This document shows positions 1-64,000 of a DNA stretch of 64,000 nt, piece after piece. The DNA comes from Bilabrum cf. latius (taxonomy: Eukaryota), in contig OZ237767.1 of assembly GCA_965178125.1 (NCBI GenBank), positions 1 to 64,000 of the forward strand, read 5' to 3'. The position numbers were made by a program, and so were the translations under genes. Each line of letters begins with the position of its first letter. Within the stretch, counting starts at the first letter, position 1. The notes under the pieces were generated by a model that worked only from the letters and a program-made list of their open reading frames with translations, searched no databases and was not told the origin of the DNA.

Positions 1-976
1 ACCCTAACCCTAACCCTAACCCTAACCCCTAACCCTAACCCTAACCCCTAACCCTAACCCTAACCCTAACCTAACCCTAACCCTAACCCTAACCCTAACC
101 CTAACCCTAACCCTAACCCTAACCCTAACCCTAACCCTAACCCTAACCCTAACCCTAACCCTAACCCTAACCCTAACCCTAACCCTAACCCTAACCCTAA
201 CCCTAACCCTAACCCTAACCCTAACCCTAACCCTAACCCTAACCCTAACCCTAACCCTAACCCTAACCCTAACCCTAACCCTAACCCTAACCCTAACCCT
301 AACCCTAACCCTAACCCTAACCCTAACCCTAACCCTAACCCTAACCCTAACCCTAACCCTAACCCTAACCCTAACCCTAACCCTAACCCTAACCCTAACC
401 CTAACCCTAACCCTAACCCTAACCCTAACCCTAACCCTAACCCTAACCCTAACCCTAACCCTAACCCTAACCCTAACCCTAACCCTAACCCTAACCCTAA
501 CCCTAACCCTAACCCTAACCCTAACCCTAACCCTAACCCTAACCCTAACCCTAACCCTAACCCTAACCCTAACCCTAACCCTAACCCTAACCCTAACCCT
601 AACCCTAACCCTAACCCTAACCCTAACCCTAACCCTAACCCTAACCCTAACCCTAACCCTAACCCTAACCCTAACCCTAACCCTAACCCTAACCCTAACC
701 CTAACCCTAACCCTAACCCTAACCCTAACCCTAACCCTAACCCTAACCCTAACCCTAACCCTAACCCTAACCCTAACCCTAACCCTAACCCTAACCCTAA
801 CCCTAACCCTAACCCTAACCCTAACCCTAACCCTAACCCTAACCCTAACCCTAACCCTAACCCTAACCCTAACCCTAACCCTAACCCTAACCCTAACCCT
901 AACCCTAACCCTAACCCTAACCCCTAACCCTAACCCTAACCCTAACCCTAACCCTAACCCTAACCCTAACCCTAAC
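1..976. repeat. Terminal telomere (CCCTAA)n = TTAGGG on minus strand
   Basis: ~160 near-perfect CCCTAA units from base 1, C-rich strand 5', with a few 1-nt variants. Confidence 0.99.
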
Positions 977-1945
977 CGGCGCCGCCGAGGGGCTAACAGG
1001 GCACATGAGCAATGCATTCCACGTTGTTGGCCACAGGGAACAACCAAATACACGCATGCACAGTCCAATCGATCCACATACAACCCAAACAGGCCCGCTC
1101 ACACAGCCCCTGAGTAGCCGCCCTCACGCCCATGTGCCAACCCTATACCTCCGCGTATCTCGCTTAATATTGAGAAATCGACCCTAGACAAAATTTTTAC
1201 GGATATCTACGCATCGAGACGCGTCGGGTGGGGCCTGACAATATCGACTCCGGATCGACCCCTTGGGGAAACCGCTCGCACAAGCCATTTCAAGCCGCCT
1301 GCGGAACCGGCGCCGCCGAGGGGCTAACAGGGCACATGAGCAATGCATTCCACGTTGTTGGCCACAGGGAACAACCACATACACACATGCACAGTCCAAT
1401 CGATCCACATACAACCCAAACAGGCCCGCTCACACAGCCCCTGAGTAGCCGCCCTCACGCCCATGTGCCAACCCTATACCTCCGCGTATCTCGCTTAATA
1501 TTGAGAAATCGACCCTAGACAAAATTTTTACGGATATCTACGCATCGAGACGCGTCGGGTGGGGCCTGACAATATCGACTCCGGATCGACCCCTTGGGGA
1601 AACCGCTCGCACAAGCCATTTCAAGCCGCCTGCGGAACCGGCGCCGCCGAGGGGCTAACAGGGCACATGAGCAATGCATTCCACGTTGTTGGCCACAGGG
1701 AACAACCACATACACGCATGCACAGTCCAATCGATCCACATACAACCCAAACAGGCACCTGAAATTTGACGGTCGGATGGTGACCCTTGACCGCCTCATA
1801 TCTCACTTAATATTGAGAAATCGACCCTAGACAAAATTATTACGGATATCTACACATCAAGGGCTATCTAAATATATATAATGTGCGGCGGTTTATTTTT
1901 TGGTCAAAAAAAGGGCGTGCCCCGATCCTAACATGACCCCCAGAT
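973..1945. repeat. Subtelomeric 331-bp satellite module 1 (truncated unit + 1 full unit + variant terminal unit + ~128-bp end piece)
   Basis: Marker AAATCGACCCTAGAC at 1175, 1506 (331 spacing) and 1818; ends ...CCCCCAGAT directly into telomeric repeats. Confidence 0.97.
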
Positions 1946-2020
1946 ACCCTAACCCTAACCCTAACCCTAACCCTAACCCTAACCCTAACCCTAACCCTAA
2001 CCCCTAAACCCCCTAAAAAA
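1946..2020. repeat. Interstitial telomeric tract 1
   Basis: ~9 CCCTAA units degenerating to CCCCTAAACCCCCTAAAAAA. Confidence 0.95.
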
Positions 2021-3962
2021 GCGCACTTGCCGAGCACCGGGTCCTCATTCCAAGCGGACCGCGGGCATTGGCTGGCCTTCGACAGCTGCTTGAGCGCCTC
2101 AGCGATCAGGAACGATGGCGAGCTGATTGGAACGGCCTGCAAGTCCGCGCGGGCGTCGTGCTCCTCCTCCTCGGACAGGAAGCTGCGAACTGCCACTGCA
2201 TGGGCCGCACTGCTTCCACCAGAAAGCGGGTCCGCGGCGCCGAGGCTGAGGGACATCAGCACATGGTGGGCCCGCGAGACGTTCTGAAGCTTCTCCTTCT
2301 TGCGCACGCTGTGCACGGCCAAGCGAAGCAGGAAGAGTCCCGCGACGGCCTCCAGAGCGCGACCGAATGCGTACAGGATCCCCTGCGACACGACGTCGGC
2401 CTCCATGCCGTTAGGCTTCCAGCCGTCGCTGCAGCTGGACAGCCACCGCCCCTCGTCGAGCTCCTTGCCGGCGCCCACGGATGGCTGCGAGTAGTCCCGA
2501 CCGAACATCACGTGACTACCGGCACCGCGCGGCACCATGGCGGTCACGATGGCATCTCCGAGCCTCAGCACCGGCAGACTGATGTCAACCTGCTCCAGGG
2601 GCCTCTTCTGCAGCTTGGGAAGGTCCTCATCGCCCTCGATAGCCTGCAGCACGCTCGATGAGGGGGGTAGCAGGCCGCGGAGGCGAGCCAGGTAGTTCTC
2701 ATGGTCCTCGCCTTCCGCTTTCTCCAAGGTATCCATGTCGCTGCACCAGAACATTTGGTCTCCGCTGGGGCCAACCCACACGCCCTCCAGGCCGGGGCGC
2801 GTGTCCTCGAAGTGGTATTCGAAGTCCGCCTCGTCTCGGCCGTCCTTTGGCACGGGGGAGTTCAGCAGCGTGGCCACGCTGAAGCGCTTCGCGATGCCTT
2901 TCCCATCGCAGTGGATCCTCTGCTTCTCCACTTGCTCCCTCGGGCTGAGGATCTGCAGATACTTCCGGTCCATCCTGCACCCAACGGTTCCCATTGCCGC
3001 ACCCGCCCCGCCCGCGGCCCCGCCCGCCGGTACCACCACGGCATCTCGCACTCCAACGGCGACGTCAGCTACTTGGAAGCGGACGGCCTCACGAGGCTCG
3101 TGCATGGTGAGCCGATCCAGCTGCCGCCCCAGGATGGCTTGCAGCGAGTGGTCACGGCCTCCCGGCCCGCCGCACGGCAGCATGGCCAGGGCAGACACCG
3201 TCAGGTGCGCATCCAGCATGAAGCCCCTGGTGCTCTCCAGCCCTCCTGTTGCGTCTGCGGACGCATCGTAGCCGTCCTGGGGCCTCTCGTGCTGGGGCTT
3301 GTCGTCCACCAGTGGCTGAATCCTCTCGAGCGGGTCAGGTCCTCCCTCTACCGCGAGTGCGGGGCCGTACGATGGGACGAAGCGTCGCAGCTGCCGTACC
3401 AGCGTCTGCTCGATGGCACTGGCACCTTCTACCCGAGACACGGACAGAAGCCCAAGAAGCCCAGGCCCCACTTGCGCCCGGCTTGCCGCTACTTCGGCCG
3501 CATCTCCCGACACGATGCGGTCAGCCTCTCGCAGCGCGACCTCCAGGTGCTCCAGGTGGCGAAGGTGCTCTGCTTCAGTCAGCACCGTGCTGACCCCTAC
3601 GGGTGGAATGGCATCAGCACCATGCTTCTCCAAGCAAGTCTCTGCCAGGTCACGGCTTGCAGGGTCTTGAATCTGCGCGCATTCGAAGGCACGTAGGGAA
3701 GAAAGAGTGCGTGCTGTGGCGGCTGAGCTCCCGGGGTATCGGCACCAGCTGCCCTGTTCATGCTCACCCGGTTCAGAATGGCAGGCATGCCCGCTGGCTG
3801 AAGGGCACCAAGGTCGGTCGGCTAGCTGTGCACTGCCTCCTGCATGGCCTGCCATGCCTGCAGGAGCTGGCCAGTCTCCTCGGCATACAGCTGGAGGTTC
3901 CAGTCCGCAGGGTCGATCGGAGCCTCGCCATTGGCACCTGCTCCAGGTGCCGGGTCATTCAT
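2021..3962 (-). pseudogene. Spliced gene of unknown function, 3'-truncated by telomeric tract
   Basis: Exon 3962-3768 (MNDPAPG...ILNR, one in-frame TAG at 3822), GTGAGC...GCGCAG phase-0 intron 3673-3767, then ~550 open codons running into TTAGGG repeats without a stop; further 5' exons possible. Confidence 0.6.
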
Positions 3963-5328
3963 CCTGCGGTCGCAAGGAGTAGCATTGGTAGGAGAAAGCT
4001 AGAGTCCACAGCGGGAGACAAACAGAACGCAGCGCTCCATACATGCGGATGGTGCGGTGGGCGGCAGTGGGGGGCAGTGGGGGAGCTTGGCGGGACGGGT
4101 CGAGAACGCTCCCGCGGCACTAGCAACGTAGCAGACATGCGACAATACATGCAGCAGACACTAACACCACCCTGCAGTGCACCCTGCAGCACACTGCAGG
4201 ATAGGAGCCTGGGAAGGCCCCGCAGCGCGGGGCCCACCCGGCGAGCACCTCCACACCGGTGCAGCAAGCCAGACACACATCGTCAGGGAACAAGGGGCGG
4301 CTGCCTTTGCCTCCAAGGGCCACAAGAACACATTGCATGGTCGGGCACCCGCCCCCGTCGCCTCCCGGGGCCGCGCGCACCCCCGTCTGGAGGGCTGGTG
4401 CCGACCGGCCGGAATTTGGGTGCACGAGGCCTGGTCCAGGGCCGGAGAACCATGGCACAGGGGTAATAGTACTCCAATGAGCATCAGTTAGGCATGACAT
4501 CCAACAGGGGCACGGCGCACGGTGCACTCATCACACCCCTCCCCCGCAAAACGGCTCCGGACGGCCACGCAGCCGGCCCGCTGTCGGACGCGAGACGCTC
4601 ATTTTTCAAACCCACAAAAAAGAACTCACGTGAGAATTATAGCGAACAGTTGTATTCAATGATGTCTAAAATAGACTTTGGGAGCCTGCGATTGAAAATT
4701 GTCCGCGGTAACATGGCGAAAATTGGCCCAACGTGCTGGGTGCGCCGGACAGCTGGAATGGATTCGCCCTGTGCGCGCACTATCCTGCGCGCAAACTGCC
4801 ATGCAGCCGCGCGTCTATAGTTGCATTGTTGTCTCACGTTTTGATTGCAACGCGCGCCGCGGCGATTTTCTTTTCCTGCGGGGCGCAATTTGGTGATTTG
4901 TCTGGGAGCGAGGTGCGTCTGCTGACATGACCTTATGATCGTTGCAATGCGCGAGCTTTGTGACTTCCGACCTTGCCAGATGTATGCAATATTACTATTT
5001 AAGTACACACGAATGCCTGGTTGTCTCACTGTGGCCTTTGTCCGAGCTGAAATGAGGGCATCCCTCCCAACTGCAATTGGTGGTGGCTGGAAAGTGCACG
5101 CTACTGCAAATCTGGTTTGCTTGTGCGACAACGATCGGTTGCAACTTGAGATGCCCGGTTGCAACCTATGTTGCATCGAATAGTGGCATGTTTCCTGATT
5201 GGAATGGACCCCTTGGTGCCATATCGAATGGTTGGTCCAGTGCTGTGTCTGCGCACGGCAGCTGCATGCGGTGCCGCCCTCCCACCGCAGCCACAACCTA
5301 TCTTGCTCGATCTAACATTGCGCAGGCC

Positions 5329-6948
5329 ATGCAGCCCAAGCACAACGAGATCTCCCAGACCATTGTGGACATCATCTTCAAGAAGCCGAGGGCAAACGCT
5401 GCCAAGACCCTGGTGGTCACACTGCACGGCTTCTTGAAGGGGACGGGCTGCGTGCTTGCGCCTGCAGAAGACGTGCGTGGCCGTGTTCAGGAGCACGTTC
5501 AGGCCGTGCTGGAGGACATGGAGGTCGACGTGAAGACCAAGGACAAACCGACAACTGATGCTGTCACCGACGCTTTCGCCAGCCGCGGAGGAGTGGAGGA
5601 CGGCGTCGCCAACTTCTTGTAGGCAGTCGCGGAGGCATGCGAAGATGACTGGAAGTTGACCAGAATTCGATGGCTGGCAAATGGGCGGACGGCACTGGCA
5701 TAGCGGAAGGTGCATGACATCTCCGGGTGGATCGTGAAAATGGCAAGGCGTCAAGGCAGCCGTTCCGAGGACAACGCCATGCTGGCAATCTTGCAGGAAG
5801 TCTTTGGGTCAGAGGATATGCAGACCTCCTGGTTCAACACCGAGGCCGACATGATGCCTGGAATCGTGGCTGTACCCCTACCAGGACCAGTTGGACGTCA
5901 CAAGGCCTACAGCGGCTCGGAAGTGGCCAAGGGCTCGGCTGGCCCGGCTCGAGGACGCTCAGCGGGACGATCATCGAGCAAGCAGCGGCGTGGTTCGCGC
6001 TCTAAGGCTAGCCGAGCGCACCACCTTGCTCTGCTCAGGCACGTTGCAGAGGAGAAGGACGAGGACGCATCCGACGTCGGCACCGATGATGACGGTGACT
6101 CAGGTGGGATAGCAGCAGCAGCCAAGTCCAACCGCTCTGCAGCTCGTCACAAGGGGAAGGCTCCTCGACGCACGGGCGCTGCATCGGGTGCAGGCAGGGG
6201 CACGGGAAGTGCCTCATCCTACGACCAGCAGGATGGAAGTGGGAGCGACAGTGAGGATGAGCACGATGGTGAGGCGGCTCCCAGTGACAACGACTCCGGG
6301 AACGACGAGGAGGGATCTGATTTCGACGAAGAGAAGGCAGAGGAGGAGGCGGAGATGCATGCATCAGGTATGCAGAGCCGCAAAGGGCGCTCGAATGGTC
6401 GCCTAAGAGCTCGTCGCGGGAAATCCCAGGCCCCAGCCCCGGCCCCAGCACCACCAGCACTACAAGCTGCGGCAGGAGCTGCAGGTCCAGCACCAGCACC
6501 ACCAGCACCTCAAGCTGCTGCAGGAGCCGCAGGTCCAGCACCAGCACCGCCAGCACCTCAAGCTGCTGCAGGAGCCGCAGGTCCAGCACCAGCACCGCCA
6601 GCACCTCAAGCTGCTGCAGGAGCTGCAGGTCAAGCACCAGTCCCGCCAGCACCTCAAGCTGATGCAGGAGCTGCAGGTCAAGCACCAGTCCCGCCAGCAC
6701 CTCAAGCTGCGGCCGTAGGTGCAGCCCCGATCACCGTGTCGGAGGTCCAAAAGTACAAGGACAACTCCAAGAGGATCGGGAAGCAGAAGCGCAAAGCTGG
6801 AAACCAGGTCCGGCTGTGCGATGTCCGTGAAGGCGAGAATGCAGACTGGCTACTGGAACGCTTGGAGCAGCGCATGGCCTACATCTCAGGAGTCCTGGAT
6901 GCCCGCCAAGCGGCCGCAGCAGCAGAAGCCGAAGAGGGGGAGCATTGA
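5329..6948 (+). CDS. Unknown ~539-aa protein with acidic tract, Pro/Ala repeats and basic C-terminus (TAG read as sense)
   Basis: ORFs 5077-5622 and 5710-6948 are in one frame, separated only by TAG at 5620 and 5701; ends TGA. Confidence 0.7.
6439..6726 (+). repeat. Coding 48-bp tandem repeat x6 (PAPAPPAPQAAAGAAG)
   Basis: Repeat visible in DNA and translation. Confidence 0.9.
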
Positions 6949-7016
6949 AATGCACAAATTCAAGACTATCCTCATTGTCACGCAAACCATGCATATCACT
7001 AGCGCACTCCACACAG

Positions 7017-9149
7017 CCAACCCTATACCTCCGCGTATCTCGCTTAATATTGAGAAATCGACCCTAGACAAAATTTTTACGGATATCTACGCATCGAGAC
7101 GCGTCGGATGGGGCCTGACAATATCGACTCCGGATCGACCCCTTGGGGAAACCGCTCGCACAAGCCATTTCAAGCCGCCTGCGGAACCGGCGCCGCCGAG
7201 GGGCTGACAGGGCACACGAGCGGTGCATTCCACGTTGTTGGCCACAGAGAACAACCACATACACGCATGCACAGTCCAATCGATCCACATACAACCCAAA
7301 CAGGCCCGCTCACACAGCCCCTGAGTAGCCGCCCTCACGCCCATGTGCCAACCCTATACCTCCGCGTATCTCGCTAAATATTGAAAAATCGACCCTAGAC
7401 AAAATTATTACGGATATCTACGCATCGAGACGCGTCGGATGGGGCCTGACAATATCGACTCCGGATCGACCCCTTGGGGAAACCGCTCGCACAAGCCATT
7501 TCAAGCCGCCTGCGGAACCGGCGCCGCCGAGGGGCTGACAGGGCACACGAGCGGTGCATTCCACGTTGTTGGCCACAGGAAACAACCACATACACGCATG
7601 CACAGTCCAATCGATCCACATACAACCCAAACAGGCCCACTCACACAGCCCCTGAGTAGCCGCCCTCACGCCCATGTGCCAACCCTATACCTCCGCGTAT
7701 CTCGCTTAATATTGAGAAATCGACCCTAGACAAAATTTTTACGGATATCTACGCATCGAGACGCGTCGGATGGGGCCTGACAATATCGACTCCGGATCGA
7801 CCCCTTGGGGAAACCGCTCGCACAAGCCATTTCAAGCCGCCTGCGGAACCGGCGCCGCCGAGGGGCTGACAGGGCACACGAGCGGTGCATTCCACGTTGT
7901 TGGCCACAGGAAACAACCACATACACGCATGCACAGTCCAATCGATCCACATACAACCCAAACAGGCCCACTCACACAGCCCCTGAGTAGCCGCCCTCAC
8001 GCCCATGTGCCAACCCTATACCTCCGCGTATCTCGCTTAATATTGAGAAATCGACCCTAGACAAAATTATTACGGATATCTACGCATCGAGACGCGTCGG
8101 ATGGGGCCTGACAATATCGACTCCGGATCGACCCCTTGGGGAAACCGCTCGCACAAGCCATTTCAAGCCGCCTGCGGAACCGGCGCCGCCGAGGGGCTGA
8201 CAGGGCACACGAGCGGTGCATTCCACGTTGTTGGCCACAGGAAACAACCACATACACGCATGCACAGTCCAATCGATCCACATACAACCCAAACAGGCCC
8301 ACTCACACAGCCCCTGAGTAGCCGCCCTCACGCCCATGTGCCAACCCTATACCTCCGCGTATCTCGCTTAATATTGAGAAATCGACCCTAGACAAAATTT
8401 TTACGGATATCTACGCATCGAGACGCGTCGGATGGGGCCTGACAATATCGACTCCGGATCGACCCCTTGGGGAAACCGCTCGCACAAGCCATTTCAAGCC
8501 GCCTGCGGAACCGGCGCCGCCGAGGGGCTGACAGGGCACACGAGCGGTGCATTCCACGTTGTTGGCCACAGGAAACAACCACATACATACATGCATGGTC
8601 CAATCGATCCACATACAACCCAAACAGGCCCACTCACACAGCCCCTGAGTAGCCGCCCTCACGCCCATGTGCCAACCCTATACCTCCGCGTATCTCGCTT
8701 AATATTGAAAAATCGACCCTAGACAAAAATTTTACGGATATCTACGCATCGAGACGCGTCGGATGGGGCCTGACAATATCGACTCCGGATCGACCCCTTG
8801 GGGAAACTGCTCGCACAAGCCATTTCAAGCCGCCTGCGGAACCGGCGCCGCCGAGGGGCTGATAGGGCACACGAGCGGTGCATTCCACGTTGTTGGCCAC
8901 AGGGAACAACCACATACACGCATGCACAGTCCAATCGATCCACATACAACCCAAATAGGCACCTGAAATTTGACGGTCGGATGGTGACCCTTGACCGCCT
9001 CATATCTCACTTAATATTGAGAAATCGACCCTAGACAAAATTTTTAAGGATATCTACACATCAAGGGCTATCTAAATATATATAATGTGCGGCGGTTTAT
9101 TTTTTGGTCAATAAAAGGGCGTGCCCCGATCCTAACATGACCCCCAGAT
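7017..9149. repeat. 331-bp satellite module 2 (5 full units + terminal unit + end piece)
   Basis: Unit starts 7055, 7386, 7717, 8048, 8379, 8710; end piece from 9022. Confidence 0.97.
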
Positions 9150-9312
9150 ACCCTAACCCTAACCCTAACCCTAACCCTAACCCTAACCCTAACCCTAACC
9201 CTAACCCTAACCCTAACCCTAACCCTAACCCTAACCCTAACCCTAACCCTAACCCTAACCCTAACCCTAACCCTAACCCTAACCCTAACCCTAACCCTAA
9301 CCCTAACCCTAA
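9150..9312. repeat. Interstitial telomeric tract 2
   Basis: ~27 perfect CCCTAA units. Confidence 0.97.
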
Positions 9313-10412
9313 ATCGACCCTAGACAAAATTTTTACGGATATCTACGCATCGAGACGCGTCGGATGGGGCCTGACAATATCGACTCCGGATCGACCCCTT
9401 GGGGAAACCGCTCGCACAAGCCATTTCAAGCCGCCTGCGGAACCGGCGCCGCCGAGGGGCTGACAGGGCACACGAGCGGTGCATTCCACGTTGATGGCCA
9501 CAGGGAACAACCACATACACGCATGCACAGTCCAATCGATCCACATACAACCCAAACAGGCCCACTCACACAGCCCCTGAGTAGCCGCCCTCACGCCCAT
9601 GTGCCAACCCTATACCTCCGCGTATCTCGCTTAATATTGAAAAATCGACCCTAGACAAAATTTTTACGGATATCTACGCATCGAGACGCGTCGGATGGGG
9701 CCTGACAATATCGACTCCGGATCGACCCCTTGGGGAAACCGCTCGCACAAGCCATTTCAAGCCGCCTGCGGAACCGGCGCCGCCGAGGGGCTGATAGGGC
9801 ACACGAGCGGTGCATTCCACGTTGTTGGCCACAGGGAACAACCACATACACGCATGCACAGTCCAATCGATCCACATACAACCCAAACAGGCCCACTCAC
9901 ACAGCCCCTGAGTAGCCGCCCTCACGCCCATGTGCCAACCCTATACCTCCACGTATCTCGCTTAATATTGAAAAATCGACCCTAGACAAAATTTTTACGG
10001 ATATCTACGCATCGAGACGCGTCGGATGGGGCCTGACAATATCGACTCCGGATCGACCCCTTGGGGAAACCGCTCGCACAAGCCATTTCAAGCCGCCTGC
10101 GGAACCGGCGCCGCCGAGGGGCTGATAGGGCACACGAGCGGTGCATTCCACGTTGTTGGCCACAGGGAACAACCACATACACGCATGCACAGTCCAATCG
10201 ATCCACATACAACCCAAACAGGCACCTGAAATTTGACGGTCGGATGGTGACCCTTGACCGCCTCATATCTCACTTAATATTGAGAAATCGACCCTAGACT
10301 AAATTTTTACGGATATCTACACATCAAGGGCTATCTAAATATATATAATGTGCGGCGTTTTATTTTTTGGTCAAAAAAAGGGCGTGCCCCGATCCTAACA
10401 TGACCCCCAGAT
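9311..10412. repeat. 331-bp satellite module 3 (2 full units + terminal unit + end piece)
   Basis: Unit starts 9311, 9642, 9973; end piece from 10285. Confidence 0.97.
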
Positions 10413-10575
10413 ACCCTAACCCTAACCCTAACCCTAACCCTAACCCTAACCCTAACCCTAACCCTAACCCTAACCCTAACCCTAACCCTAACCCAAACCC
10501 TAACCCTAACCCTAACCCTAACCCTAACCCTAACCCTAACCCTAACCCTAACCCTAACCCTAACCCTAACCCTAA
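10413..10575. repeat. Interstitial telomeric tract 3
   Basis: ~27 CCCTAA units, one CCCAAA variant. Confidence 0.97.
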
Positions 10576-12006
10576 ATCGACCCTAGACAAAATTTTTACG
10601 GATATCTACGCATCGAGACGCGTCGGATGGGGCCTGACAATATCGACTCCGGATCGACCCCTTGGGGAAACCGCTCGCACAAGCCATTTCAAGCCGCCTG
10701 CGGAACCGGCGCCGCCGAGGGGCTGACAGGGCACACGAGCGGTGCATTCCACGTTGTTGGCCACAGGGAACAACCACATACACGCATGCACAGTCCAATC
10801 GATCCACATACAACCCAAACAGGCCCACTCACACAGCCCCTGAGTAGCCGCCCTCACGCCCATGTGCCAACCCTATACCTCCGCGTATCTCGCTTAATAT
10901 TGAGAAATCGACCCTAGACAAAATTTTTACGGATATCTACGCATCGAGACGCGTCGGATGGGGCCTGACAATATCGACTCCGGATCGACCCCTTGGGGAA
11001 ACCGCTCGCACAAGCCATTTCAAGCCGCCTGCGGAACCGGCGCCGCCGAGGGGCTGACAGGGCACACGAGCGGTGCATTCCACGTTGATGGCCACAGGGA
11101 ACAACCACATACACGCATGCACAGTCCAATCGATCCACATACAACCCAAACAGGCCCACTCACACAGCCCCTGAGTAGCCGCCCTCACGCCCATGTGCCA
11201 ACCCTATACCTCCGCGTATCTCGCTTAATATTGAAAAATCGACCCTAGACAAAATTTTTACGGATATCTACGCATCGAGACGCGTCGGATGGGGCCTGAC
11301 AATATCGACTCCGGATCGACCCCTTGGGGAAACCGCTCGCACAAGCCATTTCAAGCCGCCTGCGGAACCGGCGCCGCCGAGGGGCTGATAGGGCACACGA
11401 GCGGTGCATTCCACGTTGTTGGCCACAGGGAACAACCACATACACGCATGCACAGTCCAATCGATCCACATACAACCCAAACAGGCCCACTCACACAGCC
11501 CCTGAGTAGCCGCCCTCACGCCCATGTGCCAACCCTATACCTCCACGTATCTCGCTTAATATTGAAAAATCGACCCTAGACAAAATTTTTACGGATATCT
11601 ACGCATCGAGACGCGTCGGATGGGGCCTGACAATATCGACTCCGGATCGACCCCTTGGGGAAACCGCTCGCACAAGCCATTTCAAGCCGCCTGCGGAACC
11701 GGCGCCGCCGAGGGGCTGATAGGGCACACGAGCGGTGCATTCCACGTTGTTGGCCACAGGGAACAACCACATACACGCATGCACAGTCCAATCGATCCAC
11801 ATACAACCCAAACAGGCACCTGAAATTTGACGGTCGGATGGTGACCCTTGACCGCCTCATATCTCACTTAATATTGAGAAATCGACCCTAGACTAAATTT
11901 TTACGGATATCTACACATCAAGGGCTATCTAAATATATATAATGTGCGGCGTTTCATTTTTTGGTCAAAAAAAGGGCGTGCCCCGATCCTAACATGACCC
12001 CCAGAT
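10574..12006. repeat. 331-bp satellite module 4 (3 full units + terminal unit + end piece)
   Basis: Unit starts 10574, 10905, 11236, 11567; end piece from 11879. Confidence 0.97.
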
Positions 12007-12495
12007 ACCCTAACCCTAACCCTAACCCTAACCCTAACCCTAACCCTAACCCTAACCCTAACCCTAACCCTAACCCTAACCCTAACCCTAACCCTAACCC
12101 TAACCCTAACCCTAACCCTAACCCTAACCCTAACCCTAACCCTAACCCTAACCCTAACCCTAACCCTAACCCTAACCCTAACCCTAACCCTAACCCTAAC
12201 CCTAACCCTAACCCTAACCCTAACCCTAACCCTAACCCTAACCCTAACCCTAACCCTAACCCTAACCCTAACCCTAACCCTAACCCTAACCCTAACCCTA
12301 ACCCTAACCCTAACCCTAACCCTAACCCTAACCCTAACCCTAACCCTAACCCTAACCCTAACCCTAACCCTAACCCTAACCCTAACCCTAACCCTAACCC
12401 TAACCCTAACCCTAACCCTAACCCTAAACCCAACCCCAACCCTAACCCTAACCCTAACCCCCCCCCCTAAACCCTAACCTAAAAACCCCTAAAAA
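12007..12495. repeat. Interstitial telomeric tract 4 (long, degenerate proximal end)
   Basis: ~70 perfect units, then variants ending CCCCTAAAAA. Confidence 0.97.
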
Positions 12496-12923
12496 GCGAT
12501 GGATGGGGCCATGGTGGCTGTGCTGGGGCACGCAGGTCGGGAGTGGGGGCGATGGATGGGGCCATGGTGGCTGTGCTGGGGCACGCAGGTCGGGAGTGGG
12601 GGCGATGGATGGGGCCATGGTGGCTGTGCTGGGGCACGCAGGTCGGGAGTGGGGGCGATGGATGGGGCCATGGTGGCTGTGCTGGGGCACGCAGGTCGGG
12701 AGTGGGGGCGATGGATGGGGCCATGGTGGCTGTGCTGGGGCACGCAGGTCGGGAGTGGGGGCGATGGATGGGGCCATGGTGGCTGTGCTGGGGCACGCAG
12801 GTCGGGAGTGGGGGCGATGGATGGGGCCATGGTGGCTGTGCTGGGGCACGCAGGTCGGGAGTTGGGGCGATGGATGGGGGCCATGGTGGCTGTGCTGGGG
12901 CACGCAGGTCGGGAGTGGGGGCG
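12496..12923. repeat. 53-bp G-rich minisatellite x8
   Basis: Unit GCGATGGATGGGGCCATGGTGGCTGTGCTGGGGCACGCAGGTCGGGAGTGGGG at 12496, 12549, 12602... Confidence 0.97.
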
Positions 12924-14162
12924 TTGTACACAGCACGCTAATCTCGCAGACAGTCACACATGGTTGCAGTTGGTTTCCTCCGAGAGCCCATCCTCAAAGT
13001 TACCAAAACAAGAAAACTGGCGAACGCTGCCCCTCAGCGCCCGAATAGCACGCGGCTTGATTGCCGCTCGAGTCTAATTGTGACCTCTCAACTTCCACAT
13101 CCGCATGTGGTCGGTGATCCGATCCCCCTGATCCGAGTCACTCGTCACACATGCCCAACCCACACCTGCCCGGCCTGTGCCTCCCCTTTCTATCCGCGTC
13201 ATCAACCCAATGACCCCACCGATCATCTTCTCCTCCACCATTTCCTCCCCCGTTCCGGTGAACCATCGCCCCCCCCTCCCTTTTCTCTACCCTCCCCCAA
13301 CCCCTCGATTCGCCCCCCTCCCCCCACCCCACCCCTGCACTTCTCCCCCCCTAGCTGCTCTCTCTCTCTCCCTCTCTCACACTCCTCCGCATCGCTACAT
13401 CGCATCCGAGCCTGCTCCTCGAGCGGGTCCTGCGCCCACCGAGTGACCTCAATCTCAGAGTACCTACTAGGTACCAGGCCTGGTAGGTACTAGGCCTACT
13501 AGGTAGCTCAATACGACACCGCTCCACAATAGCAAGCATCACGCTGGAGTGCGCGCAGATTTGCGTGTCCCCGGATTCCCATCGGTGCGATTCGCTAGAT
13601 AGGGTTTAGGTAGTCGTTTACAGCGGGGCGTAAGATCACATTGATTTGATTGGGTATACAGGACAGTGATTTAATCTACATTTAGGCTAGATCTAGTACG
13701 CACCAAGTTATATAACCTTGCTTGCATCATAGATCTATCCAAGTTGATGTTCGGCTTGCGACATCAACGTTCCGGGCGAATCAAAAGAAATCCGAACCAG
13801 ACCCATTATAAATGATGCCTGAGCACGCGAAATCTAGCCTCTAAATCTATCGGACGTGGCAAGACGTGACGAAGTCGAGCACTTGCGCCACACCTGTCCG
13901 AGTCTGGCCGGACGGCGAAGAGCATGTGTACCACTTCGTCGAGGAGGAGGGGGCTAGGAGGTTGGGCAATTGAATTGCCCGAACTCCGCCCCTCTATCGA
14001 ACATAGAGAGGGCGTGCACGCTCGGCGAACACATCCGTTGCACAAGTCGCACTTGGTGGCAAGTCAAGTTGTAAACTGCCAACGCAACCCAACCCCTGCG
14101 TGACATTCCCGCGCTCCGCTCCGACATCAACGCCGAACCCCATCAGGCGTCAGGTTTATTAT

Positions 14163-15818
14163 TCACATGCCTGCAGAAGAACCCCTCGAGGCCTCCGCCA
14201 GGGTCTCGAACTCCTTGATGACATCAACGCACCGATCATGACCTCCGTGCTTGGCCGCCTCCAAAGGGGTCACGATGGTACCGTCGGGCATGTGCCCTGG
14301 CAGTGAGAGGCCCCCAGCTAGGTGCCCAACTTTAAGGCGCTTGCTGAGCTCCAGCGGCCTGCCGTCTCTGGCCGCTATGAACACCTTCCCGGCATCCCTG
14401 TGCGCCTCGAAAGCCCGACGAAACTGCACTAATGCAAGTCGAGCTGCGTGTCGATCAGCTTTCTGCAGGAAGTAAGGATGGAACGTCCCAGAAAGCTCAT
14501 CACACTCAAACTTCGAAAAGTCAGCTTCAGACAGGAGCGTGTAGCCTGTCTCGAGGTTGCCGATTTGCTAGCCAAACGCGTCGATTTTGACTTGCAGAAG
14601 CCAGCGCAAAGTCTCGGCGAGGCGGTGCTTGTAAGCGATCATCTCTGGCAGCTGCATCAATGCTTTTGCCCGCCTATGGCTCTCCTTTAGGGCTTTCATG
14701 ACGTCGGCCTCTGTACCCTGTTCATAGTCCAAGAACCTGTCGATCACTGGCTAGGCACTCCCCAGGATGTTTCTGACTTGAGTGACGGGTACCAAGAATG
14801 CTTCTCGAAGTCGCTACTCCTCTCGAAGCGAGGCACAAGCGAAAAATGGGTATTCCCGATGTGATTCCCTTGCTTCCGATCCTGCATCGGTAGAGCCACT
14901 TGCAGCGCCCGGCTTCGATTCACCGTCGTCTCGTGACCCAGCTTCAGCCGACCCACCAGTCGCTGCCGCCGAAGTAGCAGCAGCTTCCCTTACTGCCTCT
15001 GCCGCCTCTCGCACCGCCTCGTACATGGGCGGCATGATTTCATCTTCATGCTCTTCCGTGCTTTGACCAGTGTCGTACAGCTGGACCACCTGAGCGGAAG
15101 CCGCCATAATATCTCTCAGCGATGCATACAGCCGATCAGTCCCGGGAAGGGAGCTTGCAGCGGTGTCATTCTGCATGAGATTGATGAAGCTACTGATCTG
15201 GTCGGCGGGCTGCTCCACGTCCCTGTGACGGTCGCAATCGTTGTTCATGACGGTCTCGATCTCGGCCACGAGGGCGAGGCACTCGTCGAGCCGCACCATG
15301 TAGCTGGTTAGGGCCTGTCCACAGGCGCTACTTGGTGGCTCTGAGTCTGGGTCCACCTTGCCTTCGCCGGCATCGCCACTGATGAACTGTCTTACTAGAA
15401 CCCGATCTTCCCCTTTGGTAATCTTTCCAAGATGGTATGCTACCAACTACTCCTTGGTTTTTAGATCTCCAAGCGGGTTGAAGCTGGCGCCGGCATGAAC
15501 GAGAATGGCGCATGCCGCATGGCTAGTTCTGCTAACCGGGGTCTAAGCATGATCTAACGCCGTTTTGCCATCCTGCGAGTAAGACCGACTGGATCTAGGG
15601 CGCCCTTCGATGGCATGGATGCTTAAGAGAAATTGCAGATATCCTACGTCGCCATGCTAAGTAAATCTTTCTCCGCGTAAGTTCGATGCGAAAGAGGTAC
15701 AAATGCACGCGTGCCTCACTTTGTCCTTTGTCTCCAAGTTGGCGCCGGCCGTAGCTAAAGCTGCAACAAACCCGGCCTAATTGCACTTAGCTGCAAAGAG
15801 CAAAGGCGTCTCTCCGCT
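14163..15818 (-). CDS. Ankyrin-repeat protein (5' end unresolved; TAG read as sense)
   Basis: SGETPLLFAAKCN*AGFVAALATAGANLETKDK|DGKTALDHA across GTGAGG...CGCAG intron 15573-15719; single frame to TGA 14163 with TAGs at 15777, 15543, 15447, 14814, 14751, 14568. Confidence 0.75.
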
Positions 15819-16883
15819 CTGCGCAGTGAGAGCCCGAGTTTCTAAACCAATTTTGACCGGGGGACTCCGCTAACTTGAGCAATGCCGGAAGTTCAACGTC
15901 ACTATTATAATGCTCTTCTTCATCAGTAGCAAGCGCACGGAATACTACCCTCCTAGCTTTTTTCCAAGGCTTCTTTTAAAAACTTAGTGCATCCGGCTTG
16001 CATCACGATCTCCGCCGCACCCACCCATCATAGCTCTGACCCTTGCACTTGAATCGATATCTTCAGGGTAAGTCTCAAAAACAGATTGTTTACAATGTAA
16101 GTCAGCAATAACCGCCTGGAAGTGAAATTGTACTGCTGGTCATGCTAAATTTTGGAAGTACTGCAATCTCTGGGGAGAAATGAATATCTATAATTTGCAC
16201 AGGGCCCTTTATGATTCCAGAGCTGGTATTGCTTTCAACCGGTTTCATATAACAACATTATTATTCTGAGGCTCACTCAATCCTCACTTTGCTCGAACTT
16301 ACATGTGATAGAAAACTTCTAAACATTCTTTCTAATATTGATTGGCGAATTTTGCACTATTATGCTTCATGACAGATTCATACTTACAATAATTTAGGTA
16401 TTGCTTTTTGTCTAAATATTTTGGGAGAAATTCTCATTCGATTCAGGTCAATCCATCAATTCATACAGTTTGGAATATAAGCATATCAAAGGGTACTCCA
16501 AGGTAGGTTTTGTGAGTGATACGATAACGGGCCAAGTAAGAAGCACTCCTGCTCGCATACAAGCATTCAGTCGACCCTTGTACAGGAAGATCAAGCAAAA
16601 CTAGTGGACAAATATATTTATTTGGAAGTTGTACTTCATCAGTTAAACTCAATTATCACAATAGAAAAAAGATTGAGTTTTGCAAGAGCTGCCAAAACCA
16701 AATAAGCAGACGAAAGCAGGAGCTTGAACCTTTGTGTTGCATTTGTTGAAAGATACGACGAGCACATTGCGAATTGACCAAACTCATTTGTGCTGTTCCT
16801 CCATGCATGCGTCCAATACCCAGTTCGTCAGTTTAACTGATCGCCATAAAACCCTGCATCCGCCCTAGGTGTGACACTACTCA

Positions 16884-16981
16884 CCATCCTGGCCCACTGG
16901 CTCCGCATTCCGTCCAGCGCCAGGGACACGTTCGCATGTGCCTGGTAGGTCGCGCTTGCGTTCGAGGCCCACTCCTTCTCG
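16884..16981 (-). pseudogene. ~98-bp diverged copy of NAGLU 3' coding sequence (24328-24425)
   Basis: By-eye alignment, 8 mismatches, fused out of frame to an unrelated ORF fragment (16982-~17415). Confidence 0.8.
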
Positions 16982-17737
16982 GGTTGTATGAATGCCACCG
17001 AGCCTAGCGCCTAAAGCGTTTGTATTTGAGGCACTCGCGTCTCTGGATCCTGCGCCCTGCATGTCAAAGGTATTATCTCGACTAGCGCTGATCTGGCTGG
17101 ACAAAACCGAATCACCGCTGGGTGCTCGTCGCATGGCTGGCGGCAGCACTTCTTTGTCGACCTCTTCCAAGTAGACCTTGACAGTGGACATGGATACTAG
17201 CGGCTTCATCTGGAAAGGATCATCGAGGTCGAGCATAGCTTGCTTGCTTCCTGCCACTCCGAACATGCTAAAAAGCGACTTACGGTCTAGCATCGCCCTA
17301 AGTACGATCTGAACTTGATACTCGTCCCCTGGAGCACCCCCAGGCTCCTTGCAATTTCCCCGTTCAGTAGGATCATGCCGCGGAAATTGCCCCTGGGGCT
17401 GCAGGGCCTGCGACCTGCAATCAACCAGTTGCCGTGGATGCGCACGGGCGTCTGCTCCTACTTGGAGACGGACTATGTCTTGTACATGTACTGTCCGACC
17501 TGCAGGCGGCGCATATTAGAGGTAGTTGTTAGGAGATGATACAACAGGGCTAGTTTAGCCAAGCGTGACGGTAGTGACAGTTATAATCTGCTGCTATCTA
17601 GCTATGGAAAATAGAATAACGGGCAGTATTGTAGCGTTGGACTGTCACTCAGGTCCAAGAAAACTCCTCATCCCCCTTGTACCAGCTCGCCCGATTGTGT
17701 GTAAGTAGAGGCACCCGTGCCCCCTCCGTACCCTGAA

Positions 17738-20700
17738 TCAAGGCTACTAGGGCTTACCGGTAGTCGCTGGAATGCCAGTGGCGGCCGCTTGGGGTGCGTG
17801 CCCCCGCTAGCCCTACATGGGGTTGTGCTGCTCAATCATAAGGACTTGCGGCGCATTTGAGGCCGGACTTGTCGCCTTCTTTGAGCCGCACATGAAATAG
17901 TATGCGACGCCAACCGCCACCACTACTACAGCGACGCTTCCCGCGGTTCCTCCCAAGATCCCGCCGAGCTCGAAGGCACCACCACCGGCGTCAGTGCCGT
18001 CATCACTGGCAGCGTCGTCCGCGGCCGTCGCAGGCTCGTCCACAGGCGTAGAAGCGGTTGACCCGGTGCATGCATCCAGCTCGAAGCCCACGTCATCGTT
18101 CTCTGACATGGTGGCCGAGCCCAGTTCCATCTCATTCACGAGCACGACCCTCGCGAAGCCTAGCGTGGAACTGAGGGGCACATTCGAGAAGTCCATCGCG
18201 ACCTCTCCGAGGAACGCATCGCTTTGGACCTTGCCGGCGTCCATGCCCACGTTTGCCTCACCGCAGGATGATGCGGACTGCTGCAGCCTACGGGGCTGCC
18301 CTACTCCCTTGGAGGACCCAGTATTCAGGTTGCTCTCGAGGCTGCCTCCATTCACCACCTCTTTGGAAGCCGCTTCGGCTAGGCGCCGCCGCCCGCCCAA
18401 GTCGACTTTTTTCGCGCCCACCGTTGAGCTGAAGGAAGTGTATCCTGAGTATGCGCTCGTTGACACGGCAATGGAGAAGTACACGTCCTCGTCCCGACCT
18501 GCATCGTCCAGATCCGCGATAGGCACACTGACGTACCACCCAAAGCTGTCTTTGTCAAAGGAACTGAACACTTCTTCATCCAACAGCTGGGTGTCATCAA
18601 AACCAATCCATCCATCGTTAGCCCATGCACTCAGCTGGATATTGTCGGGGTCACCGCACGAGGAGTCCCCATCCCACGCGAAGTGGACGTCAATCTTGCT
18701 GCCAACTTTGAACAGGTAAGTGATGCGGGGGTTGGATATGCCTGACTCGCACGGAGGGTTGTTGGTGTCCACGTCCATGAGGGTGGACCAAGAAGAGGCG
18801 TCGCTCCAAGTGTTCCGGCGTCCATTCATCTGGACGGAGATGGTAAACTGGACCTAAAGACCGTCGTCGTCAATCTCGGAAGTCGGGATGTCGATGTAGT
18901 ACGAGGTGCCGCTTGTCTTCAGCCGAGAAGTGTAGTCCTTGTTTGTGAAAAGCCTCGTGTCATAGCCGATCGCCATGTCATTTTTCACTGCCGTGACACG
19001 GACCTTGTAGACGTCTCGGCAGATGTTGCCTGTCGACGCCGTAAAGCGGATGCGCACGACATCGGACGACGACAGCTCACTGGTGCTCGTGATGGTTGGC
19101 TTTGGCACATTAGAACTGTGGCACTTGTATGTGAAGAAGGCCGTTTTCGCGCTGTAGGTAGACAAGCTTGTCCCGGACGATGTCGTGACCGCTAGAGCCA
19201 CTTTAACGTCTCGATCGGCTGCAGCATCGAAGTCACTCAGCTTGGCTAGCACGTAGTCGCCGCCGGAGTCAGAGCGAACCTGGTAGCTCTTGCCGGAAAA
19301 CAGCGGCGACTCGAACCCGAGGCTTGTCTCAGACCATGCTGACACACGCACTCCCGTCACAGAGCCACATGTACTCGACGAGTGCGTAAATCGTAACTCC
19401 AGGTAGTTGAAGGCTCCACCGGGAGGGTCATCGGAGTAGAGAGTCTAAGTGATCGATGGAGCCGCAGGAGTGCACGTCGAGCTGCTTCCGCCGCCGTCGT
19501 CGTCGTCGTCACTGCTGCCGCCCAAGTTGACTTCGATCGCGCCCAACGTTGAGCTGAAGGAAGTGTATCCCGAGTATGCGCTCGTCGACACGGCAATGGA
19601 GAAGTACACGTCCTCGTCCCGACCTGCATCGTCCAGATCCGCGATAGGCACACTGACGTACCACCCAAAGCTGTCTTTGTCAAAGGAACTGAACACTTCT
19701 TCATCCATCAGCTGGGTATCATAGAGCCATCCATCGTCAGCCCATGCACTCAGCTGGATATTGTCGGGGTCACCGCACGAGGAGTCCCCATCCCACGCGA
19801 AGTGGACGTCAATCTTGCTGCCAACTTTGAACAGGTAAGTGATGCGGGGGTTGGAGATGCCTCCGTTACACGGAACGCTGCCGTCGTCGTCATCCTGTCT
19901 GGAGCTGCCGCCGTCGTCATCCTGTCTGGAGCTGCCGCCGTCGTCATCCTGTCTGGAGCTGCCGCCGTCGTCATCCTGTCTGGAGCTGCCGTCGTCGTCA
20001 TCCTGTCTGGAGCTGCCGTCGTCGTCATCCTGTCTGGAGCTGCCGTCGTCGTCATCCTGTCTGGAGCTGCCGTCGTCGTCATCCTGTCTGGAGCTGCCGT
20101 CGTCGTCATCAGCTCCGCCCGTTGTCGATGGTGTGTGGGATTCAATCCGACTGATCGCTTTCGCTGGCTCTCCAGGCACGCCGATCTTCGGGGCCAGCTG
20201 CATGCCGGTGAACAAGTCCACAGGGATGAAATCGTAGATCCACAGCGTCAGCAGCGGTCCCACGTCCACCACCGCTCGGCCTGGTGTGACCTCCCCGTCA
20301 TTTGATTGAATGACTGTCAAGGGCCGGAATTCAAAGCCCCAGTCGGCGTCGGCAATGATTGTGCCCCCGTCAACCGCGCGGGACAGCGAGTCGCATCTGA
20401 GCTCCTTCCAGCCACCGTTATCCTGTGCCGTCGAGCAACCCATATTCGCCCAGCAAGTGCCAGAGCTGAAGCATATCGAGACACAGAAGCAATCGTCGGA
20501 TGCCTGCAGTGCATTTGAATAGCTGAAACCCAGCTCAGCGAAGGCAAAGGCAGACGCCCCCACCGTCAGCTTGGTCGGAGCTAGCTGCTGGTTGTTGCCC
20601 CGGGCGGCGATTGACACGTCTGATCCAATTACGATTGGAATGATGCCGACGTTGAAACGGATCGTAGGAAGCTCTATGGGAGCGTGCAAAGGCTCAGCAA

Positions 20701-22611
20701 TTTCGGATCCTCCGGCGTTGGTTAGGTCTACCACCAGATCAGCGTTCACCTCGGCGTCACCCCGAAGCACGACCCGCATCTTGGCCAGGCCTGGGGAGTA
20801 CTCGCTCGGAAATCCGATGGAGTTGACGGCGGTGACTTGGGAATGTCCTGAGAACTCGAACTCGAAGGATGCCTCCACATAGGCGAAGCTGCAAGGTCAA
20901 GGAGAAGGTCAGGCGGAGCACCACGAAAGGCATGCGGTTGGCTACTCTGCACTAAAACCCTGCCCACACTGGTCGGTGATCCTAGCAAACCACTCCGCAT
21001 TCGGAAAATCTACACAGAATTGGCCGCAGAACCAGAAACAATCAAGCGTAGACGCGATGTTGCTGCGCTCGATGTGCATGAACGCGGAAGCTCACGTGTC
21101 CTCGAAGTAAATGATGTCTTGCACCAAGTCGATACGGTCGTTCACGGGGGAATCCACGTCGAAGTCATAATTAAAGCCCCACTGAAAGAGCTGCCATTCG
21201 CAATCATAGTTGAAGTAGGCTGTGGCAGTGCTGATGACAATGCCAAGTCCTTGTTGGTCGCACTCGGAGGCCGTGCGCCGACCGCGGCCCGTGGCCCGGG
21301 AGGTCCTCAGACGCTGCTTGACAGCTGCCGGAGCCTTGTCGACGGTGCCGTGAGCCGCCTTGCTCTATGCATGCTCGGGAACTATTTTAAGTCTGACGTC
21401 AAAAGCATTTGAGGCCATGGAGGGCGGCACCATCTCTGCACGGAGGCGTGTGACCCACAACGTACTCTCTGAGTCGCCAGTCACGCGCTGCGGCTCCGTT
21501 GCCGTTACAACCATGACAGTCTGTCCTTCGGGCAAGCCGGTGCTGTGGCTCTTCTGACCTTTGAGATTCGCATGCAGGCCACCGCTGGTGCCGTATACAC
21601 CGGCACCGAGGCGCTCAGGGCACCCCCATCCCTACTCGAATACGAGAGCCTGCCCGGGCTGAGCTAGGAACGGCAAGACCGAGGTGAGCATCATCTCATC
21701 GCCGCGTCCAGGGCACTCAACAGACAGTACTTCTGGCTTGTCTTCGAGCACGACGGTGTCGTTGCGGAGGACGACGTGGTATTCAACCTCAGAAGAGCCA
21801 ATGCCCGGCGCCTCGAGAGCGGCCGAGTGCAGGTACCTGCCGCCATGCCTCCCTGCCGAGGCCTCAGCCGTCTCGATGGGTAAGGTGCGACGCGCAATGT
21901 GAAGGAATCCGGTGGGAGCAGATGGTTCGAACGCTCTTGCATGGAAGACGGTTGCACGGCGGGAGCCGTCCTGGGAGCTTCTTGCGCCCATCCCGTGCGT
22001 CTCGATGGCGCCTCGCAGCTCTCTCGCATGATGGCTTGATACAGAGCCTTGAGGCACATTGTCGATGTTTGCATGTACAACGGTCACTAATAGGCCCAAG
22101 AGATCGCCAAGGGATCGAATTTGGCTCAGCGAGGCCGTCACGTGGCATGGCTCGGCTTGGCCACAGAGCTCAACCACTGCTCCGTGAAGAGATGCGCGGC
22201 AGCGCGTGGTCTGCGGCACAGAGAAATAACAAGGACAAATTGCAATGGAATTGCAATCGTGGATGACGAGACGCTCTCTGCGTCAGGGGTAAATTCGATC
22301 ATTTCACCCCCTCGCGCTTCGCGCCCCAGAAACAGTTGTAGACTATCTATTGCAGACTATGGCTGCAAACCTGAGCGGCTGACGCGATATCTTACGATAT
22401 TAAGATTTAACACGGAGTCGCAAACCCCTGAGAAGTCTACTATTGGCGATTCTGCGGCCGGCTTGAGGACCACCCCAACTTTTTCGTGGTAGTGCGTATC
22501 GTAAGAGGCCGTACCGGTTATCGTCGTGCTGCCACTCGCCGGAAGGGCCACAACAACAGCAACAAGACATTGTGCTGCGAACGCAGCTGCAAGTATGGTT
22601 GCAACGAGCAT
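17738..22611 (-). CDS. Large secreted/type I membrane surface protein with duplicated ectodomain module (TAG read as sense)
   Basis: Signal peptide MLVATILAAAFAAQCLVAVVVA; C-terminal TM (SVAVVVVAVGVAYYFM); ORF pieces join in frame at TAGs 21632, 21365, 19445, 18854, 17813, 17807, 17747, 17744 (also 22357); introns 21063-21095 and 20889-20969; one unresolved junction near 22150-22350; ends TGA. Confidence 0.75.
19876..20110 (-). repeat. Coding 27-bp tandem repeat x8 (DDDD/GGSSRQ)
   Basis: Repeat visible in DNA and translation. Confidence 0.9.
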
Positions 22612-23026
22612 GGCTGCAATGCGTGTGCCGGATAGTTGCAAGGGTGAAGCGAGCTCGTCTTCATAAAGATCTGGATCGGATCAAGATCTTTTGATCGGAT
22701 CCAGATCAGATCCAGATCTTTGGTGGATCTTCACACACCTGCTTCACACGGACCCTGACCCGGAAATCAACTGCCCATGCCGGGCATATTATCTCCTGCG
22801 ATAATCATAATAATATTAATAAAATAAAAAGTTTAGCATCCGAAATCTGGATGTCCAAAATTAATGGAAGAAGCAGCTACCTGATCCTAACGCCGGATGG
22901 GGTTCGGTGTTGATGCCAGAGTGGGAGCGCGTGAATGTCTCGATTAGGTTCCGATGGCGGTTGCGACCGGGAAGGTGCGACCAAGCCAACGGATTGCTTG
23001 CGATGACGCGCATACCCTCTCTGTGT

Positions 23027-23640
23027 TCAGGAGAGGGGCGGAGATTGGTAATTTTTAAAACAAAATGTAGATGGCGCCGCCAGAGGCGGAACTGCGAAAC
23101 ACGGTCTACGTAACTTGTGTAGTACTAGGAAAATAGTATTTGTAAGACCTCCAATCGAAGAAGGCTTTGTTCCTACCCATGAAACCGCAAAATAGACATT
23201 TTCTTCTGGCGACTGAAGGGATGGTACCCCAGAGCTTGCATGATAGAAGGAGATTTCATGCAAAGTGCCTCCGTGATCGCACTGGCCTGGCACTGCATGG
23301 TGGCAGACCACTAAGACAGGCCCTGTCACCTTGATTGACTGTCCTTCTCTGGATGGGAATCTGCCGCCAGAAAACCGACCCCGAGCTCAGATTTGGAGAC
23401 AAATCATATTTTTGGATGCCACAAGCGTAGGGCCAGCCTCGTTGAATACTCCGCTCACGGGAAGTAGAAGTATGTTTCAAATTGGGAGTCGGAGCGCGCG
23501 GAGAGTTCCGGTTTGATCGGACCGTGGAGAGTGGCCCTGGAATCTGGCACCCTTGTGGGAGCACGCGCAATAACTAGCGCAAAAAGATATAAATCTACGG
23601 CACAAGGTAACTGATACCTAGTACACGAGGCGCACAACGG
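23027..23640 (-). CDS. Possible small spliced gene or gene fragment, unknown
   Basis: ORF 23455-23637 joins ORF 23027-23329 in frame via a GTGAGC...GGCAG intron (~23362-23458); ends unresolved. Confidence 0.3.
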
Positions 23641-24082
23641 ACGTTGTAGCTAAAGTCGCCATCCAGATCAGGCACCTGTGGCGTTGCTAGGAACCATGGC
23701 GGCGCACGTGTCCTGGTTCTCCCCTAGCCGAGGATCAACGCAGCTCCACAGAACCCCGATTCTGCCTGCCCTGTGCTTATCCCCGCTTCTTCTCCTCCGC
23801 TAACCAGTCAGATGCCAACTACCAAACAGGCAGCAGTTCATGCAGACACACATCTTCAGCAGCTAATTTGGATGCATGCAGCAAGTGTCCTCAAGGTGCG
23901 AAAGCTCCTCGAGTCTCTCCATCATCTTGGTCATCGATGATTTCACGGCTTGAATCCGGATACTGGATCGGGATTAATCTGCTGCAGGGTAGGGAAACCA
24001 AGCAAACTTAACAAATTGCAAATTGCAACCCCCGACGGCAACTTCGCACGGAGCAAGCACTCCATGGAAGAAACAAGACATG

Positions 24083-26743
24083 TCAGCTCAGAGGAGGCGC
24101 CTTGAGCTTCCAGAGCACCGACCCCTGGTACGGCACGACCGACACGTTGATCGACTTCATCCAGCCGTTTGCGTTGAAGCCCCCGACCCACTTGGGGTCC
24201 TGCATGGCGAGCGTTGCCAGCTGTCCGGGCTGCCTGGTCTGCATCTCCGTATGCACGAGGTCACCATACCCGTCCGAGTTTGGGTGCGCCTGGAACTTGT
24301 CCAGTGCGGCTGCACCTCCATCCCCGGCCATCCTGGCCCACAGGCTCCTCATGCCGGCCAGCGCCAGGGACACGTTCGCATGCGCCGGGTAGGTCGCGCT
24401 GGCGTTCGAGGCCCACTCCTGCTCGTGCTGCATGGCCCACCGGGACCAGGCGCTCTCGTTCAGAGGCACACCCGCCTCGTTGGCCTGCACCACCCGGCCC
24501 ACGAACTCCCCCCAGCTGCTGGCGTACAGCGTGCCTGCGATCCCGGCCCACTGCCGCTGGGCGTACGACTGCAGCACGGCCCCAGTCCCCTCCACGGGCC
24601 CCCACAGCGTGATGAGCCACTTGGCGTTGGTCACGTACTGCCTCTCCCTGGCCTGTGCCCCGGCAGACCCTGGACTCTCGCCGGCTGCCTGTGAGACAGC
24701 TGCTGCCATGTCCCTGGCCCCCTGCACCCATGGGCCCAGCATGAACTCGTCACACCCGCTGAGCACTGCGTCGATGTCTTTCACCTGCTCCACCAGCAGG
24801 GCCCCCAGCATCCTCGTGCTCTCGGTCCTGTTCTCGCTGTAGGCCGCCATGGCCATCCCGTACGTGTCCTCGAACCATGTGGTGGCCTCCTGCCGAGTGA
24901 CGTCCACCACATCGCGCAGCAGCATGGGACGGCCCACCCACCAGCTGGCAGAGGCTGCATTCGCTGCACCGGGTCCTCCCCCGTCCCCATCCCCACCGGC
25001 CGGGTGCCCCACCCCGATGGCAGCCGACAGGTTGCGCCAGGCGTCCGTGAGGGCAGACGCGTCATACCAGTACCCGAGGTTGCCTTGGTGCAGCCCCGGG
25101 CGGAACATCCACGCGGCCGTGTCCCTTTGTAGCGTGTAGTTATACACGGCTGTGTGCAGAGCCTCCCAGCCCTGGATCACCAGCTGCCGGGCATCGCTCG
25201 GGACGTCCTGGTCCTGCAGGCCATACCTGGGTGTGACGAACGAATGTAGCAGCCAGTCCCCGATCGCATCTGCAGTGGGCTGCACCTGTTCCCAGCCCAG
25301 GTCCGCCAGCAGCCTGTACATGACTGGGTTGTCGTGGATGCCCTCGGGGGAGGACCCCACGCCCGCCATGCCGCCACCGTGAGAGGTCGCGTTCCCCACG
25401 GCCGCCGCAACATGGGTCAGGTTCCCGAAGATGCCCACGCGCCCGCCCCCGTTGTTGAGCACGCACCACACGAAGTCCTGTCCGAAGAACCCCTCCGTCT
25501 CCTGCCAGATGGGGTACTTGAAGGCAGCCAGGTCCAGCACCAGCATGCGGCCCATGGGTACCCCCGTGACGAATGACTTGATCTGAGGGGGCTTCCAGAA
25601 AGCCGGCTCGAAGGAAAATGCCCACCCCTGGATCACCCACACCGCGTCGGGGTCCACCTCGGCCATTGAACCGAACGTTCGTGAAGCCGCAGAGGCCAGG
25701 AACTCGGTGTCGTTGGACTGCGGCAGCATCTCGTTGTAGCTGTCCGCATTGAACAGGTGCGGGGTCCCCGGCTGCCCTAGCCCACCCATGGTCTGGTTGT
25801 AGAGCCTCAAAAAGTTTTTCTGGATCTGGTCGAATAGAGGGTCCGTTGGCTCGAGGAACCCGTCCTCGGTGAACTGCTCCGGCATGCCCGCCCAGTAGGG
25901 AGACCTCGTGATGTTGGCGTCAGGGAACAAGTCCTGCAGGGCCAGAGGGACGTGCACCGCGAAGGCCGGCATGATGGGCAGGAAGCCGAGGGAGCGAGCG
26001 TGGGCGAGCACCTCCCTGGCCATGCCAGCCTGCCACGAGCGGAAGGCGGGGTCCAGCGGGCCCATCCATCCGCGCATGTTGCCCATGCGGGGCCCACTCC
26101 AGGCCAGGAAGGCAGGGCCGGCGAAGAAGCGCTGCAGCTGCTCCTCGGTGACCCCCAGCGCGGCAAAGACCTCGGCCCACACGAACTCCTGACCCTGGAA
26201 CAGAACCGGGGCGTTGTAGCCCTGCAGGGCGATCACATCTAGCTCGCGGATCCACTCATCAGTGCCCCAGAAGGGCATAGAGTAGGAATGCGCCACGACG
26301 TTGTAGTTGTACCGGATCGAGTGCTTCGCGGTTGTTGCGATCTGCATCGGCGCGCCCGGCAGCGGGGATGCCGGAGTTCCAAGGCAAGCGAGCTGCTTGC
26401 CCGGCCTGTCAACATCGCATCCAACCTTGTGGAGGTAGTCTCCAAGCGCCCTGGCGGCCGCTACCCCAGAGGAAGCGGCAACGATCATTTGGTTCGTTTC
26501 GATCCGGATATCGTAGCTGTCCAGCGGCCGCCCGTTCTGATCGTGACCGTAACCCGTTTGCACGAATGTCAGCCGTACATTGTCAAGCCTGCTGCCTAGC
26601 ACTCTGCGATACAGCGAGGATGCTGCCGTTGAATTTAGAGCCGGGAACTCAGTGTGTCTCGAGGCCTGTTGCGTGCTCAGGCGATTAGCAGCAGTCTGCG
26701 CCGCGTATGCCGCGAAAAGAAACGGGAGAAATTGATGAACCAT
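24083..26743 (-). CDS. NAGLU: Alpha-N-acetylglucosaminidase (GH89)
   Basis: RYNYNVVAHSYSMPFW, GPAFLAWS, FNADSYNEM, VWVIQGW, FVWCVLNNGGG, PEGIHDNPVMY, ITLWGP, YAQRQWAG; hydrophobic N-terminus from ATG 26743; ends TGA. Confidence 0.93.
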   Translation of the reverse strand: MVHQFLPFLFAAYAAQTAANRLSTQQASRHTEFPALNSTAASSLYRRVLGSRLDNVRLTFVQTGYGHDQNGRPLDSYDIRIETNQMIVAASSGVAAARALGDYLHKVGCDVDRPGKQLACLGTPASPLPGAPMQIATTAKHSIRYNYNVVAHSYSMPFWGTDEWIRELDVIALQGYNAPVLFQGQEFVWAEVFAALGVTEEQLQRFFAGPAFLAWSGPRMGNMRGWMGPLDPAFRSWQAGMAREVLAHARSLGFLPIMPAFAVHVPLALQDLFPDANITRSPYWAGMPEQFTEDGFLEPTDPLFDQIQKNFLRLYNQTMGGLGQPGTPHLFNADSYNEMLPQSNDTEFLASAASRTFGSMAEVDPDAVWVIQGWAFSFEPAFWKPPQIKSFVTGVPMGRMLVLDLAAFKYPIWQETEGFFGQDFVWCVLNNGGGRVGIFGNLTHVAAAVGNATSHGGGMAGVGSSPEGIHDNPVMYRLLADLGWEQVQPTADAIGDWLLHSFVTPRYGLQDQDVPSDARQLVIQGWEALHTAVYNYTLQRDTAAWMFRPGLHQGNLGYWYDASALTDAWRNLSAAIGVGHPAGGDGDGGGPGAANAASASWWVGRPMLLRDVVDVTRQEATTWFEDTYGMAMAAYSENRTESTRMLGALLVEQVKDIDAVLSGCDEFMLGPWVQGARDMAAAVSQAAGESPGSAGAQARERQYVTNAKWLITLWGPVEGTGAVLQSYAQRQWAGIAGTLYASSWGEFVGRVVQANEAGVPLNESAWSRWAMQHEQEWASNASATYPAHANVSLALAGMRSLWARMAGDGGAAALDKFQAHPNSDGYGDLVHTEMQTRQPGQLATLAMQDPKWVGGFNANGWMKSINVSVVPYQGSVLWKLKAPPLS

Positions 26744-26903
26744 AGGGAACAGGTCGTGGATGCCCTGAGAACGAGCAGAAGACGGCGGAAAATGCCAACA
26801 GAAGACCACAGGGCGATCTTGCGACCATAATGATACACCAGAACCCAAGGTGAATAATCCGATTCTTGGCCTGTTCAACAACCAACTAGACAACATGAAC
26901 GAC

Positions 26904-28340
26904 TCAAACCATTTCTGTGAGCCGGGCCTACGACGAGGATTGGTGCAAGCCGCTGGTTGCTGCGCCGTTGGGAAGGTCCTGCCTACCTCCACCACTGCCA
27001 CCATTTTGGCTGCCTTGAAGCGCCTCGCCCACGCCCGTCTTTTCCGACCCTTCGCCTTCCCGCCTTTCGTCCGCCTTACCTCCCTACTCCTCTTTGTCCT
27101 CGTCCTGGTCCTGGTCCTCCCCTCCCGCCTGGGGCCACTGAGGCATGCCCGCCATCCGCACGGCAATCAGGGCGTCCAAAATGATCTGCACGAAGTGTGA
27201 CAGGATGCAGGGAATCACCAGCAGACCGGGGGGCCCTGCCGCAGTCTCCCCCAGCGCCTCGATCACGGCAACTGCCGTTCCCAGCGTCTTCTGCGAGGCG
27301 CACAGCACAACGGCCTTCCGCTCCGGCGCCTTGGCAGGCAGCCAGGTTGCAACCGCGGCGTAGTTCAGCACGAGCATCACCAGGTGCAGCGTGATGCCCA
27401 GCAGGGCCACGTATACCAGATCAGCCGCGCTCACCGCCTTGAAATCCTCTTCGGCCTGTGACACCTTGACCCACGGTATGAGCACCAGCAGCACGGAGGA
27501 CCCCACCTTGATGTACGGCTTGAGGGCCTTCACCAGGGCAGGCACACCGGGGATGAACTGGAGCAGCTTACCCACCACCACGGGCAGGAATATGGTCAGC
27601 AGCAGCCGCAGCAGCAGCGCACCCGCGTCGATGCTTGCCTGCCCCCCCTCGTCTGCCTGGCCTCCGGTAGCCGTGCCGTTGGCGGTGCCGTTGGCTGCAG
27701 CATCATGCTGGTCGCCACTATCGTCGGTCACATCCACCAGAGTGGCCTGCAGCCAAAAAGGGGCCGTCACTGTGGCAAGCACATTGGTCACCACGCTGAA
27801 GAGCAGCGCCAGCGCCACGTTTCCCTTGGCCTGGCCCGTCAGGACAGCGCAAGAGGATATCGTCGTGGGCATGGCGGCGAACAGAGCGAGGCCATTTGCA
27901 AACGTTCGTTCATCCAGCGGGATGGCGGAGAGCGCGAATCCGAGCAGCGGGCTGAGGCCTAGGATGAACACCGTGCCCCACAGGGCCGATGGCCAGGACT
28001 GCAGGGCCTCGAGCACCTCGTCTGTCTTTAGCTACAGACCCGACACTAAGAAAATCCCTACCACGCAAATTGTAGTGAGAGGTGTATCGCCAAAGAATTG
28101 GCCAGGGTCGGGGACGAGGGCACCAAACACTACCAAAATGACGAGCAGCGCAGGAAGGTGCCACTTGAGCAGGTTTGCGCACACGCAATCCCACGTGCTG
28201 ACTGGTTCCTTTGTTCGGCTCTGATTCCCGCCTTGCCTTTCGGAATCGGCCTAGTCTTGCCTTGACTCAAGGGGCTCATCCCCGCTTGAGACTTGTTGAT
28301 CCACGTCGTCGCCAGTCTTTGCCTCGTTCCGTGAGTCCAT
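26904..28340 (-). CDS. Bile acid:Na+ symporter (BASS/SBF-like) family transporter (TAG read as sense)
   Basis: FLVSGL*LKTDE, MPTTISSCAVLTGQAKGN, CASQKTL, PCILSHFVQ; ATG 28340 to TGA 26904 with TAGs at 28251, 28032, 27084, 26928. Confidence 0.88.
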
Positions 28341-28671
28341 TGAACTAATCTCCGTTTCAATATCGTGCTATTATGTATCGAATCAACACCGCGCAAGTAT
28401 ATAGCGATGGAAGGAGTTTACGTCCTCTCTGTGAGGGCATCCGATTCGTTGTCGTCGCGAGCCTCCCTGAGGACCCTCATTTCCGGCTTCACACGGTGGC
28501 TGCCGGAGTCCAGGCGGGGCGCTCCGCTCCCTGCATCCTGTTTGCAGAGCTAGTCAACAAGGCAGTACAAGGTATTCAGATTCAGTCTGTACCTATCTGC
28601 CACGTTTCACTTTCGGACCGATTTTTTGTTTGGATTCATTCGGCAGAGCCATCGACAACGGCTCCGAAAAG

Positions 28672-31600
28672 ATGGGACAGAGGCTTACCGCGGCATGGCG
28701 CTATCTGGTACCGGAGCTTACCGACGAAACTGCCACTGTAGATCATCCCGTATACATTGCCACATCGTGCGACCCCTTTGGTGTGTGCTTCTACTACAAG
28801 CCATTCCTGCCACAGAATGTGCTGCCGCTACATGTTTGGCAAAAGCTGTGCAAGGATGCTCAACAAGTAGGAATAGGAACAAGGCAGCTGCAAGAGCTTT
28901 TGATGTTATTGTGTAGATCTGATGAACCCTCGTGGGGCACTCTGCGCCTTGTGACCATGCTGCGATTCGTGGACCCCAGGTGCAGGCGGGTGCTCATGCG
29001 GCTGCTTCGAGTGGCAGCGAGGAGGGGCGAGCGCAGGATTATGTACGAAGACGCGGTTCGGCTGCTCGTAGACCTGGGAGCGCTTGATTTCTAGCAGCTG
29101 ATAGAGGCCTGCGTCCAGGTCACACTCAAGCGCAGCCTCATCGACGTGGCCGGCGTCCGCGCATGCATCCGCTTCCAGGCCACCGACGAGCTGGGCCCCT
29201 TTGCCCGCATGGTGCTGTCTAGGATGGACTCTGAGATGGTGGGGGCTCAGCACACCATGGAAGCTGCGGTGCATATCTTCTTGCGGTACCCAGTGCTGGC
29301 CCACCCCTTCCTGCTCCTGCAGCGGGGCATCCAGAAGAGGACGCTGGGGTTTAGGTTCTGGACCAACTACCACACCAGGCAGCGCTCTTTGCTCCTGAGA
29401 CCCGAGTTCTCGATCGCCGACCTGCGAGCCATGACAGCCCGCGTGCTGCTCATAGAGGCCGTTTCGGAGCTGGCGCACCCCTTCCTGTTCGGGTCTGCCA
29501 GCACACTTGCTGTCACGGAAGATGGCACTGTTGTGCACGCGGGCGCCGCGCGCGGCAGCGGAACCTCTCGAGCTGGCTCCGTATCCGGTAAATCCTCCGT
29601 CCGCTCACAAGAGGCCGGACCCGTGATCGATGCCGGTGATTTGCCCTACGGCGCCGATGATGCTCTGCAAGGGGGGCGGGGCGGAGGACACGGCAGCTCG
29701 GGTGCCGTTCGTGGTGGTAGGCCAGTCGACGTGTCACACGTGGGTCTGAGTGGCGGCTCGAGTGAAGGCGCTCTCGTGGTTGCGGGGCCATCAGTGGTGC
29801 AGCGGACTGCGTCCCCTGCTGGGCCGTCTCAATCGATCTCGAATGCCGGTGGAGATACCGGTGGAGGCGCGGGAGGGAGTCAGGCAGCCAAGCACACCCA
29901 CGCGCAGCTTGTCGTCTCTCGGCCGGGAACGGGAGCAGAGGGAACAAGCATGAGTTCTGGCCTCGTGTCATACTCACAGACCTCCCAGCCGACCTGGGAC
30001 TTGGACCTGCACAGGGAGTCGATCGCATCCGCAGGGGCGTTGGGCCAGCTCGCCGCCGTGGACAAGCGGACAATCTTGCCGCCGGTCGTTGTCAGCCTGC
30101 CGCAGCCCCCGCGCCTGCAAGCCATCGCTGGAGATGCCTCATGGGCAAATAAACACCCACCGCCGCACGGATCAGCCGCGGATTTCGCGCTCACGTCGAT
30201 GCAGATCGCCCGTCGCGTGCTCATGCACGCCACTGCCAACCTCTCCTCCCCCGATCACCTGGTTGAAAAGACGCCTTGCCTGCTGTGCCAGCGGGAGATG
30301 AGGACGCTGAAGAGCGCACGATTCAGAAGAGGCAGCGGCACATCTGCAGGGGGGTCAGGGAAGAAGGCTCGGTCCCGGTCCCGCCGCAGGAGCAGCGCCT
30401 TGGATCTGCTCGTGGCGCAGGACAGGATGAGGGAGGGCAAGTCGCAGCGAGCGGGGGGTGGGGAGGCGCTTGCAAGGCTGTAGGCCAGCAACGGGGACTA
30501 GAATACAAATGGAATGCAGGCGCTGCCACAAGGTGGCTTCCCAGGTGTGGGGGGTTTGCAGCCGCAGCAAGTCTAGCAGCAACCGATTGCTACATATATG
30601 CACGGCGGGAGGAAGAAGCGGCTCGTGTGGAAATGGAGGGACCCGAGGCAAGGCTTCAGCGCGCGGCTGTCACGGAAGCGAGTGGCCAAAGGCGCAGTAG
30701 CCAGGACAGGGGAGAGCATGGCAGGCCAGCCGCGCATGCAGGTGGCAGTGGCCACGGACCGGCACATGGAGAGGCCAGAGAGCGAGATTGAGGACGGGTT
30801 CTCATTTGAGCTAGAGTCCAAGTCTGTCGATGAGCAAGACCAGCGGGAGTCCAAGTCTGTCGATGAGCAAGACCAGCGGGAGTCCAAGTCTGTCGATGAG
30901 CAAGACCAGCGGGAGTCCAAGTCTGTCGATGAGCAAGACCAGCGGGAGTCCAAGTCTGTCGATGAGCAAGACCAGCGGGAGTCCAAGTCTGTCGATGAGC
31001 AAGACCAGCGGGAGTCCAAGGTTGGCAGCAAAGAGCAGCCTGACCATCCATAGGATACCATGGGTGCGGCCAGTGGGCCCAAGCTGGTTGCGAGCGATGG
31101 TAGTCAAGAGGATGTGTTTGCAGAGGAACACAGCCCCGGCTCTGCGGAAGCCATTGTCAGTCGAGGGCAGAATGGTGCTGCGCAGCTCGCGGATACCTAG
31201 TTGTAGGGCGATTTACCCAGGTCAGTTCCATCTCTGGATGGCGAGTCTATACCGGCCGACATGCAACTTGCGGCAACTGACGAAGCCACCAGTCTCGGCT
31301 CTGAGAAACCGGCGGGGAGTTTTGACGAAGGGAACCTTAATGAAGAGTCGTTTGTACCGGTTCGATCATCGCAAGGACAGGACCTTGATGGAAGCCAAGC
31401 ATAGAAACTTGATCGATACCATAGGCGAGGGGGTCAAGCGGACGAGGGCGAGGCTGCCGGCGCTGCCAGTAGCTTGTCTCGCATTCCCCAAACCGCATCG
31501 GTAGCACCGAACATAGACTCACACCAGCTTTTCGACGTTGTCGTTCATCCCCCGGAGGAGAGGTCGGGCCTGCATGCCAGTAATGATTTCGAACTACCTG

Positions 31601-32061
31601 TCGAGGCTGGGTTGCAGGAGCGGCCAGAGCCCCAGCACAGGCCGAAGCCTGCTGCCCCACCGCCCTTTAAGGACCCTAGGCCGGTGAATCTGTCTGGGTC
31701 TGGATTTTGCGGAGAGTGTGAGGCATATCTACACGGGGCTATGGCGGACTAGTTCGGGTTCAAGCTGGCCAAGCAAGTCCTTGAGGCGTGCGTGGTGCCC
31801 CAGCGCACGTCCAAGCTGCTGGACAAGTTCGATGCTCACGCACAGCTAGAGCAGCAGCCTCTGGTGCAAAGAAGGTAGCAGCAAGCAGAGGCAAGCTCGC
31901 AGTCGGGCACTCGTGCATAGTTCCAGTTCAAGGACGCGCACTGGATCCAGCTGTTCGACGACCACAGCGAGGAGTTCTTCTACCACGACGTCACCACGGG
32001 GCGCTCTTAGTGGGAGAAGCCGGCTCGATTCAAGCCCTTCGATATGCAGCATTTGTCATAA
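28672..32061 (+). CDS. ~1130-aa protein with C-terminal WW domain (TAG read as sense)
   Basis: One frame with 12 TAGs (29092, 30481, 30499, 30574, 31051, 31198, 31204, 31402, 31750, 31876, 31918, 32008); WIQLFDDHSEEFFYHDVTTGRS*WEKP; ends TAA 32059. Confidence 0.82.
30813..31020 (+). repeat. Coding 33-bp tandem repeat x6 (ESKSVDEQDQR)
   Basis: Perfect DNA repeats. Confidence 0.92.
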
Positions 32062-32274
32062 AATACCACGATTCGATTTCTTGCCAGCACAGACCCATCA
32101 TCGATCCACAAGGATGCGAGCACGCCCCGTACCGGCGTGAATTCCGTGACAGACTTTTGCAGTATGTGTGCGTCTTGCGATCAATATAGCGCGAGAAGAG
32201 AACATCTATATGGCAGAGCAATCACGCAGCTGCATCGTCAATACAGCTACGCCTGTGTGCAGGTAAACCGCCAG

Positions 32275-33288
32275 TCAGCCGGCCAGTCGGCTGGCTGTTG
32301 CCTGCAGCGCCTCAAACCACGCGTCCCACTGCTGGTCGGGCGGCACCAGGGCTTCGGCCTCTTTCCCTGCGGCAGCCGGCCAGCTGAGCACGATCTGCCG
32401 CTTGCCCTCGGGCGACCTCCGCTCGCTCACCTGTGCGCCCCCAGCCAGCTCTACCTGCCCTTTAGGAATCACAGCCCAGGGCTGTCTCCAAGCCCGCTCC
32501 ATGTCGGCCCCTGTGGTGTACCAACGCAAGAAGGGTCCGTCCAGCACGAAGAACCGCTCCACTGGCCGCTTGAGAGCACCAACGCCCAGCGAGAATCCAC
32601 CGAGCTTCACCATCGGGCCCCGCATCCCCCGCGAAGCAAATTTAATCTGCTTCAGCAAAGAGCTACCGTGCGTACTACTGTCAGAGTGGGAGGCGCTTGC
32701 CCTCTCTGCAGCACGAGCCGATTGCGGAGGGACGCTGCCGCCGCTCGATGCAGTCGAGGAAGCTGCGGTGCCACCAGTGGCGGCTGCAAGAACCGAGCGG
32801 TTCGGCACCACTGCCCGTGATGACGACGCATGATATGGGCTGCCTAAAGCCGGGCTAGATCGCCCACTAGATACCACTGTGGATGCCTTGTGCTGTGCTG
32901 CAGACAGCGTCGCCCGGGCCGGCGAGGAGGGCCGCTGGGCCTGTACCGACGTGGCAAATGGGTTCCCTGGTGGAGCTTGCGAATTCTCTCCACTGCGTCT
33001 ACTTGGCTGCGACTTGCTTGGACCATTCGATGGAGGCATGCTGATTGATTGAGTTGAGAATGGGTTTCCAGGTGCTGGCGACTGTGCGGGCTTCGGCCGT
33101 GTGTCTTGGGTTGCCACTCCGGACAAATTGGATGTAGCTGCAGCTGCAGCGCCACCAGGTCCCCCTTCGAATGGGTTACCAGGCGACACGTTCGGCTGGA
33201 CGGCCGCCGTGGGCTTTGCGTCCCCGAACGGGTTACCAGGGGCAGCTGTCGTGCTTGCGCTTGCAAATGGGTTTCCTGGGGTCGCCAT
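32275..33288 (-). CDS. PH-domain protein with five N-terminal PGNPF motifs (putative endocytic adaptor)
   Basis: MRGPMVKLG...ERFFVLDGPFLRWY...PKGQVEL...WFEALQ; NPF motifs are EH-domain ligands; ends TGA. Confidence 0.8.
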   Translation of the reverse strand: MATPGNPFASASTTAAPGNPFGDAKPTAAVQPNVSPGNPFEGGPGGAAAAATSNLSGVATQDTRPKPAQSPAPGNPFSTQSISMPPSNGPSKSQPSRRSGENSQAPPGNPFATSVQAQRPSSPARATLSAAQHKASTVVSSGRSSPALGSPYHASSSRAVVPNRSVLAAATGGTAASSTASSGGSVPPQSARAAERASASHSDSSTHGSSLLKQIKFASRGMRGPMVKLGGFSLGVGALKRPVERFFVLDGPFLRWYTTGADMERAWRQPWAVIPKGQVELAGGAQVSERRSPEGKRQIVLSWPAAAGKEAEALVPPDQQWDAWFEALQATASRLAG

Positions 33289-33488
33289 TGTCTCAAATAC
33301 TATTTATATCCCCCATGGTTGGTTAACGTGTGCTGCGGGGAGATACCTATCAGTAAGTTTCGAAGGTATTGGTCATGTGGCGCAGGTTGAACCGGAACTG
33401 ATCCATCTGCAGCAGTGGCCAACATATTGCATAGAATAAATTAACGTGGCAAACTTTATTTGCTATCGAACAAATGTGCTCTTTCTAA

Positions 33489-36400
33489 TCAATTCCATCG
33501 GCTGCTTCTAGCAGCTGGCTGCGCGCCGTACTGCCCTTGCATCGGCTGCTGCATGCCTGGCACGCCGTGCATGGGAACCGGCGCCTGCCCCTGGCCAGGC
33601 ATAGGAGCAGGCTGTCCCATCCCTGCATACCCTGGAGGCCCACCAGCACCAGGTGGTATCCCCGCCCCGGGCCCGTACCCGCCCATGGGCGCCGCCGCCG
33701 CTCCCACCCCCGGCCCCGACGAGCCCCAACGAGACCCCCCAGCCGGAGGCATGCCAGCGGCAGCTGCGGAACTCGCAGACGTGGGCGCCGCGCTTCCCCA
33801 GCGCGAAGAACCCCCTGGGGCAGCAGCAGGTGCCGCTGCCGCTCCCCACCGAGACCCGCCCCTTGCCGCCACTTGGCTGCTGCTCCCAGCCGCCGGGGGA
33901 GCTTCAGCTGCTGCTGCTGCCGCCTGGCTGGTTTGGTCCTTCGGGGGCCATGGCTTGAGGCACCGCTTCTTGAAGTCCCTGATCAAAGAGGACACCGTGG
34001 GCGAGACCACGCCCCTCCACTTGAACCCATCGGGATACAGGCTCACCGCGTCGCGCATCACCCTGCCAGACCGGCTGGCGACGAATGAGATCTAGTAATA
34101 CCCGGGCCGCTTGGTCATGGGCGAGAGGAGATAGGCCACTCGCTTGGGCTCCCTCTCGCGCATGTCACGAAGCATGCCGTCCACCACGCCCTCCTGCGCT
34201 GGCCTGAACTTGGGGCTCGCGGAGAGCTGCTGGTACTTCTGCCGGATGGCGTCCAGGTAGAGCACCAGCACCTCCTCAAGCGAGCTGTACTTGTTCCCCC
34301 GCACCTCCAGGGTTCTCCCCAGAGACAAGGGCCCCTTGCTCGGGTCTTTGTTGTGCTCCAGCACATCCACGTGGCAGCAGGGGCCCTCGGCCAGCTTGTA
34401 AGTCAGGGTCAGCCGGTCCGTGCCAGTGCTCGAGGGGCGGAAGAGGCCCTCGAAGGCGGGCCCGCTCTGCAGCTCCTCCTCGACCGACTCCCTGCTCGCG
34501 TTGCGGAAGGCGTGGTGCCCGATGGCGCGCGTGCGGGTGCCGGTCCCGCCGGGGAGCGCCTGTCCCGAGGCGGCAGCAGCTGCGATCTGCCTCTGCTTGA
34601 GCTGCTTCCTCACGGCCTCCATCGCCCACTCCGTGTCAACGTACCGGTCGCAGATGGGCAGGGGCGGCGGCATGCGCATCATCTCTGGCTTCACGGATAC
34701 CATGATCCTCCGCATCACCCGGTCGATGCCGATGACCCGCACTGGGATGGTCGTGTCCCGCTGCAGCATGGCCTGGATGTCCTCCCCGCGAGCCGCCGCC
34801 TGGGTCAGCTCGTCGGGCAGCTGGTCCATCCCGCACTCGGCGCGGATCCTGTCCCGGAACCGCAGCTGCAGCCCACTGCGGCGCGCAGACACCACAACGG
34901 CAGAGTCAACCACTCCGGGCCGCAGGGAGGCTGCTGTCTCTCCCGTCAGCCAGCGGAAGATGGCGGCGTTGCTGGGCGGTGTGTAGGGGTCCCTGCTGGC
35001 CCCGTAGGGCCTCCTGAGCTCCCCCTTGATCCTCTCCAGCAGCCGGAGGAAAGACTGCCTGCCCTTGCTCTGCAGGTCCTACGCGAAGGACGGGAGGTCC
35101 ATCTCCTCCAGCGTGTCACGGGGCTCTGCCACCATCCACACGGACCCAATCGGCTGCTCCGGGTTCTTCGCTTCGGCCTCTTTTTGTTCCCTCGACTTGA
35201 GAAAGCCGAGGTCTCCGCCCAGGTGCACCGCAGACGTGCCGTTGCACACGCCCTCGGCCCCGCACCTGCCGCTCTCCTCGGACCACTGTAGCCTCACCAG
35301 AGCCTCGGCTGGGCTCCAGGCCTCGTGCGGCCAGCAGGCCGACCCCTGTCTTAGCCTCCATCCCACCGCCACCGCGCTCTTGCTCACGGCCGCAGGGTTG
35401 GACACGACCTGCCTGGCCCAGTTCTGCAGCACCCTCTGCGCCCTGGACACGGTCCCCCGCAGCACATCCCTGCACCCCATGGGGTGGTGCGCCACGACCT
35501 AGGACCCGTCCCCGCCCACCAGCGGGTCGTACTCCCTCCCTTGTTCCCTAGCGTCCTCGAGGCCCAGCTGGTCCGCCGCAACGGCCATCTGCACGCACTG
35601 GTCATAGTGGCGCGGGTGCACCCTGAGCGCGTCAAGCGGGTGCGGGTCTGTGCTGAGCATGGTGCGGCGGGCCGAGCGGAGGGCCGCGCGGCGGCGGGCG
35701 ACGGCCGCATCGTCGCGCAGCTCCAAGCCGCGCTCCGTGCCCCCCTCCGCCGCAAGCGCGTCCAGGTAGTCGTCGTCCGCGCCCTCTCCCAGCTCATCCG
35801 GCCGGGCCAGGACCTCGTCTGCCTCCAGACCTACTTGCCCCCCTTCGTCCTCAACGTGCGCATCCGCATCCCCGTCGTCGAAGATCCTGTCCCAGCCCTC
35901 CCCCGCCCCTGCGGCCTCCGCCTCCTCGTCCGCAGCTGCTGCCTCGTGCAGCCGGCCCAGCCGCTTGGATGCCGCCACACCGGCGGCGCCAGCGAACCCG
36001 ACGCACTCGATCATGCAAGAGGCCCGGAGCGCAGACCCGAGGGACCGGGGAAAGCACAGGAAGGGGGCCGCGTTGGCCCATACCCGCCTAGGGAGCACAT
36101 GGTGCCGCAGGAGAGCCGCCCGCGAGTGCAGGCGACCGGCCGCTGCGGCCCCCCCACCGGCGCTCATCTGGCTCACGATGGCCCTCGCCTTCCTGGGGCC
36201 CAGACCGGGCACGAACTGCAGCGCGGGCACCAGGTGCTCCCTCTTGCTGACCGCGTGCAGGTCCACGCCGGCGCACGCGACGCTCTCCACCATGGCGCGC
36301 TCGCCCGCCAGCTGCAGCGCCGTTGCGGGCAGCAGGTGCTGGCACTCAGTCAGCCTAAGCGCCCTCAGGTCCTCGCTAACAGATGCAATGCCTGCCGTGC

Positions 36401-39400
36401 TGCAATGGTTTCCCGACTGCAACGAGCCTCTTAGCTCCCACAGACTGGCCATGGACGCCAGCGGGTCCTGCAGGTGCCTCGCGGCCAGCACAGCGGCACG
36501 GCTCCCGATGGACATGTCGGGCAGCTGCCGCTTCCCTGCAGGGCTGGTAGCCACAGCCAGGGGCAGCTCGGGGGAAGCCCAGGTCACGTGGAAGGTGTGC
36601 GGCTCCGTGTCATGGCGCACCGTCACACCGCCGTCCGCCCTGCGCTCGTACCCCGAGAAGCGCGGCGTCTTGCGGAACCAGTCCCCCCCGCGGGTCCATC
36701 GCCGGCCGTCCTGCGCCAGGTGCGCGTACAAACCGCCCTTGGAGTCTAGCGCCTGCGTGGGCCGAGCCAGCTCCCGCAGACCCCTCGAAACCGCCGCGGG
36801 CCGCAGCGCACCCGACTGCACCTCCATGGCACCAAACCCGCCCTCGGCGTCAGGCCCGCCGTCCATAGCCACCTACCCACCCGCCCCGGCGCCTGCTTCC
36901 TCGTCTTCGTCCTCCTCGTCCGACGACTCAAAGTCCTCGTCGGCGCCCCCCGCCCTCCGTGCCCGTCTCCTCCGCCTCCTGGCGCGCTCTTTGACGCTCC
37001 TCAGGCGGGCGATCTCAACCAGCCGGGCCGCCTCGATGGAGGCCAGCCGCAGCTGGTCCAGCAGCTGGGAGGTGTCCCGCTGGGCCGTGGCCACCACGCA
37101 GCCCGCGTGGGGTGCGTGCTGGAAAATGAGCGACGTCAGCCCCTGCAGCCGTGCATCCCTGCCTCTGGGCAGCTCTGCGCTCGACAGCACTTCCCCCCTC
37201 TGGTCCACCACCGCCGCGTGAGCAGTCCCGTCGGGCATTGACACCGCGCTAATCACTCGCAGCGAGCGCCCTCCCACGGTCTCGGCGTCGTCGTCCACGC
37301 GCACCAGCCCGCCTTCTGTCGCGTCTCCGTCCTCCCTGCCGGCCTGTTTGGCCAGTTTAGCCGTCTGCACGCGCGCCACGGCCTGCCGCACCTGCACGGG
37401 GAGCCGGTACGGCCCCGCCTGCGCAGCCCCTCGGATGGCCCTGGCCAGCTGCCCCTGCGCGGCCGCAACTGCCCTCCGCGTGAGCATGGCCCGCAGGTCG
37501 CTCGCCGCGTCCACCTCTAACCCCTGCTGCACCGCCAGGCTCAGCACCTCGAGCCGGATCGCGTCCACGGCCTCCAGCCGCAGTGACCCAGACCGCAGGG
37601 CATCGATGGGCGCCTCGTCCGTGGCAAGCCCAGCCACCTCTGCCGACCCCGAGTCGGAGAGGTACAGCGGCAGCAGCCTCTGGATGGCCTCGGCTCTGGC
37701 CGCCACCAGCTCCAGGTCCATCGTCAGCAACCCCTCCTTCTCCGCCTGCAGCAGCAGCAGCCACTGCTGCGGCCCGCCCACCCGCGCGGAAAGCTGCCCC
37801 ACCACCACAACCCGCCCCGCATCGCCCCCATCGCACTCCACCCCCACGCCGTCCATGGGCACACCCACCGCGGCATGCTGTCCACCCGGCCCAGACACCA
37901 CGGCCAGCTCTGCACCGCGCCCCGAGCCGTACCCCCCTTGCATGTCCAGCCACTGGGGCCCTCCCCCTCGCAGCAGCCGACCCATCGGGGGATCCTACTC
38001 GTCACACACCTCCAGCCCGAGAGCACCGCCCACCTCGCCCTGCCCGTCCCCGCCCCCGCCCGTCCCCGAGTCACCAGTGCCCCCCGGGAGGTAGCCCCCG
38101 AACTCCCCGCCCATCGCGTCACTGGCCGCGCCGGACCCCCGGGCGTCGGGCAGCTGGGGTGACATGCCTTTCTCCTCGTCGTGCACGAACTCGTACAGAG
38201 GCTTGGCCCGAATGGCGTGCAGCCCAAAGGCGGGGTGCAGCCCGTCGATCTTCTCGAGGCCCTGCTTGGTGGGGCTGGTGCTCAGGTTGCCCAGCCGCAC
38301 GGCCGTCTCCCTCACCGCTTGCCTGAAGGCAGGGTGCCTCCGGAGCTCGCGCTGCGCCACGTGCACGAGCGCCCGGCGGCAGTCGCTCGAGTCCACCAGC
38401 GCGTTGGTCCGCATTGCCTCCAGCGCCGCCTCCAGCCCGATGTCATCCGTCACCGCGGCTCCCTGCAAGGCCACCGCGTCCTCCACCGAGAGCGTCTTCC
38501 TCCCAGCCTCGATGCTCTCCGCGAATGTCTCGGGCCGCAGCATCAAACGGTTAGACAGTTGCCTGGCGCCCGCGGCGCACCCGAGCGTGTACAGGTCGCG
38601 CTTCATGCCCGCCTGGCCGCCGCTGGTGCCGGAACCCCCACCCAGGCCATCCATCGTGGCCCTCGCCCCCCGCAGCAAGATCTCAACATGCGCCGCTGCG
38701 TCCTGCATGGCCAGACCCCCGGTCCCGTCGCACGGATCCAGTGCACTAGGCCCCGCCTGCGCCGCTGCATCCACCCTTCTCGCCGCCTCGCTCGCCTCCA
38801 GCACGTCCAGCTGCCCGTTCTCGAGCGACTCCCGCAGTCTCTACAACAAGATGGCCCTGTTGGCCTGCGCCGAGCACCACTCGGAGTCCAGGTCCAGCAC
38901 CAGCCACACGTGCCTCAACCGCACAAAGGACGGCAGAACCTCCCTGTGCATCATCCAAATCACCACGGGCTCCAGCTTCACTCTGAGCACCCACCACAGC
39001 ACTCTCCTGGCAAACTCCTCCAGCGACTGCATGGCCACCGCACCCTGCTCGGCCTCTAGCACCAGCTGCAGCTCGCTCGCCCGCTCCTGGGCGGATGCGG
39101 CGGCTGCGTGGCTGCCCAGCGAAGCCACTCTGAACTCGTGCGCCAGCTCCCTCCTGAGCGCCCCCTGCAGCCTGCCCGCCATCCACCGCGCCTCTGTCTG
39201 GATGGACAGCGCAGAGGCGGTTGCACCCGGCAGGCTGGGCTCGGACAGCACCTTGAGCTGCTCGCCCGCCGCCTCCTGCGTTTCCGCGTCCCCGAGTCCC
39301 ACCGTCCTCGCGTCGATCCAGTCCTTGCCCAGGGGAGAGCGCCCCGCCAGCTCCCTCACCGCCCGCAGCGATGTCTCCCTGCGCCCCTGCCAGAAGAAGA

Positions 39401-40541
39401 GCCGCTCGGGACCGTTGGCCCGTCGGGCGCGGTTGTCCGTCGGAGTCAGGAAGAGCGCGGCCTGCGCCGACGCACCCATCCCCGCCGTGGCATCCTCCCC
39501 GTCACCGCCCCCCGCCACCCTCTCCTCCTCCTCGATCTCCGCCCTCGTCTTGATCTGCAGAGCCGCCCTTCCGTCCTGCCCCGCCTGCTCTGCGTCGATC
39601 AGGAGATCGTCCCTGTAGGCCATCATGAGGGCCTGGTCGCCCGCCCCCATCCGCTCTGCCGCGGCCGCGTCCACCTCCTCCTCCTGCTGCCCCATGCCCG
39701 CGAGAGACATGAGCTGCATCCCCCTGGACCCGAACACCTCCTCGAACTGCCGCACCTGATCCATAGAGGCGCCGCTGGCCAGCGCGGTGGCCTTGGCCCG
39801 GTTCCTCTGGTTCCGCTGCGCCCGTCTCTCCTCCTTGGTCAGGGCGAGGAACCCGTCCGAATCGTCGCTGTCCACCTCGGCAATCTCTTCCTCGAGAACG
39901 TCCGAGGGGCCCGGCCCGCCCGAGCCAGCGCCAGAGGACGGGCCGACTGCGGAGGGGGGAACCCCCGCGGGATCCAAGGGATCGAAAGGCATTCCAAAGG
40001 GGTCTTGTCCACCCGGCTGCCCGGCAGCTGCCACGGCAGCAGCGTCCTCCTCCGCCTCCGTGGGGCCCAGACCCTGGTTCTCTCGGATGAGAGCCAGGTC
40101 GTCGTCGTCCACCTGCACGCGGCGCTTCTGCAGCCGCTTCCGCTTTCGCTTCCCGCGGCCACTACCATCGCTTCCGTCTGAATCATCGTCTCCGTCAGAA
40201 TCGCCAGAATCGTCCGATGATGAATCATCGTCGCTGCCGCCCTCGTCCTCGCTGCCAGCCACAAGTCCTTCCAAGTTCCCTTCTTCATCGGCATCCTCAT
40301 CCTCTTCGTCCCCACTCCCATTGACAAGCCTGCCATTCTCGTCCTCTTCTCCCGCTTCTGCGTCAATGTACTGCCTCAAGATGGCCTATCGCTCAGCATC
40401 CGACACTGCGTACCCGCTGTTCGACTTGCTGCTACTAGGGCCGGAACCGTCTTGTCCCTGGGCGTCCGGCGAGCCTTTGGAGCCACTAGTAGATTCAGCT
40501 GGACTTAAAACGGGAGATTGATCATTTGAAGAGCTAGACAT
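33489..40541 (-). CDS. SPT6: Transcription elongation factor / histone chaperone SPT6, ~2350 aa (TAG read as sense)
   Basis: Acidic N-terminus, STSPTKQG..IDGLHP, HhH LQFVPGLGPRKA, PLDALRVHPRHY, S1 region, tandem SH2 (FRPSSTG; YPDGFKWRG); one frame with TAGs at 40386, 38841, 37995, 36873, 35499, 35079, 34092; ends TGA. Confidence 0.92.
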
Positions 40542-41259
40542 GGCAGATGGAGACAGCTACGCAATTCAGACGGAGCAGAGACGCCTTGATCGTGCCGCAA
40601 CAAATGCACTGGTACAGTGACAACCTTTAGATAAGTTAGCACCGCAACTACCGATTGAATGCCAACAAATAGGACAGGTAGTCCGGTGGCGGGCCGTCTT
40701 TGGGTGCGGCTCGGCCAGCGATCGTATATTCCCAGAAATTGAACCTTACAAAGCTACAACTAGAGGAATTACAATATTTCGTAATACGAGAGCAGCATTA
40801 GTAACTTTGAGAGCATGCCAGATGATTTGAATGCAATAGAACGTATTCTTGACTCCCCATTCCGGCATTTCCTGCCTGCTGCATTAGGAGCGTTCGGGGG
40901 CTGTGTTGTCGGCTTTGGAGGGCATTATTTTACGGCACCAGCACCCCTAGTGATTGGAAATAAGTAGAGATAGAATTCATTAAGATGTTAGATACGTGTA
41001 GGAGCTTTTTAGATTGCAACAAGCGTCATCGCAGATTTGTGTGCGTCTATCCGTACGGATGTGGCCCCCACCTGTGTACCATCTGATCCATTCCGATGTT
41101 CGTTTCGCAGTACGGGCTAGCGCGACATCCGCCGCAAGAGTAGGCAGCGTTTTTGGTTTGTACACATTAATAAGATAGACGCTTCGGCACGATTTGCAGC
41201 AGACTCCAACTACGTCTTCCTTAGCTGCCGGAGCTCTCTCGGTCACCACTGCATACGCT

Positions 41260-41598
41260 ATGGAGCCTGGCCGCTTTCGGGTCGTGCAGGCAGCGTGGGG
41301 CGGGTATCTTCCAAAAGGGCGCACTCTCCCGTTTCCCATAGCTGTACTCATGGTAGCAGGGAGCGGCGCGGCAACCTTTGGCGCCGGCGACTGGCTGGCG
41401 CGTTGGGCCGGGATCGGTGCCTTCCTGGAGAGGGATCACTTTGCGGCCTCGGCTGGGAGCCCCAAGCCCACTCTGAAGGATGCCAATGCGCCATAGGAGC
41501 ACGGTATCGATGGGAGCCTCCCTACCAGTGGTGGGAATGGCGGGGCAGCGGGACAGGCACCGCGGGATTCAGCCGAGGGTGACAATGAGCGGAGCTGA
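41260..41598 (+). CDS. Small single-TM protein, unknown
   Basis: ATG 41260, hydrophobic FPIAVLMVAGSGAATFG, TAG 41494 read through, TGA 41596. Confidence 0.4.
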
Positions 41599-42005
41599 CG
41601 TCGTGTGCCATAGGCTGCGCCTATGATTGTCGTCGCTAGTCGTTGTTTGGGTTGCACAGTAGCACAGCAGGGAGAATACATTGAACTCAGAACAAGCTAA
41701 CGTGCCTTAATTTCGAGTGCACTGATCACACCCACGTTCTGACAGAGCCGACCACTGGCAGTTCCACGAGGACAAGTCAGTCTTTAGTATTTCGACTTAC
41801 GTTTCCGACCAAGTGATCCAAAACAGATGTGAGAAGTAAACCATGCAAGCAAAATCCCACTAGGCACCACCTACCTGACGTTTTGAGGTTAAGGGTGCCT
41901 TGGAAGAGCAGTCTTTCTGTGGCGTGCCTCCCATCGTAACCCTTACACTGCTCTCTCTTATCCAGACGCAGTCTGGTGATAGCTACAACCGTATCTATCG
42001 CGATT

Positions 42006-45000
42006 ATGTATCATGCATTGTTTGGGAGTGCTTTGATTGCAACTTTAGCACCAGGATCAGGTTGGGCAACAGAATTGCAGGACAGGCGAATGGTCGGTGA
42101 GCCGTCTGGGACACCCCCCAGACGAATCGGAGCAGGCACTGACGGGGGAATGGGCCAATCTAACTTATTATCAGGAGATGCCTTTGGGGCGTCTTTGTCC
42201 GCAGCTGGCCCTACCTTGCTCGTTGGAGCCCCATTCGACTACTCCGCCTCCGCCTCCGACTCCGACCGGGAGGCAGGCGCGATATACAGATTGAGTGTCA
42301 CAGCGAGCGGCAAAGTTGAAACTGATTCTATTGAAAAAACAAATGAGCGCTGGCGCTTTGTGGGGAGTAGCATGATTTCGTAGGAAAACGCAGCTGGGTA
42401 TGCGGTGACGTTGCTTTCGGAGGACATAGTACTGTTCGGAAGCCCACTTTACTCCACATTAACGGGTAGATCAGGTGGAATATCGGTAGTCGATGTTAGT
42501 GACGGTCTATCACCAGAGTCTCCATACTAGTTCAAGCCAATGACCGGCCGTGGTGGGCAGGCAGTGGCGCTACTTGGTGACTTGGACGGTACTTCAAGCA
42601 CACTGGAAGTGGCGGTGCTGAAAGATGGGACAAGCACCACCAGTGGTAGTGGCAGCGACGCCACTACCGGGGGCGGTACCATCGCCGGAGGTACCACGGG
42701 CAGCAGCAGCCAGTCAAGGTCCGACAGCGCAGAGCCGCCCAAGGGCACTCTAGTCATCTACAGCGTAGAGTCGACGGGCACGCAACTTTCCATTTCCCAA
42801 GAGAAGGCATCCATCGAGTTCAATGGGCGCTCTCTCGTTGAATTCGGCATGGACGTTGCGTGCTTGGGTGACATGGACCTGGACGGGAGTACCGTGGAGG
42901 TGGCAGTCAGCAGCACGGGGATCCGCACCAGCGGGGGCAGCGATGGGGACGGAGGGTACCACATCATCTCGCTGTCTGCAACACTCCAGCAGACAAAGAT
43001 TAAAACGTTCTCTCCGTTTGCAGGCCGGAAGCAGAAGCTCGGGTACAGTGCGACTTTCCTCGGCGATATAAACTCGGACGGCATCGCGGGGGAGCTGGCC
43101 GTCGGCTCCGATGGCCCTGACGGGCTGGGGATGATCAGCATCTGCTTCCACCGTCGCGACCTTACTCTCTTCAGCCGCAAGGACCTCAAGGCAGTGCAGA
43201 CCGTGCACCCGCTGACCCCGGTGCACTTCGGCAGATCCATCGCAAGCATGGGCACCGGCCTGGATGGCGATGAGAACACGGTCACGCTAGCGGTCGGAGA
43301 CCCGGGGCAACAGACGGGCACTAAAGATCAAACCGCAACCACGTCGGGAGTGTTCGTGCTGGGCATCAAACGGACTAGGTACTTGCCTGCAGCCAAGGTT
43401 GCCGAAGCCGCTGCCTCCACGCCGCACTGCCCCGAGGACTCGGCCGCCCCGTGCCGGCGGCTGCTGTACACAACCCACGACACGATCCTCATGGTGGCAC
43501 CGGGGGGCGCCCCAACCGCGGATGTGGTCCGCTGGGACAAACCGTCGGCCACGATCTTAAGCGACAAGGCGACTGACCTGCTCGCGTCTGACAGCGAGCT
43601 GATCCGCATCGACATACAGCCCAGCGCGATGTAGGCCGGTGGAGTGCTCGGCCCGCCGCCAGCGGGTGACCCGCATCGCCCATGGGTGCGGTCTGACTAC
43701 GCCACGGTCTAGGTGAACGGGGCTGCCTGCATCATATCTGCCCTAGATCGCCCCAACGGTCGCATTTGGTGCCTGCCCAAGGCACTGCCTTCCCTGGCGG
43801 GCTGGGCCAGGGTGTCGGTCAAGTTCTGGAACGGGCACGAGAGCAGCACGTCGAGCAGTGAGACAGCAGTCGCTGGATCAAGGTCTGACCCTACAGCATG
43901 CCAGCACAAGGAGGTGCCGTGCGTGGTGTTTGGCCCGATTGCCATGTACAGGGATAGCACGGCCGAGCCGCCCAAGCTGGATCTCGACGGCGGCTAGCAG
44001 TTCCGCTTCAAGTCAGTCGGCCTCGTAAGTCCCGGTCAGAGTTCATGGCCATCCGAGCTCAAGCTGATGATCGGCCCGTTTGAATGCGCGAGCCCTACGG
44101 TAGCGTTCGGGACGACCGCTGCGGAAAAAGGCGTAGCCACCGTCACGTGCCCATCGACCCCCGCAGGCATCGGCGGGCCACACCGTGTGTATGTGGATGG
44201 GTTGCGGGGCGGGATCGCGGCTACCCTGCGAGACGAACTTCAGAGCTCTCTGGAGCAGATGGCTCGGGCGAACGTGCCCGAGACCCTGCTGGAGTACGAG
44301 GCGCCCGTCGTGTCGGGTCTCCTGCCCAGCGCAGAGATCGCGGAGAGGGATGGAAACGTGACCGTGACCGTAGTGGGCGACAATTTTGGTCCTTCTATCG
44401 CCGGGGTAGACTCGATCTTTGTAGGCGGAGTGCGCTGCGGCTCCGTGTCGTACCTTTCTGCGTCCCAGCTCAAGTGCGATGACCTGCCAGCGAACGCTTT
44501 CCCCCGGCGCGATGTGGTGGTGCGCTTCCGTGGAACGGCCACGACTGCCTCTGGCCGCGACTTCGTGGAGAGCAAGGGCGGGGCCAACCTGCTGCAGGTA
44601 CCAGCGGCTCCCATCGTGGTGGGCGCACAGCCAGCCGAGGTGCCCTCGACGGGAGGCACGGTGACTCTCTTCGGGCCCAACCTCGACGATCCTCTGGACT
44701 GGGTCATGGTGGGGAGCCAGACCTGCAACCCGCTCGTGCCCGACACCGAGTTTTCTGTCGAGTGCGGCGTCCCGGCCGGGGTAGGGAAAGACCTCAAAGT
44801 GAAGGTTCGCAGCCAGCTCGGGAGGGTCACCACCTCGAGCCTGGGTCTCGTGTCGTACTCTGCCCCAGTGATCGACGCGGTCAGCATCTCGCCTCAGCCC
44901 GTGTACTCGGGTGCTGGGGTGCAGTACACTGCGGTGATCAGAGGCGAGCACTTCGGCCCAGCGCTCAACTTTGATCTCACTGTATCGGTGGGTGGATAGC

Positions 45001-48000
45001 CTTGCGTCACCGTGTCGTCGGGGGATCGAAACGACACGCACATCGAGTGCGGGCAGCTGGAGGCCCCCTGGTCTAGTAACGATGTCGTCGTCACAACGGG
45101 GTCTCAATCGGTGGCTGCCTTCGGGGAGTTCCAGTTCTAGCAGCCAACTGCTGTGACGAGTGTATCACCCTCCGTGCTGCCTACCGCAGGAGGTTCCGTC
45201 ACGGTGCAGGGCGAGGGATTCGGGAACTCGCCCATTGGCATCAGCGTCAAAGTAGGAAGCCTGCAGGCGACGGACATCCAGCCAGCTGCGGATGGCCGGT
45301 CGCTGACATGCACCGTGCCTCCTGGCAATGGAAAAGACCTGGACGTGATTGTGTCAACCACCCAGAATGGCGCGAGCAGGCCTGGATCTGCCGCCGTGTC
45401 CTTCCTCCCGCCGGAGGTCCGCTGGATCGCAGCCGCGGGCTCTGCCACCGAGGATTTCATGCAAGACCCGGCCGTGCTGGCGGTGGCCAGGGGCCGGTCA
45501 TCGGTGTACCTCGGGGAACAGTCAGTTCGGATGCAGGCAGGTGTGACGAATGCAGGCATGGCAATCGGGCAGCTTGACCGGGTGAGGCTGGCAGGCAACG
45601 GCTTCAGCCTGCGAGCCTACAACCTGGCTGTTCTGTCCACCAACGCAACCACGGGTGATATCGATACGATTGCATTCGATGTCGATGCGATCAGCCGCAG
45701 AAATGTGTCGACATTGCCTGAGATCGCAAAGGATGTAGCCCAGAGCGCGGGCCGGTCGTGGCCGGTGCAGCTCTTCTTCGAGGTTGCTGGGCAAGCCTCC
45801 CCAGCAGCTGACCTTGGCTAGGCCTCCGACTACCCAATCGACGCAGCGTGGAGATCCGCCTCTCAGTCAACGGCCCCGCCTGCGTACCAGCCCTTCGTGT
45901 GGATCCTTGGCGGGCCCCAGCTGACCCTCATCGAACCCACCACTGTACCGACGGCCGGCTCCATCGACTTGGCCAGGCCAGGAAACGGAACCGAGATCGA
46001 CAGCCTGATGCAGTCCCTGGGAATCGGCAGCATGGAGGCCGTCGCGCAGGGTACCTCGCTGTTCCCGGCAGGCCAGCGGTCGATGGTTCGCCCGTTGGCC
46101 CAGGTCGCGCCTGCTGCATCTGGAGGTCTGGACCTCGACGAGAGCGAGATTTTGAGACAGGGCCTGGCGCGCATCCGAGGCGTGGGATTCGGGCACGCGC
46201 CGTGGGTACTCCACAGCGTGACCATCGGGGGCGTGCTTTCCCCTCTTGTTCTCTGGGCTAATCCCAGCGAGCTGTTCGCGGTGGTGCCACCGGACACCGG
46301 AATGGGAGGTCGGGTCTCTGTGCGGACCGTTGCGAACGTGACAGAGCCGGGTCAAGACGATGGCGGCCTACAGCTGGAGGTTGACCGCATGCGGCCCGCG
46401 GTGGAATCCGTATCATTTGCCTTGGCCAGCTCTCAGGACGGTCGGACTGTTGCGTATGCGGGAGAGCCTGACCTACTTGTGCATGTCGTCGCTTCCAATG
46501 CTGGGTCGGACACGGACCGGTGGTCCAACCTGCTGCTCGTCTCCAGGAGATGGTCCATTCCCTGCCTCAATCTATCGGTCACCTTAAGGCAGATCGGTCA
46601 GGTGCGGCGGTTCCAGTGTGATATTTCCCTCGGTCTCGCGAACGAGGTTCTCAGCCCATCGGGTCAGCCCACTGGCAACAACGACACCCTGTTAGACATG
46701 CTCATCGACGGTTTCTCGGAGCAGGTGTCAGTTTCACTCGTGGTTGACGGCATCCAGACAGCTGACCCTGCTTGGAGCAGCGAGCAGGCCCCGTAGGACG
46801 AGCCCTCCGGGTCAGCCACGGCCTCTCCTGGCCCCGTCGCGTGGGTAGTACACCGTCCACTCGTCACGCAGACCGAGCCCTCTCTGATCGCCACGGAGGG
46901 TCTGTTGGGCAACCGCATCGACGCGGACGAAAGCGCAGGGGGCACACCGACCGCTGGATCCCTGCAGGCTAGGCTCAGGGAGGCCTTGGACGGCTACCTG
47001 GTCCGACTAGGGGGTGCCTCTGGGGCGGGTCTGCCGGACGTGGTGGAGGTCGGGGCGATCCTGCAAGGTGGCTAGAGTGTGACGAGTGCAGACCTGCTCG
47101 AAGCTGGGCTGGTGGTCGTGCGGGGCAGCGCCATGGGCCACTCGCTGCAAGCTTTGCTAAGCGTGTCGATTGCGGGAGTGGGTGACTCGCCGCTCGTGCT
47201 GTGGCTCTCACAATCGGAGCTTGCATTCGTGCCCCCAGCTGGAACGGGTGCAGGGCGCCAGCTCCTCGTGAAGACGATCGGGTCTCAGGTCAGCGAGGAT
47301 GCCACCGTGAGGTATTCTTCCCCCCAGGTGACGGGGCTGGACCCGCCGTACGGGCTTACTGGGCTAGGGCACCTGTCCTCGTTCTCGGTCAGCGGCCGGC
47401 ACTTTGGAAGCAACGCATCGGCCCTGCAACGCATCGTGGTGGGTGGACGAGCCTGTCGGAATGCGCGATATCTAACCCAAACCACCGTGCAGTGCATCGA
47501 CGCACCCTCGAACTCATGGGCTTCTCGCCGGGTCACCGTGGTAGTCGACGGGCAGGAGAGTTTTCCCAACGCGATCTTCACGCCTCTAGATCCCCCCACT
47601 GTGCGGGCCGTGTCCCCTGCCGTCGCAAAGGTGGGCCAGACCATCCTCGTGCTCGGTGACAACTTTGGCCAGGTACCCTCTGACGTGGCACGGGTTACCA
47701 TTGCCGGGTAGCCGTGCCTCAGCCTGCAGCACGAGGGCCCCACGGCACTGACCTGCGACATGCCCGAGCCAGCTGCCAGCTTGCAGCAGCAGGCACTGTC
47801 CGACCCAAGAGCACTTCGGGACCTGCCGGTCGTGGTGGAATCTGCGGCCGGGGTTGCCTCCCCGGCCAGCCCCAACGCCACGGTCACATTTGCCACGCTG
47901 GGCACACCGCTGGACGTGGCACCCGAGAACATCGTGAGCTGGCGAGCGCCTGGGAAAGCGGACCGGCTGGTCCTGCGATGGTCCCTGCCCGACTCGGACT

Positions 48001-51000
48001 ACGACACGGACGGGATCGAGCCGGTGAGCACGTTCGACGTCGAGACATGGGCTGCCGATTCCACCACAGGTGACTTCCTCGGGGAAGGTACGGAGGAGAG
48101 CGGCTCTGCAGTGACGCAGCAGCAGGTGCGGAGGACTGACGTCACCGAGCAACTGACCAGGGACGACATACTGGTGTTCCGATACAACGTACCGGCCTTG
48201 GAGGACACGCCGATGCGGGTGCGGATCCGGGGCTTCAGCGACGCAGGGCCGGGCCCGTGGTCGGGCTGGTCCCTGCCCGTGCCGTCCACCTGCGTGGAGG
48301 GCGAGTACCTGGACACCTCCTCCAGTGTAGGGACGTGGGAGTGCAAGCCATGCGACGACACCATCGTGCAGTGCACTGGCGCAGTGGCACAGCTCGCTGC
48401 TGCGGCCCCAGGCTACCAGCGGCTCCCGTGGACCGGTAGTGCCGTTGCGTTTGCAGAGTGCCCAATGGGGCCCCTCACCTGCTTGGGTGGCCAAAGTGGC
48501 GAGGATGATGAGACAGCTCGTGGAGCTGGCGGCAACAACAGCCAGACTGCAGCAGGTCCGCAGCCGCGTTTACTCCAGGCCTCCACCGCGGTTTAGCTGC
48601 CCTCGCTGGACGAAGCGCTGGCTCAGGACTCGCCCGCTAGCAGTGGAGGGGCCGGGGCATCGGCTGGCGCGCTTGTGGGCCAGGCAAGGATTGGATGGTA
48701 TAGTGAGCGGTGCGCTGATGGGTATTCTGGACTGCTATGCGCTACCTGCGTCCCTGGCTACACTCGCTGGGGCACGTACGAGTGCAGGCGTTGTGCCGAT
48801 GCCACATACATCATCCTTGCCGCGGCGGGTGTTGGAGTGATGATCCTGGCTGGAATCATTGCCCTGTCGGCGCAGGCGCTGAAGCGGGGCTCCGAGGAGG
48901 AGCAGGAGATCATGGAGAAAGCGGTCAAGATGTGGAGGAGGCGCTTGTCAAGGAACAAGGTGCGGGTCGGCAGCACAGGCACCAAGCAGCTCTCAGTTCC
49001 GATGCAAGTCGGCGTCGACAAGGGACCAAGGTTCGCAGCGAACGTCTTGGCTCGATCCAGTAAGCGCATTGGGTCCGCCGAGGATTCCGATTCGGATACA
49101 TCCGTGGGAGGCATGCGGTTCGAGTCAAGTGCGGAGCTGACCGACGCAGCATCGACGAAGCAGACTGCCATTGCACCCTCTAGGCCATCACCCACGCCAG
49201 CAAGACCCGAGGCAGGCACTACCACAAAGCAAGTAGCAGGCCAAGACAAGCCAGCCGTGGACATGGACGCCAGCGTGCCCCAGAGGGCAGTGCTCGTCAG
49301 GCAGGCCACGGAGAGGTTCGACGCTGAGGCATCCGATTCGATCGGAGTAGCCGTCATCAAGATCGCCTTCTCGCACCTGCAGACCATCGCGATCGCCTCC
49401 CAGTTCGACCTCGAGTGGCCTCAAAGCCTGCACGACATGTTCGCCGCCTTCAGCACCACGACCTCCGCTGCATCGGACGTCATCTCGCTCGACTGCATGC
49501 TCAACAGCCTGGCACCAGCTGACACCCAGGGCGATTGGACTGGGGTCGCGGGCCGGGCCAGCAGCGCCTTGCTTGGCGCTCTGAACGCCAGCTCGAACGG
49601 AAGCACCGCGGGAACGCACACCGCCGACGCGTGGCCCCACCCCACCGCAGAAGACGTGGAAGTTCTCCGAGAAGCTGAGAGGAGCCACGCCCTCGCCCTG
49701 GCTGAGAGCCCCCCTCCTCAGTCGTGGCTCGTCGAGGGCATGCCCGCCCAGTCTTCCTACTTCGCGTCTGCGCTCGTCATCCTGTCGTTCCCTTTGGTGC
49801 TTGCCCTCGTGATCGCTTTGCTGTGGTTCGTGATGGAGGCCATCGATGGCTGCCTGTTCATGCCCCGCCGTGGAGAGGAGGAGGACAGCGAGGCGGGCAG
49901 GGAAGGAGACTCCGAGGACAAGGAGGGGTCCGGCAAGGGCGAAGCAGGGCCCAACCAGGAAAATACAGGCTCCGACAATGACCGATACAGGCGAGGGCCT
50001 TGCTGCGGCGTGATGGCAGACGAGCGCAGGACCTCAAGTCTCCTGGTCAAACTGCCCCTGCTCAAAGTGCCTGTGCAGGCCGCGCGACTGCCGTACCTCT
50101 CCAAGGTGGTGGTCACAATGATCGTGGTGGCGTTCATATTGCACATCACCGTGACCGACACCTCCCTGGGTCTGCTGACGTGCACTGACGTGGAGTCGAG
50201 TTTCCAGCTTGGAAGCGAGAGTGGGGACGGTCCCGCAGCAGCCCCTCTTGCGGGATGTCCGGCCGGCACCGAGCACCGTCGGCTGGTGCGAGATCTGAAC
50301 GTGTGCTGCTACAACTCCGAGGCAATGGCGTTCACATACGGAGTGGGCATCCCTGGGGTGATCCTGTACGCTATCGGCATCCCGCTGGCAGCCCTTGCCC
50401 TGCTACTGAGGTACAAGGACGACATGCACAAGCCGCAAACCCGGGCGCTGTTGAGCTTCCTGAGGGCGGGCTTCAGGCGAGACGTGCTGTACTGGGAGGT
50501 GGTCATCATGCTGCGGAAGTTCGCCATCTCCGCAGTGGTTGTGTTCCTTGAACCTTTCGGGGTCCGGATCCAGACGTATGCCTCTTTGGCCATCTTGTTT
50601 GCCGTGACGGTGGCACATGTGAACATGCAGCCGTACTCGCACAAGAGGCTCAACAACCTCGAGTTCGGGGTGCTGTGCACGGCGTTTGCCACCTTCGAGG
50701 CTGGCCTGTTCCTGCACGACCCCAGCTCCGGGCAGGCCACCCGCCTGTGCGCCACGCTGCTGGTGATCGTTGCCAACAGTGCCGCACTGGGATGGGCCGC
50801 CTACATCGCCGCAAAAGACCTCTTGCCGTCTGCGATGAACTCGCTGAGTGGCATGCTTGGGCTGGGTGGTGGGGCTGGTGGTGCGGCGGGCGGGGCAGCG
50901 GCTAGCCAGCTGTCTCAGAGAGGACTGGGGGAGGGGCAGGGCGGCGGCGATACCATGGTCGGGGCGCTTGTGGGTGGGTGCTGCGGGTGCTGCGGGTGCT

Positions 51001-51206
51001 TGGTAGCCGCCGGTGCAAGTGCAATGGGCCGCTCCAGGCGCGATCTGGGTACAGCGGCGAGCACCCGCGAGGCCAAGGTCCAGTCGGCGCGAGACGCCGC
51101 ACCGGGGGCAGCGGCCGCGGCAATGAGCAGCCAAAGAGATTCGCACGAAGATGCGGCGTCGAATCCAGGGCAGAATATGGATCGGAACTGCGCGGAGGAA
51201 GTGTGA
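42006..51206 (+). CDS. ~3066-aa receptor-like protein: signal peptide, FG-GAP (integrin-alpha-like) repeats, multiple IPT/TIG repeats, FN3, Cys-rich region, multi-pass TM C-terminus (TAG read as sense)
   Basis: Single intronless frame with 12 TAGs (42381, 42528, 43632, 43710, 43995, 44997, 45138, 45819, 46794, 47073, 47709, 48594); LGDMDLDG/LGDINSDG..LAVG; P.VTSVSP..GG.VTV.G.NFG; CADGYSGLLCATCVPGY; YWEVVIMLRK; ends TGA. Confidence 0.9.
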
Positions 51207-51537
51207 TTTCGGATGCTGTCGTTTCACTCCAATCAGTGCCTGCGACTAAATGGTCGACATGGCCATATCACTGTCTTACGTAGTATTTCTACCATCGCTA
51301 TTTCTATGCGGAACAAAATAGAACAGATCCACACTTGACCAGGGCCTGCCTACTCGGAATGTGTGAACGAACTTGCTGCAGGAACGCGAGGCCACTTGAC
51401 GTTTATTTCATGTTTAGATCGGTCAATTAGCCCATTTAATTCTATTTCTGGGGTTCCCGTCGACTTGAACTGGGGCTTGACGCCTCTTTGTATCCTTTCG
51501 AACAGCATGTCTGCACCGGACCCCGATCTCCTTCCTA

Positions 51538-52830
51538 GTGAGAGTTTCAGGCAGATCAAGTGTCGCCTTGCAGAGCCGATTTGCCTTAATTATCGAGCAT
51601 GTATCCCATATTCCATGGACATACCTGCACGCTTGCTGTTCGCAGGAGACGTTGCAGCCGTACATGCGCATCATTACAGAGATGCGCGGAAACTTGGACA
51701 AGTTGAAGACATACCTCGGACGTCGACTGCGGCGATCAGAGTGGGCGGAATTCGTCACCCTTCCTAGGGGATTTTAGAGATATCTGGATCAAGCTACCAG
51801 TGGTCTAGATCGTAAAAGATAGGAGGATATGAGCTTCATTTCTGCTGCTCCTACAAGTGCCGAAACCATGCATGTGCGCGACCGCAACGAGAAAGCTAAG
51901 CAGATGCACGAGTTGATGTGGGAGCCTCTGCTTCTTGGCAAATCGGTCGATGGTCGAGCAAGTTTTCGCTATATCAGCGGTCATGCAGCCCGTGTGCTGC
52001 CAGACTATAAGCTTATTGCATGCCGCTGGCTAGAGACCTCGCTTCTATCGAGGCAGCTGTTCGGGATTGATGCAATCTACGTAGCGATGGAGAGATTCGC
52101 AGCTAGAAATAGTTATTTCGAATCAGTGTCTGGGCGCAGAGAGTGCGGTCAATTCACACCATATCCTTACTCCAAAGGACCCACCCCCGATATCACGGAG
52201 GATGGGCCATGCGTACACATGGCTGGGCTAGAGCTTGTGCGGCTCTTCCTCGACCTCGAGGCATTGCTCGAGTCTGCCGGGCATGGAGCCTAGGCAATAG
52301 TTGTGCCCGAGGGGTGTCAAGGTGAAGGCATGCAGGTGGCTAGTGCGGGAGAGGTGCGGGCGCTGAGCGGGGCTGCGGCTGCAGCTGCCATGTTGCTGCT
52401 GGGCGGGTCGAGGCGCACGGTGCTGGCAGCGGTGAGAGAGATCGAGGTGGAGCGGGGCGCTGGTGTTGAGCGAGAGCAGGTAGGATCAAATGGGGTACAT
52501 GCAGCTGCCACTCAATTTGTAGGGATGCACAATGCAGCTGCTGACGTCAAATTATTTGCAACGGAGAGCGGCAGCAAGTCTGCTATGCGTGGCAGTGGGG
52601 GCCTCGTTGGTACGGGCCATGATCGGCTGGCCGAGGGCGCTGCAGAAGCAAGAGTCGCTGATCGAGAAGCTCATTCAACTGGTACTCCAAGCTGCAGCCT
52701 GATATTCTCCATCAGTGGAGGCAGCGCTGTGTACGGGGAGTCGCAGCACTCAGTCGCGCGGGGCAGGTTGCAGCCGGTGAGCGTCTTGCAGGCCGATTTG
52801 GTGCAGCTTGTGTGGCCTTCCTTCTAGTGA
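51538..52830 (+). CDS. Unknown protein, paralog A (start uncertain; TAG read as sense)
   Basis: ORFs 51538-51777, 51829-52293 and 52303-52827 are in one frame joined by TAGs; ends TAG-TGA; similar to paralog B. Confidence 0.6.
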
Positions 52831-53082
52831 AATACAAAGTCGTCTAAGGCTAACTATTGCCTTGCCACATGAGGCAATGCTGCACCGTGAGGTCCAGTAT
52901 GCTTCGTATAGTGTTTACATGCTGCTACTGTAGGCCTAATTTGCAAGTTCTGACTTCATAGCTAGCCCTTTGCGCATACCCGGTGGATTCTTCTATTTAA
53001 TTTAGTCACGCTGACCGCCAACGGCCTATTCCAAACTCCAGATACTGTGTGCTTTCACACAATAGGGGTGAGGATTAGAGAT

Positions 53083-53421
53083 CTAGATCAAATCGAGACG
53101 TAAATAAGCTTCCAAAGTTGATCGAACATCTGAGCCGCCCATATCCAAACTCCTGGCAATTCGATAGCGTTGAATGAAAAACACCAATCCCAAAACATGG
53201 GCAATGGTGATTACCGCAAATAACAATTGAGGTAACCAACTATCCACATAAAAGAAGGCTAGAATATAGAGTGGGGTAAAAAGAATGGTAAAACCAATTT
53301 TCCAGGCCAGTCGTTTATTTAATTTCCGTACTGCATCCTCGCTCCTTAAATGCAGTCCAGCCCGGATCTCCGCCCCGCTAAGGCGTTCATCAAGTGAATT
53401 CCAGGTATCTTCAATTTTCAT
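53083..53421 (-). CDS. Bacterial-type membrane protein (putative anti-sigma), 3'-truncated
   Basis: Start overlaps the sigma stop (ATGAAAATTGA); two TM segments; AT-rich. Confidence 0.65.
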   Translation of the reverse strand: MKIEDTWNSLDERLSGAEIRAGLHLRSEDAVRKLNKRLAWKIGFTILFTPLYILAFFYVDSWLPQLLFAVITIAHVLGLVFFIQRYRIARSLDMGGSDVRSTLEAYLRLDLI

Positions 53422-53680
53422 TTTCTTCCTTCTTGATTGCGTTTTTCAACTTCTCCTTAATACGGTGAAGCCTTACAGCAACATGATTCTTACTGATTCC
53501 AGATATCATAGCAATTTCATCATTGCCATATCCATCCAAATGCAACATGATGACCAACTTCTCAGCATCATTTAATTCCCGGATATGAGCCATAAGCACT
53601 GCTCGCTCATCTCCTGAAGGTGCAACCTGCCAATCGTTATCAAAACCTTCCTGCTCCTTGCGCTCCTTTTTCTTGTGAGT
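53411..53680 (-). CDS. Bacterial ECF sigma-70 factor, C-terminal region 4 (partial, cut by gap)
   Basis: LMAHIRELNDAEKLVIMLHLDGYGNDEIAMISGISKNHVAVRLHRIKEKLK matches sigma70 region 4.2 of ECF sigmas. Confidence 0.85.
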   Translation of the reverse strand, partial: THKKKERKEQEGFDNDWQVAPSGDERAVLMAHIRELNDAEKLVIMLHLDGYGNDEIAMISGISKNHVAVRLHRIKEKLKNAIKKEENEN

Positions 53681-53880
53681 NNNNNNNNNNNNNNNNNNNN
53701 NNNNNNNNNNNNNNNNNNNNNNNNNNNNNNNNNNNNNNNNNNNNNNNNNNNNNNNNNNNNNNNNNNNNNNNNNNNNNNNNNNNNNNNNNNNNNNNNNNNN
53801 NNNNNNNNNNNNNNNNNNNNNNNNNNNNNNNNNNNNNNNNNNNNNNNNNNNNNNNNNNNNNNNNNNNNNNNNNNNNNNNN
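53681..53880. other. Assembly gap (200 N)
   Basis: Run of N. Confidence 1.
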
Positions 53881-54847
53881 GTCGATAGCAGCAAGACCTT
53901 CCTGCTTACCTGTCATGCGTGGTGGACGCCAGGATCAGCGCAGACACCATCCGGAAGCTCGCCGGCTGGAGACAGGAGCTGACTTCTTGGCACCGGTGCA
54001 TCCGGCCAGCAATCCGATCTAGGCTAACGGTGTCTTAGCGACCGTCTGACCCAAGGATCATGGCCGACCAAAGCTGGATTCGCGTTGAGGGTGATAAGCC
54101 CCTGCATTCAGAACGACATACCTTTGAGCGAATGTGGAGGCCGATTGTCGGCGAAACCGACAGCAGCAAACCAATTTCAACGCTAGCACCTTTACCCCAG
54201 CCCACTGATAGTCTTCTTGCGCACCGCTGGCTGGAAACGGCAGTCGTTGCCCGCGTGCATTTCGGGGTCCGTGCTACCTCTTTCGCGTGCAAAGCGCTGC
54301 AGTAGCTCTCGGAGATCAAGCAGTGCGCAGATCTAGATTCTCGGCCGCTCGGCTCAGGTTAGGCTACTCCAGCCAGCAATAAAGTAGCAGCGGACAAAAG
54401 CATTAAGACCGCTGGGGAACACATGGCAGTCCTATACATCAACTTGGAGGCGCTACACGACCGTGTCACGATGGATGGATCTTGGACGGCGGCGGGCATT
54501 GACCCACGCGAAGTCCGTGCCATGAGCGGAGCCGCCGCAGGTGCTGCAATCATGCTGCTAGGAGGGCCCAGGCAGGCAGCTTGCGCCATCGCAAGCGAGT
54601 TGAATGCTGCTTCACGAGTGCGGTTGCAAGCGGCAGGCCAGCGCGCCTCTACAGTCGCGGGGCTGACAGGCGTCGATGGAGCGGGGAATGAAGCGAGGCT
54701 GGGTCGTCTGACCGGTGTTATGTAGACCAGGGACAAAACGAGGCAAAAAGAACTGCGCGATACACCGTGCGTACTTGCCGGTAGCCCTAGGCTGGAACAC
54801 TGGCAGCGCTTGCCCAGTGCCAGGTTGCTGCTCTCGCTTCAAGAGTG
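53881..54847 (+). CDS. Unknown protein, paralog B (5' end lost in gap; TAG read as sense)
   Basis: One frame from the gap to TGA 54845; MWRPIV / RWLETAVVARVHFG / EVRAMSGAAAGAAIMLLGG match paralog A. Confidence 0.6.
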
Positions 54848-55223
54848 ACGCGTGACAAGCTCGTATAGGAAGGAACCATGGTAGGCAACTGTGGGGCTAG
54901 GGGCAGACGGTGGTCGAGTGAATTGGGAGGCCTTAACTACAACGGCTTGATCAGCATGGCATACACGCCCGGAATACCACTATCATTAAGCGGAGGCGCG
55001 TGTGTCTCTTCAAGCAAGGTATGATACCACCCCACAACCTGCTGCCTACCAAGCCAAGCAGGCCTATCGCCACCTCAAGCCCCAGTCCACCAGGCCTACA
55101 GAGAGAATCCATGATATTACTGATGTCCACACAAGAGCCTGTATCGCCTGTCAATTTTAGCCTTTAAATGGTCAAATTCGCAGCCTCATCCAGGTAAGGG
55201 CATCCTCATCGCCTGATCAGCGA

Positions 55224-55812
55224 TCAGGTCGAGGCCTCGATTTTGGCGCGCTTCTGCCCGATTCCAGTAGAACCGAATCCTCCCGCACCGCGTGTACTCG
55301 CGTCCAGGTCCTCCACCTCGCTCACTTGGGCGATCGCGATACGCTCCAGGATGAGCTGAGCAATGCGGTCTCCTCGCTTGACTTCGAAGTCCTTGTCAGA
55401 CAAATTGAATAGAATCACACCAACGTCGCCCCGGTAGTCCTCATCAATAACACCAGCCCCTACGTCGATGCTGTGTTTCCATGCGAGGCCGGATCTCGGT
55501 GCTGCGAAGATGTAGAAGCGAGATTGCAGCAAACAATACATACGAGCGCGGAATAAACGGGGGTGCGGGAGTATCCACGAGTACATCAAGCTAACCTATT
55601 CTTCCATAGGTACCAGATGGTAGGGCAATGGCAAGATTTGTCTTGATGAGGGCTTTACCGCGCGCGGGCACAAGTCCATCTACAGCAGCGGCTAGGTCGT
55701 ATCCAGCTGCGCCACTTGAGCCCCGAATTGGCAGGACGGCGTGCTCAGACAGCTTTTTTACTTGCAATACTAGTTCATCAGAAGCAGACGAGCTCGAAAC
55801 AGCGGCCGCCAT
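55224..55812 (-). CDS. DUT: dUTP diphosphatase (trimeric dUTPase), 2 exons
   Basis: AAGYDL, YGRI|APRSGLA across GT-AG intron 55502-55595, [25 protein letters not shown]; ends TGA. Confidence 0.96.
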
Positions 55813-55950
55813 GATATTTTGGGATTTTCAATTTTTTTTAAAATGTTGGGCTGCAATCATGATGTGATGAGTGCAGTCAGAACAACTGTCTGCATGCATG
55901 CATGCCGCATTCATGTATGCTTGCATGTTCTTGGCGTGCTATGGTAACGG

Positions 55951-57636
55951 TCAACGAATCCTGCTCAGTACCAGACGGTCTTCTACGTCCTCCTCCAGCA
56001 GCGGTCTGCCCACCCACCACCCGGCCTCCTCAAGCCGATCGATCCACTGCTGGCCCAGCCCACAGCTCGCACCCCGCCCACCTTCACCCCCTGCATATTC
56101 ACGGCCTGTCTCATCGGCGAGCCTGCCAAACACCAGATCATTCGACCTCTCGATCGCCCTATCCACTAGTTCCCTGGACACCCCCCCTGCCCCCTCCCCC
56201 TCCGCCAAGATGCACCTCGCTGCCTCCGCCCTCAGGTGCCCCAGCAGCACCGCGCGCCAGTCCGCACCCACCGGGATAGACAGGCACATCTGCACGCTAC
56301 AATCACCACTTTCACCACCATCATCCCGCACCCGCGCCCACACCATGGCCCCCCGCTCCTTGTTCCCTGCTTCCATGGAGGCAGCTGCTCGGCATGCCTC
56401 CGTCGCAAGCCCGCACTGGTCGAGGTCACCTGCCTAGATCTTCGGGCTGATCACAAGCGGGATCCGGGCCTCCCACTTTGACCACCTCCGGTAGGCATCG
56501 TCAGCTGACCCAGCAGAAGGAGCAGCAGTGCCGATTCTGATTCCGAGTGCCCGGGTCACTCGAGGTGTGACGAATAGGCGCTCTGCTCTGCGGGCGTCCT
56601 CTGGACTCGGCATCATCGCGCCCCACGCAGTCTGGCTCGGCCCACTGGCACTGGATTCGCTCGACAATGGGCCAGGACCAGCAACCGCTTCAGACACATG
56701 GGGCAGGAAGGCCGCAGCGCACAGCCCCGCCCTCTCCTGGTTGAGGGTCGGGAGTGCCAGCTCTCGAAGGGCCTGCCAGAGGCAGAGCAGGTGCCCCGAC
56801 GAGATGGTCGCAAACGCAACGAGAGCGCCCACCGCTGGATCCACGGCCGATCCCTCGCACACCCAGGGAACAAACGAGGCCACCCCCATCCCCAGCGCGG
56901 TGCCTGCCACAGAGGCAGCGATCGACTGGGAGCCCGATTTGGCCGTGACATCGGCGAGCGTGCCTCCCTGGGCCAGCGACTGGTGGATGCCGGCCCTTGT
57001 GGCGCTGGCACTGAGCCAAGCCACGTTCTTGGCGACATTCGCGACGGCAGCCACGGGCAGGAACAGGCCCGGCATGAGAGGGAGTGCGCATTCCAGGAGA
57101 CAGGCGGCGTCAAGGGCCGCGGCACTCGCGAGTCGCCACCTCTTCACGTCAGTGTCGTACTTACTGCTGACTGCTCCAGCAAACAGAATGCCTCCCAGCT
57201 GCCCCAGCCCGTCCTTTAGCACCCATTGCAAGGAGGCCGCTAAGGGAACCGAGCCGGCCCCCACCCCGACCGCATGAAGCAGCGCCTGCATGGACAGCAC
57301 CCCTCCTGCTGCGGAGAGAACCGCACTTGCTCCATGCCACAGCGCATATGGCATATACGTAGGCGATACTGAGGACGGGTACCCTTTCGGGAGCAGCTGC
57401 GCCGGGATCGCAGTGGCTGCCGTACTCACTGCCCGCATTGCATCAGCAAGTTCCCATGTGGGCGGCGCAGTTTCATCCCCATCGATACGAGAGATGGATT
57501 TGCCATGCTAAGTGATTTCTACCGGTGGGATCTCGCTGACTTTCTTATTCCAATGGTGCAGGTGGCGGCAACGAAAGTGAGGCCTTGTTGTCGCGGCCAG
57601 ACGGATGCATGGACGTAAGCCCCTTGCCCGATGCAT
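55951..57636 (-). CDS. RUS1/DUF647 (root UVB sensitive) family protein with Arg-rich transit-like N-terminus (TAG read as sense)
   Basis: LLPKGYPSSVSPTY, WVLKDGLGQLG, DVKRWRL, ADVTAKSGSQ, LPTLNQER; TAGs at 57508 and 56434; ends TGA. Confidence 0.88.
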
Positions 57637-57794
57637 TTAATAAGTAATAATAAGCATCATTGCGCACACGTATATGCGCTCCGTATTCTCTGGGAGTCCA
57701 CGCGATTGAACCTGACGCCGAATTACAATGCAATGACCCACAGCAGACAGGTTTGCATGCTTTCTGGCTACACTTTTCGCAGATTTCATTGTAA

Positions 57795-59516
57795 ATGAGG
57801 TCAATTCATGCAATCACGCTCATGACAAGCTGTTTAACTGCGCTTGCGGTTCAGATTAACCAGTATAACGCCTCGATTGAGTTCGTATCCTCGGCTGGAG
57901 ATCCGAGGGTCGGCCAATTCATGAATGGAGACTACTGGGTCGTTGCCGAAGACGGGCTGGAGCTCAAAAATACAGCACCATATGTAAGATGCTTTGATTG
58001 TCTGGCAAAGCCGGACTATCCGTTCTGAAATCATAATGAGTATGACGCGCAGCATCGAATACTGCAACTCGTGGTAAAACGACACATCCCAATGTCAAGA
58101 TCGCAGTATGATGGCCAAAGGAATGGCTTTGAGATCAACTGTGACAGCATCTACCAGCAGGGCTTCGATCATCGAATCGCGGGGTTCAACGCGAGCAGGG
58201 TGCCTTCCTTGCCACGCGCTCTGAAGTCCGGGGATCGTGTCGTGAAAGGGCTGTCGCTGCCGCCAGGCAAAGTCGACCACAATATTGCGCTTTAGACAGC
58301 CATTGTCGTCACCGTGGTAGACTCGCCCCCTCCCGCTAACGCGTTCCGGCCGCCCTACTTTGGCGCGACCCCCACTGTTCCAACTGCCTGGAAGGCGAGC
58401 GCGGGAGCACCTGCTCGTGCTCGGTCACAAGGCGCGTCTCTCTACTGGCTTCTCTCGGACATGAACCTCGCACGACTGGAGAACAAGCCGCTGGCCCCGC
58501 CCCCTGGCTTCAACAACAGCGCGCGTCCCTCCTGGCGATGGGCCTCCCGGCGCTTCCAGAGGCTGCAGCTCGACCACCTCACCAACTGGGTGAGCAGGCA
58601 GATCCACCCCGTGGAAAACATGCCCGGCTACGGTGCCGACATCGCCATGGACACTGGTGATTTCGCCGCGCGGATGCTGCTCAACGACACGGCCCAGGCA
58701 GTCGGGCAGCCAGGATCACCGGCGCAGCTGGCCCTCTACGGATACGTTCAGATGGGCCTGGACATCTGGGGCATCATGTAGAACAACGGGAGCTGGCCCG
58801 CCAATGGAGGCCACGACGAGGGCAGGAAGCTGCCTCTTTCCTGGACTGCCGTGGTGCTGGGAGACGAGCACATGCAGCAGGCAGTCGCGGGCGTTGATCC
58901 GATCCGTTTCCAGGAAAGTTCCGAGATTCAGGTGCACCCCGAGAACGAGCACACGACCCCGCTGTGGGGTGCCACCACCACCGCCGACGAGGACTACTGG
59001 AAGGTGGTTGTCACCGGGGACGGGGACCGGATCGAGGCTGACCCGTATGGCTGGATTGATGGGGGCGCCTTCCCCGGTTCGTTCTATCAATACTGCTGCA
59101 ACTCGCAGACGTGGAAGATGGCGGGTCTGGTGCAGCAGCAGTCCGCACCCGTGCTGCAGACCTTCAACTTCACCCCCATGATCGATTACGTCGTCCGCTG
59201 GAACTCGATCGGGACCTGGGCCCAGCCGGACCCCTGCGCGCCCCCCACCGGCACCTGCTCCGACGGCAGCGGCAAGTGTACCGGTTACATCAACAAGCCC
59301 TGCGGCCAGGGCGGCAAGGGCAAGTGCCAGCTGTCCATGGACGGGTATAAGACGGAGTTCGGGCCCGACGGCAAGGGCGGGTGCATCCTGGACAAGGACC
59401 CATCGGACGGGACCGGGCGGTTTCCGTCCATGCATGCGCAAGACGCGAATCAGGGAGACTACGTGTCCTCATTCGCGATGGAGATGTACAAGCTTTACGG
59501 CAAGCAGCACGCGTGA
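57795..59516 (+). CDS. Secreted protein resembling an uncharacterised bacterial family, 2 exons (TAG read as sense)
   Basis: Signal peptide; VGQFMNGDYWVV; GTAAG...CAG phase-0 intron 57984-58106; TAGs at 58293 and 58779; FRPPYFG, NGGHDEGRK, DPYGWIDGG; ends TGA. Confidence 0.78.
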
Positions 59517-59900
59517 GCTATGATTCGATCTCGAGAAGGCTGTGGAAGTGGACCCGGATCTGATCAAGAGAACGGACTCCAGTCTCACTGGTACCACGAG
59601 ACATTTGGCTTGATGATCCAGTTTGGGCTCCGCCCGCAAGTCTGCGGTGGATCCGGGTGCCGGCGTGAATACACGGCGGCCGCTGAAACGGTGGATCCTG
59701 CACCAAGCTTGCTTGTTACATACAATCCGGATACATGAAGGCTGTTTCATAATTGAGAATGGCTTTTTGCGCATTGCAACCTCTGTGCTTCACAAAATGG
59801 ACACCGGATTTCTACCTTACGCTAGATCCGGATTTCGGATCTAATTGACCAACATCCAGGGATCCGGATCCCGGATGGATTGCGGTTCAAGATCCGACAA

Positions 59901-62900
59901 TTATCCGCTTGCACCACTAAAACGACCAACCATCGCATCCACAGCCTTCTTGACGCTAATTGGGCCGGCCAAGCGCCCCGACGCAGGGAGGTGGTACGAG
60001 GCAGATCGAATCTCATCCTCGATACATGAACCGCTACATGGAAGGGCACTTGGGTGCGCCCCCAGCGTCCAGAATGGCATCGTAGCTGCCATCTCTTCTT
60101 GCAGGCGGATACCCGCAGCCGCGAGTGCCTGCCTGGCCTAGTACGAGAGGGATCGTGGGCTCGGCACCGAGTGCAAAGAGAAAGAGATATGCTGCCTCGC
60201 ACGACTGCACAGCTCGCTGGACACACCTTCAAACAACCCGTCTGGCACCCTGTGCACCGACGGAGCGACTGCGGCCTGAAGCGCCGGGCACACTTTATAA
60301 TGAGCAATAGGAACTTTACCTGCTGCCTGGCTGCCACCGGCGGTCTGGGCATCTCCAGAAGCCAGCATGCAACGACCGCTGGCGGGGAGCTCGGCGGTGT
60401 CCGTCATTGCCGCCCTGTACGCATCAAACCACTGCAGCCACACGATCCGGGCCAGGTACCACTGGGCTCGTTTAAAATGACCCGGTGCGAGTTGGGCTTC
60501 GTGATCGGTTGCCGACTGCGGTCTGCTGTCTCGGGCGCTCCGGGGACTTGCCTAATCGTGCAACACATGGTGCAGCAAGAGGTTGTCACATGTCTGCACC
60601 AGATCACACACCATCTGACGGCAGCAAGCCTTCAGATCTGCCTGCGCCACGGGAGGCTCCTCTTCAAGCTTGCACCCGAAAAACTGGACCGAGAAGGATT
60701 CGCTAGGCTTCCACCCACACTGGTCCGTCCTCAGCCCGAGCCTGAACCTCCGTCGCACATCGAGAGCATCCGGGAGTGTCGCGGGCCCAGCTAATATTCC
60801 CTCTGTGTGCCTCTGCATGGTGCCGTGGTGGCGCTAGGTTGCACTGGCATGCCGATCCACGGAGCACGCGTGACACAGGTTCACCGTGGCAAGGCCGAGC
60901 AGGCAGGCACATGTAACCGCTGCAATGTGTGCGACTTCGAGGCTGCTTTGCGGAAGCAGTAACGCCCCTGACCCTCCCACGACCAGAATCGCAACCACCA
61001 GGCAACCACAAACGATCGTCACGTCAAGGCACTTCTCGAAATAGTCAGCCCGCCGCGAAGGTCCGAAGAGTTCGAAGACCCACTTAAGCGGCCTGAATCC
61101 GAACTCGTCCTCGAGAGGAATTTCTCCGATTTGGAGTGCAATAACTACTAATCCACACAGCCTGACTAGCTTGGTGCACACATCAAGCATAACCCCGAGA
61201 CAGTATAAAACCAAAAAAACGTACTGTCCTGCTTCAATGTCGCGCAGGTGTTGATTCCAATACGTAAATATGGGAGCTGTAAGTGGCATCGAGAAAACCA
61301 AAACTGCCACGGGAGGCACAGTGAGACACACCTTGGATGACATCAGTGCTGTGTACATTGTACGCGTAGTAGCCTCGTTTGCAGGATTGCCGCGGTTGCG
61401 ATGTCCCACGCAAAATATACCAGGGAGACTATGGCCTTGGTGTTGCAGCGCCTTCCACCACATGGAAGCAAGCACAATACTGCACAAAACGACAGCTGAC
61501 ATGCCCCATATGGGCCAATTCTGCGCCCCAAGGACAATGGATGCTGTCAACTCAGCCTGAGTGAATGCAACCTTCAGATGCTTGGATGGCGAGTAACACG
61601 GGAATCGACTTGTTCTGGTGCTCCCGGTACTCTGAGACACGACTCGTCCCGTGCCGAGCCCAGCGGCCGCGGCCTGCCACGACCGATCACTGTGCCATGC
61701 AGTGATGTCCTCTGGAAGCATATCCATGTGATCCGCCAGACACATCCGCGTATCGTCGCAAGAGGTGTACAGCCCCCTTGACACGATGCTATCCAGTTGA
61801 ATTGCCATGTACATGGCACCCACAAGCGAGCTCGCAATGCTGAGCAGCATGGTCGACGTCCACAGTGACAGGCAGGGCATTTGCGAATTCAATACCACTG
61901 AGGGTCTCCTATGCACATGTTCAGCAGCACCGCAGGACAGCCAGTTCACCGGCGGCAGGCTTGCCTCGCTGAGGTCGCCATCGGCAGGGGTGTAGTCGCT
62001 CGGGATTACGCATGCCAGGCAGTGGGTGATGGCAGACGGCAAACTGAACGGCCTGGGCATTTGTGACCAAAGCACACTTCGAACACCTCTGTCCCACAGT
62101 GGAGCGATGCACGGGCGAAGCATCCAGAAGGCCAGAGCACCCAGGCAAGCCAGCACGTGCGGCGTGCTTCTATGAAGCAGTGCGGACTGCACCTGCTCGT
62201 CGTCCAAGTCCAAACCAGCACCACCTGAAGAATCATCTGCCTCAGCTATGATCAGGCTAAACTGCATCATGGCCATGGGCATGGCACTGACCGCAACGGC
62301 AACAACCAGCCATGCAACGAGCAGAAGGCCGGCGATGGCCGAGCTTGCCCTGCACCAGGTCAGCATGCGATACCCAGTCCCCAGCTGCATCAGCCGTTTG
62401 CCCTCTTCCAGCTTCTCCTGAAGCCTCTCTCTCGAGCTGCGCTCCTCGCTGAGCGCACGATCTCGCTTTTGCTGCGTGCTCGCGACAGCAGCGGCAGTCA
62501 GGCGCATTGCGACTGAGCGATCGATCCCTTGGCCTTTGAGCATGTATTCGGGCAGACTGCGAGAGGCTGGATCGGGACCAGCACCTGCACTGGGCCGAAG
62601 TGGTGACGCAGCGGGTAGTCCGGGTACATCTGAGGGAGCTAATGCCCCTGTCATTGGGTCTGACGACGACGAAGCAGCCGGCTCGCTTGCAGCGTGAGGG
62701 GAGCTTGAGATGGAGCCCGTCCGAGAGGACTCCTGTCGCACGACTGCTTGTGTCCGCGAGCATCTGCCTGTTGCTTGATGCCTCCACTGCTTGGTTGGGC
62801 ATTCCGATCTGCGAGCCAAGATCGATTGCTCGTTCGCAATATATCCGATCCAGTCCGGCAGCTGCTTGTCCTTGCCTGGTGTCCCAAGATCCATGCTAGG

Positions 62901-63910
62901 CTTCCTGTGCATTGTGGCCGCTGTCTAGTGCATGCCGATCGCCTTGCCAATCTCGATGCACTCGAGTCTCGCCCAAAGCAAGACAGCATCTCGCAGTTGG
63001 TGGAGAGGAAGCGAAACAAGACATGCCATGGCGACAGGTCGCCCGCCCTCTTCAGCGCCATCCTCGTGGCCTGCGAGTGCGACACGAGGCAGCTCTGAGC
63101 CCGCTTTCTATTCATCTCCTCGATCACTCCTACCAGCGGTGCCGCCATCCAATGCACCTGCCCCGCGGCCCTTCGGTGCTGCTGCAGCCCTGTCGACAGC
63201 CTCGATATCGACGGGACCGTTATGCAGCAAGCCCACGAGGCCTTCCTGCTCCTGGAGGATTCCCCGGAGGGCAACAGCAGCGGGCGAGTCGTCCTCATCT
63301 TTCAGCTCTAGAATTTCACACGGAGAGAGCAATCGTCTGCCCCTTGCCGCTGCTCTCTGGTGCAAGGAGCGGCAGATTACGGCTCCCAGCCTGGTTTGGA
63401 AGGCCAGACACACAAGCTTCTCGGTCTGCCCCGGCAACTGCTGCAGCAACCGAAACAGTTTGTGCTTGTACGACATTTCAATTTGTCCGAATGAAGCTGC
63501 AATTGGTGCTGCATCTGCCAGAGGATCTCTGATCAGTACTGCGAGAACGTGAGCGAGTACCTGAACCCGACGCACCGCAGCAAACCCCCTTAGAGCAGCT
63601 GCAGGCATCTCAGCCCTCTATTGGCTCGATAAATCATACTGGCGCATCAATGCATTGCGCCAGTACGTGTCTAGCAGCTTTGCAGATGATACGCAGCGAA
63701 GAGTTGTACATGTAGCCTCGAGGCGGGCCACGTCTGGCAGCTCCAGCATGTGGTAAATCCTAGCAACAATAGCTGCGACACTTAAGTCAATTTGAGATTG
63801 TACAAGCTTGGCGCAGGATCCTTAGTAATGCAAGTACTGTCTTTGAATTCAAAATGAACCTCACCAGGCTTGAACTGGGTAAATCGCTCCAAGATGCATT
63901 GAGAAGCCAT
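59901..63910 (-). CDS. Multi-pass membrane protein with N-terminal F-box-like motif (TAG read as sense)
   Basis: ATG 63910, 44-nt intron 63821-63864, ARIYHMLELPDVARLEATCTTLR; one frame with TAGs at 63618, 63108, 62925, 60834, 60552, 60138; ends TAA. Confidence 0.7.
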
Positions 63911-64000
63911 TGTCTCTGTCAAAGCACAGTACAGTCCCACTGATATAGCCGATAGTAATACAAGAGATGTACGGTATCTAACTCAATTTGGCTGCAGGCC

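Follow-up and report, generated by a model that had tools for sequence, protein, structure and literature searches.

Changes of the nuclear genetic code are rare, and changes that split UAG from UAA are rarer still. In many ciliates, Hexamita, Streblomastix, ulvophytes and Amoeboaphelidium protococcarum both codons are read as glutamine (UAR = Gln, table 6), and in peritrich ciliates and Blastocrithidia both are read as glutamate. Ambiguous codes, in which a stop codon is an amino acid inside genes and a terminator near some 3' ends, have precedents in Condylostoma, the karyorelicts and Amoebophrya sp. Kv, and in some prokaryotes UAG is the codon of pyrrolysine. According to the relevant passages of three published accounts, UAG is read as glutamine, with UAA kept as a stop, in Iotanema spirale (Fornicata), Protocruzia tuzeti and some phyllopharyngean ciliates (PMC5304391, PMC11687900, PMC9161772); the type of code in which UAG alone means glutamine (the NCBI table 15 type) is already known from these other lineages. 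Outside the ciliates, the corresponding section of one of them gives UAG alone as leucine in the uncultured rhizarian exLh and as serine in Scotinosphaera, and its cases of a UAG/UAA split, as of December 2024, comprise only exLh, Iotanema, Scotinosphaera, Protocruzia, one more uncultured ciliate and a few phyllopharyngeans (PMC11687900). In the ambiguous all-stop codes, as far as the excerpts of a further source go, all three stops occur in frame, and the DNA of Amoebophrya Kv is AT-rich (PMC12005148).

The DNA analysed here is a stretch of 64 kb (the window). Very probably, it comes from a subtelomeric part of the nuclear genome of a GC-rich eukaryote with few introns, whose clade-wide code uses UAG as a sense codon, with glutamine as its most likely meaning, and UGA and UAA as terminators. 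The window has a GC content of about 59%, few introns and a TTAGGG-type telomere array at its start, a combination that we take to be unlike ciliate macronuclear DNA. As in Iotanema, Protocruzia and the phyllopharyngeans, only UAG is reassigned, glutamine is the best fit, and both UAA and UGA terminate. The window resembles exLh and Scotinosphaera, both outside the ciliates, in having a UAG-only reassignment, and Amoebophrya sp. ex Karlodinium veneficum, Blastocrithidia and Condylostoma in having in-frame stops in essential protist genes. The main stop is UGA (TGA ends 12 of 15 large ORFs and TAA three), whereas UAA is dominant in Iotanema by the account in part of PMC5304391. A further difference concerns the caviomonads, where the close relative Euthynema uses the standard code, as stated in the pertinent part of PMC9161772, while the trait of the window is common to sequences down to 61% SPT6 identity.

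With the standard code, the stop-to-stop ORFs of the window reach at most 1027 codons. This maximum is unchanged when TAA is read as sense and rises to 1316 codons with TGA as sense; with TAG as sense, uninterrupted frames of 3088, 2358, 1306, 1196 and 1052 codons appear. The 15 large ORFs contain 76 TAGs in total, and none of them requires TAG as its stop, as the initial annotation had stated. Its claim of more than 50 in-frame TAGs within intact genes free of internal TAA and TGA was also borne out: nine ORFs (11,447 codons, NAGLU included) have 57 TAGs downstream of the first ATG, with no TAA and no TGA. Frame 0 of the eight TAG-bearing ORFs (10,655 codons) holds 60 TAGs, no TAA and no TGA, zeros that arise partly by construction, as TAA and TGA define the ORF bounds; in the two remaining frames, TAA and TGA together number 205 and 239, and TAG 78 and 58. 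The GC3 periodicity favours frame 0 on both sides of 20 of 47 TAGs, so the frame is not clearly marked by this measure. Pfam domains and homologues of the window genes extend over the TAG sites. Of the presumed glutamine codons, about 10% are UAG. If UAR were glutamine with the A/G bias of CAR, the window should contain about 15 TAA codons; none was observed. The UAR = Gln systems likewise turned a stop codon into a glutamine codon, but a code of this type was rejected, with no in-frame TAA in the 11,447 window codons and in the 2265 codons of the homologous SPT6 of an independent metagenome contig, L001, where about 13 would be expected if UAA shared glutamine.

Table 1. Main features of the 64-kb window. 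In-frame TAGs are counted over the whole ORF, with those past the first ATG in brackets.
Feature	Position	Strand	In-frame TAG	Terminator	Further details
Weak ankyrin-repeat ORF	14163..15983	-	9 (8)	TGA	Pfam matches under the curated cut-off
Repeat-rich secreted or membrane protein ORF	17738..20896	-	6 (6)	TGA	
NAGLU (GH89)	24083..27166	-	0		Pfam NAGLU 4.3e-109
SBF-like/BASS (SLC10A7-type) transporter	26904..28370	-	5 (4)	TGA	Pfam SBF_like 5.8e-57
WW-domain protein	28471..32061	+	12 (12)	TAA	1196 codons; Pfam WW 1.6e-4
SPT6	33489..40565	-	8 (7)	TGA	2358-codon single open frame
Receptor 5' UTR intron	40987..41110	+			GT..AG, 124 nt; removed by splicing in X6 and X7 contigs
Second receptor 5' UTR intron	41829..41971	+			GT..AG, 143 nt; absent from spliced X6 record 23
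IPT/TIG - TRP-like membrane receptor	41940..51206	+	12 (12)	TGA	3088 codons; Pfam TIG 1.3e-32
RUS1 / DUF647 (UVB_sens_prot)	55951..57636	-	2 (2)	TGA	Pfam 2.6e-66
Multi-pass membrane protein ORF	59901..63821	-	6 (6)	TAA	

Pfam supported the gene names SPT6, IPT/TIG receptor, WW protein, SBF-like/BASS transporter, RUS1, NAGLU and, weakly, ankyrin protein; the ORF called an F-box protein in the initial annotation (59901..63821) matched no Pfam family, F-box included. The TAG counts of that annotation agree with ours for six of seven genes; the ankyrin ORF had been given six and contains eight or nine, depending on the start chosen. SPT6 carries the domains SH2_2 (4.4e-44), HHH_7 and Spt6_S1, its homologues cover residues 575-2200, and its TAGs lie at residues 3, 60, 575, 857, 1231, 1689, 1829 and 2158. 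In the WW domain, the TAG immediately 5' of the second Trp is a glutamine in the best PDB match, WBP4. As an internal control, NAGLU has an open frame even with the standard code. The searches of the 64-kb window found no tRNA gene and no Rfam match, and eRF1 is not encoded there.

Public runs from four studies contain contigs of the same DNA. Those of runs X1, X5, X6 and X7, aligned on positions 26904-46903, show no differing letters and no indels, although X1-X5 are possibly the window's own source, hence not independent, and alone cannot exclude a consensus error. The contigs of X6 and X7 skip a GT..AG intron, i.e., they are spliced, cDNA-type contigs, which points to an RNA origin, the run types having been guessed automatically and X6 having been marked 'probably DNA'. 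Record 23 of X6 is spliced from 41828 to 41972 and carries nine receptor TAGs unchanged; of the 34 TAG codons between 26904 and 46903, the listed pieces of the X6 and X7 contigs cover 21 and are free of differences. Judged from assembled contigs, as opposed to raw reads, mature mRNA apparently retains the UAGs, with no sign of editing or of their removal by splicing, and the proposed check for TAG in transcripts turned out in favour of the reassignment.

Similar sequences from relatives carry the same trait. The L001 contig encodes an SPT6 about 60-61% identical to that of the window, open in one frame over its 2265 codons, with 16 TAGs, no TAA and no TGA; it shares one TAG site with the window, at SPT6 residue 2158. 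Several predicted proteins of relatives break at TAGs. The predicted receptor P0172 (95% identity) ends exactly before TAG 1020, the BASS proteins P0021 and P0171 (93%) are bounded by TAG 113 at the start and by TAG 481 at the end, and the predicted SPT6 fragment P0180 ends before a TAG of L001. The SPT6 stop itself is at the same residue in the window and in the 95% relative P0179. These comparisons indicate that the UAG reassignment is a property of a clade, seen in relatives whose proteins are about 95%, 76% and 61% identical, and it may be old enough to be shared by sequences at 61% SPT6 identity. The SPT6 of the more distant relatives P0004-P0006 is predicted as single proteins of 1789-2308 residues, so these lineages may keep the standard code.

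Named sequences among the matches reach at most 46% identity for BASS and 27% for SPT6. In a FastTree of SPT6 (19 rows), the window falls among unnamed sequences and away from both the fungi and the nucleariid Nk52. An aphelid origin is therefore not supported. Amoeboaphelidium is a parasite of algae, and small shares of the window DNA are listed in metagenome runs labelled 'algae' and 'protist', but such a listing provides no evidence of a likeness.

As regards the amino acid, the residues opposite TAG in all 23 pairs are Gln in seven, Glu in four, Lys in three, Leu in one and Ser in none. The 20 window/L001 pairs comprise Q5, E4, K2, R2, A2 and one each of M, G, D, L and P, and those in a well-aligned context Q5, E2, R, K and A. 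P0179 has glutamine at SPT6 TAG 2158, preceded by 225 identical residues, and P0022 (76%) has glutamine at BASS TAG 113, a column that is variable among 150 homologues (T31, K30, G15, Q13, N12, R10). Six likelihood rankings, from three data sets and two substitution models, place glutamine at the top, with lysine 4-9 nats and glutamate 4-15 nats below. Leucine and serine were rejected on their scarcity opposite TAG and on a poor likelihood fit: Leu is outside the top six in all six rankings, and Ser lies 21.6 nats under Gln in the sole ranking whose top six lists it. About 32% of the TAG partners in the window/L001 alignment are Gln or TAG, close to the self-conservation of Gln there (36%), so that TAG turns over much as Gln itself does. 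It seems most likely from these alignments that UAG encodes glutamine, a call made on 23 sites; as a single change in the first base of TAG gives a codon for Q, K or E, part of the glutamine signal could be mutational.

Alternative readings of the TAGs were weighed against this one. That UAG is a sense codon for glutamate or lysine is very unlikely, notwithstanding the Glu and Lys partners opposite TAG listed above. In the C-terminal half of SPT6, P0180 covers two TAG sites of the window, residues 1689 and 1829; both face glutamate in P0180/L001, and column 1829 holds glutamate in four of 16 other homologues (P0004, P0006, P0014 and P0018). Nevertheless, glutamine stands in each of the two nearest relatives that are informative (95% and 76%), both alternatives fall below glutamine with all three data sets and both models, and glutamate, which keeps itself at 55% of the window/L001 sites, makes up only four of 22 TAG partners. 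It is somewhat easier to imagine, though still unlikely, that UAG is ambiguous, a sense codon inside genes and a terminator near some 3' ends. The BASS gene has a TAG eight codons before its TGA, which is where the protein predictions for the 93% relatives stop, and the repeat protein has four of its TAGs within the final 25 codons. Yet these predictions are apparently gene calls under the standard code, which would end at any TAG, and if its TAGs are read as glutamine, the repeat protein ends in an ordinary Q/P-rich tail. Moreover, TAG is a required stop in no large ORF, and the known ambiguous codes differ from the window, where in-frame TGA and TAA were never seen; an ambiguous all-stop code was rejected on this absence. 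The DNA is also GC-rich, unlike that of Amoebophrya Kv.

It is extremely improbable that the TAGs are spurious or do not survive to translation, whether as CAG>TAG consensus errors, by RNA editing, as micro-introns or within decaying pseudogenes, and we found no support for this. The agreement letter for letter between contigs from runs of four studies, the TAGs retained in spliced contigs, and the 16 TAGs of the independent metagenome relative, one of them at a common site, all speak against it. In pseudogenes, TGA, TAA and frameshifts would accrue too; the 11,447 codons contain none of these, in contrast to the many off-frame TAA and TGA codons, and the exclusion of pseudogenisation in the initial annotation stands. 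Hardly credible at all is the reading that ribosomes, working with the standard code, get past the TAGs through programmed readthrough, pyrrolysine or some comparable recoding signal, for which we found no support beyond the prokaryotic use of UAG for pyrrolysine. The 57 sites are scattered over nine genes with no relation to one another, and most occupy positions of low conservation that change from relative to relative (one of 22 sites is common to L001), which is the pattern of an ordinary codon and not of signal-dependent recoding. UAG as a sense codon in a variant nuclear code, as claimed initially, is supported for the 64-kb window by the identical TAGs in four runs, the spliced contigs, L001 and the breaks in relatives' proteins; its application to the whole genome is an extrapolation.

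With UAG as a glutamine codon, the decoder would be a tRNA-Gln with a CUA anticodon, which a single mutation separates from tRNA-Gln(CUG) and which would read UAG and not UAA, and eRF1 would have lost efficient recognition of UAG. Changes weakening this recognition would be expected in the eRF1 N-domain motifs GTS, NIKS and YxCxxxF, as named in PMC5304391. We tentatively consider it possible that the window represents a protist clade outside the ciliates, fornicates, the rhizarian exLh and the green algae, in which UAG alone has been reassigned to glutamine in a GC-rich genome with UGA as the main stop.

Gene calling under the standard code shatters the genes of this lineage, and SPT6, the receptor and BASS of the relatives are in the databases only as fragments ending at TAG. 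Until a table with TAG = Gln is used, the annotation, the BUSCO scores and the phylogenomic placement of the lineage will remain wrong. The case sits in a GC-rich, intron-poor genome for which assemblies of both DNA type and spliced cDNA type exist in public runs. If P0004-P0006 keep the standard code, the reassignment could be bracketed on the tree. A further clade-wide case would add independent evidence on the ways in which eRF1 and a tRNA(CUA) can separate UAG from UAA and, if true, would be one that is not predicted by AT-driven codon-capture ideas.

The distribution of stop codons indicates that UAG is almost certainly a sense codon in this DNA. Read with the standard code, the 64-kb window has no stop-to-stop frame longer than 1027 codons. 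Reading TAG as sense yields frames of 3088, 2358, 1306, 1196 and 1052 codons; the same operation on TAA leaves the top frame lengths unchanged, and on TGA it gives a longest frame of 1316 codons. Frame 0 of the eight TAG-bearing ORFs (10,655 codons) contains 60 TAGs and neither TAA nor TGA, as proposed in the initial annotation, where the exons were described as free of both triplets. The two other frames of these ORFs contain 78 and 58 TAGs, and 205 and 239 TAA and TGA triplets taken together, so in-frame TAG occurs like any trinucleotide, and TAA and TGA are shut out. Past the first ATG, 57 TAGs were counted across nine ORFs (11,447 codons). All 15 window ORFs examined end with TGA (12) or TAA (3), in line with the earlier statement that no resolved gene needs TAG as its stop, and the TAG counts reported earlier were reproduced for six of seven genes. 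GC3 periodicity, best in frame 0 on both flanks at only 20 of 47 TAGs, was uninformative. The tail of the repeat protein becomes Q/P-rich when TAG is translated as Gln.

The genes and other features are listed in the table below. A Pfam search with the ORF previously called an F-box protein gave no match. The window SPT6 is unusually long (~2350 residues, compared to 1370-1823 in most matches); it carries inserts of acidic and of Gly/Ala-rich composition, and its C-terminal tail contains repeated GGSRWG motifs. The SPT6 proteins of two relatives, database entries P0005 and P0006, are likewise long (2070 and 2308 residues). The stretch resembling the NAGLU region may represent a fragment of a gene or a repeat common to both places. 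The GC content is 51-71% per 4-kb block, the genes are large and nearly intron-free, and no tRNA genes or Rfam families were found within the 64-kb window. A TTAGGG-type telomere array, (ACCCTA)x162, opens the window. Next comes a 331-bp satellite that appears again at 7-12 kb, where it alternates with interstitial blocks of 27, 27 and 76 ACCCTA units. Such a layout points either to a nested subtelomere or to a join made in scaffolding.

Genes, introns, repeats and other features located in the window
Feature	Position	Strand	Description
SPT6	33489-40565	-	Pfam SH2_2 (4.4e-44), HHH_7, Spt6_S1
Receptor	41940-51206	+	IPT/TIG domains and TRP-like membrane part (Pfam)
WW-domain protein	28471-32061	+	Pfam
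SBF-like/BASS transporter	26904-28370	-	Pfam, 5.8e-57
RUS1/DUF647			Pfam, 2.6e-66
Ankyrin ORF			Weak Pfam match
NAGLU	24-27 kb (gene region)		Pfam, 4.3e-109; zero TAG
Intron 1	40987-41110		124 nt, GT..AG, receptor 5' UTR; skipped by an X6 contig and an X7 contig
Intron 2	41829-41971		GT..AG, receptor 5' UTR; skipped by X6 record 23
Repeat arrays	1-977, 974-1756, 7016-11817, 9150-9312, 10413-10575, 12007-12460		
ORFs between repeat arrays	1840-3954, 5056-6948		
Short match to NAGLU region	16787-17515		~80% identity, 36-37 residues
Repeat protein tail	17738-17815		Four TAGs within last 25 codons ahead of TGA
Two similar ORFs	51481-52830, 53679-54848		Mutual identity 24% over 217 residues (weak); no Pfam family
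Scaffold gap	53681-53880		200 N, flanked by the two similar ORFs

Contigs from four public sequencing runs were aligned to positions 26904-46903, and neither mismatches nor indels were listed. Run X1, with a flat depth of ~12, may be the source of the window assembly. Two further studies supplied runs X6 and X7; the RNA or DNA kind of X6-X8 was guessed ('RNA?'), and no run carrying this DNA is recorded as RNA. Since contigs of X6 and X7 skip a GT..AG intron, they are probably of cDNA type. The two introns in the 5' UTR of the receptor gene are the sole ones seen in the compared 20 kb, and past the second of them X6 record 23 continues through the receptor gene. The listed contig pieces of X6 and X7 overlie 21 of the 34 TAG codons of the compared stretch, and nine of these 21 are on the spliced record 23. 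This persistence argues, at the level of assembled contigs, against editing, micro-introns or consensus error as the source of the TAGs. The same DNA, without a differing letter in the contigs, is present in the X1-X8 runs under four organism labels from four studies; either the labels are names of one organism, or the organism travels with other cultures.

Database homologues reveal the same trait outside the window, and in the protein collections the kin of this organism are represented by fragments only. Protein P0172 (95% identity to the receptor) has its C-terminal end directly ahead of the TAG at residue 1020, and P0021 and P0171 (93% identity to BASS) start just past TAG 113 and stop right ahead of TAG 481. 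Such breaks are the effect of standard-code gene calling on a TAG-sense genome. The metagenome contig L001 (6796 nt) contains a single frame open from end to end, with 2265 codons including 16 TAG, 0 TAA and 0 TGA; its product is an SPT6 with about 60% identity to that of the window (1326/2209 aligned positions), and one of its TAGs coincides with residue 2158 of the window SPT6. The richness of the L001 frame in TAG, the lack of TAA and TGA and the common TAG site indicate that the UAG-sense trait is a property of a clade. A scan of genome contigs for SPT6 relatives found none. Another relative of the receptor, P0173 (~90%), ends just ahead of residue 532, which is TGG (Trp) in the window (43533-43535); this end may represent a TAG or other stop in the relative, or a curtailed prediction.

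The amino acid inserted at UAG is very probably glutamine. The TAG at SPT6 residue 2158 corresponds to Gln in P0179, a 95% relative in which the preceding 225 residues are identical, and BASS TAG 113 corresponds to Gln in P0022 (76% relative). In the WW domain, the TAG ahead of the second Trp faces Gln in the best PDB match. In 20 more pairs of the window/L001 alignment, the residues facing TAG were Q5 E4 K2 R2 A2 M G D L P, and well-aligned context only gave Q5 E2 R K A. Likelihoods were computed for three data sets under two substitution models, an empirical one from the window/L001 alignment and BLOSUM62. Gln ranked top in all three data sets, with Lys 4-9 nats and Glu 4-15 nats below; Ser was 21.6 nats under Gln in the sole ranking listing it, and Leu was outside the top six in every ranking. 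In the window/L001 alignment, TAG faces Gln or another TAG in ~32% of cases, close to the self-conservation of 36% for Gln; that of Glu is 55%. Mutation may add to the Gln/Lys/Glu signal, because all three are one-step neighbours of TAG through the first base. When SPT6 was aligned to 17 distant homologues, the columns holding TAG varied or contained gaps and did not settle the residue. The self-comparison of window ORFs for paralogues was dominated by the 331-bp satellite, and outside it only R, M, S, T and S faced TAG, in very weak alignments. A neighbour-composition profile of the TAG sites placed many residues within ~2 nats and did not discriminate between them.

Among CAR codons, the share of CAA is 21% for the window ORFs and 45% for L001. 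A UAR=Gln code with the A/G bias of CAR would predict ~15 TAA for the window and ~13 for L001; none was observed in either, which distinguishes the window code from UAR=Gln codes. Reading of UAG only would require a tRNA with anticodon CUA, since C at the first anticodon position does not pair with the final A of UAA. A tRNA-Gln(CUA) would be one mutation away from tRNA-Gln(CUG), and changes in eRF1 would be expected alongside. PMC5304391 describes an altered GTS motif in the eRF1 of Iotanema and, in that of the rhizarian exLh, an Ala where the human protein has Leu69.

The best database matches of SPT6 showed 31-41% identity, and the best named one, nucleariid Nk52, 27%. The nearest named rows for BASS were a partial 'Symbiodinium sp. 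KB8' protein (46%), Hondaea (39%) and Ancoracysta (37%); the first, encoded on a 2-kb contig and also the nearest named row in the BASS tree, may be a contaminant. An ESM Atlas search with NAGLU returned only broad eukaryote clusters. A FastTree phylogeny of 19 SPT6 rows, which is small, unrooted, single-gene and accompanied by composition warnings, grouped the window and L001 with five further rows and kept them separate from fungi, animals, Nk52 and plants. An aphelid origin was considered because Amoeboaphelidium reads both TAG and TAA as Gln (PMC6299283); it is unsupported by the SPT6 tree, and in-frame TAA is absent. Amoebophrya sp. Kv is described in PMC12005148 as AT-rich with all three stops in frame, and assignment to it is unsupported for a GC-rich window with only TAG in frame. 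A link to Iotanema is likewise unsupported; among caviomonads the code change is limited to this genus according to PMC9161772.

In the full texts searched, with subscription journals and supplements outside the scope, no UAG-only code was found in a GC-rich non-ciliate lineage beyond the cases already described, among them Iotanema, the rhizarian exLh and Scotinosphaera. It is possible, if somewhat doubtful, that the lineage is unreported for a sense UAG; its code may already be known to others, given the limited scope of the search and the sequencing of the organism in several recent studies. Its UAG=Gln assignment with UAA still a stop is shared with Iotanema, Protocruzia and some phyllopharyngean ciliates (PMC11687900). 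The window code is at least one more case of this kind, in a lineage whose genome is GC-rich, whose main stop is UGA and where the trait extends across a clade.

What the first reader, a model, noticed from the sequence alone, without database searches (positions are those of the whole stretch)
30481..32061. UAG most likely encodes glutamine
Seen: TAG 32008 sits in the WW motif TGRS*WEKP, where the family consensus is S/T-Q/T-WExP. TAG falls inside Gln runs: CAG CCG CAG CAA GTC TAG CAG CAA (30574), AGG TAG CAG CAA (31876), P**P at 17744-17749. IPT/TIG repeats read GG*PC (44997) and AG*PC (47709), against GSQTC in a sister repeat. Ankyrin N*AG occupies the H/Q/N position. Inference: Gln (one step from CAG). 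Glu or Leu are less consistent, although the SPT6 sites 35079 and 34092 are individually ambiguous.
Basis: partly seen in the sequence, partly recalled or inferred. Interest (0 to 1): 0.85.

Follow-up and report, generated by a model that had tools for sequence, protein, structure and literature searches.

The report
TAG stop codon read as glutamine
In this GC-rich eukaryotic chromosome end the stop codon TAG sits inside many genes and is almost certainly read as glutamine, a rare but already described kind of genetic-code change.

Summary
Reading TAG as sense lengthens the longest frames from 1028/870/697 to 3089/2359/1307 codons. Reading TAA as sense does not. Contigs of spliced, RNA-like runs carry the TAGs unchanged.

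Gln is supported. A syntenic relative, L001 (57-76% identical), has 13 alignable in-frame TAGs. The window has Gln (CAG) at 9 of them, and E, M, S and G at the others. Gln beats Glu by about 20 bits. At 8 window TAG sites with close homologues the nearest residue is Q 4, S 2, E 1, K 1. Pfam scores over five domain segments also rank Gln first, though Thr is only 0.7 bits behind.

No tRNA or release-factor gene could be examined. This is the table-15 type of code, in a lineage I could not place. TAG is also enriched in the last ten codons of frames, which I cannot explain.

The parts
28471..32061 (+). Open frame of a WW-domain protein (1196 codons, ends TAA). It has 12 in-frame TAGs at 29092, 30481, 30499, 30574, 31051, 31198, 31204, 31402, 31750, 31876, 31918 and 32008.
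   Evidence: The N-terminal part is 57% identical to the neighbouring frame in the syntenic locus L001.
32008..32010 (+). TAG just before the second Trp of the WW domain (TTGRS-TAG-WEKP).
   Evidence: WW bit scores with TAG read as Q 33.6, T 32.6, S 31.6, K 29.3, L 28.6, X 28.6, Y 28.1, E 26.1, W 24.0.
26904..28370 (-). SBF-like transporter gene. TAG at 28032 (codon 113, motif VSGL-TAG-LKTDE) lies in a conserved membrane segment. Further TAGs lie in the tails at 28251, 27084 and 26928, and one at 28368 probably lies before the start.
   Evidence: Pfam SBF_like, 5.8e-57. Codon 113 faces CAA (Gln) in L001 (68% identical) and Q in P0141 (73% identical). More distant homologues have K 5, T 2, N, P, S, A.
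24083..27166 (-). NAGLU gene with no TAG. Eight of its CAG (Gln) codons face TAG codons in the orthologue of relative L001.
   Evidence: Pfam NAGLU, 4.3e-109. Alignment to L001 is: 12 relative TAGs face Q 8, E, M, S, G. A ninth Q comes from the SBF gene.
58029..59516 (+). Conserved protein of unknown family with TAGs at 58293 (codon 89) and 58779 (codon 251).
   Evidence: Codon 89 column over 120 homologues: Q 43, K 22, R 21, D 8, gap 7, S 6, E 6, L 4, T 2, N 1. Four of the five homologues at 52-53% identity have Q and one has R. Codon 251 is a variable column (L 44 of 120), and a 96%-identical fragment has E.
41940..51206 (+). IPT/TIG receptor-like protein frame (3088 codons, ends TGA) with 12 in-frame TAGs at 42381, 42528, 43632, 43710, 43995, 44997, 45138, 45819, 46794, 47073, 47709 and 48594.
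   Evidence: One 8954-nt contig of the spliced run X5 covers 41972-48899 with 0 differences, so all 12 TAGs are kept. Fragments 93% identical from a close relative read Q at 43632 and 45138 and S at 43710. Other fragments stop exactly before 43995 and 44997.
33489..40565 (-). SPT6 frame (2358 codons, ends TGA) with 8 TAGs. The sites 35079 and 34092 lie in alignable regions.
   Evidence: Pfam SH2_2 4.4e-44 and HHH_7 9.3e-12. Columns over 17 homologues: 35079 gives E 4, K 3, Q 2, A 2, T 2; 34092 gives L 3, I 3, R 2, S 2, N 2. RNA-like contigs keep the TAGs at 34092, 35079, 35499, 36873 and 38841.
14163..15983 (-). Ankyrin-repeat frame with 9 TAGs. The TAG at 15777 falls in AAKCN-TAG-AGFVAAL.
   Evidence: The Ank matches are below Pfam's cut-off (19.0 against 21.1 bits). 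This part was not scored per residue.
17738..20896 (-). Repeat-rich membrane protein frame with 6 TAGs. Four are in the last 25 codons (17813, 17807, 17747, 17744).
   Evidence: This frame contributes to the excess of near-terminal TAGs.
52825..52830 (+). TAG directly followed by TGA at the end of the frame 51481-52830. Other near-terminal TAGs are at 26928 and 1864.
   Evidence: 5 TAGs in the last ten codons of 16 frames against 0.80 expected (Poisson P = 0.0014), in 4 of 16 frames.

Best explanation
The organism reads UAG as a glutamine codon in its nuclear genes and ends translation at UGA and UAA. This is the code NCBI lists as table 15.

Shown here:
- TAG lies in frame in conserved genes and is kept in spliced transcripts.
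- TAG positions correspond to Gln in orthologues, in both directions of comparison.
- At least three further related sequence sources show the same trait, so it belongs to a clade rather than one strain.

Inferred from what is known of other UAG-to-Gln lineages, and not tested here:
- UAG is decoded by a tRNA-Gln whose anticodon has changed from CUG to CUA.
- The release factor eRF1 no longer recognises UAG, or recognises it poorly, while still recognising UAA and UGA.
For: TAG is a sense codon:
- Reading TAG as sense lengthens the longest frames from 1028/870/697 to 3089/2359/1307 codons. Reading TAA as sense does not.
- The frames carry real domains: SPT6, IPT/TIG, WW, SBF_like and UVB_sens_prot.
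- All 16 frames tallied end in TGA (13) or TAA (3).

TAG is kept in transcripts:
- Runs X5, X6 and X8 hold contigs spliced at GT..AG (40987-41110; X5 also 41829-41971). The same runs cover the TIG and SPT6 TAGs with 0 other letters and no joints that remove them.

The relative points to Gln:
- L001 keeps the gene order WW protein / SBF / NAGLU. It has 13 alignable in-frame TAGs and no in-frame TAA or TGA.
- The window has Q (always CAG) at 9 of the 13, and E, M, S and G at the rest. The chance of 9 or more, given 4.8% Gln, is 8.5e-10.
- Log-likelihoods are Q -29.6, E -49.3, K -50.7, S -67.6 and L -81.0 bits.
- One of these TAGs sits at the Gln of the motif CAS-Q-KTLG. The predicted protein of a second relative, P0141, ends at the same point.

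The window's own sites point to Gln:
- SBF codon 113 faces Q in both close homologues.
- Codon 89 of the 58029-59516 protein faces Q in 43 of 120 homologues and in 4 of the 5 closest.
- TIG codons 565 and 1067 face Q in 93%-identical fragments.
- The nearest-homologue tally is Q 4, S 2, E 1, K 1 of 8, with log-likelihoods Q -23.0 and E -28.2.
- Pfam sums are Q 469.2, T 468.5, S 466.6, K 464.1, Y 461.6, E 461.2, W 457.9 and L 456.9.
Against: - No tRNA was found in the window or in L001, and no whole genome is held. The decoding tRNA and eRF1 are therefore untested.
- Half of the 8 window sites with close homologues do not face Gln. They face S at 43710, S at 28251, K (or S) at 27084 and E at 58779. 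All four are in variable or tail regions, and TCG, AAG and GAG are each one step from TAG.
- The SPT6 columns lean acidic or hydrophobic. At 35079 the column is E 4 of 17. At 37995 the three closest homologues read D, D, E. At 34092 human SPT6 has L and the second PDB chain has F.
- The Pfam sums do not separate Gln from Thr (0.7 bits). Most of the Pfam signal comes from the single WW site.
- TAG is about 6 times enriched in the last ten codons of frames. A pure sense codon does not predict this.
- X5's record is labelled 'probably DNA' by the tool. I call it RNA-like only because of its spliced contigs.
Confidence: 0.88

Rival explanations
1. UAG has two meanings. It is Gln inside genes and still a terminator (or a leaky one) at the true ends of some genes, as in context-dependent codes. 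A related reading is that the near-terminal TAGs are relics of former TAG stops that are now read through to a nearby back-up TAA or TGA.
For: - There are 5 TAGs in the last ten codons of 16 frames against 0.80 expected (P = 0.0014), in 4 of 16 frames (P = 0.0064).
- The tails after these TAGs are short, 0 to 7 codons. One case is TAG directly followed by TGA at 52825-52830.
- The SBF gene of relative L001 also ends ...ADM-TAG-GCC-TAA.
- The fragment P0139 (91% identical) ends exactly at the window's TAG 26928.
Against: - The test is post hoc and rests on 16 frames.
- C-terminal tails are weakly constrained, so new TAGs could simply be tolerated there.
- The tail of the 17738-20896 frame reads as a plausible P/Q-rich sequence if TAG is Gln.
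- The TAG at 32008 is only 16 codons from the stop, yet the WW motif WEKP follows it, so it must be read through.
- A gene caller using the standard code ends fragments at any TAG, so P0139 cannot tell the two readings apart.
Confidence: 0.2
2. UAG encodes glutamate. This is reported for UAG in an uncultured ciliate (PMC11687900 passages; PMC10553269 seen in a search listing only) and for UAR in peritrichs and Blastocrithidia.
For: - A 96%-identical fragment has E at 58779.
- The window has E (GAG) at 1 of the 13 relative TAGs.
- SPT6 35079 has E in 4 of 17 homologues. At 37995 the three closest homologues read D, D, E. Human SPT6 has E at 35079.
Against: - The log-likelihood is 19.7 bits worse than Gln at the relative's TAGs and 5.2 bits worse at the window's own sites.
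- The Pfam sum is 8.0 bits below Gln, and WW alone is 7.5 bits below.
- E occurs in only 6 of 120 homologues at 58293.
- E is absent at 28032 in all 15 homologues.
Confidence: 0.03
3. UAG encodes leucine (as in the rhizarian exLh and some phyllopharyngean ciliates), serine (as reported for Scotinosphaera), or another residue such as Lys, Tyr or Thr.
For: - Leu: the 34092 column has L 3 and I 3 of 17, and human SPT6 has L. The 58779 column has L in 44 of 120.
- Ser: the nearest homologue has S at 43710 and 28251, and the Pfam sum for S is only 2.6 bits below Q.
- Thr: the Pfam sum is 0.7 bits below Q.
- Lys: K occurs in 5 of 15 homologues at 28032.
Against: - At the relative's 13 TAGs the log-likelihoods are L -81.0, S -67.6, T -65.3, K -50.7 and Y -92.0, against Q -29.6.
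- The Pfam sum for L is the lowest of the nine readings scored (456.9).
- At 58293 the counts are T 2, S 6 and L 4 of 120.
- Thr codons are two steps from UAG, and I know of no nuclear UAG-to-Thr precedent (recalled, not searched for).
Confidence: 0.04
4. The TAGs are not translated at all. The frames would then be pseudogenes, or the TAGs would lie in introns or be edited out of the mRNA.
For: - The genome does have introns. Spliced joints are seen at 40987-41110 and 41829-41971, and dUTPase is split.
- A few TAGs at the 5' ends of my stop-to-stop frames (for example 40557 and 28368) probably lie before the start codon.
Against: - Twelve TAGs lie in one 3088-codon frame that has no TAA or TGA.
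- A single spliced-run contig covers 41972-48899 with 0 differences and no joint, and the SPT6 contigs behave likewise.
- The TAG positions are shared with relatives, or replaced there by Gln codons.
- Domains continue across TAGs, as in WW, SBF_like, SH2_2 and TIG.
Confidence: 0.02

Closest known systems
Nuclear code with UAG = Gln and UAA/UGA kept as stops (NCBI table 15): Iotanema spirale (Fornicata), Protocruzia tuzeti, and the phyllopharyngean ciliates Hartmannula sinica and Trochilia petrani
   Same: Only UAG is reassigned, and to glutamine. UAA and UGA still end genes. In-frame UAGs fall at positions where Gln is conserved: those authors report 58-70% of internal UAGs, and here 9 of 13 (69%) in the relative. 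Sources: PMC5304391 (abstract read) and PMC11687900 (passages read).
   Different: This sequence is not ciliate-like. It is a large GC-rich (about 51-71%) chromosome end with (CCCTAA)n telomere repeats. Its genes are not close to any named organism: the best named hits are Vitrella at 39-41%, Choanoeca at 52-53% and an Nk52 record at 27%. The lineage is unplaced, so I cannot say whether this is an independent origin. The decoding tRNA and eRF1, which were examined in those papers, could not be examined here.
UAR (UAA and UAG) = Gln codes (NCBI table 6: many ciliates, hexamitin diplomonads and others)
   Same: UAG is read as Gln, presumably through a tRNA-Gln derivative.
   Different: Here TAA ends 3 of 16 frames and never occurs inside the long frames. 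Reading TAA as sense gives no longer frames.
Other UAG-only reassignments: Leu in the rhizarian exLh and some phyllopharyngeans, Ser in Scotinosphaera, Glu in an uncultured ciliate
   Same: The meanings of UAG and UAA are uncoupled (PMC11687900 passages; PMC5304391 abstract).
   Different: The residue differs. Leu, Ser and Glu are 51, 38 and 20 bits worse than Gln at the relative's TAGs.
Context-dependent stop/sense codes (Condylostoma, karyorelicts, Blastocrithidia UAA)
   Same: The same codon may be used both inside genes and at their ends, as the excess of near-terminal TAGs hints.
   Different: In those codes the dual-meaning codons are reported to be depleted near the true stop (PMC11687900 passage). 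Here TAG is enriched there. Two dedicated stops (UGA, UAA) remain, and dual use is not shown.
TAG-to-Gln recoding in crAss-like phages (table 15)
   Same: The codon and the residue are the same.
   Different: That is a phage late-gene system with a phage-encoded suppressor tRNA. This is a eukaryotic chromosome with spliced genes.

Membership tests
Table-15-type nuclear code (UAG = Gln; UAA, UGA = stop) | In-frame UAG in conserved protein-coding genes, present in mature transcripts | tested here: met
   71 TAGs lie in 13 of the 15 large frames tallied. Domains span TAGs. Contigs of spliced runs keep the TAGs with 0 differences.
Table-15-type nuclear code (UAG = Gln; UAA, UGA = stop) | UAG positions correspond to Gln in homologues | tested here: met
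   9 of 13 relative TAGs face Q in the window. At 8 window sites the nearest homologue is Q in 4. Q is first among the 9 readings scored with Pfam, with T only 0.7 bits behind.
Table-15-type nuclear code (UAG = Gln; UAA, UGA = stop) | UAA is not a sense codon | tested here: met
   Reading TAA as sense gives no gain in frame length. There is no in-frame TAA in the L001 frames. Three of 16 window frames end in TAA. The sample is small.
Table-15-type nuclear code (UAG = Gln; UAA, UGA = stop) | UGA remains a stop | tested here: met
   13 of 16 frames end in TGA. The NAGLU frames of the window and L001 both end in TGA within a few residues of each other.
Table-15-type nuclear code (UAG = Gln; UAA, UGA = stop) | UAG is not used as a terminator | tested here: inconclusive
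   TAG is enriched in the last ten codons: 5 against 0.80 expected, in 4 of 16 frames. No 3'-end data are available.
Table-15-type nuclear code (UAG = Gln; UAA, UGA = stop) | A tRNA with anticodon CUA and a tRNA-Gln body | not testable with these tools
   No tRNA was found in the window or in L001 by ARAGORN or Rfam. No genome is held.
Table-15-type nuclear code (UAG = Gln; UAA, UGA = stop) | eRF1 altered so that UAG is not recognised | not testable with these tools
   No eRF1 gene is among the window's frames scanned against Pfam.
Context-dependent (ambiguous) stop/sense code | The same codon is shown to terminate at gene ends and to be translated internally | tested here: inconclusive
   Internal translation is supported (see the rows above). 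Termination at TAG is only suggested by the excess of near-terminal TAGs.

The most novel reading that the evidence does not exclude
UAG may be only partly captured in this lineage. It would be read as Gln inside genes but still act as a terminator, or as a leaky, backed-up former terminator, at the ends of about a quarter of genes. That would make this a GC-rich non-ciliate clade caught between a standard and a reassigned code, and an independent origin of the rare UAG-only change.
Probability: 0.2. Interest if true: 0.8.

Novelty: new member of a known kind. Interest (0 to 1): 0.6.

Why it matters
Nuclear codes in which UAG and UAA have different meanings are rare. The papers read here list, for UAG = Gln alone, one fornicate and a few ciliate lineages.

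This would be a further case, in an unrelated-looking GC-rich organism with conventional chromosomes. At least three related sequence sources share the trait. If the lineage is confirmed to be new, it would be another independent test of how eRF1 and a CUA tRNA can separate UAG from UAA.

There is also a practical consequence. Gene callers using the standard code cut this organism's proteins at every TAG. The database fragments that stop exactly at TAG sites show this. Annotation and any homology work on this clade therefore need table 15.

Tried and rejected
- A classifier based on neighbouring residues had no power. On ordinary codons the true residue ranked first for 8 of 60 codons, with a median rank of 6. 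For TAG it ranked L, K and Q first, which I do not count as evidence.
- Gln adjacency was no better than chance.
- The paralogous TIG-domain columns from 150 representative hits were too variable to help. Site 44997 gave V 72, T 52, Q 50 and so on, out of 496. Site 45138 gave D 94, A 56, L 55 and so on, out of 534.
- Laying four runs gave no diverged relative. All pieces listed matched with 0 other letters, so no substitution spectrum at TAG could be read. No listed holder is on record as RNA.
- The spliced, deeply covered transcript at 40786-41655 has no long frame in any reading, so it gave no conserved TAG site.
- dUTPase and NAGLU in the window contain no TAG.
- PDB alignments of SPT6, the SBF protein and L001's NAGLU were too distant to decide single sites. 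Human NAGLU does have Q at two of L001's TAG sites.
- Taxonomic placement failed. Cluster look-ups gave names only for Choanoeca. The protein atlas returned bacterial NAGLU clusters.
- Earlier scan notes held nothing on this genome.
- Four literature searches found no paper describing a GC-rich non-ciliate with UAG = Gln. This shows only that none was found in that library. I did not open the supplementary tables of PMC11687900 and PMC5304391, which may list further taxa.
Full report
**What is there**

The window is a GC-rich (0.51-0.71 per 4 kb) eukaryotic chromosome end. It opens with 162 copies of CCCTAA at 1-977. Arrays of a 331-bp satellite and three interstitial CCCTAA blocks follow.

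Under the standard code the longest frames are 1028, 870 and 697 codons. With TAG read as sense they become 3089, 2359, 1307, 1197 and 1053. Reading TAA as sense changes nothing. Reading TGA as sense raises only the general background of open frames, as expected in GC-rich DNA.

The long frames are real genes:
- SPT6 (SH2_2 4.4e-44, HHH_7 9.3e-12).
- An IPT/TIG protein (1.3e-32), a WW-domain protein and NAGLU (4.3e-109).
- An SBF-like transporter (5.8e-57) and a UVB_sens_prot/RUS protein (2.6e-66).
- A two-exon dUTPase.

Fifteen large frames hold 71 in-frame TAGs. All 16 frames tallied end in TGA (13) or TAA (3).

**Check of the observation**

The frame 28471-32061 has 12 TAGs, and 11 of them lie in the finding's span.

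**Are the TAGs in the mRNA?**

Four public runs hold this sequence with no listed differences. Three of them (X5, X6, X8) contain contigs spliced at GT..AG across 40987-41110. X5 also has a joint across 41829-41971. X7 has an unspliced contig across the first site.

I therefore treat X5, X6 and X8 as RNA-like, although the records do not say so and the tool labels X5 'probably DNA'. One X5 contig of 8954 nt covers 41972-48899 with 0 differences and no joint. It therefore keeps all 12 TAGs of the TIG gene. Contigs over SPT6 keep the TAGs at 34092, 35079, 35499, 36873 and 38841. For these sites, introns and RNA editing do not explain the TAGs.

**Which residue: the relative**

The SBF protein has close unnamed homologues. 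One of them lies on a 4631-nt metagenome contig, fetched as L001.

L001 carries the same three neighbours as the window: the N-terminus of the WW protein, the SBF gene and NAGLU. Amino-acid identity is 57-76%. L001 has lower GC (0.52) and one NAGLU intron that the window lacks. Its frames contain 15 TAGs and no in-frame TAA or TGA. Thirteen of the TAGs fall in aligned columns.

The window's residues at those 13 columns are Q nine times (always CAG), plus E, M, S and G. Gln makes up 4.8% of the aligned residues, so nine or more of 13 has a probability of 8.5e-10.

I then used the 1326 ordinary aligned pairs as an empirical substitution table. The log-likelihoods are Q -29.6, E -49.3, K -50.7, D -60.3, T -65.3, S -67.6, L -81.0 and Y -92.0 bits. 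Ordinary Gln codons of L001 face Gln in the window 55% of the time, so 69% for TAG is what a Gln codon would give.

One of these TAGs is the Gln of the motif CAS-Q-KTLG. The predicted protein of a second relative (P0141, 73% identical) ends at the same residue.

Human NAGLU has Q at two of L001's TAG sites, and the Clostridium enzyme has Q at one.

**Which residue: the window's own TAGs**

- **28032 (SBF codon 113, VSGL-TAG-LKTDE).** It faces CAA in L001 and Q in P0141. More distant homologues have K 5, T 2, N, P, S, A and 2 gaps, out of 15.
- **58293.** The column over 120 homologues is Q 43, K 22, R 21, D 8, gap 7, S 6, E 6, L 4, T 2, N 1. Four of the five homologues at 52-53% identity have Q. 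Two of these five are from Choanoeca.
- **43632, 45138 and 43710 (TIG).** Fragments 93% identical from a close relative read Q at 43632 and 45138 but S at 43710.
- **58779.** A 96%-identical fragment reads E, in a highly variable column.
- **27084 and 28251.** These lie in unconserved tails and face K or S, and S.

Taking the nearest homologue at each of these 8 sites gives Q 4, S 2, E 1, K 1. The BLOSUM62 log-likelihoods are Q -23.0, E -28.2, K -29.7 and S -30.9. P(4 or more Q of 8) is 2.3e-4.

Fragments of the close relative stop exactly before the window's TAGs at 43995, 44997 and 26928. This is what a standard-code gene caller does if the relative keeps TAG there.

**Pfam scoring**

I translated five domain segments with TAG read as each of eight residues or as X, and compared bit scores.

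| TAG read as | Sum of five segments | WW alone |
|---|---|---|
| Q | 469.2 | 33.6 |
| T | 468.5 | 32.6 |
| S | 466.6 | 31.6 |
| K | 464.1 | 29.3 |
| Y | 461.6 | 28.1 |
| E | 461.2 | 26.1 |
| X | 461.2 | 28.6 |
| W | 457.9 | 24.0 |
| L | 456.9 | 28.6 |

The WW site gives most of the signal. The homologue tallies do exclude them. Two of the six sites scored here (28032 and 45138) are also in the homologue tally, so the two lines are not fully independent.

**Evidence pointing the other way**

- The SPT6 columns are variable and do not favour Gln. At 35079 the column is E 4, K 3, Q 2, A 2, T 2 of 17. At 34092 it is L 3, I 3, R 2, S 2, N 2, and the two closest homologues have R. At 37995 the three closest read D, D, E.
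- Four of the eight window sites with close homologues do not face Gln.
Gln is next to TAG in 7 of 141 flanking positions, against a 4.4% background (P = 0.42). Gln codons themselves do not cluster in this genome.

**An unexplained pattern**

TAG is enriched at the very ends of frames. There are five TAGs in the last ten codons of 16 frames, against 0.80 expected (P = 0.0014), in four of the 16 frames (P = 0.0064). One case is TAG directly followed by TGA at 52825-52830. L001's SBF gene also ends ...ADM-TAG-GCC-TAA.

The test is post hoc and small. I see three possible readings:
- Former TAG stops are now read through to a nearby back-up stop.
- Selection against TAG is weaker where a failed decoding costs little.
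- TAG is still used as a terminator.

I cannot tell these apart without 3'-end or ribosome data.

**Mechanism**

It is shown that TAG is in the transcripts, that it is a sense position, and that it corresponds to Gln. It is inferred that a tRNA-Gln with anticodon CUA decodes it and that eRF1 has lost UAG recognition. Neither gene is in the window or in L001, and no genome is held.

**Comparison with what is known**

UAG = Gln with UAA and UGA kept as stops is NCBI table 15. It is reported for:
- Iotanema spirale (PMC5304391, abstract read).
- Protocruzia tuzeti and two phyllopharyngean lineages (PMC11687900, passages read).

The same passages list UAG = Leu (a rhizarian and some phyllopharyngeans), UAG = Ser (Scotinosphaera) and UAG = Glu (an uncultured ciliate).

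The present sequence does not look like a ciliate or like any named relative. The best named hits are Vitrella at 39-41% for SBF, Choanoeca at 52-53% for one protein and an Nk52 record at 27% for SPT6. I could not place the lineage.

Four literature searches found no description of such an organism. I did not open the supplementary tables of the two papers, which may list further taxa.

**Verdict**

- The interpretation (Gln) is supported, with confidence about 0.88-0.9.
- The kind of code is known. The lineage is probably a new member.
- The excess of near-terminal TAGs is the open point most worth following.

Noticed in passing
window 1-977; 9150-9312; 10413-10575; 12007-12460: The window starts with 162.5 copies of CCCTAA, which is a TTAGGG-type telomere. 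Three interstitial blocks of the same repeat (27, 27 and 76 copies) lie further in. This is a chromosome end.
   Followed up: partly
window 974-1756 and 7016-11817: Arrays of a 331-bp subtelomeric satellite, 98-99% matching, are interleaved with the telomere-like blocks. A 53-bp repeat lies at 12496-12923.
   Followed up: no
window last ten codons of frames: 1864, 17744/17747, 26928, 52825; L001 around 1950: TAG is about 6 times enriched in the last ten codons of frames: 5 against 0.80 expected, in 4 of 16 frames. L001's SBF gene ends ADM-TAG-GCC-TAA. These may be relic stops, tolerated leaky sites, or a sign of dual meaning.
   Followed up: partly
L001 1-4631 against window 24083-29000: The gene order WW protein / SBF transporter / NAGLU is conserved in a metagenome relative with lower GC (0.52). 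That relative uses TAG far more often: 12 TAGs in NAGLU, against 0 in the window and against 32 CAG+CAA in L001's own NAGLU. L001's NAGLU also has an intron starting GTAAGG that the window lacks.
   Followed up: partly
window 40786-41655: This is the most deeply covered transcript-like contig in the laid stretch (depth 91 in X5). It is spliced at 40987-41110 (GT..AG) in three runs, but it has no long open frame in any reading, even with TAG as sense. It may be a non-coding RNA or a small protein gene.
   Followed up: partly
window 55224-55900, - strand: A dUTPase gene in two exons, with no TAG. The intron begins GTAG, so the in-frame TAG after exon 1 is intronic. The first exon starts about 100 bases from the stop of the upstream RUS gene.
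   Followed up: partly
window 58029-59516: A protein of unknown family. Nearly all of its 164 homologues come from unnamed metagenome records or records labelled bacterial. The closest named ones are two choanoflagellates at 52-53%. Gene transfer is possible.
   Followed up: no
window 30814-31020; 19877-20110; 6445-6724: Perfect or near-perfect coding tandem repeats lie inside frames. There are 6.3 copies of a 33-bp unit (ESKSVDEQDQR) in the WW protein, 8.7 copies of a 27-bp unit, and 5.8 copies of a 48-bp unit.
   Followed up: no
window 53681-53880: A run of 200 N (an assembly gap) interrupts a frame with several TAGs.
   Followed up: no

Follow-up and report, generated by a model that had tools for sequence, protein, structure and literature searches.

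A probable nuclear genetic code in Bilabrum cf. latius in which UAG is read as glutamine while UAA and UGA terminate translation

Introduction

UAG and UAA nearly always change meaning together in variant nuclear codes (PMC5304391), and a split between the two codons in nuclei was unknown before 2017 and has since been described in a handful of lineages (PMC5304391; PMC11687900). In Iotanema spirale (Fornicata), UAG encodes glutamine, UAA and UGA are stop codons with UAA as the primary one, and eRF1 carries T32G, as described in the parts of PMC5304391 drawn on here. The ciliates Hartmannula sinica, Trochilia petrani, and Protocruzia tuzeti also read only UAG as glutamine (NCBI table 15), and UAA is found at 93.5–100% of their aligned C-termini on the account given in PMC11687900. 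In the rhizarian exLh (Sainouroidea), UAG encodes leucine, and 56 UAA and 15 UGA stops were reported (PMC5304391). In the green alga Scotinosphaera, UAG encodes serine and UAA is still a stop (PMC8271138, PMC11687900). UAA and UAG (UAR) both encode glutamine in hexamitin diplomonads, Dasycladales, Cladophorales, Trentepohliales, oxymonads, and Amoeboaphelidium (PMC5304391, PMC6299283, PMC11687900), the genomes of the last of these being described as about 40% GC (PMC10608142).

Here, we analyzed a stretch of 64,000 nucleotides from Bilabrum cf. latius, referred to as the window. Its DNA is about 59% GC and comes from a chromosome end, at least 64 kb in length, that bears (CCCTAA)n telomeres. 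A preliminary description of the window had proposed that UAG alone is reassigned and that UAA remains a stop codon. In our analysis, the nuclear code very probably reads UAG as a sense codon, most likely glutamine, and terminates at UAA and UGA, with UGA as the commonest stop.

Results

In-frame codon counts

Sixteen frames comprising 15,019 codons contained 76 TAG codons and neither TAA nor TGA in frame, and the nine best-supported genes (11,571 codons) contained 53 TAG and no TAA. These counts bore out the preliminary observation that no TAA occurs inside exons, and they support the proposal that UAG alone was reassigned. In the +1 and +2 readings of the same DNA, TAA occurred 33 and 51 times and TGA 239 and 284 times, respectively, and TAA was also common in the flanks. 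The zero for in-frame TAA is partly a matter of construction because TAA and TGA were used to set the frame limits, and 5′ portions of some counted frames are UTR or intron; it is still meaningful because the frames reach 3088, 2358, 1306, and 1196 codons. These four, followed by one of 1052 codons, were the longest frames with TAG as sense, and the longest frame with TAG as a stop had 1027 codons. TAG codons were spread throughout the 3088- and 2358-codon frames, and the conserved genes with in-frame TAG included those for Spt6, an SBF-like transporter, and RUS. The coordinates of the main features are listed in Table 1.

Table 1. Gene ends, genes, and compared TAG codons in the window
Feature	Coordinates	Strand	Details
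TGA gene ends	6946, 14163, 17738, 24083, 26904, 32275, 33489, 51204, 55224, 55951, 59514		In the preliminary description
TGA gene ends, added	21092; 41596		41596 ends the small two-exon gene
TAA gene ends	32059 and 59901		In the preliminary description
TAA ending WW-domain gene	32059..32061	+	CDS about 28672-32061; 12 in-frame TAG
TAA ending 1306-codon membrane-protein frame	59901..59903	-	CDS about 59901-63749; 6 in-frame TAG
NAGLU gene frame	24083..27166	-	No TAG; TGA stop; Pfam NAGLU 4.3e-109
Spt6 gene	33489..40541	-	2358-codon frame; 8 in-frame TAG; TGA end
Small two-exon gene	40815..41598 (40815-40986 + 41111-41598)	+	4 in-frame TAG; TGA stop
IPT/TIG, FG-GAP, TRP-like giant gene	42006..51206	+	12 in-frame TAG; no TAA/TGA inside; TGA end
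dUTPase gene	55224..55827	-	Two exons; no TAG; TGA at 55224; Pfam dUTPase 3.6e-29
TAG codons of WW-domain gene	31750, 31876, 31918, 32008	+	X9: CAG, CAG, GAG, CAG, respectively
TAG codon 1294 of IPT/TIG-TRP gene	45819..45821	+	X9: CAG
TAG codon 89 of 58029 gene	58293..58295	+	Q in 9/18 homologues; E in 0
TAG codon 251 of 58029 gene	58779..58781	+	E in 96% identical protein P0003
TAG codon 299 of 1306-codon frame	62925..62927	-	64% identical P0123 stops one residue short

The share of NAA among NAA and NAG codons was 0.24, 0.22, 0.26, and 0.22 for CAR, GAR, AAR, and TTR, respectively. Because 76 TAG codons were found and these shares lie at 0.22–0.26, about 24 in-frame TAA codons would be expected if TAA were sense, and simple arithmetic on the codon counts gives a Poisson chance of about 4e-11 of seeing none. 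The earlier caveat, that TAA use would be low in a GC-rich genome in any case, does not save a sense reading of UAA, since these 24 codons would still be expected.

Authenticity of the in-frame TAG codons

Contigs of three other runs from three studies (X2, X4, and X8) matched the window in 22 listed pieces, all 22 with no other letter, and the matching pieces crossed at least 16 TAG codons, all of them unchanged. An X2 contig spanned positions 35323–39446 of the Spt6 gene, identified by Pfam SH2_2 (4.4e-44), HHH_7, and PDB Spt6 alignments, and an X4 contig of 8954 nt spanned positions 41972–50886 of the IPT/TIG-TRP gene, both likewise with no other letter. The X4 and X8 contigs carried a 124-base GT..AG skip, like spliced RNA, from 40986 to 41111 in the small two-exon gene. 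An intron with GT..AG ends also lies at 41829–41971 in the 5′ UTR of the IPT/TIG-TRP gene, and introns are a feature of this genome.

The supposition that the TAG codons are artefacts, namely assembly errors, pseudogenes, or RNA editing sites, is opposed by these identical letters in contigs of three other runs, some of them splice-bearing. It is also opposed by purifying selection relative to X9, a relative about 93% identical to the window, in which 24 of 32 other changed codons were silent, and by the occurrence of 76 in-frame TAG codons with no TAA or TGA. As far as the window allows, this explanation is refuted and retains next to no probability.

Stop codons at gene ends

With TAG read as sense, the 15 gene ends in the window comprised 13 TGA, two TAA, and no TAG. 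All 13 stop coordinates of the preliminary description, 11 TGA and two TAA, proved right, and two TGA ends were added. The TAA TAA at 1837–1842 lies inside a subtelomeric repeat and was not counted as a gene end. About three ends were fixed by homologues (the 58029 gene, dUTPase, and NAGLU), and the homologue-fixed C-termini of the 58029 gene and dUTPase were at TGA, never at TAG.

TAG codons were heaped just before some ends. The 17738 gene ends with TAG TAG CCT TGA, where TAG codons are clustered, and the frame ending at 52825 reads TAG TGA; six TAG codons lay near another TAG, compared with 1.3 expected. Such heaping would suit an ambiguous UAG that is sense inside genes and a stop near some 3′ ends, in the style of Condylostoma and karyorelicts, or leaky suppression. 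However, TAG was needed by none of the 15 ends, those fixed by homologues were TGA, and TAG codons occurred throughout the two longest frames; moreover, the affected codons of known ambiguous codes double as regular stops, which is not so here. We consider an ambiguous UAG decidedly unlikely.

The two TAA ends

When TAG is read as sense, the frame of the WW-domain gene extends without a stop from 28471 to 32061, and the WW domain occupies residues 1157–1184 of 1196. At the TAA at 32059, GC3 was 0.80 on the coding side and 0.54 beyond it, a drop similar to that behind TGA stops. The contig of the X9 relative was aligned to 32079, 18 bases past the end of this TAA at 32061, and a 128-base skip followed; the X9 alignment was likewise broken 9 bases after the TGA of the Spt6 gene. 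The frame past the TAA at 32059 is open for 253 codons, which we infer to be a by-product of the gene encoded on the other strand at 32275–33303.

Behind the TAA at 59901, the extended frame meets a TAG, a second TAA (59817–59819, 27 codons on), and then a TGA, all within 38 codons, and GC dropped from 0.59 to 0.47. Composition fell behind both TAA ends as it did behind TGA ends, although the codon-usage score separated coding from flanking DNA weakly. The composition shift at both ends, together with the second TAA or the break in the X9 alignment behind them, supports the earlier proposal that UAA is a stop.

A code in which UAA and UAG were both reassigned to glutamine, with UGA as the sole stop and TAA scarce through high GC, would represent the usual, coupled kind of change (PMC5304391). 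It would also suit the 13 TGA among 15 gene ends and the 253 codons open behind the TAA at 32059. Against it stand the roughly 24 in-frame TAA codons expected and the zero seen, with 33 and 51 out of frame, and the lack of any pair of long coding frames joined across TAA when only TGA was read as a stop. The extension past 59901 runs into a second TAA within 27 codons, and the X9 alignment is broken just past 32061. Taken with these points, a UAR = Gln code is extremely unlikely.

Alternatively, TAA might be avoided or unassigned, neither decoded nor terminating, and both TAA ends might be mis-modelled, for example through unseen 3′ introns. There are just two such ends, a homologue search for C-termini at 32061 and 59901 found none for either gene, and the genome has introns. 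On the other hand, the intron-like motif GTRAGW ... YGCAG was absent from the last 600 nt of both TAA-ending genes, and composition shifted right at both TAA codons. In addition, an eRF1 that reads UGA and not UAA, with UAG as sense, would probably be odder than the known UAG-only codes. This explanation is very unlikely.

Amino acid assigned to TAG

The codon-level comparison with the X9 relative covered 40 of 1596 differences. All five TAG codons that fell under these 40 differences were altered, four to CAG and one to GAG. The indels listed inside coding frames were of 6 and 12 bases, apart from a pair in the Spt6 gene with one base out and one in, two bases apart, and none of those listed in non-coding DNA was a multiple of 3.

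For eight TAG positions, a sequence from a close or moderately close relative was available, and three of these eight showed glutamate: as GAG in X9 (31918), as E in P0003, and as E opposite a TAG in P0123. In PDB alignments of Spt6, one TAG was aligned with L or F and another with E or T, human Spt6 having E at one TAG position, and the TAG of the SBF-like gene was aligned with T. The sample of TAG sites compared with relatives is small, and the distant sites show L/F, E/T, and T. From these sequence comparisons, TAG most likely encodes glutamine.

If UAG instead encoded glutamate, with UAA and UGA still stops, the three E positions in close relatives and the E of human Spt6 would be accounted for, but in X9, at about 93% identity, four of the five TAG codons are CAG. 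E would then have had to be replaced by Q at four codons out of five, far above the replacement rate, given that 24 of 32 other changes are silent. The well-conserved codon 89 of the 58029 gene is also glutamine in half of its homologues and glutamate in none. Glutamate is therefore an unlikely assignment. Leucine was considered and rejected: L or F was found at just one of 11 compared positions, and the others had Q, E, T, or CAG/GAG.

Discussion

Possible decoding mechanism

In analogy with published UAG-only codes (PMC5304391), glutamine assignment would be achieved by a tRNA-Gln with anticodon CUA that decodes UAG and would be unable to read UAA because C mismatches A at the wobble position. 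A single eRF1 would no longer recognize the G of UAG, or would do so less strongly, and would still recognize UAA and UGA (PMC5304391). A C-to-T change from CAG to TAG would then be silent, whereas CAA to TAA would still create a lethal stop, and this difference would explain the 76 TAG versus zero TAA. Within the window, Pfam-level domain searches found no eRF1 gene, and there were no tRNA genes or Rfam matches.

Comparison with described codes

Ciliates generally have telomere repeats other than (CCCTAA)n and AT-rich DNA. TGTAA, the green-algal poly(A) signal, was looked for in the window and was absent behind 13 of 14 gene ends. The locus resembles I. spirale, as described in PMC5304391, in that UAG alone has most likely become glutamine and UAA is probably kept as a stop in a non-ciliate nuclear code; it differs in that TGA forms 13 of 15 ends in DNA of about 59% GC, whereas UAA is the primary stop of I. 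spirale. The probable codon table is the same as that of the UAG = Gln ciliates (UAG = Q; UAA and UGA stops), but stops here are dominated by TGA and not by the UAA reported for their C-termini (PMC11687900). The code of exLh likewise uncouples UAG from UAA, with no gene ending in UAG in the part of PMC5304391 that describes it, but its amino acid is leucine and its stops are UAA-heavy, in contrast to the CAG/GAG swaps, the conserved-Q site, and the TGA-heavy ends found here. Scotinosphaera shares a UAG-only reassignment outside ciliates (PMC8271138, PMC11687900), but serine is unsupported here and its lineage's TGTAA is missing behind nearly all ends. The UAR = Gln codes share the new meaning and TGA as the main stop, but they also read UAA as glutamine (PMC5304391, PMC6299283, PMC11687900), whereas no in-frame TAA occurs here; Amoeboaphelidium also differs in its lower GC content (PMC10608142). 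An ambiguous code of the Condylostoma, Blastocrithidia, or karyorelict type is very unlikely, TAG alone being in frame and no end requiring TAG. The locus is probably a further case of the known, rare type represented by Iotanema and table 15, but a GC-rich and TGA-dominated one. Such a case would show that the UAG/UAA split is independent of an AT-rich, UAA-dominated background.

Age of the change and consequences for annotation

It is possible, though doubtful, that the reassignment itself is very young, or at any rate that sense TAG codons have spread very recently. The X9 relative differs by about 7% over the locus and has CAG or GAG at all five visible TAG positions; among the 40 differences compared, no C-to-T change creates a TAG in X9. 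If this relative still stops at TAG, the two would form a natural before-and-after pair for nuclear stop-codon reassignment, and we know of no closer one. By contrast, the proteins P0123 (64% identity) and P0003 (96%) from two other relatives appear truncated, with ends at TAG positions or upstream of them, and this apparent truncation points to a code that is older and shared, with rapid turnover between TAG and CAG.

The assembly reaches the telomere, and the predicted tRNA-Gln(CUA) and an eRF1 putatively blind to the G of UAG should be accessible from the complete genome. Genes of this organism, in any run that contains them, would need to be translated with table 15. Gene calls under the standard code truncate its proteins at each TAG, and P0003 and P0123 look like fragments of this kind.

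Gene ends and absence of in-frame TAA

The 13 gene ends assigned in the preliminary description (11 TGA and two TAA) were all located correctly, and two further TGA ends were added, at 21092 and, in a small two-exon gene, at 41596. The window thus contained 15 gene ends, comprising 13 TGA, two TAA, and no TAG. The earlier statement that no TAA occurs inside coding frames was also borne out: 76 TAG, no TAA, and no TGA were found across 16 frames totalling 15,019 codons. Because the frames were delimited by TAA and TGA, this zero for TAA arose partly by construction, but such delimiting cannot account for frames that run to thousands of codons.

The share of A-ending codons in two-fold purine-ending pairs was 0.22–0.26 (CAA, 158 vs. 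CAG, 500). If TAA were sense like TAG, about 24 in-frame TAA would be expected in the 16 frames, and about 17 in the nine best-supported genes, which contained 53 TAG in 11,571 codons. The Poisson probabilities of finding none were near 4e-11 and 6e-8, respectively. Out-of-frame (+1 and +2) readings of the same DNA contained 33 and 51 TAA, respectively, so the triplet itself is not scarce in this DNA. The reservation in the preliminary description that a GC-rich genome would use TAA rarely (the window has about 59% GC) therefore does not explain the absence. With TGA as the sole stop, no two long coding frames fused across a TAA. These results strongly indicate that TAA is not sense and support the original proposal that UAG was reassigned alone.

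Genes and frames opened by TAG as a sense codon

The longest frame under the standard stops had 1027 codons, and reading TAG as sense yielded frames of 3088, 2358, 1306, 1196, and 1052 codons. Several of the TAG-sense frames are plainly genes, as judged from their domains and matches. In the protein atlas, the NAGLU clusters were bacterial and the RUS clusters were plant-dominated, which was uninformative on the lineage. At about 16830–17000 (−), a short stretch translated into sequence almost identical to the C-terminus of NAGLU; it is probably a duplicated fragment.

Features in the window and their domains or matches
Feature	Coordinates	Strand	Domain, match value, or remark
331-bp subtelomeric satellite	974–1756, 7016–8960, 9311–10223, 10574–11817		
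Internal telomere-repeat arrays	9150–9312, 10413–10575, 12007–12460		
53-bp repeat	12496–12923		
NAGLU	24083–27166	−	4.3e-109
WW gene	about 28672–32061	+	C-terminal WW domain; TAA at 32059
Spt6	33489–40541	−	SH2_2, 4.4e-44
Small two-exon gene	40815–41598		Intron between 40986 and 41111 (124-base GT..AG skip)
5′-UTR intron of giant gene	41828–41972		143-base GT..AG skip
Giant protein	42006–51206	+	IPT/TIG, FG-GAP, TRP-like
58029 gene	57795–59516	+	69-base intron, 57984–58052
1306-codon membrane protein	about 59901–63749	−	TAA at 59901
SBF-like transporter			5.8e-57
RUS/UVB_sens protein			2.6e-66
dUTPase			3.6e-29

The family of the 58029 gene was mostly bacterial (proteins labelled Myxococcota or Deltaproteobacteria, and metagenome proteins, with 30–43% identity), and a few eukaryote transcriptome proteins reached 53% identity. 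Its product had no Pfam domain and carried many invariant cysteines and glycines. TAG codons were clustered overall, with six lying near another TAG vs. 1.3 expected. The protein encoded at 17741–20896 (−) contained eight DDDDGSSRQ repeats as well as a recurring unit some 130 residues long, and four TAG were found among its last 25 codons, including the run TAG TAG CCT TGA.

Reality of the TAG codons and the amino acid encoded

Contigs from three sequencing runs of three studies (X2, X4, and X8) matched the window with no differing letter in all 22 listed pieces. In the giant gene, a single X4 contig of 8954 bases spanned each of the 12 TAG codons without mismatch. The GT..AG skip of 124 bases was present in both X4 and X8, and a second one, of 143 bases, in X4. 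Contigs of these two runs covering the Spt6 gene stopped at 40691/40692, and those covering the small two-exon gene started at 40786/40795; these limits look like transcript ends. The skips have the look of spliced RNA, the kind of each run being a guess. Sequencing errors and RNA editing are thus, on these alignments, unlikely sources of the TAG codons.

A fourth run (X9, labelled "protist metagenome") contained a relative with about 92–94% identity over 31100–51099, with 1596 differences and with intergenic stretches replaced or deleted. In the codon mapping, which covered 40 of the 1596 differences, all five TAG codons concerned were changed, four to CAG and one to GAG, and 24 of the 32 other changed codons were silent. 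A first-base T/C swap that behaves as a silent change fits the prediction that TAG encodes glutamine. The change of all five reflects either fast TAG/CAG turnover or a recent spread of TAG; that the change of code, or at least the spread, is very young is rather unlikely.

In the 58029 gene, the site of TAG codon 89 was occupied by Q in 9 of 18 homologues; the others carried K, R, D, or S, with E in none. Against glutamine, or neutral to it, TAG sites of Spt6 were aligned with E or T in one case and with L or F in another, and that of the SBF-like transporter was aligned with T. Glutamate would account for the E found opposite TAG codon 251 of the 58029 gene in P0003, a 96% identical database protein, and opposite codon 238 of the 1306-codon frame in P0123, a 64% identical one; it would, however, need four replacements in the five codons compared with X9, far above the replacement rate seen, and is an improbable assignment. 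Leucine or serine has a low probability. TAG most probably encodes glutamine. Residues adjoining TAG (Q, 1.29-fold; E, 0.90-fold) were uninformative on the amino acid.

Proposed gene ends at TAA 59901 and TAA 32059

Past TAA 59901, the frame ran through a TAG to another TAA, 27 codons on, and then to a TGA; two TAA, the one at 59901 included, thus fell within 38 codons vs. none in 15,019 in-frame codons. The GC content fell from 0.59 to 0.47 across this TAA, and GC3 fell from 0.80 to 0.54 across TAA 32059, as it did behind TGA ends. Codon-usage log-odds separated coding sequence from flank only weakly across the stops.

In the WW gene, the WW domain was finished 12 residues ahead of the end. 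The X9 contig aligned for 18 bases beyond TAA 32059 and then skipped 128 bases, and this stop codon lay too near the contig end to figure among the listed differences. At the Spt6 TGA, the X9 alignment resumed 9 bases outside the stop. The X9 indels listed inside coding frames were of 6 and 12 bases, multiples of three, and a pair of one base out and one base in within Spt6 brought the reading back into frame two bases on; the indels listed upstream of the giant gene were not multiples of three. The frame behind TAA 32059 stayed open for 253 codons and, from 32275 on, overlapped the opposite-strand gene, of which it would be a shadow.

The final 600 bases of both TAA-ended genes were free of intron-like motifs, and no homologue of the last 350 residues of either protein was found among proteins of 192–613 aa. 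For the 1306-aa protein, a full HMMER search with its C-terminal 1200 residues produced one match, confined to query residues 23–191, and none for the C-terminus. The role of TAA as an active terminator is the weakest link of the proposed code: it rests on two ends and on the consideration that it would be odder still for a codon to be neither read as an amino acid nor used as a stop.

Relatives and comparison with known codes

The 1306-codon protein had a sole database relative, P0123, a fragment of 169 residues with 64% identity (window 62925–63503, −) that ends one residue before TAG codon 299. The start of P0003 coincides with the first ATG that follows TAG codon 89, though the 58029 family is conserved upstream. 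Both proteins resemble gene models made with the standard code and truncated at in-frame stops, which suggests, from these termini, that relatives may share the code. None of ten TAG-free, ATG-started fragments was found by exact look-up in the protein collection.

The codon table is that of NCBI table 15, of Iotanema spirale (PMC5304391), and of ciliates with UAG = Gln (PMC11687900). The same sources report mainly UAA stops in Iotanema and 56 UAA vs. 15 UGA in a rhizarian (PMC5304391), and 93.5–100% UAA ends in those ciliates (PMC11687900), whereas the GC-rich window used TGA at 13 of 15 ends. A UAR = Gln code was ruled out by the lack of in-frame TAA, and a UAG = Leu code by L or F at only one of 11 compared sites; an ambiguous stop/sense code is improbable, since only TAG occurred in frame and no end needed it. 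Placement among aphelids was dropped, since Amoeboaphelidium has about 40% GC (PMC10608142, Table 1) and reads UAA as Gln. The green-algal TGTAA signal followed only one of 14 gene ends. In the literature searched (subscription journals and supplements lay outside it), no GC-rich non-ciliate with only UAG = Gln was found, Iotanema aside. The results support a further case of the rare UAG-only reassignment already known elsewhere.

By extension from PMC5304391, a tRNA-Gln(CUA), which differs by one base from tRNA-Gln(CUG), would read UAG and not UAA, and an eRF1 with weakened recognition of a third-position G could leave UAA as a stop. The same study describes eRF1 changes in UAG-only lineages, T32G in Iotanema and L69A in the rhizarian. 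The basis of the proposal in the window is the codon usage pattern; neither a tRNA-Gln(CUA) nor an eRF1 gene lies within the 64 kb, where no tRNA gene and no Rfam match at gathering score were found.

Chromosome end and other features

The window begins with 162 copies of CCCTAA (1–977), followed by the 331-bp subtelomeric satellite with internal CCCTAA arrays, and is therefore the end of a eukaryotic chromosome. The TAA TAA (1837–1842) that ends an ORF at 1843–3954 was not counted as a gene end because the ORF runs into this repeat. Two related ORFs, with no function assigned, were located at 51481–52827 (+) and 53883–54845 (+), in the part of the window with the lowest GC content (0.51), and are separated by a gap of 200 N (53681–53880).
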